Source: Raja brachyura (Eukaryota). From it: DNA of 64,000 bases. Below, piece after piece: positions 1 through 64,000 of the stretch (within the stretch, counting starts at the first letter, position 1; every line of letters starts with the position of its first letter). Location: positions 53,506,001 to 53,570,000 of the forward strand of contig OY740783.1 in NCBI GenBank assembly GCA_963514005.1, in the 5' to 3' direction. Both the position numbers and the translations under genes were made by a program. The notes under the pieces are model-generated. The model searched no databases. It saw only the letters and a program-made list of their open reading frames with translations, and had not been told where the DNA came from.

Positions 1-519
1 GGTGACATTCTGGAATTTTTTACCCCATAGGATTGTGGAGCCTGAATTATTGGGGTATTTAAAGAGGAAGCAGACATTTTAGAAAGATATGGGAATGGGG
101 GGCTATGGGGAACGGACACCAAAGAAAGATTCGTGATGATCATATGAATCATTAAGCAGGGGCAGGCTTGAGGGGTGGAGTGGCCTAATTCTGCTGTTAT
201 ATTCATAATAATGTTTAATTTTGTTTTTTGGTTTAGTTCATTGTCACGTGTTCCGAGGCATAGTGAAAAGCTTTTGATTACAATCGAGCCATCCACGGTG
301 TATAAATGCATGATAAAGGGATTAATGTTTAGCGCAAGGTAAAGTCCAGTAAAGTCCAATAAAAATAGTCTGAGGGTCTCCAGTGAGGCAGATAGTGGCT
401 CAGGACTGCACTCTGGTCATTGTTAGGATGGTTCCGTTGCCAAATATCAGTTTGGAAGAAACTGTTCCTGAAGCTATAGGGGTGTGCTTCCAATGTTGAA
501 GGTCTTACCATATTCCAAA

Positions 520-800
520 TGTTTTGGGTTCAGGTTTCATTCTAGAGACTTGAGTGCAAGCATCTATGCTGACACTCCAAATCAATACTGTTTTAGTGTT
601 GAAAATGCCCTTTTTCAGATAAGGCATTACACTAAAGCCCAACTGTGATCTTATTGGAATGTAAAATATCCCATGTCACTAATTTAAAGCAGAACAGTGT
701 AGTTAGCCATATTATCTGGCTAATATTTTCACTGCATTCAACATTATCTCATTATTATTAGACTGCTGTTTATGGGAGCTTGTGGTGCACAAATTAGTTA
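520..800 (+). mobile_element. Old Deu-domain SINE (SacSINE1-like)
   Basis: Degenerate match to the recalled DeuSINE consensus: gagacttgagtgc..gctgacactcc..tttcagataaggc..gtaaaatatcccatgtcacta..ctggctaatattt..gctgtttatgggagcttg. Confidence 0.65.
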
Positions 801-1019
801 TTTTCAATTGGAGAATCCAAGATGTCTATCCATGAAAATACAATAGAAGTCATACATCTCCAATATCCATGATACTGCTACTTTTACTTTTTAAGATACT
901 GGCAAAGAACATTATAACACAGTTTGTAGTCAGTTTTCCATCATACAACAAAGCTCCAAGCAAAAATAAAATAAAGCTTATTCTCCATTCTTCTTTTCAT
1001 GGTACTATTTACATTCGAG

Positions 1020-1380
1020 TTTAGAAGGGTTGTGACAGCTAGTAATATAGGAAATTCAATGTAGCCATTTTTGTACACAATCTCCCACAAACAGCATTTA
1101 ATAATAGTTATATTTAGTAATGTTGATTGAGAAACAAAAAAATTCCAGCATAATAGCAATGTGAAGTAGAGCCATAAAATCTTTTACCATTGTCTAAGAG
1201 CAGAGAGTGGTTTACTTTAATCTATCATTCAAAATACATCAAATTCAACACTCAAGCAGTCCCTCTGTCTTTCATTGGGATGTCAGCCCAGAATTTTTAT
1301 ATTCCAATCTTTTGAGTTGGATTTCAACCAGAGCCTTTTGATTTATGGACAAGAATGTGACTCAATGAACCAGAGTGGCA
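1020..1380 (-). mobile_element. Old Deu-domain SINE, inverted relative to 520-800
   Basis: Reverse complement contains gctgacatcccaatg..gagggactgc..gtaaaagattttatggctcta..gctgtttgtgggag. Confidence 0.5.
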
Positions 1381-1964
1381 GGATTACTAACTACTTGTGA
1401 TCAGTCATCTGAGTATACGAAAATGTGAAGTGCAAGTTTTTTCCAGGTATTGAATTTACACTAAGTACATTTTACTGTGATTTACGATACAGTTACATGT
1501 TTAAAATATTCAGGCACTTTGCTGGGTCTTGTAGCATTTCATAATTCACCTTACAATTTTGTAGTAGAAGCAGAAAACCTATTCATTATCATATCTTTAA
1601 AATTGGCCGCCAGGCAGATAGACCACACAGGGGTAACACTTTATTTTATCTAATCTCATGTGACCTTCAATGATCCTTGCACTTTGTGGTATAATTGCAA
1701 TCTAGCAAGCATGCACCCCAATCTTCAAATATCAATCGTGGCTCTAGTGATTAACCACAAACAATAGATGACCTTGTAATGTAATACACATCCAAGCGTT
1801 TACCTGATATCTTGCCAATCTTGGAAAAGAAGGTTGGAGTAAAAGTTGGATAAATGAGATTCGTATATAAGGGAAAATGATTTTCAATATAATTAAGTAA
1901 CCAGAATTCAATGAGTTTATGATCCTTAAGGTGCTTAGGTGTCTTAAAAGATTAAGAAAATGCT

Positions 1965-2220
1965 CACCGAGTCCGCAGCGACCAACATGTTAACACTTTT
2001 CCTACACTAGAAACATTTTGTACATTCATACCAAGCCAATTAACCTACAAACCTGAACGTCTTGGGAGTGTGGGAGGAAACCAAATTTCTTGGAGAAATC
2101 CCAGCAGGACACGGGGAGAATGTACAAACTTCACACAGGCAAGTACCCATACCCAGGATCGAACCCAGGTCTCTGGCGCTGTAAGGCAGCAACTCTACCA
2201 CTGTGTCACCGTGCCACACT
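1965..2220 (-). mobile_element. tRNA-derived V-SINE (HE1-like)
   Basis: A-box/B-box head (gtggcacggtg..ggttcgatcc) and V core (agtttgtacattctccccgtgtcc..gtttcctcccaca) on the minus strand. Confidence 0.8.
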
Positions 2221-4150
2221 AGTTGTTATTTATTAAATAAATGTTTTTATTTTCTTGACTGCTAAGCTTAATAGCTTCCATGTTGTGAATCAAAGGCAAC
2301 AAAAGTATTGGTTTTCAAAAGCATTGTGAAATTTAACCTGTGAAATTCTGCAACTTTTGAATTTCTGTGCACGCTTGTGTAAAAGCCTGTGACACTCTGC
2401 CTACCCACATTAAGTGCTCCAAAGATGGTTCATTGTGGAGTGCAATGAGGATTAGCTACTTGAGCTAATTCCCCATACGTGTGTTAAAGGAGTGCCCACC
2501 ACTTGCATACTGGGTCACCACTATCTCTTGGGCATTGCCCTAATAGAGGCTGGGGCCGCACTCTTCCGCACTTGTTTATCATACACGGTCTTTCTGGCAG
2601 GCTGGTCAATTTCAGAATATATATTCTATCCCTTTCTGAAGATTGCCACTTGAAGTCCTCATCCGAATCCCAGGAGAAATACATGTGTGACCTTATCGTC
2701 TGGTAAACCGCCACCTCAGTTATCTTTTCACTTGCACTATCTGCAGGCTATTCATTCACAAAGACTCCCAACTTAATCTCTAAATTATATGTATCCAAGT
2801 TATTGGTTGGTTTCAAACTAAAGGACTGTCTTCACTTGCATTCTTCATGTTTTTCTGCCATCCCCTTTACGTCTTGCAATTCATAGTAATCTAAGAGTTG
2901 GGTTATGGTCCAAGGAGTGGAGGGAAAAGCATGTTGAACATGATTGTGTTATCTGTAGCTTGTGAATCGAAAGAGAGAGTGGGAAGAGTGGGAAGGTGAT
3001 GTGGGAATTAAAGTAAGAACGAACATAGAGTCATAGAGCATGGAAACAGACCCTTCAGCCCAACTTATCCATGCAGACCAGGACACCATTTTCGCTAGTC
3101 GTACATTCCTACATTTAACCCATATCCCGTTAAACATCCATCTGTCATGGTTGCTCTGGTAAAGCTACTGTCTGTAAGCTGCTCGTACCTCTGGTTCTCT
3201 GTGGTTTCCTCCTGTATGAAAGTTGCTAAGCTTTGTGCAATATTTTCAGGTATTATCCTCATCTGGATTGAAGAGCTGCCAGTGTGTCCAAGCTGTGGAA
3301 TCTGTCTCTGAGTCTTGTTTCGATGTTAAATATGTGAGTCAGGGAAATTACAGGTAAATTAATTGCCTGTATTAATGCCAGGTAAATTAATTAAACTGTG
3401 TCTGTGGTTAGTGGTCCAGGTGGTGCACATGTTATTTGGTGATACATTCTGCAACCTTGGGATTTAACTCCTGCCACCGACCAGCACAGCTCGTTTTTGC
3501 AACTGTCCTTGATGTTTGTTTCTAGAGGACTCAGCATTTAGACTGGTGCATGGATTCTATAGGATTAGAGGGATATGGGCCAAATGCAGGCAGGTTGGAC
3601 TAGTATAGATGGGACATGTTCATTAGTGTGGGCATGTTGGGCCGAAGTGTCTGTTTCCATGCTGTAAGACTATGACCCACTCTCTTTATGAAAGAATACA
3701 ACTTATCTCCTTTCCTACTCCTGCACCGACATCCAGTATAGTGCTAGAAAACCTGATTCTATTTTCTTCAGTCAATGTTTCCCAGATCAAAATGAGCTTC
3801 ACACATGTGTGCCAGTTCCACAACCTGAAATCACACTCTAAATCAACATGCAAAAGTAATAGCCACTAAGTCATTTACGCCTTCTATGCCATTCAATAAG
3901 TCATGGTTGGACTGGCTGTAACCTTAACATCACACTCCAGACTATTCCTGGCAGCTTTCACCTCCATGCTATTCAAGAACCTATCTATCTTTGCTTTAAA
4001 AAATGTTCAAGTACTTTACCTACAATTTCCTTGAAAGGTTAGAGGGGTATGGATCAAACACAGGCCAATATGACTAGCTGAAATGGAGTATATTAGTCAA
4101 CATGTTCAAGATGGGCCGAAGGGCCTGCATCCATGGTGTAAGGCTCCATG

Positions 4151-4785
4151 ACTTTATAACAAGAGGAATCGAATATAGGAGCAAAGAGGTTCTTCTGCAG
4201 TTGTACAGATGCCTAGTTAGACCACACCTGGAGCATTGTGTGCAGTTTTGGTCCCCTAATTTGAGGAAGGACATTTTTGTATTGAGTGAGTGCAGCGTAG
4301 GTTTACAAGGTTAATTCCCTGGATGGCGGGACTGTCATATGCTGGGAGAATGGAGCAGCTGGGCTTGTACACCCTGGAGTTTAGAAGGATGAGAGGGGAT
4401 CTCATTGAAACATATAAGAGTGTTAAGGGCTTGGACACACTAGAGGCAGGAAACATGTTCCCAATGTTGAGTGAGTACAGAACCAGGGGCCACAGTTTAA
4501 GAATAAGGAGTAAGCCATTTAGAACGGAGATGAGGAAACACTTTTTCTCACTGAGAGTGGAGAGTCTGTAGAATTCTCTGCCTCAGAGGGCGGTGGAGGC
4601 AGGTTCTCTGGATGCTTTCAAGAGAGAGCTAGATAGGGCTCTTAAAAACAGTGTAGTCAGGAGATATGGGGAGAAGACAGGAACGGGGTACTGATTGGGG
4701 ATGATTAGCCATGATCACATTGAATGGCGGTGCTGGCTCGAAGGGCCAAATGGCCTACTGCTGCACCTGCACCTATTGTCTATTG
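4151..4785 (+). mobile_element. CR1 LINE 3' fragment
   Basis: Frameshifted ORF2 C-terminus (LYRCLVRPHLEHCVQFWSP; RRMRGDLIETYK; RTRGHSLRI), 3' UTR stem-loop and ctattgt tail. Confidence 0.9.
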
Positions 4786-5155
4786 ACTAAGAGAGTTCCA
4801 AAGATTCAAAGACTTCTAGGAATGAAATAAAAACACCTTCACTGTCTTAAATAAGTGATCCCTTATCTTTAATCTGGTTCCAGATTCTCCCACAACAGAA
4901 AATATCCATTTCACATCATGTCAGATTATTTATAGATTTCAATCAGGTTTTCACTCATTCTTTTAAGTCCTGTGGTTTTAGAAAAATACTGTCCTAGCTT
5001 TTCTCATAAACTGTTAATTCCAGGTATCTGTCTGGTGAACCTTCATTGAACTGCTTCCATTGTATTTACATTCTTCTTTAAATAGAACATAGGACAGTGT
5101 AACATAGAAACAGGTTGTTTGGCCCACAAGGTCTGTGCAAACAGTGATGTCAATA

Positions 5156-5978
5156 AGCGAGTTTGGTATTCCGAAAAACACAAGGAATCATGGGTTTTGT
5201 CAAAGGTCACAAGCGATAAAAACTCTTGACAGCTGCGCCACGACATGGACATAGAACTGCGCCTCATCTGCAGCCAGGATCGATCCCGGGTCTCCGGCGC
5301 CGCAATCGCTGCTGAACCGCCACTGGACCATCCTCGTCCCCTCCCGAGTGCCCCCCCCCCCCCCCCCGGGGCTGCCAGAGACGTCGGGAGTCAGACGTGA
5401 GCGCCGCCCCTAGACCCACGGCTAGCGCGGAGAAGCAGCGCTAAATCCAGCTCAACTCTGCCTGTTAACCTGCCAGCCCTGCCTGGACATATGGGAACAA
5501 TGGCCCACGCTTACAGCCTGTGCGGAGAAGCAGCGCTAAATCCAGCTCAACTCGGCCTGTCTCGCTGGGTTAATCTACAGCCCTGCCTGGACTGATGGGA
5601 CACCAGCCCGGAGCTGTGGAGTTAGCCCTGCTTCTCCGCGCTGGCTGTAAGCCTGGGCCATCGTTCCCTTAAGTCCAGGTAGGGCTGGTAGGTTACTGGA
5701 GTTGAGCTGGATTTAGTGCTGCTTCTCCGCGCTGGCTGTGGGCCTGGGGGCACCACTCCCGTCTGACTCCCGAAGTCTGTGGCTGCCCCCGGACATGGTG
5801 GAGGGGACGGGGATGGTCCAGTGGCAGTTCGGCAGCGATTGCGGCGCCAGAGATCCGGGATCGATCCTGGCTGCAGATGAGGCGCAGTTCTATGTCCATG
5901 TCGCGGCACGGCTGCTGAGAGTGTTTTTCGCTTGTGACCTATGACCTGGGCGTGCGCAGTCGGAATACCAAACTCACT
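5156..5978. mobile_element. Foldback MITE (~820 bp) inserted in a CR1 3' UTR
   Basis: TIRs AGCGAGTTTGGTATTCCGA / TCGGAATACCAAACTCACT flanked by TA at 5154-55 and 5979-80. Long internal inverted arms at ~5200-5530 and ~5625-5945. Confidence 0.8.
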
Positions 5979-5979
5979 T

Positions 5980-7100
5980 ATTTAAAGTAATCCTATCTGC
6001 CTGCACACGGTCTATATCCTTCCAACCGTGGTCTGGTCATATGCAGGTCTAGATGTACTGTAAATGTTTTCTATCGTATCCGCTTCTTTCACCTCCTCTT
6101 GCTGTAAGTTCCAAGCACCTACCGTTCTGTTTAAAAACCTTGACTTGCATATCTCGTCAAATGGTTCCCTTCTCAATTAAATATATGCCCTTTAGTATAT
6201 GTTCTTTCCACCCTGGGAAAAAAGGCTGACTACACCATTTACGCTTCGCATAATTTTATAGACTTTTATATACACATTTATCCAACCTCTCCTTTTAGTT
6301 AATACTATCTAAACCAAGCAATATCCTGGTTAACCTCTTTTGCACCCTCTCCAAAGCCTCCAAATCTTTCCTGTGTTGCGGTGACCAGAAATGCTCGTCC
6401 AATGTGGCCTAACCGTTTTGCAGGGGCCACGGAACATTTTTGAAAGTGAGGGGGCTGAGCGATCACCGATCACCGGCCTCGGGGGTACCCGATGTGGGAG
6501 CGGAGGGAGGGTGGCACAATAATTATTTTTTGTTGTTGCTCGACCTCCAAAAACTGGGGGATAATACAGGTCATCCCCCAACTCAAAATGTGGAGCTGTA
6601 TAAAACATGGGCTGCAGCCCCCCCAGCCTCCCCCCCCCCCCGTTCCGCAGCCCATGTTTTATACAGCTCCAGCATGACTTTACAACTTTTACACTCAATG
6701 TCCTGACTGATAAAGGCAAGTATACCATATGCCTTCTTTATCATCCTATTTATTTGTGTTGCTAATTTCAGGGAACTATGTTAATGCACTCCCAAATCCA
6801 TCCGTACATCAATGCTCCTAAGGTTCCTGCCATTTACTATATACTGTTCACACATTTGACCACCAAATGCGCAACATCTCACACCTGTTTGCATTAAATT
6901 CAATCTCCATCCATATTTTTAACCAATCAATATCATACTGTATCCTTTGACAACCTTCTTCGCTATCCACAGTGTGTTATCTGTAAACTCACTGATCAGT
7001 TCACCTACATTTTCATCTGAAACATATATATCACAAAAAAGAGGTTCAGATACTGATCCCTGCAGAACACCACCAGTCACAGACCTCCGTCACTATCTTT
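5980..7100 (-). mobile_element. Degenerate CR1 LINE, interrupted by MITE and SINE insertions
   Basis: Minus-strand CR1 ORF2 motifs; the sequence continues at 5090-5155 and 7420-7550. Confidence 0.7.
6421..6656. mobile_element. Small hAT-like MITE
   Basis: Imperfect 15 bp TIRs CAGGGGCCACGGAAC / GTTCCGCAGCCCATG interrupting CR1. No clear TSD. Confidence 0.5.
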
Positions 7101-7124
7101 GTTCTTTTATGTCCAAAACAATTG

Positions 7125-7417
7125 TGTGGCACAGTGGAGCAGAGGTAGAGTTCCTGCCTTATAGCGCCAGAGACCCGAGTTCGATCTTGACTCACGGTGC
7201 TGTCTGAATGGAGTTTGCACGTTCTCCCCATGAGATATGTGGGTTTTATCCGGGTGCTCCAGTTTCCTCCCACAGGTTTGTAGGCCAATTGGCTTGGTAA
7301 TATTGTAAAATGTGCCTAAGTGTGTAGGATAGTGTTAGTGTGCGGGGATCGTTGGTCAGCGCGGACACGGTGGGGTGAAGGTCCTGCTTCCATGCTGCAT
7401 CTCTAAACGAAACTAAA
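7125..7417 (+). mobile_element. V-SINE (HE1-like)
   Basis: tRNA-like head, V core, and CR1-like 3' end with aaact tail. Confidence 0.85.
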
Positions 7418-7943
7418 CAATTTTCAATTAATTCTATCAAGTCTCTGTATATCACATTTGCCTTAATCTTTCAATCATCCAGGGACCTTGTTGAAAGTTT
7501 TGTTGCAATTCATGTAGACACCATCCATTGCTCTACCCTATCCAGGGAGACCTATATTGTTATGCTACTCCAGATGTGGTCTCACCCGTGCTCTTTTATA
7601 ACTGAACCATTACTTTGAACAGTACAACAGAGGAACAGGCCCTTAAGCCCACAATGTCAATCCCAGATATTATGTCAAATTAAATTAATCTTCTTGGCCC
7701 ACACATGATCCATATCCCTCTATGCCTATTTCTAAGCCTCTTCAGTGCCATTGTCCTATCTTCCTCCTCCACCACCCCTAGCAGCCTGTTCCGGGCCCCC
7801 TACACTTTATGTGCAAAATAACATGCCCTGCACATCTCCTTTAAATGTTGCCCCTATCACCTTAAAGCTATGCCCTCTGCTCTTTGACATTTCCGCCCTG
7901 GGAAAAAAAGGGGGGAGTAATTGAAACAATGAAGTACACGCAC

Positions 7944-8048
7944 TTTATCGCCTTCTTCCACTTCGCAGATTTTCTCCCCCGTGGCCGGGTTCCAGGTTGC
8001 GAACTGTTTGCCGCTGCTGGATTCATGCCATTCATTATTTATGAAGAT
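7944..8048 (-). CDS. ALDH1A3: ALDH1A3-like coding exon 2 (105 bp)
   Basis: Polypyrimidine tract and cag acceptor at 8051-8049; donor gtgcgt at 7943. Encodes [35 protein letters not shown], in frame with exon 1. Close to human ALDH1A3 [35 protein letters not shown]; the WHES, FAT and VEEGDK residues favour 1A3 over 1A2. Confidence 0.93.
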
Positions 8049-8451
8049 CTGCGACAAAAAAAAAAGCAAACACTTGCAAATGGCTAGAACCGGCACGGCG
8101 GGCGTGCTGAGAGCCCGAGACATCACGGTGCAGCTCCCTGTCGTCAGGATGCGGGCATCCAAGTGTTACTGATGACTTGGAGTAAATAAGTAACAACCAG
8201 TGAGTGGTTCCATTTGAAGATTGACCTGATTTTCAAGTTGATACTGAACGCGCGGGTCTCAAGGTTACTGATCGTCATACTTCCTAATATTGAGGGAAAC
8301 ACAAAGAGCTTGAGGAAACACGGGTAGCTGCCGGTATTGGAGTAATTCAGCGAGTTGGGCAGCAACTGCGGAGGGAATGGACAGGTTACATTTCAGCTCG
8401 GGGACTCTGCTGCAGACTGTTGCCAAAGCGACACGAAACACCCGCCTGTCC

Positions 8452-8485
8452 GGTCTGAAGAAGGGTCCCGACCCGAAACGTCGCC
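8452..8485 (+). ncRNA. Minimal hammerhead ribozyme motif in a Penelope-derived repeat (~8450-8575), ALDH1A3 intron 1, antisense to the gene
   Basis: ggt-CTGAAGA-A-GGGT(cccg)ACCC-GAAA-CGTC-gcc: catalytic boxes, stem II, palindromic ACGT stem III, GUC triplet and a 3 bp stem I. Confidence 0.65.
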
Positions 8486-9091
8486 TGCCCATCTCTCCAC
8501 CGTTGCTGCCTGGCCCACTGAGTTTCTCCAGCACTTTGTGTTTTGCTTAAGTTTCCAGCATCATCAGTTTCTCGTGTCGCTCTACTTTCTAATGTTTATT
8601 TTGTGTTAAAGATCGTGGCAAATTGAAGGGAGCTTTGACCCCGTAATCCCAAAATATCAATTTGAGAAGAGGGGCGGGGAAGAATTGATGCCCCGATAGA
8701 CCTACTGTCTGCCCTTTAGTGTCTGGGCAGGTGGCTCCCATACGCGTCCGGCGAGGTAGCTGATCAGGCGCAAGTCAGGACTTTCACCTAGTGCTTTTCT
8801 TTCCCAATCAGAAAATGTAATTGAAAACAACTTCAATATTAACCACCCTGACTCCCCCCCCCCCCCCCCCTCCCCTCCCGATCACGCCAATGAAATGCAA
8901 AAAGGAAAAGCTATGAGCCCGATATAATTTGTGAGGGCTCTTTTTCCACGTTAAGAACAGGTTTAAAGTGCATGGAGTTGGATTTCATTGAGGTTACAAT
9001 GGAAGAGAGGGGTAACTCGGCGCTCGGGAGTTGCTCATGGCCGGGAAGTTGTAGAAGTATGGAGAGTGTGGAGTGAAATGACCGCACTCAC

Positions 9092-9184
9092 CTTTGTGTG
9101 TCTGATTTCCAACTCAGCCAACGGCACGGGCGCACTAAGTGGACCTGGCGCTGTAGCTTCGCGGGCGGCTGTAGGAGCACTCAT
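9092..9184 (-). CDS. ALDH1A3: Aldehyde dehydrogenase 1 family (retinaldehyde dehydrogenase, most likely ALDH1A3), coding exon 1
   Basis: ATG at 9184-9182 in context gcaacATGa (A at -3). Encodes MSAPTAAREATAPGPLSAPVPLAELEIRHTK (31 codons), then a phase-0 donor AAG|gtgagt at 9091. This matches the ALDH1A exon 1 ending (human ALDH1A3 ...LEVKFTK). CpG-rich surroundings. Confidence 0.88.
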
Positions 9185-9520
9185 GTTGCGCTGGTTCGCT
9201 TGTGTTCCTGGAGTGGTACAGTTCAGGTTCAGGCACAATCAAGCTCTCCAAATAATATTCTCTCCCCCCCCCCCCCCCACCCCTTCCAAAAAATAAAACC
9301 CGAAATATTTGCAGTACTTTCCTGCTCTTGCTGTCAGTCGCAAGGTGTTGAAACAGAGTTATTAAACACTGGGAACATTCGTTGGAAGCGATTGGCTGAA
9401 AGTGCGATACAATACATGGTGCGTCCAAAGGGCAAGTCCACACCCCTCATCAGCGCCACATAGAACAAGCCAAGTCACGGCTGCTTGAAACAACATTCAT
9501 GATCTTTCCAATCAGTACTT
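9185..9520 (-). promoter_or_regulatory. Putative 5' UTR and core promoter of ALDH1A3
   Basis: Minus-strand TATA-like TTTAATAA at 9366-9359 and CCAAT box (cagccaatcg) at 9395-9391. A second CCAAT lies on the plus strand near 9508. CpG is retained across ~7950-9480. Confidence 0.6.
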
Positions 9521-12126
9521 GGAACGTGAGGTTCCAACATGTGATGGTAACATATTTTGTTGCAACAACCTATTATTCAAGTAATCCTGTAAGGTCTATA
9601 CAAGATATTTGAGAGCTAAATACTTTAGCAGTTGGTTATAATACAAAATCTAAATTAAATTCGCTAAATGTACTTATAAAATGGTAAACATAGCGGTTTT
9701 TTTTAGCAATAGGCCAATTGATAGACGTCAATTAAAACCAGGATTCTAAGGGGAATGAAAGGCAGGTTTTCTTATAAAACGATTGTTAGAAACACACGCA
9801 CAAAAACCTTGCATATGCTGCAAATCTGAAACAAAAAAAACCCAGATAATGTTGACAGCACTCAACTGGTCTGGGAGCAGTTGGGCAAAAGGAAACAGTT
9901 AATGTTTCAGGTCCTGGCCCCTGCATCAGGCCCTGTATTTGTAGAGCACCTTTCACGAAAATGAAATGTCCATAATATTCTACATTCAATAGCATATCAT
10001 AGAAAACTAGTAACTCTTGTAATGTAGGAAACAAATGAACCAATAGTTATGCATCCCGGAATAATTGGTGATGTCATTGTGTATTAATAAACTACTGACC
10101 AATATATTAGTCATAGGAATGTAAGGTAAAGCATCCGAATTCACCATAGCACAAAGCTTGCACCTTTGATATGCAGTGAAGAGGATAATGGTTGATTGCA
10201 AGACCATTCTTGCAGGCAAGATGGTCATAAACCAGCAGTCAAATGTTAATACAGAGAAAGTGGGAACAGATAGATCATGGCAGACAGAATGCGAGATAAC
10301 GGAAAGTGACCACAACAATTCTGAGGAGTGTGAGACACGGAAAACATAGATGCCGATGCGGAAAAGTCCTTCAAAGTAACTTGGTTCATAAATGCAGACA
10401 GAAAGAACAAATGCAGCCTATGTGAACCTATTGGACCACAGGCGGAATTTCAGCCCCAAGGTTAGACTGAAAAAAAATGAGGCTATTCTCTTTGGAATAA
10501 ATATGGTTGAGATGAAATTCGAGAAATACATAAGATCATGACTGATTTAGAATGGGTAAAATAGAGGCAAGGTATTCCCATTAGTTCAACAAACTACAAG
10601 CATACACTTGAATTGTCAAGGTATAGAAGGCCACAGGGCAAGGGTAAATCAATATGGTTAGTATAGATACTCAGCATGCATATTTTGGGCTGAAAGGTCT
10701 GTTTCTCTTTTTGCAGAACTTTGGGACATAGAGGAACAGATGTAATATTCTGGATAAAATGTACAAGGCAGGTGTGAATAAAAACGTCTTTATACCAAGG
10801 TTATGACCTGTAGGGATTGTGGAAACAAAATCAGTAAGTGCTTTCAAAAGCACTTCAGGGATAATAATTTGTAGCGATATGGGTTTAGAGCAGGGAAATA
10901 TGACTGGCCGGAGTGCTCTATTAGGAATCTGTAAGGGACTCAATGGGTCAAATCATTTATTGTAGTGCTGTAATGATCCTGTAATTCTAAGATCCATTTG
11001 CACACATTAAGGTCATACAAACAGCATTGTGATAAAACTGGACAGTTTGTCATTTCAGTCATATTAAGAAGTAGTGCTCCTGACGTAAGATTTTATTTAA
11101 AAAGTATCTTGGATTGTTTTTCTATGCTAAAATTGTTTTATAATTTTGACATAGCACTATTTGTTGTTCTTGTTACTGCAATAACATGGCTCACTTGGTA
11201 CCTTACACTCTTGAAAATTATTTATCCTCTTTGCAAATTACATTTTTGGAATCCCCAAGTGTCAGCATAGATTTTGATCTTGTCTCTGATTTGAAGATGA
11301 CAGTGGTACATACCATTAAGTCTAGAGTTCTCTGTGACCCCTGAGTGACTTCTATGCCATGTGAGAAAAGCTGACAAGGGTGTGGTTGGCAAGGGGGGAA
11401 TAGGAAAAGATAAACCCAATGAGGGCACCTCCTTCCAAAATGCATGGAGCATGGTCTTGACATGACTAGTAGCCTGTTTGGTTAGAGTGATAATCACAAA
11501 AACCTCCTGGCAGCCCTCCAGTCTAGTCACTGGCATCTGTTATATTACATGATTGACTGAGCAAAGTTCCACCCAGATGCAGGACAGAATGCCACAGGAG
11601 ATCCTTCTTTCCTGTGGCAATCAGACTTTACAACTCCTCTCCCTTCTGTCGTGGGGTAGACTGAGACTGACTCCCCTCCCCCACCCCTACCCAATCTTTG
11701 CACATCCCCCAAGCCTTTAATTACATGTTTCATGTATTTTGTGTTTATTCTATCATTGGCAGATCAATTTCCCTCCTGGGATAATATTCTATCATATCGT
11801 ATCGTATATCTAGGTCATGAAAGATACCTACGGTTATTAGAATGATCACTAACCATCAACAATATACCAAATCACTAGCAACACCAAAAACATACCTGCT
11901 GGAAAATCTATGTTGAACCCTGAAGAACTGTGCAAAGGCGGCTCTTTTCAATTTTAACTCAGCTAAGGAGTGCCATTGAGTGCCCACAGCATCTAGGCAG
12001 CCCTAAGGTCCACCACATATGGTGAAAATACAATTTATGAATTCTGAATATAATATATTTCATAATATGAAAAGGGTATTTCCACAAATAAAACCAGGAC
12101 TGATTTGATGAGAATTAACAGGAAGG

Positions 12127-12440
12127 TACAGTGGAGCAGCAGTAGAGTTTCTGCCTTACGGCGCTTGCAGCTCCTGAGACCCGAGTTAAATCCCAACTAA
12201 GGGTGCTGTCTGTACGGAGTTTGTATGATCTCCCCGTGACCTGCATGGGTTTTCTCTGAGACCTTCAGTTTCCTCCCACACTCCAAAGACGTACAGGTAT
12301 GTAGGTAAATTGGCTTGGTATAAGTGTAAATTATCCCTGGTGTGTGTAGGATTGTGTTAATGTGCACGGATCGCTGATCGGCGCGGACTCGGTGGGCCAA
12401 AGGGACTGCTTCCGTGCTGTATCTCTAAACTAAACTAAAC
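12127..12440 (+). mobile_element. V-SINE (HE1-like)
   Basis: tRNA head, V core and (aaact)n tail. Confidence 0.85.
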
Positions 12441-12611
12441 AGGAGATTGAGAAGATAATCAACCACAAATGCAGATTTTTCCTGTATTGGAAACTACCAA
12501 ATCAAGATTCAAGATTCAAGAGAATTTATTGTCTTGTGTCCCAGATAGGACAATGAAATTCTTGCTTTGGAAAGACCAAGGGAAAGAACGCAGAATATAG
12601 AAAGTACTACA

Positions 12612-12955
12612 ATTCACAAAGTACTGGAATAATTCAATAGGTCAGACAGCATCTCTGGAGGACATGGATAGGCAACGTTTCAGGTCAGGACCCTTCTTCA
12701 GACTGATTGCAGTGTTGAGAGGGGTTGGAGAAAGCTGGAAAAGTGGTGGAATGGGATGAAGTTTGGCAAGGGATACAGGTGAGAGGAGTTTTGATTGACA
12801 GATGGGTGGACAAAGGCTAGAACTTAAAAAAGGATGTAAGGTACCCAAGTGGAATAGATGTCCCACTATTTTCCAGCATTCTCCTCCCTACTACAATCTG
12901 AAAAAGGTCCCAATCTTCCCATGTTCTTCAGAGATGCTGTCTTAATTGGCGAGTT
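12612..12955. mobile_element. Penelope pseudo-LTR-derived foldback element with hammerhead motif
   Basis: aacgtttcaggtcaggacccttcttcagac at ~12674-12703, with a degenerate inverted copy at 12895-12955. Confidence 0.6.
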
Positions 12956-13262
12956 CAGTTTAATTTAGAGATACAGCATGGAAACAGGCCCTTCGGCCTA
13001 CAAAGTTCACGCTGTCCAATGATCCCCGCACACTAACACTATCCTACACACACTAGGAACAATTTACAATTTATCAAGCCAATTAACCTACAAACCTGTA
13101 CGTCTTTGGAGTGTGGGAGATAATCGCAACTCCTGCAGAAAACCCACGCAGGTCACGGGGAGAACGTACAAACGCCGTCCAGACAGCATCCATAGTCAGG
13201 ATCAAACCCGGGTCGCTGGCGCTGTAAAGCAACAACCCTACCGCTGTGCACCATGCCGCCCA
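12956..13262 (-). mobile_element. V-SINE (HE1-like)
   Basis: Full-length head, V core and tail on the minus strand. Confidence 0.85.
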
Positions 13263-13349
13263 GCGTTTTGTGTTTTGTTCAAAACGAATGCCAATCCTTT
13301 TGAAGATCTAACACTTGGCAATGAGGAATTTCAGGCATAAATCCATAAC

Positions 13350-13950
13350 CTCACAGTCCCTAGGGGCTGACCAAATGCATCCTTGTATCTTGTGGGGAGC
13401 TAGGAAGGAAATTGTAGATGTCCTTGCAAAGGTATTTGCATTATCTTTCACTCTTGGTGAAGTTCTGGAAGATTGGAGGGTGGCGAATGTTGTACCATTA
13501 TTTAAGGGCAGCAAGGGCAAGCCAGCAAACTACAGGCCAGTGAGCCTGCCGTTGTGGTGAGAAGGGTTTTGGACGGGACTTTGAGAAATAGAATCTACCA
13601 ACATTTGGATAGGCACAGACTGATTAGAGATAGTCAGCATAGCTTGGTGCGTGGATAAATCACTTCTTACAAATCAGTTATAGTTTTTTTAAATGGTCAC
13701 CAAGAAGATTGGCGAGTGCAGGGTGATGGATGTTTTCTATATGGACTTTAGCAAGGCCTTTGACAAACTCCAGCATGGCAGGCTGGCCTGGAGGTTTAGA
13801 ACACGTGGAATCCAAAGTGAGCTAGCGAATTGGATGCAAACGTTTTTCTGATTGGGGATCCACAGGACTCAGTACTGGGTCCACTTTTGTTTCTTAATTA
13901 GATTACTAATTTAAATAATAATGTAATTGGAGTAGTTAAAGTTTTGCATA
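13350..13950 (+). mobile_element. CR1 ORF2 internal fragment
   Basis: Translates to DWRVANVVPLFKG..NYRPVSL and includes the DFSKAFD region; degenerate. Confidence 0.85.
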
Positions 13951-13979
13951 ATCTCATTGTAGAGCATTATGTCTAATTC

Positions 13980-14330
13980 AAATGTCTGCATCGTTGGAAA
14001 TTCCCACAATTCCCACATAGCTAGAAATTTCATTGCTGTATTCACCATTTTCTACAGGTTAAACAGAGAATAAAAACATTACGATATTGAGCTCAGTCCA
14101 CTTTTCCATGTGACCTTCACGACCAAACTAGTGGCAACTTTGTAATGAGACCACAAGATCTTTTCAAATAATGAGATGTTGCATATTCCAATGTAGCGAC
14201 TGTCATAAGATCCAATAGTATAGAAGGAGAACATTCTTGACTGCCAGATCTTTTCACATAATATCAACTTTGTTTTCACAGCCAATATGCTATCTGCATT
14301 GGCTCAAATCAAAACTAAATAATTGCATTT
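13980..14330 (-). mobile_element. Possible highly degenerate Penelope-like GIY-YIG relic
   Basis: ORF 14079-14285 contains SRMFSFY..YDSRYIGICNISLFEKILWSH, loosely resembling a GIY-YIG VY..YIG..L..R..EH motif. Confidence 0.3.
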
Positions 14331-14474
14331 GAGATTTATAATTTGTTTGAAATTATTTATGCTGTTTTCCTGTGCGGCAAGTACTGTACAATTTTGACAT
14401 ATCAGTGTTTGTTATTGTCATTGTATTAATCTAGCTCAATCAATACCTTACACCTAATCAACAGCTAAATTCAT

Positions 14475-15110
14475 GTTCATAAGTTATGGAGCAGAATTAG
14501 GCCATTCGGCCCATCAAGTCTACTCCGCCATTGAATCATCGCTGATCTATATTTCTCTCTCAACCCCATTTTCCTGCCTTCCCGTACTAATCAACCCCAT
14601 TTTCCATAACCCCTGACACCCGTACTAATCAAGAATCTGTCAGTCTCCGCCTTAAAATCATTCATTGACGGCCTCCACAGCCATCTGTGGCAATAAGTTC
14701 CTTAAATTCACCACCCTCTGGCTAAAGAAATTCCTTCTCATCTTTCTAAAGGTATATGTTTTTAATCTGAGGCTATCGCTACTAATCCTAGAATCTCCCA
14801 CTAGTGGAAACATCATTTCCACATCCACTCTCTACAGGGCTTTCACTATTCGGTAAGTTACGATGAGGTCTCCCCTCAGCTTTCCAAACTCCAGTGAGTA
14901 CAGGCCCAGTGCCGTCAAACACGCATCATATGACAAGCCAATCATTCCTGGGATCATTCTCGTAAACCTCCTCTCCAATGCCAGCACATCGTTCCTCAGA
15001 TATGGGGCCCAAAACTGCTCACAATATTCCAAATACAGTCCAAACAGTGCCTTATAAAGTCTCAGCATTACATCTCTGTTTTTATATTCTAGACCTCTTG
15101 AAATAAATTC
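14475..15110 (-). mobile_element. CR1 LINE 3' fragment
   Basis: MLRLYKAL..LEYCEQFWAPYL..LRGDLI followed by a 3' UTR. Confidence 0.85.
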
Positions 15111-15559
15111 TTAGAAATTTTATGCATTTCACATCCAATTTCATGCATTAATTAAATGACTTGTCCACGTAAGGAATTACAGGTGCTGGAATCTTGAGCA
15201 AAATACAAAGTGTTAGAGTAACTCAGCATGTTAGGCAGCATTGTGAGAGGAATCGACAGATGATGTTTCTGATTGGGACCCTTCTTCAGACTAATTGCAG
15301 TAGGAGGAGAGAAAGTTGGAAAATAATGGTGGGGGCAGGACAAAGTTTAGCAAGTGATAGGTGGATACACCTGAGAGGGATTGGACTGGCAGCAGGGAAC
15401 ATGTTCTGTTTTTGGCAGTGCTGAGTTCCAATCCCTGTGTTTTTATTTATGCCATGAATTTTTAAGTATTAATTCTTGGTTTCCCACAATTTTCCAAGGA
15501 TTCATGGACTAACATTTTCTTTATTTTAAACTACAAAAGAAGGTGGATAAAATCAAATG

Positions 15560-15819
15560 CATTTATTTTTTTTTTACTTTATTTTATTAGAAGTAATCTA
15601 TTTACAATAATGTAAACAGCTTTACAAACCTCAACTTAATTACACATTTTTTAAATAACCCATTGACAGTTATCATCTTCTATTTTTTTTGGAAATAAAG
15701 AAAAGAATAGAATAGTTTTAAATCAATAAGAAAGTGATTAAATAATAATTTGATTATATAGAAAAGAAGAAAAAAATAGAGCAAAGAAAAAAGATTATAG
15801 ATTAACAAAAAGTGAAAAA

Positions 15820-15852
<33 letters not shown>

Positions 15853-16090
15853 CAATGAAAATCAACAAAATATATTGTATCTAAAACTATTACAAATAAT
15901 AATATCAATGAAGACATGCCTATTAATCCTAGTATAAGAATCAATTATTCTCATCAAATCCCGCTGGGTACCCGTCAGGCTGTGACGTCAAGAACAGCTA
16001 GTTCTCTAGATACTGTATATATGGAGACCATATTTGTTCGAAGGTATTATATTTGTCCAATAGGACAAATCTGATTCTTTCTAATTGACC
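15560..16090 (-). mobile_element. L1-type LINE 3' end (poly-A, AT-rich UTR, (TA)n)
   Basis: Poly-T with ttttatt at ~15565-15590. The minus strand near 16000-16085 resembles the ORF2 end of the 29375-30510 element (gaaaaatcagatttgtccta..aatatggtctcca). Confidence 0.55.
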
Positions 16091-16129
16091 AATTCAAATG
16101 CATTTATGTTATCTTGAAATAAGGTTATT

Positions 16130-16655
16130 ATCATAGTCATAGAGTGATACAGTGTGGATACAGGCCTTCTGGCCCAACTTGCCCACACCGGCCAACAATG
16201 TCCAAGCTTCATTAGTTCCACCAGCCTGCACTTGGTCCATATCTCTCCAAACCTGTCCTATCATGTACCTGTCTGTTTCTGAAATGATGGGGTAGTCCCA
16301 GCCTCAACTACCTCCTCTGGCAGCTTGTTCCATGCACCCACAACCCTTTGTGTGGAAATGTTACCCCTCGGATTCCTATTAGATATTTTCCCCTTCACCT
16401 TGAACCTATGTCCTCTGGTCCTCAATTCCCCTACTCTGGGTAAGAGACTGTACATCTATCCAATCTATTCCTCTCACGATTTTGTGCACCTCTATAAGAT
16501 CACCCCTTATCCTCCTGCGCTCCAAGGAATAGAGACCCAGCCGACTCAACCTCTCCATATAGCTCATACATTCTAGTCCTGGCAACATCATCATAAATCT
16601 TTTCTGAACCCTTTCAAGCTTGACAATATCTTTCCTATAACATGGCACCCAGAAT
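16130..16655 (-). mobile_element. CR1 LINE 3' fragment
   Basis: LERVQKRF..LGLYSLERRRIRGDLIEV; RTRGHRFKV. Confidence 0.88.
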
Positions 16656-16946
16656 TGGTTAAGTAATCTGACAGATTTCTGTAACTCCTAATATTTATGG
16701 TTATTTATGCATTAGTTATGATTAAACAGTTAAGCTTATAATTTTAAATGCTTAAAGTTCTTGCTCTGTAATTGAGGTGTTTGTGCCTTTTGCATGCAAA
16801 TTGCTCTGTGCACATACAGTGACTGTGGTGGTACTTGTAGTTTGTTCTTCAATGTCAGCTTCATGAATTACTATGAACGTCATGTACAAGCTACCTTCAT
16901 CTGATAGCAAAAAGAAAACAAAGTATCTGTTGCTGTAACAGCATAA

Positions 16947-17472
16947 AGGGCCTGTCCCACTAGCGCGCGATTACACACGGCAAGCGCGACAAATTCGGAT
17001 GCGGGGGTCGCGTGGGGTTGCGTGTGGGTCGGGCGATCCCGGTGCGAGTTTCGTGCGAAGTCCGCGGGAAGGTTGCGCGTGACGTCATTTTTCATCATAT
17101 AAACATGGGCTGCAGGCTGCTTGTCTTCAAAACGCGCGCGTTTTTTCTGTTGCGGTCATGTGCGTCGCACGACGTCGGGCAGTGACGTCATCACGCAACG
17201 CCACGCTGAAGACGCACGACGTCAAAACGTCACGACGTTATCCACGTTCTCCATGCGATTCTGGCCGACAGGATTTTGCCGCGCGGAATTTTTGGACAGT
17301 GTCGGTTTTTGCTGGCTCCACGCGATGTCGAGACCAGCTCCACACAACTCTGGGCAACTCCACGAGACTCCGGCGATCGAAGTGGGACAGGGTCACGCGA
17401 GGCCGGACGACTAAAGCGACCACGGTAGGTCGCGCTTGCCGTGTGTAATCGCGCGCTAGTGGGACAGGCCCT
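16947..17472. mobile_element. PIF/Harbinger-type MITE
   Basis: TIR of ~42 bp starting AGGGCCTGTCCCACTAGCGCGCGATTACAC, flanked by TAA and TTA. CpG-rich interior. Confidence 0.85.
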
Positions 17473-17954
17473 TTACCAACATAATTGTCCACATGCTCAT
17501 CAGAGATTACAAGACAAATTCATACCATTTTGTTGCTGGCTACTTATTGTTGACAACTATTTTCAATGTATATTTATTTGCAAATACATCTGTTCTGCTG
17601 TTGATGACATTGTGTCACCCCAGTTTTGTATTTCCTACTGCTGCTGACATTGCTGAGAAATTTACATGTTCACATGGGACTAGTGTAGAGGGAGCATCTT
17701 GGTTGACATGGGCCTGTTTCCATGTTGTATGGCCTGGGTTGAAGGGCCTGTTTCCATGCTGTATGATTGTATGACTGTGATTTGGCAGATTCAGTGTGGT
17801 TTTCAAAGAGGCAATTGACACATTTTATCCTTTGTGATTTAACCAACAGGTCAACGGAGAAAACAGTAAATGTAGTGTCTTCAGCTGTTTTTATCAATTT
17901 TCATTCCAGTTTGTTCAGATATTTATGGTTAATTGCACAATCTGAAATTTCATG

Positions 17955-18880
17955 AGCTATTCCTCAGCAGATGAAGCCCATGCCGATGTGTCACAGGACT
18001 GAGACAATATTCAGACATGGGCTGATAAGAGGCAAATAACATTCCTGTTACAGAACTCCCATATAATGGCCATCTCCAATTAGAAAGCATCTAATGAACT
18101 GAAGGTCTCGACCCGAAATGTCACCCATTCCTTCTCTCCAGAGATGCTGCCTGACCCGCTGAGTTACTCCAACATTTTGTGTCTACCATCTAATTAACTA
18201 CCTTGGATATGCAACAACATTACACTTGCTGTGTCCCTCACCAACATTACTCATGCTACATCAACCACCATCAATATTCTTGGAGTCACCATTGGCAAGG
18301 AACTCAAATAGACCAGCCAAATAAAATACCGCAGCCACAGCACCGTCTAAATATTGTGTAGGAGCAGTGTTGACTGTCCCGCTGAGTTACTCCAGCATTT
18401 TGTGTGCACCTTTGAAGTCCAAAGATTGATTACCCCTGTGATGAGTGAATAAGGCACAAACAAGGTACAAACATAATGGAATGCCCTCCACTTGACCAGG
18501 AATGTCAACTCAAACACCACAAAAGAACCCATGCACGCCATCCTCCTGCCTGGAAATGTAATCACTCCACCACCAAAGGTTCCATTAGTGCTCTCCTTTT
18601 CCAAAATACTCTGACTTTACTTGTCTAGACTACTCTGACAGCATCTCCCAAGCTTCTAACCTCTACCACCTCAAATGACAAGCATAGCAGGGACATGGGA
18701 AGACCACCAGATGATGAATATATCCATAACAAATGTACATATGTTGCCCTGTGAATCACATGCTATTCTGATTGAAAGTACATTTAAAGCTTACATTTTA
18801 GAATTGCCTCCCCAAACACATTGTAAAGGTTGTAAAAGACTGCAATGGTCTCAGAAGGGCAATTAGAGAAGGTCAATAAA
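17955..18880 (+). mobile_element. Old CR1-group LINE fragment with nested Penelope-derived insertions
   Basis: Degenerate RT C-terminal motifs (gacatgggctgataag; aatattcttggagtcaccattg). Penelope-derived insert at ~18101-18187 with TSD catctaatgaact/catctaattaact. Confidence 0.55.
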
Positions 18881-18999
18881 ACAGAATAATGGTTAACTGA
18901 TGAGATGCCAGAAAAGTTTGGTGTGCAGAAGACCTCATAGTTCATGAAACACACAAAATTAATGTGTGCAGCATTTAGAAATACAAATGGAGTACGTCA

Positions 19000-19635
19000 C
19001 AGAGAGTGGTGAGTCTGTGGAATTCTCTGCCTCAGAGGGCGGTGGAGGTGGGTTCTCTGGATGCTTTCAAGAGAGAGCTAGATAGGGCTTAAAAATAGCA
19101 GAGCCAGGGGATATGAGGAGAAGGCAGGAACGCGGTACTGATTGGGGATGATCAGCTATGATCACATTGAATTGCGATGCTGGCTCGAAGTGCCGAATGG
19201 ACTACTCCTGCACCTATTGTCTATTGTCTATTGTCTATCAACATTTTATGAAAAATACAGCAGTACTTCACTGCAGCTAATAAAACATTGTGAAATAACA
19301 CCTGGAACATTTCATGCACTGTTGTACACTGTCACAGTCGATGGATAAGGGGGAATTCCTTTAGGACCGAGATGAGGAAAACATTTTTCACACTGAGAGT
19401 GGTGAGTCTCTGGAATTATCTGCCACAGAAGGTAGTTGAGGCCAGTTCATTGGCTACATTTAAGAGGGAGTTAGATGTGGCCCTTGTGGCTAAAGGGATC
19501 GGGGGTATGGAGAGAAGGTAGGTACAGGATACTGAGTTGGATGATCAGCCATGATCATATTGAACGGCGGTGCAGGCTCGAAGGGCCGAATGGCCTACTC
19601 CTGCACCTATTTTCTATGTTTCTATGTTTCTATGT
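19000..19635 (+). mobile_element. Two short CR1 3' ends (~19000-19225 and ~19350-19635)
   Basis: Each has a CR1 3' UTR, with (ctattgt)n and (ctatgttt)n tails respectively. Confidence 0.85.
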
Positions 19636-19679
19636 ACAATATATCAGGTATTTGGCTTAGAAGAGACACCTTGTTGATT

Positions 19680-19878
19680 GTGTAGGAATGAACTACAGAT
19701 GCTGGTTTACACCAAAGATAGACACAAAATGCTGGAATAACTCAGTGGGACCGGCAGCATCTCTGGAGAGAAGGAATGGGTAGCATTTTGGAAGGAATAG
19801 GGAAACATCACCCATTCCTTCTCTCCAGAGATGCTGCCTGTCCCATTGAGTTACTCCAGCATTTTGTGTCTATCTTCT
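19680..19878. mobile_element. Palindromic Penelope pseudo-LTR-derived insertion
   Basis: Inverted arms of ~70 bp (gacacaaaatgctgga..gaaggaatgggt / acccattccttc..gcattttgtgtc). TSD ccttgttgatt on both sides. Confidence 0.75.
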
Positions 19879-19929
19879 CCTTGTTGATTTATTGGATTGA
19901 ATTCTTGGATGCCATATTAGGAGAATCAG

Positions 19930-20260
19930 GAGTCAATAGTCAATAGTGTTTTTTATTGTCATATGTGCCAGATAGAACAATAACATTCTTACTTCATGCA
20001 GTACAACAGAGTATGTAAACATAGGACACTGTAAACAATATGATAAACGAGAGCGAAACAACAGGTTCAGTGTGTATATATACACATATTCACAAGTACA
20101 CACACACATACTCAAAAAACTGGGCAGTGTTCACAACTTTTTGCAGTCTTTTCCACTCCTGGACGTTCAATTTGCCAAACCAGGCCATAATGCAAACAGT
20201 CAATATGCTCTCTACTGTACACCTGCAGAAGTTCAAGAGAATCCCCTTTGACATAACAAA
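19930..20260 (-). mobile_element. Rex/Babar-type LINE 3' fragment
   Basis: Frameshifted minus-strand sequence resembling Rex1 ORF motifs, plus a ..catatgacaataaaa tail. Confidence 0.55.
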
Positions 20261-20459
20261 TGAGAGGTGAATTAATTAAAATGTACATTAAATGAGATAC
20301 TGTACAATGTACATTATATTTCTTAATGTACATTAAATGAGAAATGTACATTATTGATGAGATACTTACCGTAAAACTATAGTATATCCTAAGGCTCAAG
20401 ATTTCAGATAAAGAGGTTAACCATTTAGATGGTGAGACATTTCTTTACTCAATCAGTGC

Positions 20460-22700
20460 ATAACCATATAACCATATAACCATATAACAATTACAGCATG
20501 GAAACAGGCCCTCTTGGCCCTTCCAGTCCGTGCCGACCATTTATTTTCCCCTAGTCCCATCTACCTGCACTCAGACCATACTCCTCAATTCCCTTCCCGT
20601 CCATATACCTATCTACTTTACTTTTAAATGTTAAAATTGATCCTGCCTCCACCACTTCTGTTGGAAGCTCATTCCACACAGCCACCACTCTCTGAGTAAA
20701 GAAGTTCCCCCTCATGTTACCCCTAAACTTCTGTTCATTAATTCTCATGCTATGCCCTCTTGTTTGAATCTTCCCTACCCTCAATGGGAAAAGCTTATCC
20801 ACGTCTACTCTGTCTATCCCTTTCATCATTTTAAAGACCTCAATCAAATCCCCCCTTAACCTTCTGCGCTCCAAAGAATAAAGACCTAACTTGTTCAACC
20901 TTTCTCTGTAACTTAGTTGCTGGAACCCAGGCACCATTCTAGTAAATCTCCTCTGTACTCTCTCTATTTTGTTGACATCCTTCCTATAATTAGGTGACCA
21001 AAATTGTACACCATACTCCAGAATTGGTCTTACCAATGCTTTGTACAATTTTAACATTACTTCCCTACTCCTATATTCAATGGGTTACACAAAAAGCTGG
21101 AGAAACTCAGCGGGTGCAGCAGCATCTAAGGAGCGAAGGAGATAGGCGATGTTTTGGGTCGAGACCCTTCTTCAGACTGGTCAGGGATCAGGGAAACGAG
21201 AGATATAAACAGTGAGGTGGAGAGATAAAGAACAATGGATGAAAGATATGCAAAAAAGTATTGATGATAAAGGAAACAGGCCATTGTAAGCTGTTTGTGG
21301 TGTGAAAATGAGAAGCTAGTGCGACTGGGGTGGGGTGGGGGGGAGAGATGGAGAAGGAATGTCAGGGCCCGAGGGCTGAGGGAGAGGTGGGGAGGGGAGG
21401 GGGCAGTCTGGGTTAACAGAATTGAGAAAATTCAATGTTTAAGCCCTGAGGATGCAGACTCCCCAAGCGGAATATGAGGTGCTGTTCCTCCAACTTGCGG
21501 TGTTGCTCACTCTGGCCGTGGAGGAGGCCCAGGACCGAGAGGTCGGATACGGAATGGGAGGGGGAGTTGAAGTGCTGAGCCACCGGGAGGTCGGGTTGGT
21601 TATTGCGGACCGAGCGGAGGTGTTCGGCGAAACGATCGCCCAGCCTCCGCTTGGTCTCACCGATGTAGATCAGCTGGCATCTGGAGCAACGGATGCAGTA
21701 GATGAGGTTGGAGGAGGTACAGGTGAACCTCTGTCGGACTTGGAATGACTGCTTGGGTCCCTGAAAGGAGTGGATGGGGGAGGTGAAGGGACAAGTGTAG
21801 CATCTCTTGCGGTTGCAAGGGAAAGTGCCCGGGGAAGGAGTGGAGCGGGAGGGAAGGGAAGAATTGACAAGGGAGTTGCGGAGGGAGCGGTCTTTGCGGA
21901 AGGCAGACAAGGGGGGGGAGATGGGAAGATGTGGTGAGTGGAGGGGTCACGTTGGAGGTGGCGAAACTGGCGGAGGACTATCTGTTGTATGCGCTGGCTG
22001 GTGGGGTGAAAGGTGAGGACCAGGGGGATTCGGCCCTTGTTGTGAGTGGGGGAATGGGGAGAGAGGGCAGTGTTGCGGGGTATGGAGGAGACCCTGGTGC
22101 GAGCCTCATCTATAGTGGGGGAGGGGAAACCCCGTTCTCTGTAGAACGAGGACATTTGTGATGTCCTATATTCAATGCTCTGATTTATAAATGCCAGCAC
22201 ACCAAAAGCTTTCTTTATCACCCTATCTACATGCGATTCCACCTTCAGGGAGCTATGCACAGTTATTCCTAGTTCCCTCTGTTCCACAGCAGTCCTCAAA
22301 TTCCCTTCCATTTACCATGTACGTCCTATTTTGATTTGTCCTGCCAAGATGTAGCACTTCACACTTATCAGCATTAAACTCCATCTGCCATCTTTCAGCC
22401 CACTTTTCCAAATGGCCCAAATCTCTCTGTAGATTTTGAAAATCTACTTCATTATCCACAACATCACCTATCTTAGTATCATCTGCATACTTACTTATCC
22501 AATTTTCCACCCCATCATCCAGATCATTGATGTACATGACAAACAACAGTGGAACCAACACAGATCCCTGAGGCACCCCACTGGTCACCGGCTTCCAACT
22601 TGCCAAACAGCCATCCACCATTACTCTCTGACATCTCCCATTTAGCCACTGTTGAATCCATCTTGCTACTCCGCCATTAACACCCAAAGATTGAACATAA
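20460..22700 (-). mobile_element. CR1 LINE (RT C-terminal half) split by a Penelope insertion
   Basis: SGVPQGSVL..YINDLD..KYADDTK in ORF 22253-22918; LYKALVRPILEY..TRGH..WNELP in ORF 20551-21057; (tatggtta)n tail. Confidence 0.92.
21083..22163 (-). mobile_element. 5'-truncated Penelope-like retroelement (GIY-YIG endonuclease plus pseudo-LTR)
   Basis: ORF 21413-21910 has C..C, NLIYCIRC..IYIGET.RRL.DRF.EH..VAQHFN..GLN. Exact 14 bp TSD tcctatattcaatg at 21069-82 and 22164-77. Decayed hammerhead at 21148-21175. Confidence 0.92.
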
Positions 22701-22849
22701 CTTGGAAAATTTCCAAATGACCAGGAGTGGAATACAATTAAGTTTGAGATCAGCATATTTTTGGACTTTGAGAGGCAAGAGGCTTGAAGATCAGGTGAGA
22801 ACATAGACATGAAGCAGAAGATCAGCCATGACATTATTAGACAATAGAG

Positions 22850-23253
22850 GAATAGACAATACATGCAGGAGTAGGCCATTCGGCCCTTCGAGCCAACACT
22901 GCTATTCACTGTGATCATGGCTGATCATCCACAAGCAGTACCCTGATTCCTGCCTTCTCCCCATATCCCTTGACTCCGCTATCTTTAAAGGGCCTGTCCT
23001 ACAAGCATGCAACTCTATGCGATGAACGCGATCAAACTAGAAGCAGGGGGCAGTGCGGAGGTCGGGTGATCCCCTGTACAGGGCCGTTCCCACCAGCATG
23101 CGCCTGCATGCGGCAAGCGCGACCAAACCGGCAGCAGGGGCCGCGCGGAGGTCGGGTGAGTGGTGCAATGCGGCGCAAAGTGAGGCGAACTTGGAGCGAA
23201 GTCTAAGGTAAGTTCGCCAGGACAGAGAGGGGCACACAGAGAGGGGCACACAG

Positions 23254-23294
<41 letters not shown>

Positions 23295-23830
23295 GCCACG
23301 GAGCCACACACATAGAGAGTCATGGAGACACCTACAGATAGGTTCACGGAGGCACGATGTCGGGGCGGTGTGTAATGCGTCGATGCGACTGCGAGCCGAC
23401 AAGTCGTTGCCGCGCGGAATTTTTGAACATAGTTTTTCAGAGCCCCGCGCGATGTCGGGATGAACTCCGCACAATTCCGCACGGCTCCGGCGATCGAAGT
23501 GGGACCGGCCCCGCGATGCCGGACGGCTCAAGTGACCACGTTAGGTCGCGCTAATCGCATAGAGTTGCATGCTTGTAGGACAGGCCCTTAAGAGCTCTAT
23601 CTAACTCTCTCTTGAAAGCATCCAGTGAATCGGCCCCCATTGCCTTCTGAGGCAGAGAATTCCCTAGATTCACAACTCTCTGGGTGAAAACGTTTTTCCT
23701 CATCTCCGTTCTAAATGGTCTCCTCCTTATGCTTAACTGTGGCCCCTGGTTCTGGACTCCCCCAACATTGGGAACATATTTCCTGCCTCTAGCGTGTCCA
23801 ATCCCTTAATAATCTTATATTATTCAATAA
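22850..23830 (-). mobile_element. CR1 3' end interrupted by a MITE
   Basis: The CR1 3' UTR gctatctttaa|gagctctatc is split at TAA. Confidence 0.85.
22989..23588. mobile_element. PIF/Harbinger-type MITE with internal (CA)n
   Basis: TIR AGGGCCTGTCCTACAAGCATGCAACTCTATGCGAT. The TAA TSD (22986-88 and 23589-91) is demonstrable against the interrupted CR1 sequence. Confidence 0.9.
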
Positions 23831-24489
23831 TTGAATTTTGTAATGTTTAAAGAGCAACAGAAGATAACTAAAAGGCAATACAGGGAGAAACAATGAGGTA
23901 CGAAGGTAAGCTAGCCAAGAACATAAAGGAGGATAATAAAAGCACCTTTAGGTATGTGAAGAGAAAAAAAATAGTGAAGACCAAAGTTGGACCCGTGAAG
24001 ACTGAAAAGGGTGAATTTATTAAGGGGAACAAGGAAATGGCAGATGGGTTTAACAGGTACTTTGGATCCGTCTTCACTAAGGAGGACACAAACAATCAGT
24101 CATGATCATATTGAATGGCGGTGCAGGCTCAAAGGACTGAATGGCCTACTGCTGCACCTATTTTCTATGTTTCTATGTTAATCTTCCGGAAGTACCAGCC
24201 AGAGGATCTGCGGTGGCGGAGGTACTGAAGGAAATCCACATTAGGCAGGAAATGGTGTTGGGTAGACTGAAGAGAGTGAAGACTGATAAATCCCCAGGGC
24301 CTGATGGTCTGCCTCCCAGGGTACTTAAGGAGGTGGCTCTAGAAATTGTGGACGCATTGGTGATCATTTCCCAATCTTCTATAGATTCAGGATCAATTCC
24401 TGTGGATTGGTAGCTAATGATATCCCACTTTTTAAGAAAGGCGGGAGAGAGAAAACAGGGAATAATAGACCAGTTAGCCTTACATCGGT

Positions 24490-24614
24490 GGTTACACAAA
24501 AAGCTGGAGAAACTCAGCGGGTGCAGCAGCACCTAAGAAGCGAAGGAGATAGGCGACGTTTCGGGTCGAGACCCTTCTTCAGACTGGTCAGGGATCAGGG
24601 AAACGAGAGATATT
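24490..24614 (-). mobile_element. Solo Penelope pseudo-LTR with intact hammerhead motif (24555-24582)
   Basis: Minus strand reads CTGAAGA-A-GGGT(ctcg)ACCC-GAAACGTC. It interrupts CR1 at tcggtgg|..|ggtggtgggg. Confidence 0.8.
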
Positions 24615-24921
24615 GGTGGTGGGGAAGATGCTGGAATCAATCATAAAAGATGAAATAGCGGCACATTTGGATAGCAGTAACAGGATCGGTCCGAGTCAGC
24701 ATGGATTTACGAAGGGGAAATCTTGCTTGACTAATCTTCTGGGATTTTTTGAGGATGGAACTAGGAAAATGGACAAGGGGGAGCCACTGGATGTAGTGTA
24801 CTGGACTTTCAGAAAGCATTTGATAAGGTCCTACATAGGAGATTATTGGGCAAAATTAACACACATGGTATTGGGGGTAGAGTGCTGACATGGATAGAAA
24901 ATTGGTTGGCCGACAGGAAAC

Positions 24922-27361
24922 CAATTCTTAGATGGGTTGGATTCTTAGAGCAGCTTGTAATGGAGCCGACCAGTGAAAAGGCAATTCTGTATTTAGTATT
25001 GTCCAATGAACCAGATATGATAAGAGAACTCGAGGTAAAGGAACCGCTTGGAGGTAGTGATCATAATATGGTTCGTTTTAATCTGCAATTTGAGAAGGAG
25101 AACATTAAATCGAAAGTGTCAGTGATGCAGTTGAACAAAGGGGACTATGAAGGCAAGAGAGGGGTGATGGCCAAGGTATACTGTAAAGGGATCTTAGCAG
25201 GAATGATGGTGGAACAGCAATGGCAGGAATTTCTAGGCATAATCCAGAAGACGCAGGATCATTTCATTCCATAAAGGAAGAAAGATTCTAAGGGGAGTAG
25301 GAGGCAACTGTGGCTGGCAAGAGAAGTTAGGGATAGAATAAAACTAAAAGAAAAGATGTATAACACAGCAAAGAGTAGCCGGAAGCCAGAGGATTGGGAA
25401 ACTTTCATAGGACAACAGAAGGAAACAAAACGGGCAATACGGGCTGAAAAGATGAAGTATGAGGCGAAGCTGGCCAGGAATATAAAGGAGGACAGTAAAA
25501 GCCTCTTTAGATATGTTAAGGGAAAAAGAGTAGCAAAGTCAAATGTGGGTCTCTTGAAGGCAGACACGGGTTCCTTGTTGCCCACAAATTATTATGGGCA
25601 ACAAGGAAATGGCAGAAGAGTTGAATAAGTAATTTGGATCTGTCTTCACTGAGGAAGACACAAACAATCTCCCAGATGTACTAGAGGCCAGAGGAACTAA
25701 AGGGGTAGAGGAACTGAAATAAATTTTCATTTGGCGGGATATAGTATTGGGAAAGCTAATGGGACTGAAGGATGATAAATCCCCTGGGCCTGATGGTCTG
25801 CATCCCAGGGTCCTCGGGGAGGTGGCTCTAGAAATAGTGGACGCATTGGTGATCATTTTTCAATGTTCAATAGATTCAGGATCAGTTCCTGTGGATTGGA
25901 GGATAGCTAATGTTATCCCACATTTCAAGAGAGGAGCAAGAGAGAAAACAGGGAATTGCAGACCAGTTAGTCTGACTTCGGTGGTGGGAAATATGCTGGA
26001 GTCAATTACTAAAGAGGTAATAATGGGGCATTTGGATAGCAGTAAAAGGATTAGTCCAAGTCAACATGGGTTTATGAAAGGGAAATTATGCTTGACTAAT
26101 CTTCTGGAATTTTTTGAGGATGTGACAAGTAAAATGGATGAAGGGGTGCCAGTGGATGTAGTATATCTTTCAGAAAGCCTTTGGTAAGGTTCCGCATGGG
26201 AGACTGGTGGCTAAAATTCGAGCACATGGTATTGGGGGTAGGGTGTTGACATTGATAGAAAATTGGTTGGCAGACCGGAAGCAAAGAGTAGAAGTGAACG
26301 GGTCCTTTTCAGAATGGCAGGCAGTGGCGAGTGGAGTGCTGCAAGGCTCAGTGTTGGGGCCGCAACTGTTTACCATATATATTAATGATTTGGAAGAGGA
26401 AATTAGGAGCAACACTAGCAGGTTTGCGGATGATACAAAGCTGGGTGGCAGTGTGAACTGTGAAAAGGATATTAGGAGGTTGCAGGGTGACCTGGACAGG
26501 TTGAGTGAGTGGGCAGATGCGTGGCAGATGCAGTATAATATAGATAAATGTGAGGTTATCCCCTTTGGTGGCAAAAATAAGGGGGCAGATTATTATCTCA
26601 ATGGGGTAAGGTTAGATAAGGGGGAGGTACAGCGAGACCTGGGTGTCCTTGTACACCGGTCACTGAAAGCTGGCGTGCAGGCACAGCAGGCAGTTAAGAA
26701 AGCTTGTGAAATGTTGACCTTCATAACAAGAGGATTTCAGTATCAGAGTAAAGAGGTTCTTTTGCAGTTGTATAGGACTCTGGTGAGACCACATCTGGAG
26801 TATTGTGTACAGTTTTGGTCTCCTAATTTGAGGAAGGACATCCTTGTGATTAAGGCAGTGCAGCGTAGGTTCACGAGATTGATCCCTGGGATGGCGGGAC
26901 TGTCATATGAGGAAAGATTGAAAAGACTAGGCTTGTATTCACTGGAGTTTAGAAGGATGAGGGGGAATCTTATAGAAACATATACAATTATAAAAGGACT
27001 GGACAAGCTAGATGCAGGAAAAATGTTCCCAATGTTGGCCGAGTCCAGAACCAGGGGCCACAGTCTTAGAATAAAGGGGAGGTCATTTAAGACTGAGGTG
27101 AGAAAACACTTTTTCACCCAGAGAGTTGTGAATTTATTGAATTCCATGCCACAGAGGGCAGTGGAGACCAAATCACTGGATGGATTTAAGAGAGAGTTAG
27201 ATAGAGCTCTAGGGGCTAGTGGAGTCAAGGGTTATGGGGAGGAGGCAGACACGGGTTATTGATAGGGGACGATCAGCCATGATCATAATGAATGGCGGTG
27301 CTGGCTCAAAGGGCTGAATGGCCTTCTCCTGCACCTATTTCCTATGTTTATATGTTTCTAT
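24922..27361 (+). mobile_element. Young 5'-truncated CR1 (~2.4 kb) nested inside another CR1
   Basis: Endonuclease end (LGGSDHNMV), RT domain, and the 351 aa ORF 26207-27262 (FADDTK, LVRPHLEYCVQFWSP), then 3' UTR and tail. Apparent TSD gaaac. Stops and frameshifts are present. Confidence 0.92.
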
Positions 27362-27599
27362 GAAACAAAGAGTGGGGATTAATGGGTTCCTTTCAGAATG
27401 GCAGGCAGTGAATAGTGGGGTACCGCAAGGCTCGGTTCTGGGACAGCAGCTATTTACAATATATATTAATGATTTAGATGAAGGGATTACAAGTAACATT
27501 AGAAAATTTGCAGATGATACAAAGCTGGGTGGCAGTGTGAACAGTGAGGAGGATGCTATGAGAATGCAGAGTGACTCTTGTCTATTGTCTATTGTCTAT

Positions 27600-28595
27600 T
27601 GTGTAAGATATCCTCTCATCCTTCTAAATTCAAGTGTATACAAACCCAGCTGCTCCCTTCTTTCAATATGTGGATAAATGTGAGTTTATTCACTTTGCCT
27701 CTGAGGGAGTGCAGCCTAGGTTTACAAGGTTACTTCCTTGGTCATGGATACCCCCAACATAGGGAACATGTTTCCTACCTCTAGTGTGTCCAATCCTTTA
27801 ATAATCTTATATGTTTCAATAAGCTATCCTCTCATCCTTTTAGATTCCGGTATACAGGGCCAGCCACTCCATTCTATACTTATGATGTTCCTGCCATTCT
27901 GGGAATTAACCATGTGAACCTGTGCTGCACTTCCTCAATAGCAAGTATGTCCTTCCTCAAATTTGGAGAGCAAAACTGCACACAATACTCCAGGTGTGGT
28001 CTCACTAGGGCCCTGTACAACTGCAGAAGGACCTCTTTGCTCCTATACTCAACTCTTGTTATGAAGGCCAACATGACGTTCGCTTTCTTCACTGCCTGCT
28101 GTACCTGCATGCTTACTTTCATTGACTGATGAACAAGGACCCCCAGAGTCCGTTGTACTTCCCCTTTTCCCAACTTGACACCATTTAGATAATAATCTTC
28201 CTTCCTGTTTTTGCTACCAAAGTGGATTACCTCACATTTAGCCACATTTAAAGTGCATCTACCAATAGACAAGAGTAGCCCACACGGCCCTTCAAGACTG
28301 ATCAGCCAATCAATGTGATCATGGCTGATCATCCACAATCAGTACCCTGTTCCTGCCTTCTCCCCATATCCCCTGACTCCGCTATCTTCAAGAGCCCTAT
28401 CTCTTGAAAGTTTCCAGAGAACCGGCCTCCAAAATTCGAGAAGATTAGTCAAGCATGATTTCTTCTTCATAAATCCATGCTGCCTCAGACCGATCCTGTT
28501 AATGCTATCCAAATGTGCCGCTATTTCATCTTTTATAATTGACTCCAGCATGTTCCCCACCACCGATGTCAGGCTAACTGGTCTATAATTCCAGT
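27600..28595 (-). mobile_element. Mosaic of CR1 fragments, mostly minus strand
   Basis: ORFs 27880-28338 and 28339-28563 join non-contiguous CR1 parts. Confidence 0.8.
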
Positions 28596-28699
28596 TATTA
28601 AAAGATAGTTGAACTCAAAGGGTGTTATGAAAGCTTTAATGTCAAATAGAAGCTGAATTCTGAATTGTGCTGCCTGATCATGGCTCAGTGTTGCAATTA

Positions 28700-29365
28700 A
28701 GATGTTTGCAGCTACAAACCCAGTTCAGGGAGCGTGAAAGCTACATTGACATTCTAATGCAATGCTGGAGAAATGCTGCAATGTCAGAAGCACTCCCTTT
28801 CTGATGCACCATTAAAGTAATTTCATGCCTTCCCATTATGATGGATACAACAAATCATTCAGTACTATTTTAAAGATGGATGGGACAGTCATCACTTTGA
28901 GTTCTGGCCAATATTTATCTACCGGTCAGTTTCGATAACAACAGAATAGCCAATGCTTTGCTGTGTGCGCATTGTGACACAATGGCAATAGCTGGTAGAG
29001 CTGATGCATCACAGCACCAGAGATTCGGGTTCAATCCTGACCTCTGGTGCTGTCTATGTGGAGTTTGCACATTCTCCCTTTTTTTGAGTAGGTTTCCTCC
29101 GGGTGCTTTAGTTTCCTCCCACACTCCAAAGACATATGGGTTTGTTGGCTAATTAGCTTTTGTAACATTGCGTCTTTATAGGGAGTAGATGAGAAAATTG
29201 AATAACATAGAACTATTGATCGACGGTCAGAAAGAGCTGAAGGGACTGTTTCCATGCTGGAAATTGGGTGCTCCGCACAAAAAATTGGCTGTTGCTGTCT
29301 ATCCTAGAATATTGCCATGATGTACTCAATAGGTTTTGCACAGTGCTTTGGAACCTCCTAAATCC
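28700..29365 (+). mobile_element. Deu-domain SINE interrupted by a V-SINE (~28975-29258)
   Basis: gctgcaatgtcagaag..ctggccaatatttatc lies before the V-SINE and aaaattggctg..gtgctttggaacctcc after it. Confidence 0.6.
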
Positions 29366-29374
29366 CCTAAAATT

Positions 29375-30512
29375 AAAAAGGCTATTGGAGTCTTTCTTTC
29401 AAAATTGGCTTGATTCAGGTGTTCTCTTACTTAACTTCACATGAAGTCCAGATTACTTTAAATATCTACAAATTAGAGACTATGCTAAGTCAAATACACA
29501 TGACTATAGAGTTAGAAAGATAGAAATTTTTGATGAATGTTTGAATAAACATCCGAACACAGAAAAATCAATATCATATATTTATAATATTCTATTAGAT
29601 AATGATGCACCCAAGACGGAATTATATAGGCAATCATGGGAAAACGAATTAGGTCAAACAAAAAGGCCAGAAATTTGGGATGAAAGCTTACAACATATAC
29701 ATCACTGTTCGTTAAATGCTAGACATTCCTTAATACAATTTAAAGTATTACATAGATTGCATTATTCAAAAACCAAATTGACTAGAATTTTCCCATGCGT
29801 TTCCCCTATTTGTGATAAATGTCAACATTTAGAGGCTAATCTAACGCACACATTCGTAAGCTGTATAAAAATTAATATTTTTTGGATGAAACTTTTTAAG
29901 ATAATTTCGGAAGTCGTCAATACCAAATTGGTCCCTGATTCAAAATTAATAATATTAGGAATAATTGAACAAAATCAATTATTTACATCAAATCAAAGAA
30001 CCTTTATCGATTATAGTTTAATAATTGGGAAAAAGTTAATATTAAAATTTTGGAAAGGCCCTATAACCCCCACAATTAAAATGTGGACTACGGAAATGTT
30101 GGAGACCTTATATTTGGAAAGATTAAGATTTGTCTTAATGGACAAACAAGAATTATTTAAAATAATATGGTCCCCATTTATTGAATATTTGAAGGGGCAA
30201 ACTGGTTCGGCACGAGAACCCGACTGAAACCTGAATCAAAGAATAGATGAAGAATTACATTTCATAAAACACGGATATATCTCCAACGATGCATAATCTA
30301 TTGAACGCTCCATTCTTCAACTTTTTTTTCCTCTTTTTTGTTTTCTCTCTCTCTATTAATTTCTATCTTTATAAAAATTGGAAAAAATATATAGAAGTAC
30401 AATTACTATACAATTGTTAATATAAATAACATTGATAATGTATGACTACAATGAACAAAATGCTTTTTATTATGTATTTACGTCTAATTAAAACAATTTA
30501 ACAAAAAAAAAG
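29375..30512 (+). mobile_element. L1-type LINE 3' fragment with an open C-terminal zinc-binding ORF (29541-30227)
   Basis: IQFKVLHRLHYS..CDKC..ANLTHTFVSC..FW (CCHC, zf-RVT-like), AT-rich 3' UTR and poly-A at ~30503-30511. Confidence 0.85.
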
Positions 30513-31059
30513 AAGTCTATATTTTGATCATATAACCTGAATGACAATATTTTGTTCTCAAATAAATTCACTTCACAATCACTGAGACACGTCTAACATT
30601 GAGAATCTCTGCATTTTTAATAGGAAGATGCTAAGAAAGTACAACTGCAAGAAGAAATAGATTTTAGCCATTTCTGGAAAAAAGATTGAATGTGGAGAAA
30701 TTCTACAAACTGAATGTGCTGGCAAAATACATATGGATATTTGACAACAATATGCAGAGGGAAGGTGCTGTGCGCTAATTATTATCATGGAAAAATAAAG
30801 GCATAAATTGGAGACAGGCATCCCAAAAATTGAATTATAGTGAAAATTCAAAATTGGAACATTTGTACATCGAGGATTTATTGTATTCTCTTGTGTATTA
30901 GGTTGTACTATTTTCAATTTAATTCCCCGAAGTTTGAGGCTACAATCACAACAGGTTAATTTATTTAAACCTATATTATTAATAACATTGATGGAGTTTG
31001 ATTTAATTTTCCCGAGAGCGAAGACAGAAAATAATGACTAGCCAGCAGAGGGCATTAGT

Positions 31060-31655
31060 TGTCATCATCATAATCATAATTATAATCATATTTTAATAGC
31101 CAATTATGTTTTGCAACATATGCGGAATTTCATCTGCCTTACAGTTATACCAATAAAAAGAAAGAGAACACACAAACTACATTTTTACATGAACATCCAC
31201 CACAGTGACTTCTCCGCATTTTTCACAATGATGGAAAGCGAAAAAAAGCCGTTCTCCCTTCTTTGTCCTCTAGCGGTCGGGGGCTTCTAACCTTCCGTTG
31301 ACATGATGATCTTACTCCCATAGCCGTCGACAGGCCTTCCTTGTGGGGGCGATCAAGCTCCTGCACCGGGGGGGAATCTCAGCTCCTCCGTGCCGGGCGA
31401 TCTACCCCGGGTCAGGGCTAGTCGAACGTCGTGCGGCTTTAGAGCTTCCTGATGTCGGTCTCAACCCAAGACTGCGAGACCCAAGAAATCCGCAGTCCAC
31501 CGTTGGAACGTCGATCCCAGGCAAGGGATCGGCTCCAATGGTAAGTCCACGTCCCCGCGGCCGGGCTCAAAGTCAGTCCCGAGCAAGGCCTCCAGCTCCA
31601 CGATGTTAGGCCGCAGAGCGACCGGAGATCCGGAAAACAATCAATCTCCAGCAAG
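31060..31655 (-). mobile_element. GC-rich SINE-like element with (ATT/ATG)n tail
   Basis: Shares a ~130 bp core with 50270-50710 and 45483-46350. Has a subterminal hairpin ccatcattgtga..tcactgtggtgg. Confidence 0.65.
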
Positions 31656-31942
31656 ATCATACTGTTAATGACTAAAATTATTTGGACAATCTCATGACTT
31701 CAGCTCCATCACTGGACATGGAATCTACCATGGTCACTGCAGTTGAGGCATGGTAAACTGGCATGAATACTGGAATGATGTTAGTCATTCCGCAGGGTAA
31801 TGTAGTGGTGGTGAATTGGGCAAGTAACCTGTAACCTGCAGAAGGGGAGTTCAAGTCCCACTCAGTACAAATTAAATTGGGGTAGGGGTGGTGGGGGCTG
31901 TGTTTGCAATAAATTATTTTAGGGAGTGGCATTATAGTGCAA

Positions 31943-32240
31943 GGGGCACAGTGGCCCAGCAGTAGAGTTGCTGCCTTACAGCGCCAGAGAGCAGGGTTTG
32001 ATCCTGACTATGGGTGTTGTTTACACAGAGTTTGTATGTTCTACCTGTGATCTGCATGGGTTTTCTCTGGGTGCTCCGGTTTCCGCCCAAAGAAGTGCAG
32101 GCTTGTAGGTTAATTGGCTTCTATAAATTGTAAATTGCTCCTTGTGTGTAAGATAGTGTTAGTGTACGGTGTGATCGCTGGCCAGCATGTACCCAGTGCG
32201 CCAAAGGGCCTGTTTCCACGCTCTATCTCTAAAGTCTAAA
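31943..32240 (+). mobile_element. V-SINE (HE1-like)
   Basis: tRNA head, V core and CR1-like 3' end. Confidence 0.85.
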
Positions 32241-32334
32241 GGAAAGTCTAACAATTTTATGATTGATTAGGACACAAAAGTCATGGACACAATTCTAAGC
32301 CAACCCATCTCATCAGAACCAGAAGCATATCTTT

Positions 32335-33290
32335 AGGTAGATGAAAATGCTGGAGAAACTCAGCGGGTGCGGCAGCATCTATGGAGCGAAGGAAATAGGC
32401 AACGCTTCGGGTCGAAACCCTTCTTCAGACTGATGTGAGGGTGGGTGGGGCAGGTGGAAGAAAGGAAGAGGTGGTGCCAGAGGGCTGAGGGAGAGCTGAG
32501 AAGGGGAGGAGAAAGTAAGGGCTACCTGAAATTAGAGAAGTCAATGTTCATACTGCTGGGGTGCAAACTGCCCAAGCAAAATATGAGGTGCTGCTCCTCC
32601 AATTTATGGTGGTCCTCACTCTGGCCATGGAGAGGGCCCAGGACAGAAAGGTGAGATTCCAAATGGGAGGGGGAGTTGAAGTGCTGAGCCACCGGGAGAT
32701 CAGGTTGGTTATTGCGAACCGAGCGGAGGTGTTCGGCAAAGCGATCACCGATGTAGAGCAACTGACATCTAGAGCAGCGGATGCAATAGATGAGGTTGGA
32801 GGAGGTGCAGGTGAACCTCTGCCGCACCGGGAAAGACTGCTTGGGTCCCCTTGAGTCAAGGGGGGAGGTAAAGCGACAAGTGTAGCATTTTTTGCGGTTG
32901 CAAGGGAAAGTGCCCAGAGAGGGGGTGGTTCGGGTGGGAGGGACAAATTGACCAGGGAGTTACGGAGGGAGCGGTCTCTGCGGAAAGCAGACAAGGAAGG
33001 AGATGGAAAGATGTGGGAAGTGGTGGGATCATGTTGGAAGTGGCGAAAATGTCGGAGGATTATTTGTTGTATGTGATAGCTGGTAGGGTGGAAGGTGAGG
33101 GCAAGGGGGACTCTGCTCTTGTTACGAGTAGGGGGATGAGGAGTGAGAGCAGAGTCACGGGGTATATAAGAGACCCTGGTGAGAGTCTCATCTACGGTAG
33201 AAGAGGGGAACCCCCGTTCCCTGAAGAATGAGGACATCTCCGATGCCCCTGTGTGGAACACCTCGTCCTGGGTGCAGATGCAGCGTAGAT
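32335..33290 (-). mobile_element. 5'-truncated Penelope-like element (GIY-YIG), second copy
   Basis: FTCTSSNLIYCIRCSRCQLLYIG..FAEH..VAQHFN with a small deletion. Pseudo-LTR with hammerhead motif at ~32401-32428. Confidence 0.9.
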
Positions 33291-33599
33291 GGTGTAGAGT
33301 TAGGACGATGTCTTTAGCACAGTTTCTACATTGGTTTTTGGCAAGTAAGGAATCTTGGTAGGAATAGAGTGACGGTGACAAATTTAAATAATTAACTAAC
33401 TTAAATGAATATTTTAAGGCAGACATAATGGTTAGATGACTTGTTATGGCTGGTCCTGTCTGATGGAAACAGTTGAAATCTTCTGCAATCACATTGGCAG
33501 TTAATGCTTGCAGCTTGAGTAACATTGGCTCAGGGTTGATAAGTTTGAATCTGGGATTCAGACACAGCAATGTATCAGAGAGGGGGATATATTTGTTTC

Positions 33600-35670
33600 A
33601 TGAGGCAGTCACACATCTTTGATTAAAAATTTTGGAAATGGTCAGTGAAATGTGAGGGCCGTGAATATGCGGATCCAGAAGATAATAGTGCAGGAGTTTC
33701 AATCTTTATACTTTTTCAACAGATATAAGGTTCTTGCACCTTATGCTGATAAGATCATAAGTTATAAGGTCATAAGTGATACGAACAGAATTAGGCCATT
33801 CGGCTCATCAAGTCTGCTCCACCATTCAATCATGGCTGATCTATCTCTCTTTCCTAACCCCATTCTCCCCAACCCAATAAGCAAACTGACTGTTAAACAA
33901 TTTATACACATGGTCAATTAACTTAGGGAGTGAAGCAGGAATATAAAAGGAGATAGATAGTAATCTCTGAGGCATGAAGCATGTCCAGAAGTCCATGTTG
34001 CCTGCCTGGTATCAGGGTTTTGGACATCTATCCAGGCCCGGAGAGGAACACAGAATAAGGGGGGGGGGGGGGGGGGGGTGATATAGTTTGTGCTCTATCT
34101 TGATACAATTGATGTAGTTGGGACAATGGAAATTCTGCTGAAGGAATATAAACAGCTAGGGATAGGAATATAAGCAGCTAGAACCATGGACAAAAATAAT
34201 GGCCGCTGGATTATTTCGTGAGCTATGTGCAAATCGATTTAGCATCAAATAATTTAATATGTGGCTCAAAGAATGGTGTGGGAGAAATGGATTTCAATTT
34301 ATGGGGCAATCATTGGAATCATTAACAGGGAAGTTGGAAATTGTTGCATTCCAAGTAATGTTACTTATATTACACTAGGATGCATGTCCGAGCAAATAGG
34401 ATGACCAAAGTTTAAACTGATAAACTGTAAGAAGGACCAAGTTAGAACATTCCAGAGAAAGGACAAAATGACAGAATATGGTAGAAAAATAGTTAACAAT
34501 GGCTTGAGCCTGACAGGAAGAAACACTGAGTGCAAGCATGACTGCATGTCTAATTAGAGTCAGAGCATAAAAAAATGGTAAGAAGACAAAACTGAATGCT
34601 CTTTATGACTGCATTTTAAAGGACTCTCCTAATTTTAGAGTCAATAAATAGGCATCTAATGTAGGAATCTTTGGTGTTTAAGTGTTCCAGAGATTAGTTT
34701 AGGACGAGGGAGATAGGAAGTCAATAATAATGACATCCTACCACAACCAGAGAGTAGTGCTCAAATACTATCTTCCTTTTTGACTACTATCCTTGACCGG
34801 ACTTTACTGGCTTTATCTTGCACTAAACATTATTCCCTTATTACGTATCTACACACTGTAAATGGATCCGGTGTAATCATGTATTGTCTTTCTGCTGACT
34901 GGTTAGCACACAACAAAAAATCTTTTCACTGTACCTCGGTACACGTGACAATAAACTAAACTGAACTGAACTGAACAAATAGGAAACCAAGTAGCATATG
35001 GCCCTTTCTTGCACAAGAGTAATGACAAGAGTAATGCATTTGTTTAGGTGCTGGTGAGCGCTATCAAATATTGTGTAGTGGTCTAATCTCACTATCAAGG
35101 AGATGCTATACTTGCGCTAGAGGGGAAATAGTTTCTGGAAATAGGTTCTGAGCAGATATGCAATCTGCCCATTCCCTGCACAGATGCTGCCTGATCTGTT
35201 GAGTTCCTCCAACATTTTACTTTTATAGTGCAGTGACGTTCCACTTGATTGATGCCAAATTTACATTATGAGGAGTGCTTAGGTAGAATAGGCCAATGCT
35301 TTTAAGGTTAGGAGTCACAATACAATTTAAAATGTATAAAATTCTTTAAGTGGCTTAATAGGATAGAACAGGGACCAGGTTCCTTTTGTCTGAGCTGTCC
35401 AGAATCAAGATTCACAATATCAGAAAAAAAGGTCAAACCATACAGGAGAAAGATGAGAAGAAATTTCCTCAGCTGGCAGGTAATGAATCTGTGAAGTTCC
35501 CTCCTAAGAGGGCAAAAGAAGCTCAATTCTGAGGTGGAAATATTCATATGTTAAGGAAACCATGGTTGGTGCAGATAAATGGCTCTGGGGTAAAATTCCA
35601 GCCATAATCGTATAGAACTGCAGGGCAGGAACAAAGGACCCCAAGGTCTATTCCTGCTATTGTTTCTTGT
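33600..35670 (+). mobile_element. Ancient, deleted CR1 (ORF1 esterase-like relic through 3' UTR) with younger inserts
   Basis: tgcctgcctggtatcagggttttggacatc (CLPG.RV.DI-like) at ~34000, tggctcaaagaatggtgtggg, and a 3' CR1 region at 35260-35670. Confidence 0.55.
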
Positions 35671-38600
35671 GTGATGGGATGGTTGCAGTCATTATCACCA
35701 GTTGATATTTCTCGTCATTGAAGTCAATGGAGGACAACATTACTGAGGCATCTGATGGTAATATCAACACTCCGTTCTGTCCTGTTGGTTAACGGCAAGC
35801 TGGGTTAGGCTAACGTGACCCCTTGATCTGGTACATAACACCCATATCACTTTTGTTGCTTTTTAATATCTGGGAATCTAACCACAAACGTCTATAGAAT
35901 AAAGCTACATCAATCAGCCCTCAGAGGACGAAATTTACTGAGTGGACATCAATGTAAAAATAGGGAATAAATAGTAATCCCATTAAATGTTAGATTTGAT
36001 AATCGACACACAATGACACCGTACATATTCTTTCAATCTCGTTAAAATATGAAGAAAAAATCCTGTAATACCCACATTTTATATTCGGTAGCTATTTGGC
36101 TTTGGTATGCAAACATTTATATATTGAGCACCATTGTTCTGCGTATAAAGCAAGTGATCCGTCCCTTGCCCCGATCAAAGTCACATAGACATTTGTTTCA
36201 TCCAACAGCGAAGGTTCCCTTGCAGATTCCTCTACACTTTTAGATTTGATGACAAAACGTTGTCATAACTTTCCACCATATTAGAAAATGTCGAGATTTA
36301 CAAATGCACTCACCAGGGTAATACGTATTTGACAATTTAAAAAAATGGTTCAAAAAAGCACAAAGTTGCGGAATCTTGCAACGCGTGGATAATTGAAAGC
36401 GGCTGAGACCACACACTCGCCTTAAAATTGGAGCTAGTATTGAACATTTGGTTCAAGTAGTTTAATTATAGCACATCACCTTTCTCAGTTAAAACATTAT
36501 TACGCTCGCAAGACTGATTGCCTAATTTTAAAACGTACATGATTTTGTTCAATGATCGCAGGCGATTCCAATTAATAATTGGCGGTTTAGATAGTAGAAC
36601 GGAAAATAAAGGCCCCCCACATCATGTATTTTAGGCGTGACCTTTTATTTCAGTATCAGTGCAAGCCTTCGTTGTGTCTTTCTACAGGTCATATTTTATG
36701 TGGATTCTGAAGTCTAAAGTCGCCTGAAAGGATGGGAAACAAGAAGGCATAATTTACTATCATATATATTGGAATAGAAAAAAAACCCAAGGGTAATGAA
36801 GGAATATTTAAGAATTAAAATGTCTTTACAGTTTGTATTCTATCAACCGTAGTTCTATAAGAAAACGCTATTCATTATTTCAGTATTTCAAAATCGGTAC
36901 CTTGAATGATCGTGATGGTAGGTTATGGAGACTCAAATACAAAAACTAAATATCACTCCGAAATTGCAGCAACGATTATATAATAGACGACATCCTTTTA
37001 TGTGTACATTCATACGATAATAAAGTAACCGCCTTCCTACCTGTGGGATATTTTCCCTCTGAATAGTTCAGTAGAATAGCATACCATTTTTAGTGTAAGT
37101 GCCCGGTATACATGCTTATTAAGTTCGGACAGAGCCTAATGATGTTTCACTTGATAGCTAATGCCATAATGGTCGGTTTTTCCAAGTCACCGGGAACAGA
37201 AATGGGTGCTTTAGTCTTTGTATTCAACTATTTGCCAAAGAAGATAGACGCAAAATGCTGGAGTAACTCAACGGGTCAAGCAACATCTCTGGAGGAAAGG
37301 AATATGTGACGCTTCGGGTCGAAACACTTCTTCAGATTCATGTCCTAAGTTTAGTAATGAGCATCGTGTGTGTGTGTGGCATAAATGAATAATCTCTTTG
37401 ATAGTAGAGGAATCTTTCTCTTCATCAGACAAGCATACTATGATATTCTTCTAACCTTCAGGTCCTGAAGCATTTACTCTTTTTTCACAGATGCTGGACC
37501 TTACGCATTTTCAGCGTTGGTTCCCCACTATTGTAATAATTTGTTTGGTAATCTCGCCAACTCTTCTAAATGTGCACAAGCACACGTGTTCGAATTCACC
37601 TTTACCAACAGAAGATCAAACGCTCTTCCACTATTTCTTACTGTCAACATTAAAATATTGTTTATCTTAAAGATAATCTTTGCACACACAATCCTAAACT
37701 AAGAAGTAGAACCAAGAAATCGGCAGTTGCTGGTTTACAAAAAAAAACAGTCCCGACCCGAAACGTCACCTATCCATCTTCTCCCGTGATGTTGCCTGGC
37801 CCGCGGAGTTACTCCAGCACTTTGTGCCTTTTTAGAAAACGTCCTAACTGACTCCGTTTTCTTTCGATGGTCCCGACCCACACTTAAAAACTTAATGAAA
37901 ATATAGATCTTTGAAAAAAATCACGAAAAGGCAAACCATGGAATGGGAACACGAGGCAACGTAAAGCAAAGAGGACTGATCTGTTGAATTGTACCTACGC
38001 AATCGCTGATTTAAAGTTTCACGTTTGTGCATAACACAACAACAGGAGGATTGATTCTTATCTCAAGCGACCGGCCCAGATGGTACAATGTCGGATGGAG
38101 GGACATAAGCGCTGGATGGCCAGCTCTTGGAATGCACTTTTGTTTAGTTCATGAAGTGCTAACTTTCTTTCACGAGGATCGCAATACTTTGGTTTAGTCA
38201 TGTGTTATATTTAAACGTGTAAATTAGAATACTGATCCTTACTCAAGATGGACACAAAAAGCTGGAGTAACTAAGTGGATCAGGCACTGATCTCTGGAGA
38301 GAAGGAATGGTAGACGTTTCGGGTGGAGACCCTTCTTGGCTGATCCTTACAACTTTAGCGATTTACAAATATCACAATTAAAGTATATATCTAAGGAATA
38401 CAATAAGTGATTTAGCTTAGTTTGTGAGGTAACTGGAAAGACAAATTGAAATATGAATACATTTCCAATCTAGAAATTAGATTGTAGATCATCTTACTTC
38501 GAAGACATGGGGTTTGGTGAAGAATTTGGTAAAACACTCATTTAACCAGTTGTATTCCTTTTGCCTCTCATTTTTTCCATCCATTTAATTTCGGCTCCAG

Positions 38601-50710: not shown

Positions 50711-51317
50711 GGTCCCCTTCATAATTTTATAAACCTGCATAAGGTGCTCCTCAGGCTTTATTTCTTCAAGGAAAAAATACACAGTCTGTCCAGCCTCTCA
50801 GTACAGTTCAAATCCTCTAGTGCTGCGCTAGTGCTGTGGAACTACTCTGCAGGGGTTGGGAGACCCTAGTGCGTTGAGGGACTGGGCTCTGTGGGGTGAG
50901 TCCTGGCTGGGCTCATCCTACGTCTCACCAGGTTCAAGGCCTGTGCGCTTTAATGAACCCGCTATGGTGAGTAGCGAGAATTCTCGTGCCGTAGGTGGGT
51001 CGCCAGGAGGTCCAAGTGGGTTGCCAGGAGGTCAAAGGTTCTCGTATGTTCTCGTAGATTCTAGCCGGTGCTGACCGGTGAATTTCATCGAGTCATTGGG
51101 AAAAAAAACCATATGTAGTCATTTTCAGAACCAAGTATAACCGACTGGTAATGTTAAATGTCCGCCGAGCTTCACAGCCGTGTATCTCTGACTTCTTAAA
51201 AGTGTCTCCACTCCTTCACCCTCCTTCTCCCCCCTCTCACACCCCCTCTCTTAAAAGACACTGTACACCGTGCTTTAGCTGTCTTAATTACAGTGTCAAC
51301 CTTCCATTTTTAAAATC

Positions 51318-51537
51318 TTCAATCTATACACAATACCCCATAATAAAAAAGCGAAAACAGGTCTTTAGAAATGTTTGCAAAACCTGTTTCTAAACACCTG
51401 TTTACGCTGTTATATTATGAGGTATTGTGTGTAGATCGATAATTTAAAAAAAGAATTTGATCCATTTTAGAATAAGGCTGTAACGTAACAAAATGTGGGA
51501 AAAGTGAAGGGGTCTGAATACTTTCCGAATGCATTGT
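51318..51537. mobile_element. Collapsed Tc1-like transposon (partial left TIR fused to right TIR)
   Basis: Right end ..aaaatgtgggaaaagtgaaggggtctgaatactttccgaatgcattg|TA. Inner TIR segments cacaataccccataat..gcgaaaacagg and cctgtttacgc..attatgaggtattgtg are inverted to each other. Confidence 0.8.
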
Positions 51538-51719
51538 ATCCATATTCATGACCACTCAGAATTCAACACGTTCATTCAATTAGCTTCTTAGCCTTTGAAA
51601 CTCGAGAAGACACAAACCTAGCCTATCTATCCCTCACATTTCCTTCCTTCCCACACATTCCAGGTATTGGTCAATTGAACAATCACTGAATTGCATCAAA
51701 CTAATTTACATCCTCATGG

Positions 51720-51930
51720 AGAAACAAGGAACTGTAAGTGCTGATTTACAAAAGAAAGACACAAAATGCTGGAGTAACTCAGCAGGTCAAGAGAACATGG
51801 ATAGGTTATCATTTTGGGTCAGGACCCTTCTTCAGACTGGAAAAGGGCCCGGACCAGAAACATCACATCCACATTCGCCAATAACGCTGCCTGAGCCGCT
51901 GAGTGACTCCAGGACTTTGTGTCTTTTTTT
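51720..51930. mobile_element. Foldback Penelope pseudo-LTR-derived insertion
   Basis: Inverted arms around a cccttcttcagac..gaaacatc core. TSD acatcctcatg / acatcctcgtg. Confidence 0.7.
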
Positions 51931-53614
51931 CACATCCTCGTGAAGCGTTGTTCACCAAACAGTAATACCAACTGTCAGCAGGCTAGAGTGAGTGCTTCAA
52001 ATTCAGGGGAAGTTAAGTTAGAATGAAAGATTATGTGCTAATAAAATGACAAAGAGGGCAGAGGAAGATGCCTGGCTGAAATGAAAAAAGCCCAAACTGA
52101 TTAATCATTTTCAAACTGATTCCTGGCAGGTGTCAGAGACTTAAAGGCAAACATTTCTTGGCAAAGCTTGAGAACTCACTGTACCATATCCACTTCACAC
52201 CGGACCTAAGTGACCTGATCACGGATTCTTTGTCTGGAATTTATAGATACAGTCTAAAATAAGTGAAATTCAGGCTCGAATGCCAACCCACAATCAGAAT
52301 AAGCTGTTTGGTGAACAAAACATCATGAGGATGTAAAGAAAAGATCCAAAGTTCTGGAGTAACTCTACAGTAATGTATCTAGTGTGATATAGGTTGTCTT
52401 TTTGATTTAACAGCAACTTTTGCAATTTGATATTGCCCTATGTTTTTTTCAGGGTTAACAGGGGCAATTAAATTAATAAGTTAATCACTGCCAAAGGTTT
52501 GATCGATTATTGACCTGTTGTGAATGAAAGAGGCAATTGTGACGATTTTGATCCTTATAATAAACAGTAATTTTTTTAATTACTTATGGGATGGAAGGGC
52601 TTGTTGGTGGTTTGTGAAAATCACATGCTCTGAAAATTACTGCTGTCTGCTGATAACGATTAAGTTTGATGATCAGATAATGTTATAGAGTTGCTCGGTA
52701 AAAACAACAGTTTTCTCACTGTTCTTATAGTCTGAATTTGCAGGACTTTGGATAATTGCTTAATTTCTTGCCAAACAGCTTTCTCCTCTCCTGAAATACC
52801 ATTATTCTGCTCATTTTCTTCACAGTTGTGAGAGCTTATTGCTTTTGGCGATGTTGTTGATAGTTGCACTCACTATGATGATATTCCTCACCTCTCACAG
52901 ACACTAACATGGTTCTCACTCAGATCTTAACCCGCCCCCTCATCCCAAGTGAAACATTGTTGCTTTTCATCTCCTCAAAGAGACAGCAGTACTGATCCTT
53001 TCTCACAAAACACAAAGGTTTTCTCTTGCTATGTCTCTCTCTCACACACACGTATATTGAATATTTGTCCCCTCTCTCACACAGGGAACCTAACGCTATT
53101 ACCTTTCCCACACTGTTTCCTCTTACGGAAGACAATGAGCTTCAAACATTGTCTCTTGGAGGTCAATTATATTACGTTCATGTTGCTTAAAATGCAAGAT
53201 GTGGGAAAAAGAGTAAAATGGCAATCACATTTTAATGTAAAATATTATACGTGTCAAGATGCAGAAAACATACTTATGTTTCAAAGTATACCGTTACGTC
53301 AGTGGGCTAGATTTGATTGAAATTAATAGTCATATCTGAATGATGCTTTTCTTGTTAATATGCAGACCCGTCAACAATGTATGGTGAGGATATAATACCC
53401 GATGGTCCAAATTGATACAAGATGTTCTCAGTTTCTGCCACTTTAGCAGAGCCAATGTATTAATCTCCCCTTGATTTTCATGCTTGTAAATATCAAGTTG
53501 TTTTATATTTATTTCCCTTTAAATGTGTAATTGAATTAGTACTGTGAGTTAGACAGCATTTCTGGAGGACATGGACAGGTGATGTTTCGGATTGAGACCC
53601 ATCTTCGAACAAAG

Positions 53615-54175
53615 TTAAAGAAGGAACTGCAGATGCTGGAGAATCGAGGGTTACACAAAAAGCTGGAGAAACTCAGCGGGTGCAGCAGCATCTAAGGAGC
53701 GAAGGAGATAGGCGACGTTTCGGGTCGAGACCCTTCTTCAGACTGGTCAGGGATCAGGGAAACGAGAGATATAAACAGTGATGTGGAGAGATAAGGAACA
53801 ATGAGTGAAAGATATGCAAAAAAGTATTGGTGACAAAGGAAGCAGGCCATTGTAAGCTGTTTGTGGTGTGAAAATGAGAAGCTAGTGCGACTGGGGGGGG
53901 GGGGGGGGGAGGGGAGATGGAGAAGGAATGTCAGGGCCAGAGGGGTGACAAAGGAAGCAGGCCATTGTAAGCTGTTTGTGGTGTGAAAATGAGAAGCTAG
54001 TGCGACGGTGGGGGGGGGGGGGGGGGGGGGGGGGAGATGGAGAAGGAATGTCAGGGCCAGAGGGGTGACAAAGGAAGCAGGCCATTGTAAGGTGACAAAG
54101 GAAGCAGGCCATTGTAAGGTGACAAAGGAAGCAGGCCATTGTAAGGTGACAAAGGAAGCAGGCCATTGTAAGGTG
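53615..54175 (-). mobile_element. Young Penelope pseudo-LTR with intact hammerhead (53714-53741) and internal tandem duplications
   Basis: Nearly identical to 21083-21370. A ~115-120 bp duplication and the 27 bp unit ggtgacaaaggaagcaggccattgtaa (at least 4 copies) run into the gap. Confidence 0.85.
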
Positions 54176-54375
54176 NNNNNNNNNNNNNNNNNNNNNNNNN
54201 NNNNNNNNNNNNNNNNNNNNNNNNNNNNNNNNNNNNNNNNNNNNNNNNNNNNNNNNNNNNNNNNNNNNNNNNNNNNNNNNNNNNNNNNNNNNNNNNNNNN
54301 NNNNNNNNNNNNNNNNNNNNNNNNNNNNNNNNNNNNNNNNNNNNNNNNNNNNNNNNNNNNNNNNNNNNNNNNNNN
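54176..54375. other. Assembly gap (200 N)
   Basis: Run of N. Confidence 1.
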
Positions 54376-57069
54376 TTTTTATTCAACATTGTTTCCTTAC
54401 TTGTTATTTCCAAAGATTTTCCCACTGCCACCCTTTTCCTGTTTCTTATCTCTATCTCTCCTACTATTTACATTTTAGATTGCATTCATCCACTCTAATG
54501 TAGTCTTAGTTCATAAGCTGTAGGAGTAGAGTTAGGCCATTTGATCCATCATGTCTACTCCACCATTCAATCGTGGCTGATCTATCTTTCCCTCTCAACC
54601 CCATTTCCTGCCTTCCCCCCATATCCCCTGACACCCGTACTAATCAAGAATTTGTTCATCTCTGCCTTATGTCTCTGCATTGACTTAGCCTCCACAGCCT
54701 CCACAGCTAAAGTCTTCTTAGCTTTTCGCCCATATGGTCAACATAACAACAAATGACTGCAGATGCTGGAAATCTTAAATTAAAACAAAGGTTGGAAGCA
54801 CTGAGCAGGTCAGGCAGTATTGAGGAAGTGAGAAGCAGGGTTAACTAGTGGCATCATGCTTGTCGGGCTTCGTTCTTACTCTCTTGTGTGAACCCTCTGA
54901 CTGTTCTAACATTATGCTACCCACAGTTGTTAAGATCCTGCCAGTGTCACTGTCTCAGTTGCTCCATAATGGGGACTGAGCCATAAGCATGGGCCATAGG
55001 CTACAGAAAGTAAAGCCTTTCCCATAGTCCACCCTGATTCTTAGAAATGTTTGGAAATATTAAACAAAGTCTTTAAATAATTAAAAAAATAAAGTTATAT
55101 AAAAGACAAATTGCTGTTATTAATTAAGAAAAACAAAAGAAAACAGAAGCAGGAGTAAGCCACTCAGCCCTACAATCCACCCCTGCCATTCCACCTGATC
55201 ATGGCAAACTGCCCCGGGCTTTATGTCCCCCTTTGTATCAGTTCCCATGGCCTTCAATCTTTCCAAAATGTATCTCCTTCATCTTTGTGATTTAGCCTTT
55301 ACAATCCTCTGGGGAAAGAATTCCAAAGATTCATCACCCTCTACAAGAGGAAGTTTCTATGCATCTCAGTTTTAAATGACGGGCCCTCATCTTCATGTCG
55401 TCACCTTCAAAGTTCTCCTACTTGTGGAAGCGTCTCAACATCTCAACATTTTATTTGCTCTATTTTGCGTGTCCTGACTGGAGTGGCAAATTGCAAAACA
55501 GCTGCTGTGATTAAGGTATAAAAAAGTATGGATTGAAAAAAAGCCTTTTCTTTCCATTGTCTTCATTTCAGAATAATGACAATCATTTTGCTTCTCCATT
55601 GTCACACAGAGTCAATAATTCAAATGTGGGTGTTCAAGTGCCACAATTACATGTTTCGACAAAGGGCTTTCAATCTTTCCACATTCCTTGGCTTGCCAAT
55701 TCATTTTGATCTTGATGATGTTTCCTATAAAGAGAATAGCACTTTCTCAATACCTTTATAAATATTATATGTTTGAATTAAGAATTTATGGAAGGTTTCT
55801 GTTGTATCAGAAAATTATTACCTTATTAAAATTAGGCCTGAATTTTGTTCAAACAACAACAACAGTTTTGTTAAGGTAGGCTTCATAGAAGAACTCCTTG
55901 TTCTTACTGTTATATTGTTTAATGAACAAAATGTTTCTGGATGTTGCTGCATTATGTCATAATTGGCACAAGAAGTACACCAAAGAATGCTGCAAACTGG
56001 ATATTTGACTTTTTTTCTATTCGCTCGGAGAGGAATTTCAAAATATCTCATGTTGAATATGGCAGCGCAAAGTTTCATGCTGTAAAATTCTGGAAGAACA
56101 TACAGCTTCATATTGAGCATTACGGTTGGCAACAAGATCAGGGCCCATATACTTATTTTCATAACATTCTTACACCTATAATAGGAAACATTTAAAAATT
56201 ATAAGTGCGTGCAAACCTCAACTTTCAACTCCCTAACCCCTGCAATGTCACAATGAGAATAGCTGGTGAGCAGCTTTAATAGATGCATTTAACGACGCTC
56301 TTACTAGTATTAAGGAAAACCCGTAAATCTATCTGTTATGTCAGAATTCAAAAGCTGATCCATCACTTTACTCTCTCCCCATGCACTTGCATGTTGCTGA
56401 CTTAATTAGTGATCTACTCCCATTGCATATTCCTCTGATTTAAATATTGATCTACCCTTATTATACAAAGGTAGAACTAGCAATGGAAACTGAGCATCTT
56501 GAGTATGTTCCTCCATTCAACAGTTATTAGTGTGCATACTTGGTCCCTGAATACTTTGCTCCTCAACAGCATTGAACTTTTCATGATTTAGAGAATATTT
56601 CTTTTTTCCTGGGATCTAGAGAATCTCGCTTCTCCTACATTAAACTTGAAACAGCTTTGCCTACTTACATAGTTAACTTCTGGTCATATCTGATTTGCAA
56701 TGATTCCCACCTTAGTGCCAACTCAAATGTCACCATATTGCCTTCTTTCCAGTTAATGGTAAAAACTTGAAGAGTTCCAGTACATATCATGGAGTCACTG
56801 CCCCCTGCCTTATACTACCGGCTATCCTCACTCCCTGTTAAAGCATTACTAAAATCATTATATAATTAAAACATTCTATCCTCATCAACTTCATCCAATC
56901 AATTTCCACACCATGCCTAAAAATATGTCCATAAAATCATGGAACTATAGAAAATATTCAATACATGCAGAAGGTATTTGGTCCATCATCTCAATGCCAG
57001 CCTAATCTTGCTTCCCAGCGATTGTACTCCTGAAAGTCATGGCTCTTCAAGTACATATGGCTTCAAGGC

Positions 57070-57418
57070 TGCTAAGGAAGGTTAGATCACATGGGATCCA
57101 AGGAGGGATAGCTCAATTGATAGCAAATTGGCTCCATGGAAGGAAGTAGAGGGTGATGGTGGAAGATTGCTTCTCGGACTGGAGGCATATGGCTAGTGGG
57201 GTGATTCAAGGTTTGGTGTTGGGCCTGTTACTGTTTGTCATCTACATCAATGATTTTGATGAGAGCATACAGGGCAAGATTAACAAGTTTGCAGATGATA
57301 CAAAAGTGGGTGGTTTTGTAGATAGTGAAGATGGTTGTGAAAGATTGCAGCAGGATCTGGATCAATTGGCTAGGTGGGCTGAGGAACGGTTGATGGAATT
57401 TAATACAGAGAAGTGCTA
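57070..57418 (+). mobile_element. CR1 RT fragment
   Basis: SGVIQGLVLGLLLFVIYIND..KFADDTK. Confidence 0.85.
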
Positions 57419-58144
57419 ATATCCATGTAGACTTCATCAAACTCATTATCTTCATTAACTTTCCCTGTGACAACCTCAAAACATTCAATCATTAGTTAGG
57501 CACACTCTTCCCTTAAAATGTAATTGCTGGTGATTTCTGATTGATTTGTGCTTTTCCAAATGAAAGTTGTTACAGTCCTAAGGATGGATTCCAATAATTT
57601 ATAAACATCAAAATTAAACTAACTGGCCAATTAGTGAGTGAAATTTTATATGTTTTCTCGCTTTTGTTCGTCGAGCAATAAAAGTGAATCCCACTGTTCT
57701 GGGCTCTTCTAAAAGCCCAGTGTCTTTCCTAGATTTAAATATTTATTTACTCCCTTCATACAAGATGCAATGGCTTTGGATTTAATTCTCCCATTTTTTA
57801 GTAAATTATCTTGGATTGTTTTCTCTGAAATGCCAGAGATTTAGGGAAGACGACAGAAGTATATATTATGAGAGGCATTGATAGGGTACAGAATGAAAAT
57901 CTTTTTCCAATGGTGGAAATATCAAATACTAGAGGGTATAGCTTTAAGATAAGAGTGACAAAGTTTAAAATAGATGTGTGTGGCAGGTATTTTACACCGA
58001 GGATGGTGAGTAGCTGTAACACACTGCCAGGGGTGGTGGTGGAGACTTTTAGGTAGGTGCATGGTTTACACAGTGAATAGAGGGATATGGATTGTGTACA
58101 GGCAGGTAAAAATTGGTTTTGGCATCATGTTTGGCACAGATATC

Positions 58145-58565
58145 AAGTCAGGATTGTTTTATTATCATATGTCCCGGATCGGACAAGGAAATTCTTACTT
58201 GCTGCATCACAACAGAATATGTGAATATGCAAACATAGTACGTAACGGGGGAAGAGACAAAAAGTTCAATAATTAACAAATATAGTGCAGTAATAATATA
58301 GTCTTTTGCAGTTTAGAGCTCAGAGCTTATTTGTTGTTGTGTTTAATAGCTTGTTGGCTGTAGGGAAGAAGTTGTTCCTGAACCTGGACGTTACAGTTTT
58401 CAGGCTCCTGTACCTTCTTCCCGATGGCAATGGTGAAATGAGTGTGTGGCCAGGATCGTGTGGGTCTTTGATGATTTTGGCTGCCTTTTTGAGGCAGTGA
58501 CTACGATAGATCCCTTCGACGGTGGGGAAGTCAAAGCCGGTGATGCACTGGGCAGTGATCACAAC
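58145..58565 (-). mobile_element. Rex/Babar LINE 3' end nested in a CR1 3' end (~57820-58630)
   Basis: CLKKAAKIIKDPHDPGHTLISPLPSGRRYRSLKTVTSRFRNNFFPTA. Confidence 0.85.
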
Positions 58566-59971
58566 CCTTTTGTAATTTATCATGGGCTGAATGGCCTGTT
58601 CCTGTGCTGTACTGTTTTATGTTCTATCAATCGACTATGTTGATATTGAACATTATTTCTTACCGATAATGATCAGGAATTATCTTGGAGATGCGTTATG
58701 CCATTTACTTAATTACTGTAACTGATGGAAGGGTGCTTAGAACTGTCCTTTGAATCCTAGCCATGGAAGAACAATGTGCTTCATTGCAATTTGCCGACAA
58801 TGCTTAAATAAATAATCCCTTTACATTTAATGAAAGCAATGTGTTTTATGGTCATAATGGCCAGTTGGATGCCATGTGTTAAAATAAATAACGTCACAGC
58901 TTTGAAATATGTTTACAGCAAAGAAGGCATCAGTAAACATTGAATCATTTTAAAGATTTGGCAATCAAAATTATATCAAAACTGATAGAGGAAGACAGAG
59001 TTTGAAGTGGTGTCTGAATTGGCATTCGCTGAATCCTTTCACTCTAGTGTGTTAAAATCTGGTCACATATTGTGCTTTGATCTCCTTATGCCACTGTGTT
59101 ATTAATGCTCTGCTTTGGTAGTTGATAGTAAATAGTCTCTTTTTTTCTACCATGGTTTGTACTGGATGTACTGTGATTTTCCCATGTTCTAGCAACCTCT
59201 GTTAAAGTAGTCTCATTTTGTGATTTTGTTTACCTTGGAATGGGATGTTAACCATCGTGAAGGCTATTGTTGGGAAGTCGCTTTGTAAATTATCTGGGGG
59301 AGAAATGTTTCCCTCCAAGGTTGCTTGTAATCTAGAACATCTGGTAGGTAATTGAGGCTCTAGCCCTTTGACTAAGAACCGACATCTGGGAATGCTTCAA
59401 AGGTCTTACTGAAGTCCACATCAACTACATATGACTAGGAAATTGTTGTGAAGGTAAACACAATTCCTATGGTTTTTCCAAAATGTTGTTGCCAAAGATG
59501 ACTGGTTATTTGGAATTGCAAATAAGAGGCAGAGAGACAGCAGACCATCAAGAAAAGTGGTAGGGTTTATTAAAATAGCTTGTATTGGAGAAAGGAAGAA
59601 CTTCAAAGTGAACTTACCTTTTATAGGCTTATAGGCACGTAAGGAAGTTTCCAAATTTTATTAAAATTTTAAATATCTATTTATCACAAAAAATCTGATT
59701 AATGTTCACCAATGAAAATTGCAATTGGTTCAGTGCAATATATCTTTCTCATTTTCAATGATTTCAAGTGAACAAAGTGGAGCAGGAGAACCAGGTGTTC
59801 AAAACTACTTCATTTGCAAGAAACCAGTTTTCAACAGCTTTAATAAAGATCCTTTAGTTTACAAATTTTAAATACATCATTTATTATTTTGATGCAAGGA
59901 AGTAAGATTTAGGTTTATTATTATTATTATTATGTGTACCAAGATACCATGAAATTTTTTTACGGTTGTGC

Positions 59972-60360
59972 TGGGGTCGGAGATTACAACCTTCACGTGG
60001 TCCACCCTGTTTCGATTAATGCAATCAACTCGACGTGCACAAACAAATAGATCAAATAGAACAAGTTGACCTACAACTTTAGGCTGTGCACACCATATGC
60101 AAGAATAAGATCTTATATCTGAACACAATCAGGCAAAATACAAATACAACCGGTAGATCGAATAGAAAAATACCATATTGCAAAATATAGCTTCTCAGCA
60201 TAGTAGCATAACAGTTACAGAGAGGGGTGGAAGATTGCTACCTTCACGTGGTTCGCCCTGTTTCGACTAATGCAATCAACTCGACGTGCACAAACGGAAG
60301 ATCAAATAGAACAAGTTGTCCAACAACTTTAGGCTGTGCACGCCACACGAAAGAAGAAGT
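59972..60360 (+). repeat. Two copies of a ~135 bp SINE-like element (~59972-60110 and ~60222-60358)
   Basis: Shared ccttcacgtggt..ccctgtttcga.taatgcaatcaactcgacgtgcacaaac..aactttaggctgtgcac, ending in an AAG-rich tail. Confidence 0.8.
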
Positions 60361-62552
60361 TCCAGAGAAAACATTCCATATCTTCAATGAGGTAGGTTGG
60401 AAAAATAAGAACAGCATTCCACCTAATGTAAGGACTGTTCAGAAGTCTGACAACAGAGAGGAAGAAGCTGTTCCTGACTCAGATGTTTTCAAGCTTTTGT
60501 AATTTCTGCTCGACGGGAGTGGGGAGAAGAAGCAATGACCAGGACGGCAAAGGTCCTAGATTATGTTGGCTGCCTTCCTGAGGCAACGTGAAGTATAGAT
60601 TGAGTCAATGGTGGGGAGTCTAGTTTGTGTGAGTTATCAAGGTTTCATGTCCTAACTGATTGCACTGGTTTTGTGGTTGCTTTTGTGTTTTTTTAATGGA
60701 AAATTAATCCAAAACTTCCAATTAGAGCAATCTCTGATAAATGGGGAAAAAAACTCATATTTGCTTACTATTATTCATTGCATGGGACAAGGTAATGGCA
60801 AATGTAACTCTCCTCTAAATATTCAGTTGGATTAAATACAATCGAAACAAAAATGCGCTAACGGACAATACTGTACTGATCTGGCCAATACTTTTCATTC
60901 TAACCTATTTCACTCAGGCTCATACCAATTTAAAAAATAAATTAAAATATCATGGTCTGAATTTTTTTATTTATTCAAAATTACTGGAATTAAAATAGCT
61001 TTGGAATTGGCTATATAGTCAGTGGGAACAATTGCATGTGATGATTGAAATCTAAAAAAATTGAAAGATTAAAGTTGCAGAAGAAGTACATTCCGTACTA
61101 TTTGTGAACTATGAAGGTGATGAGTTCCAATTTCGTGAATTGGCTGCAGTATCTGTTCACAAAATGGGCGACAGAAATATAAAACATATAAGGCCTCTAG
61201 GCTATGTTGACTGTTTCCCTTTCCATGGGCATGAGATTGTTTGGAAAGCAAAACAATCTAATGAAAGCTGAGGGAAGAGGAGAGCAATTATTGTCAAAAT
61301 TATAATGTCAATGCCGACTACTCATGCAATTAGTAACATCTCCCGGCAGTAGCTTCACTTCCCTCCACATAAAAAGATGCATTTCAGCATCAAAAGAATA
61401 CTACCTGCAGAGTATAACATGATAACATGGGACTGCAGATGCTGGCTTAAAAAATATATATACAAAGTTCTGGGGTAACTCAGTGGTTCAGGCAGTATCG
61501 CCGGAGAACATGGACAGGGTCAGGGTCGGGACACATTTTCGTTTCAGTTCAGAACCCTTCTTCTGAAGAAGTGACCTGACCTAAAATGCCACCTATCCAT
61601 GTTCTTCAGGGATGCTGCCTGATCTGCTGAGTTATTCCAGAACTTTGTGTTTTAATTTTAATTGTTGTTTTCAGGGAAGCTTTCTGGTCTGTGTTCAACT
61701 TTTCATTGGCAAAGTGATAATTTATGAAAATGCAAAATTATTTGTTTTGAAATATTGCACAATTTTACATGTTATGTTTGATGTCATTATGTTTATACTA
61801 TAATTTCAAATATTATCCAGAAATCTTCTTGATTGATGTTTCCCCCTTTGCACTCGTCGGTCAAGATATTAGATCATGTGGCATTTGTCGTGTACTTGAG
61901 CAGAAAGCACTGAAGATCATTTTCACTTTAAATTGTGGCAGATTTAAAGCTGGACCGGGCACTTCTATGCACTATTGATGTTATTGTGTCGGATATTTTC
62001 CCAGTGTAAGGTTTGCATCAAGTGATGTCATCACACTTGTAATGCCCAATTTTAACTGTAGAACACTGTTTCCTTTATCATCCATTATTTATTTTGCATA
62101 TCTTTTATTCATTGTTCTTTATCTCTCTACATCATCGTCTACATCTTCTACGTACCCTATCCTGGGCTTTAGGCTCTTCATATCTGAAGCTGATGGGCTA
62201 CCTGGCCCCTCCAGCACATTGGACCTCGCTCCTGACTTGCGGTTCATTGTCAAAATGCTCATCTCCACAGCTAACAAAGTGTGTGTTACACTGCAGTGGC
62301 TGCTGCAGTAACAGAGATAGAGATAGAAACAGAGACAGTAACCAGAGATAGATAGGTTTTTGATTAGTACATGTGTCCGAGGTTATGGGGAGAAGATTCA
62401 AGAGAGTTTATTGTCATGTGTCCCTGATAGGACAATGAAATTCTTGCTTTGCTTCAGCACAACAGAACATAGTAGGCAATGACTACAGAACAGATCAGTG
62501 TGTCCATATACCATTATATAAATATACACACACGAATAAATAAACTGATAAA

Positions 62553-62980
62553 GGGGGGGATCTTATAGAAACTTACAAAATTCTTAAGGGGTTGGACAGG
62601 CTAGACGCAGGAAGATTGTTCCTGATGTTGGGGAAGTCCAGAACAAGGGGTCACAGTCTAAGGATAAGGGGGAAGTAATTTAGGACCGAGTTGAGAAAAA
62701 CATTTTTCACACAGAGAGTGGTGAATCTGTGGAATTCTCTGCCACAGAAGGTAGTTGAGGCCAGTTCATTGGCTATATTTAAGAGGGAGTTAGATGTGGT
62801 CCTTGTGGCTAAAGGGATCAGGGGGTATGGAGAGAAGGCAGGTACAGGATACTGAGTTGGATGATCAGCCATGATCATATTAAATGGCGGTGCAGGCTCG
62901 AAGGGCCGAATAGAAACATAGAAACATAGAAAATAGGTGCAGGAGAATGGCCTACTCCTGCACCTATTTTCTATGTTTCT
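62553..62980 (+). mobile_element. Young CR1 3' end inserted in a Rex/Babar 3' end (~62395-63100, minus)
   Basis: GDLIETYKILKGLDRL-encoding DNA and a 3' UTR. Apparent TSD taaag. Confidence 0.85.
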
Positions 62981-64000
62981 AAAGTGCAAATAAACAGATA
63001 ATGGGCTCTTAATGTTCAGAGTTTTGTTCGTGCCAAGTTTAATAGCCTGATGGCTGTGGGGAAGTAGCTATTCCTGAACCTGGTCATTGCAGTCTTCAGG
63101 CAGAGAATGCAGTTAGGAGGAAGAGATAGATCAGCCATGATTGAATGGCGGAGTAAACTTGATGGGCCAAATGGCCTAATTCTATTCCTATGATTTATGA
63201 TCCTATGACCTTTTGACATGCCTATAAGTGCTAATGTCCCTTCCTTAATGCTGCTCAGCAAAGAGTTGGGTGGGCAAACCAGGAACCATCCAATATCTGC
63301 TTTAGTGCTTGTTTCTTGAAGTACACCATTCTAACACACTTCCAAAAAATTTGCAAATCTTATGATTCCTTTGGGGTGGGATGAATCTGATTAGATGCTA
63401 GTGCATGATGTAGCCTCACATTGGTGCACGAATAATGTATGAAATCAAAAATCTTGCTTTCGACTGGAAAACTAATTTAGAGTTTGACTTGACTTCACCT
63501 TAGCAAATGGAACTGACCATCTTCCGGCTAGGGTAAGAGTTATGCATGACTAAGCTTTGCCACTACTGTCTTACTGTTGCTTATGGCCTGTGTCGAACTG
63601 AAAGATGCACATGTCCACTGGGGAAACTATTGTGGAATTCAGTGATTATGTTCACACTGACTGAATGAGTGAACAAACATGTATGTAGTGACTCACAACT
63701 TTCGATGTCCATAGTTTTTCAACTTACATGGAATACACGAGATGATTTTTAAAATTAGGCTAAGCAATCTATTTCCAAAAAAAAGACATATTTTTGAGAT
63801 AACAATGAAAATATACATTTTCAAGTATGAAATATCAGTATCGCCATCTGCAGAGGCAATCCGAGAATGATATCTTGCATATCCAATAATATAAAAAGAG
63901 GAACTGCAGATGCTGGTTTACTGTGTTCTCTAACTTGTGTTGAGCCAACTATAAATTGATATAAAAACACTCAAAGTGGTGGAGTAACTCAGCGGGTCAG

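Follow-up and report, generated by a model that had tools for sequence, protein, structure and literature searches.

Short hammerhead-bearing inserts are dispersed through a 64-kb window of Raja brachyura DNA (the whole 64,000-nucleotide stretch analysed here), and they are most probably 5′-truncated, dead-on-arrival products of the retrotransposition of endonuclease-bearing Penelope-like elements (PLEs). The motif that they carry is the known minimal type I hammerhead of PLEs, here in a cartilaginous fish.

A pattern search of the window with CTGAAGAAGGGT-N4-ACCCGAAACGTC returned exact matches at 8455-8482(+), 24555-24582(-) and 53714-53741(-), the same three copies that the first-pass annotation had called intact. 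With up to three mismatches, there were 10 matches against 0.00 expected from 100 shuffles. We also built a profile from 15 window copies, which recovered 29 hammerhead-module arms at E<0.01 when searched over the window (34 rows at E<10, of which 15 were the seeds themselves); in 10 block shuffles, the top score of the same profile was only 5.0 bits. The motif is real, and none of the 29 arms is a chance match. Together they make up about 24 loci in 64 kb, more than the roughly 15 recurrences initially reported, and every position given for these does hold a copy. Several of the reported variants turned out to be halves of head-to-head fold-back insertions. The features are as follows, with 5′ ends counted from where the hammerhead core starts:

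8292..8582 (unstranded): head-to-head fold-back; inverted arm 8336-8418(-), spacer of ~35 nt, long-tailed direct arm 8450-8582(+); the 14-bp TSD is weak (2 mismatches)
8455..8482 (+): intact minimal hammerhead, stem I of 3 bp
9820..9930 (-): old degenerate module, long tail
12614..12955 (unstranded): subfamily C fold-back; direct arm ~12614-12858(-) with hammerhead 12674-12701 and an endonuclease C-terminal remnant near 12831-12860; inverted arm ~12862-12955(+)
15165..15440 (-): long-tailed subfamily C copy that includes ~105 nt of pyrimidine-rich pLTR; degenerate inverted arm by eye
18101..18186 (+): subfamily B stub, 5′ end within the core (+2 to +5), 13-bp TSD (1 mismatch)
18365..18409 (+): very short, hammerhead-less stub, 5′ end at ~+48
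19680..19878 (unstranded): subfamily B fold-back, arms starting at ~+18 and +20, one of them long-tailed and the other short-tailed; perfect 11-bp TSD
21083..22163 (-): 5′-truncated PLE, A1, inside a LINE RT region, in the order RT end, GIY-YIG, pLTR, mutated hammerhead 21148-21175, short tail; 14-bp TSD
21413..21946 (-): GIY-YIG endonuclease frame, PF01541 match, elasmobranch PLE homology
24492..24611 (-): A1 stub whose hammerhead (24555-24582) is intact; the 31 upstream nt are identical to the 21175 pLTR; weak 9-bp TSD
32337..33307 (-): 5′-truncated PLE, A2, frameshifted endonuclease, mutated hammerhead 32401-32428, 10-bp TSD (1 mismatch)
35135..35220 (+): degenerate stub
37241..37336 (-): B-like stub starting at the core, no TSD found
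37715..37832 (+): inverted tail, then direct arm from ~+9
38243..38339 (-): subfamily B stub, 5′ end at ~0, perfect 11-bp TSD
43133..43235 (-): subfamily B stub, ~12 unrelated nt, then core from +3; perfect 11-bp TSD
47620..47730 (-): subfamily C stub, 5′ end at -4 to -16, weak 10-bp TSD
48226..48354 (+): A2 stub with long tail, 5′ end at -2, 16-bp TSD (1 mismatch), 93% identical to the 32428 module
51719..51931 (unstranded): fold-back whose arms meet in a CAG-T-CTG micro-palindrome located at the core start; 11-bp TSD, weak
53545..53609 (-): C-type module of greater age, immediately following the 53741 long tail and probably the sequence into which 53741 inserted
53612..54175 (-): A1 pLTR with intact hammerhead 53714-53741 and long tail; internal 120-bp and 27-bp tandem repeats; extends into an assembly gap
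54750..54830 (-): degenerate stub without hammerhead, long tail
61440..61655 (unstranded): fold-back with its junction at the core start
63900..64000 (-): module that the end of the window cuts off

The window hammerheads contain both core boxes, the G10.1-C11.1 pair, an extra base between positions 9 and 10.1 and a palindromic 15.2-16.2 segment (ACGU) without loop 3, with a stem I of 2-3 bp and a stem II of 4 bp. The extra A and the short stem I had raised initial doubts about activity, and both are published features of PLE hammerheads, as is the ACGU palindrome (Cervera and De la Pena 2014, PMC4209133). That paper also gives the CUGANGA core, the unpaired base, G10.1-C11.1, the missing loop 3 and, for several listed species, a stem I of 2-3 bp, with mostly dispersed single or opposite-strand copies that it reads as probable truncated PLEs. 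In contrast, its searchable supplement has no chondrichthyan entry, stem II here is only 4 bp, and the parts consulted do not describe 5′ ends gathering near the start of the core, as reported below. Rfam searches gave no hammerhead family among 15 matches, all of them under gathering scores and mostly hairpin artefacts, and a motif scan of metagenome contigs gave 0 matches.

When the window copies were aligned with invertebrate relatives, 89.6% of stem cells paired, compared with 5-49% in slid controls. Stem I pair 2 is G-C in the window and C-G in the relatives, and stem II pair 4 is U-A in the window and C-G in the relatives, each a compensatory swap. This covariation amounts to about one lineage-versus-lineage event per pair rather than many independent changes; the stem II covariation proposed as a check thus appears between lineages but not within the window copies. 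RNAalifold on 20 window arms gave no consensus structure, and single-strand folds were not significant (z from -1.5 to +1.1). For 53741 and 24582, the double-hammerhead fold was computed at -6.7 kcal/mol, whereas the best dimer reached -19.7; the figures for 8455 were -14.1 and -25.6 kcal/mol. The stem II probability in monomers was ~0.01. By these folding energies, the hammerhead fold is predicted to be disfavoured in naked RNA. Base pairing between the core and the long-tail end was predicted for A1 only and was not borne out across subfamilies, and trans-cleavage at a GUC overlapping the core start was ruled out by inspection, stem I and III pairing being absent.

At 21175(-) and 32428(-), the module is found 3′ of a GIY-YIG coding region that runs on the same strand. 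This arrangement had been noted for two coding copies, but neither is an intact coding element: both are 5′-truncated stubs (~1.08 and 0.97 kb), frameshifted, without RT core and with mutated hammerhead boxes. The frame at 21413-21946(-) matched PF01541 with E=1.4e-4 and 22.5 bits, just below the cut-off of 22.6, and its closest proteins were elasmobranch PLE ORFs at 60-66% identity. Whereas the homologs P0010 and P0023 have an RT plus the matching endonuclease region, the window copies are cut before the RT core. The C-type copy at 12701 matches the endonuclease C-terminus with a score of 38, reached by 2 of 3158 window segments. Among 80 relatives at 40-53% identity, 45 had the endonuclease end and enough downstream DNA to be usable, and in 36 of these the same hammerhead follows 98-163 nt 3′ of the endonuclease end; the relatives' motif also appears in PMC4209133, under Acropora digitifera. 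No relatives were found in viral contigs. An ATG at +48..+51 (13 of 19 arms) was dropped as a candidate ORF start because it is absent from the relatives.

The 3′ ends of the copies fall into two classes ~35-40 nt apart, corresponding to the two PLE ‘tail’ positions, and seven loci are head-to-head fold-backs in which typically just one arm is tailed, as Craig 2021 (PMC8557442) depicts for PLEs. The invertebrate relatives likewise show two 3′-end classes and solo fold-backs. TSDs of 11-16 bp stand above chance at 18099, 19784, 38340, 43226 and 48228 (scores 10-13; among 150 random positions, 11 scored at least 10), and a perfect 14-bp TSD flanks 21175. The initial description of short inserts with their own TSDs therefore holds strongly at six loci, but not throughout: scores at 8455, 24582, 32428, 47714 and 51835 are within the chance range, the one point in their favour being that they abut a known 3′ end, and no TSD was found at 35135, 37335, 37740, 18365, 15289 or 61563. 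What looked like a TSD at 12701 is spurious, being in fact an inverted arm. Endonuclease linkage, tails and inverted arms together support the proposal of a Penelope-derived minimal type I hammerhead spread by PLE RT/endonuclease.

These features recur in the units that endonuclease-positive PLEs insert (Craig 2021, PMC8557442; Arkhipova 2013, PMC3846280) and in those of the Anolis Poseidon element PAc (Frangieh 2024, PMC11167929), which have a C-terminal GIY-YIG, strong 5′ truncation, an adjacent inverted copy, TSDs, palindromes at inverted junctions and an optional 30-40 bp tail from two internal RT start sites, which the tail marks in PAc. Unlike endonuclease-positive PLEs (PMC8557442, PMC3846280), the window holds no full-length element and no full-length or partial-tandem ORF, and whereas the PAc ORF begins at stem II (PMC11167929), the window family has no AUG in the core. 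Going by PLE biochemistry, the PLE protein would nick the target and prime reverse transcription within its own RNA, presumably from one of two start sites ~90 or ~128 nt downstream of the core start. RT would mostly halt or turn back within ~100-130 nt, most commonly at the upstream edge of the hammerhead, to leave TSD-flanked stubs and head-to-head fold-backs. The minimal type I hammerhead, a motif conserved across the clade, would cut only as a dimer, probably with protein help, and its predicted cut site does not set the copy ends.

Cleavage-defined 5′ ends were ruled out, as 0 of 20 fell at the predicted cut site (+25..+31). Nor are the ends fully random, the pattern that had been expected of ordinary truncated insertions: the interval from -16 to +9 around the core start contains 11 of the 20 (scan p 0.015-0.022), a clustering for which simple truncation does not account. 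This count leaves out 53608 (probable insertion target) as well as 9921, 52369 and 64000 (decayed, duplicated or window-cut). Such clustering would also result if the template RNA started just upstream of the hammerhead, at a transcription start or a 3′ splice site at the stem I 5′ end, and the stubs were run-off cDNAs. Two sets of contig joints point the same way, with 7 of 14 (a set that omits the empty-site row) and 8 of 12 of the joints listed ending at 21173-21189, as do a YAG-ending pyrimidine tract directly before stem I in A1, A2 and C and the D. virilis Penelope intron, which ends at the helix I 5′ end. However, subfamily sequences diverge just upstream of the core, so that apparent joints are inflated there, and on TSD-supported copies alone the clustering has p = 0.03-0.20. 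TSD-bounded copies have no leader in common ahead of the core, and intron-type ends at the core-start site are absent from the 15 joints listed out of 300. In the relatives the AG is missing, and of their 24 secondary arms only 4 end there. The fold-back joints at 51836 and 61563 lie on micro-palindromes, which alone could explain them. We regard such an RNA start or splice site as rather doubtful.

The short copies comprise four subfamilies, A1, A2, B and C. Over the +20..+88 module, 24582 and 53741 are 94% and 97% identical to 21175 (A1), and 48228 is 93% identical to 32428 (A2); with C linked through the endonuclease remnant at 12701, A1, A2 and C are all tied to endonuclease-bearing sequence. 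For subfamily B, the window offers neither a coding nor a pLTR link: its five loci are all short, none with a pLTR upstream, and 84-91% alike to the nearest B neighbour. B could be a true non-autonomous, SINE-like element whose ~100-nt modules are self-transcribed and mobilised in trans by PLE protein, a reading with which the prominence of B-type sequence among contig loose ends in three runs is consistent. Rotifer pLTR sequences suffice for trans mobilisation, and non-autonomous PLE derivatives exist (PMC8557442). Against this, the 5′ ends of B vary (+2, about 0, +3, -1, +18/+20), a promoter or leader is not evident, and the coding-linked A1, A2 and C yield the same short forms. In one contig (X15 record 9), an A1-like pLTR is followed by a non-A1 downstream part, suggesting that modules of further types are likewise preceded by a pLTR. 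A SINE-like element of its own is an unlikely status for B. It is also unlikely that, in cartilaginous fish, PLE retrotransposition has a programmed stop at the hammerhead's upstream edge (an RNA start, a splice acceptor or a site of endonuclease resolution) that mass-produces a defined 100-130 nt hammerhead-plus-tail module, with B a self-propagating minimal SINE of PLEs. In X1, module depth was ~3-7x that of the adjacent pLTR, a ratio not read as copy number; X15 and X16 are putative RNA sets.

The first-pass annotation had suggested a separate non-autonomous, retrozyme-like family. In a non-LTR retrozyme system, tandem hammerhead repeats would be cut to monomers, circularised and reinserted. 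Metazoan non-LTR retrozymes (PMC7229834; bioRxiv 10.64898/2026.07.22.740005) are likewise non-coding, related to PLE pLTRs (their proposed origin) and equipped with a type I hammerhead, they have been reported from one chondrichthyan genome, and the 2026 preprint admits minimal hammerheads in them too. Retrozymes are, however, tandem repeats with a hammerhead per unit, expressed as circular RNA, and their canonical hammerhead has a helix III and loop contacts. The window copies, in contrast, occur scattered as stubs and fold-backs, and their hammerhead is of the minimal form. None of the 19 tandem-repeat rows of the window is a module array, and the one direct pair, 53741 then 53608, joins two different subfamilies, one of them truncated. 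The missing cut-site ends and the weak double-hammerhead fold and stem II argue in the same direction. Given several subfamilies, endonuclease linkage of A1, A2 and C, canonical PLE tails and inverted arms, a separate family is unsupported, and the retrozyme reading is highly improbable and largely refuted for the window copies.

One more PLE family with a known minimal hammerhead is ordinary in itself; literature searches turned up no shark or skate description, and the family may already stand in Dfam or Repbase. Its value is as material: how PLE RT ends and how inverted arms form is still unresolved after in vitro work on PAc, and as the copies are very dense (~24 loci per 64 kb), a genome-wide tally of 5′ junctions could test both. 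The entire module, including the tail, can be aligned between the cartilaginous fish and the invertebrate relatives, which points to an RNA element likely recognised by the PLE protein.

The hammerhead motif of the first-pass annotation is indeed recurrent, with exact matches at 8455(+), 24582(-) and 53741(-) and 10 matches with ≤3 mismatches in the window, where none was expected. Its number had been underestimated at about 15: a profile search of the window detected 29 arms (single copies of the terminal module of a Penelope-like element, PLE) at E<0.01, representing ~24 loci, with shuffled sequences reaching at most 5 bits. Every short-copy module continues after the hammerhead with pyrimidine-rich sequence and a small segment resembling a hairpin, then terminates at one of two alternative 3' ends, at ~+87 to +97 or +125 to +130 (first C of CTGA = 0; predicted cut = +28). 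These ends correspond to the 30-40 bp tail that PLEs optionally carry (Craig 2021, available text), which has been linked to two internal RT start sites (Frangieh 2024). Head-to-head fold-backs occur at seven loci (8455, 12701, 15289, 19784, 37740, 51836 and 61563), usually with the tail in one arm only; PLE inverted junctions are known to carry palindromes (Arkhipova 2013, available text). By eye, the spacer 8420-8450 between fold-back arms looks like the tail end of the element itself, reverse-complemented. Strong target-site duplications (TSDs) flank six loci and weak ones five; six more loci that were examined have none. A local inverted duplication involves arm 51837, whose 3' end with its flank (51901-51962) recurs in inverse orientation at 52304-52365, ~340 bp away, with 84% identity. 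Long inverted repeats around two PLE stubs (12165-13227 and 43016-43370) probably stem from the insertion of older repeats in opposing orientations.

The extra A and short stem I, which had raised doubts about activity, are both published features of PLE minimal hammerheads: in the available text of Cervera and De la Pena (2014), whose minimal type the window architecture equals, an unpaired base between positions 9 and 10.1 is conserved and stem I is 2 bp in Drosophila virilis, Culex and Oikopleura. Among 80 metagenome relatives of the endonuclease, 56 loci were examined (11 too short, 45 scorable), and in 36/45 a motif of this kind lay 98-163 nt downstream of the endonuclease, most commonly in the form printed there for Acropora digitifera. 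The whole module, tail included, is alignable between window and relatives, and the proposed covariation check revealed compensatory swaps between them in stems I and II; this supports selection on the hammerhead fold, with each swap a single lineage-level event. Judging from computed folding energies, the active fold would seldom form in naked RNA. This agrees with the poor activity that minimal hammerheads show in vitro (Cervera and De la Pena 2014, available text) and with the protein-assisted cleavage of the Anolis Poseidon PLE PAc, where cleavage is not needed for insertion in vitro (Frangieh 2024). For the window hammerheads, self-cleavage is a predicted function. Dimeric cleavage of PLE hammerheads is reportedly the subject of work by Lunse et al. 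In both lineages, window and relatives, an alternative hairpin could hide the cut-site GUC (CUGACG/CGUCAG in L004:4105 and other relatives, by inspection; CGAC/GUCG in A1, as at 53741), possibly as an off-state. Locus L049:2030(-) holds a hammerhead with canonical-like helices, including a 6-bp stem I and a palindromic helix III; it has no relation to the PLE module and is retrozyme-type by appearance.

The parent element is represented by two coding copies:
21083-22163, minus strand: coding PLE copy 21175 (subfamily A1), frameshifted, 5'-truncated before the RT core, hammerhead mutated
32337-33307, minus strand: coding PLE copy 32428 (subfamily A2), frameshifted, 5'-truncated before the RT core, hammerhead mutated

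The frame 21413-21946(-) matches GIY-YIG just below the Pfam cut-off (E=1.4e-4), and its top homologs, at 60-66%, come from whale shark, Mobula, Hypanus, Stegostoma and Chiloscyllium, which points to a cartilaginous fish as host. As both copies are 5'-truncated and 21083-22163 has a perfect 14-bp TSD, ordinary truncation occurs in this family. Copies 21175 and 24582 inserted into LINE RT fragments, which are numerous (20551-22924, 24765-27262, 27880-28338 and 46342-46935, PF00078 at two of these) and which we take to be CR1-like. A 260-aa frame at 29445-30227 had no Pfam match and is presumably similar to the zinc-knuckle C-terminus of L1/Tx1 ORF2.

When 19 arms were placed in a tree, they fell into four groups. 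A1 unites coding copy 21175 with 24582 and 53741 (94-97% identity), A2 unites coding copy 32428 with 48228 (93%), and C-type 12701 retains an endonuclease C-terminus remnant at its upstream boundary (equal score in 2/3158 null segments). Only B (18099, 19784, 38340, 43226 and perhaps 37335) lacks a coding link within the window, and its origin is one point of note. Non-LTR retrozymes are defined by tandem units (available text of preprint 10.64898/2026.07.22.740005 and PMC7229834), whereas no tandem array of the module was found within the window; the preprint includes one chondrichthyan genome. Together with the A1 and A2 groupings and the C remnant, the lack of arrays does not uphold the suggestion of a separate non-autonomous, retrozyme-like family. 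They are an abundant, real family of truncated PLE ends bearing a known minimal hammerhead; most PLE minimal motifs are likewise single or opposite-strand, probably truncated PLEs (Cervera and De la Pena 2014, available text). Upstream of the A1 module, at 53829-54175, tandem repeats lie within the terminal repeat (pLTR), one of 120 bp (x2.2) and one of 27 bp (x4.1). They continue into an N gap and are possibly a hammerhead-free minisatellite that arose from the pLTR. Beyond the gap, 54390-54465 has a weak inverted match to a C-type pLTR (1-3/300 shuffles as high), which suggests that A1 inserted into an older C-type fold-back. An A1-like pLTR fragment (62066-62146, 84%) has no hammerhead module behind it.

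The other point of note is a hot spot of junctions on the upstream side of the core. None of 20 scorable insertions had its 5' end at the predicted cut site, and 11 ended within -16 to +9; the random 5' ends expected of ordinary truncated insertions were thus not fully borne out. With a geometric truncation model as the null, fitted to the 17 events that lie downstream of -200, the scan gave p = 0.015 (n=17) to 0.022 (n=15), with interval width picked post hoc and non-TSD boundaries set by eye, and 0.03-0.20 for the nine TSD-supported events only. In public contigs compared with 21060-22200, joints fell at 21173-21189 in 7/14 (listed of 300) and 8/12 (listed of 219). Loose ends at 21179 showed low agreement and are confounded, because their consensus resembles the pLTRs of other subfamilies. 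Relatives showed little clustering near the core start (4/24 arms), and we found no description of such clustering in print.

Several causes could be considered. The cDNA might snap back at micro-palindromes, as are seen at the joints of 51836 and 61563, or the template might be lost on leaving a bound module. By analogy with D. virilis Penelope, an RNA start or splice acceptor might lie at stem I (Cervera and De la Pena 2014, available text, as model); no splice-type joint was present among the contig joints listed. Endonuclease resolution is a further candidate.

The window also contains four terminal-inverted-repeat elements with arms of 46-146 nt, probably MITE-type DNA transposons:
16944-17475: terminal-inverted-repeat element, GGCCTGTCCC-like end
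22983-23594: terminal-inverted-repeat element, GGCCTGTCCC-like end
48430-48744: terminal-inverted-repeat element, GGCCTGTCCC-like end
5199-5945: terminal-inverted-repeat element, the GGCCTGTCCC-like end being noted for the other three
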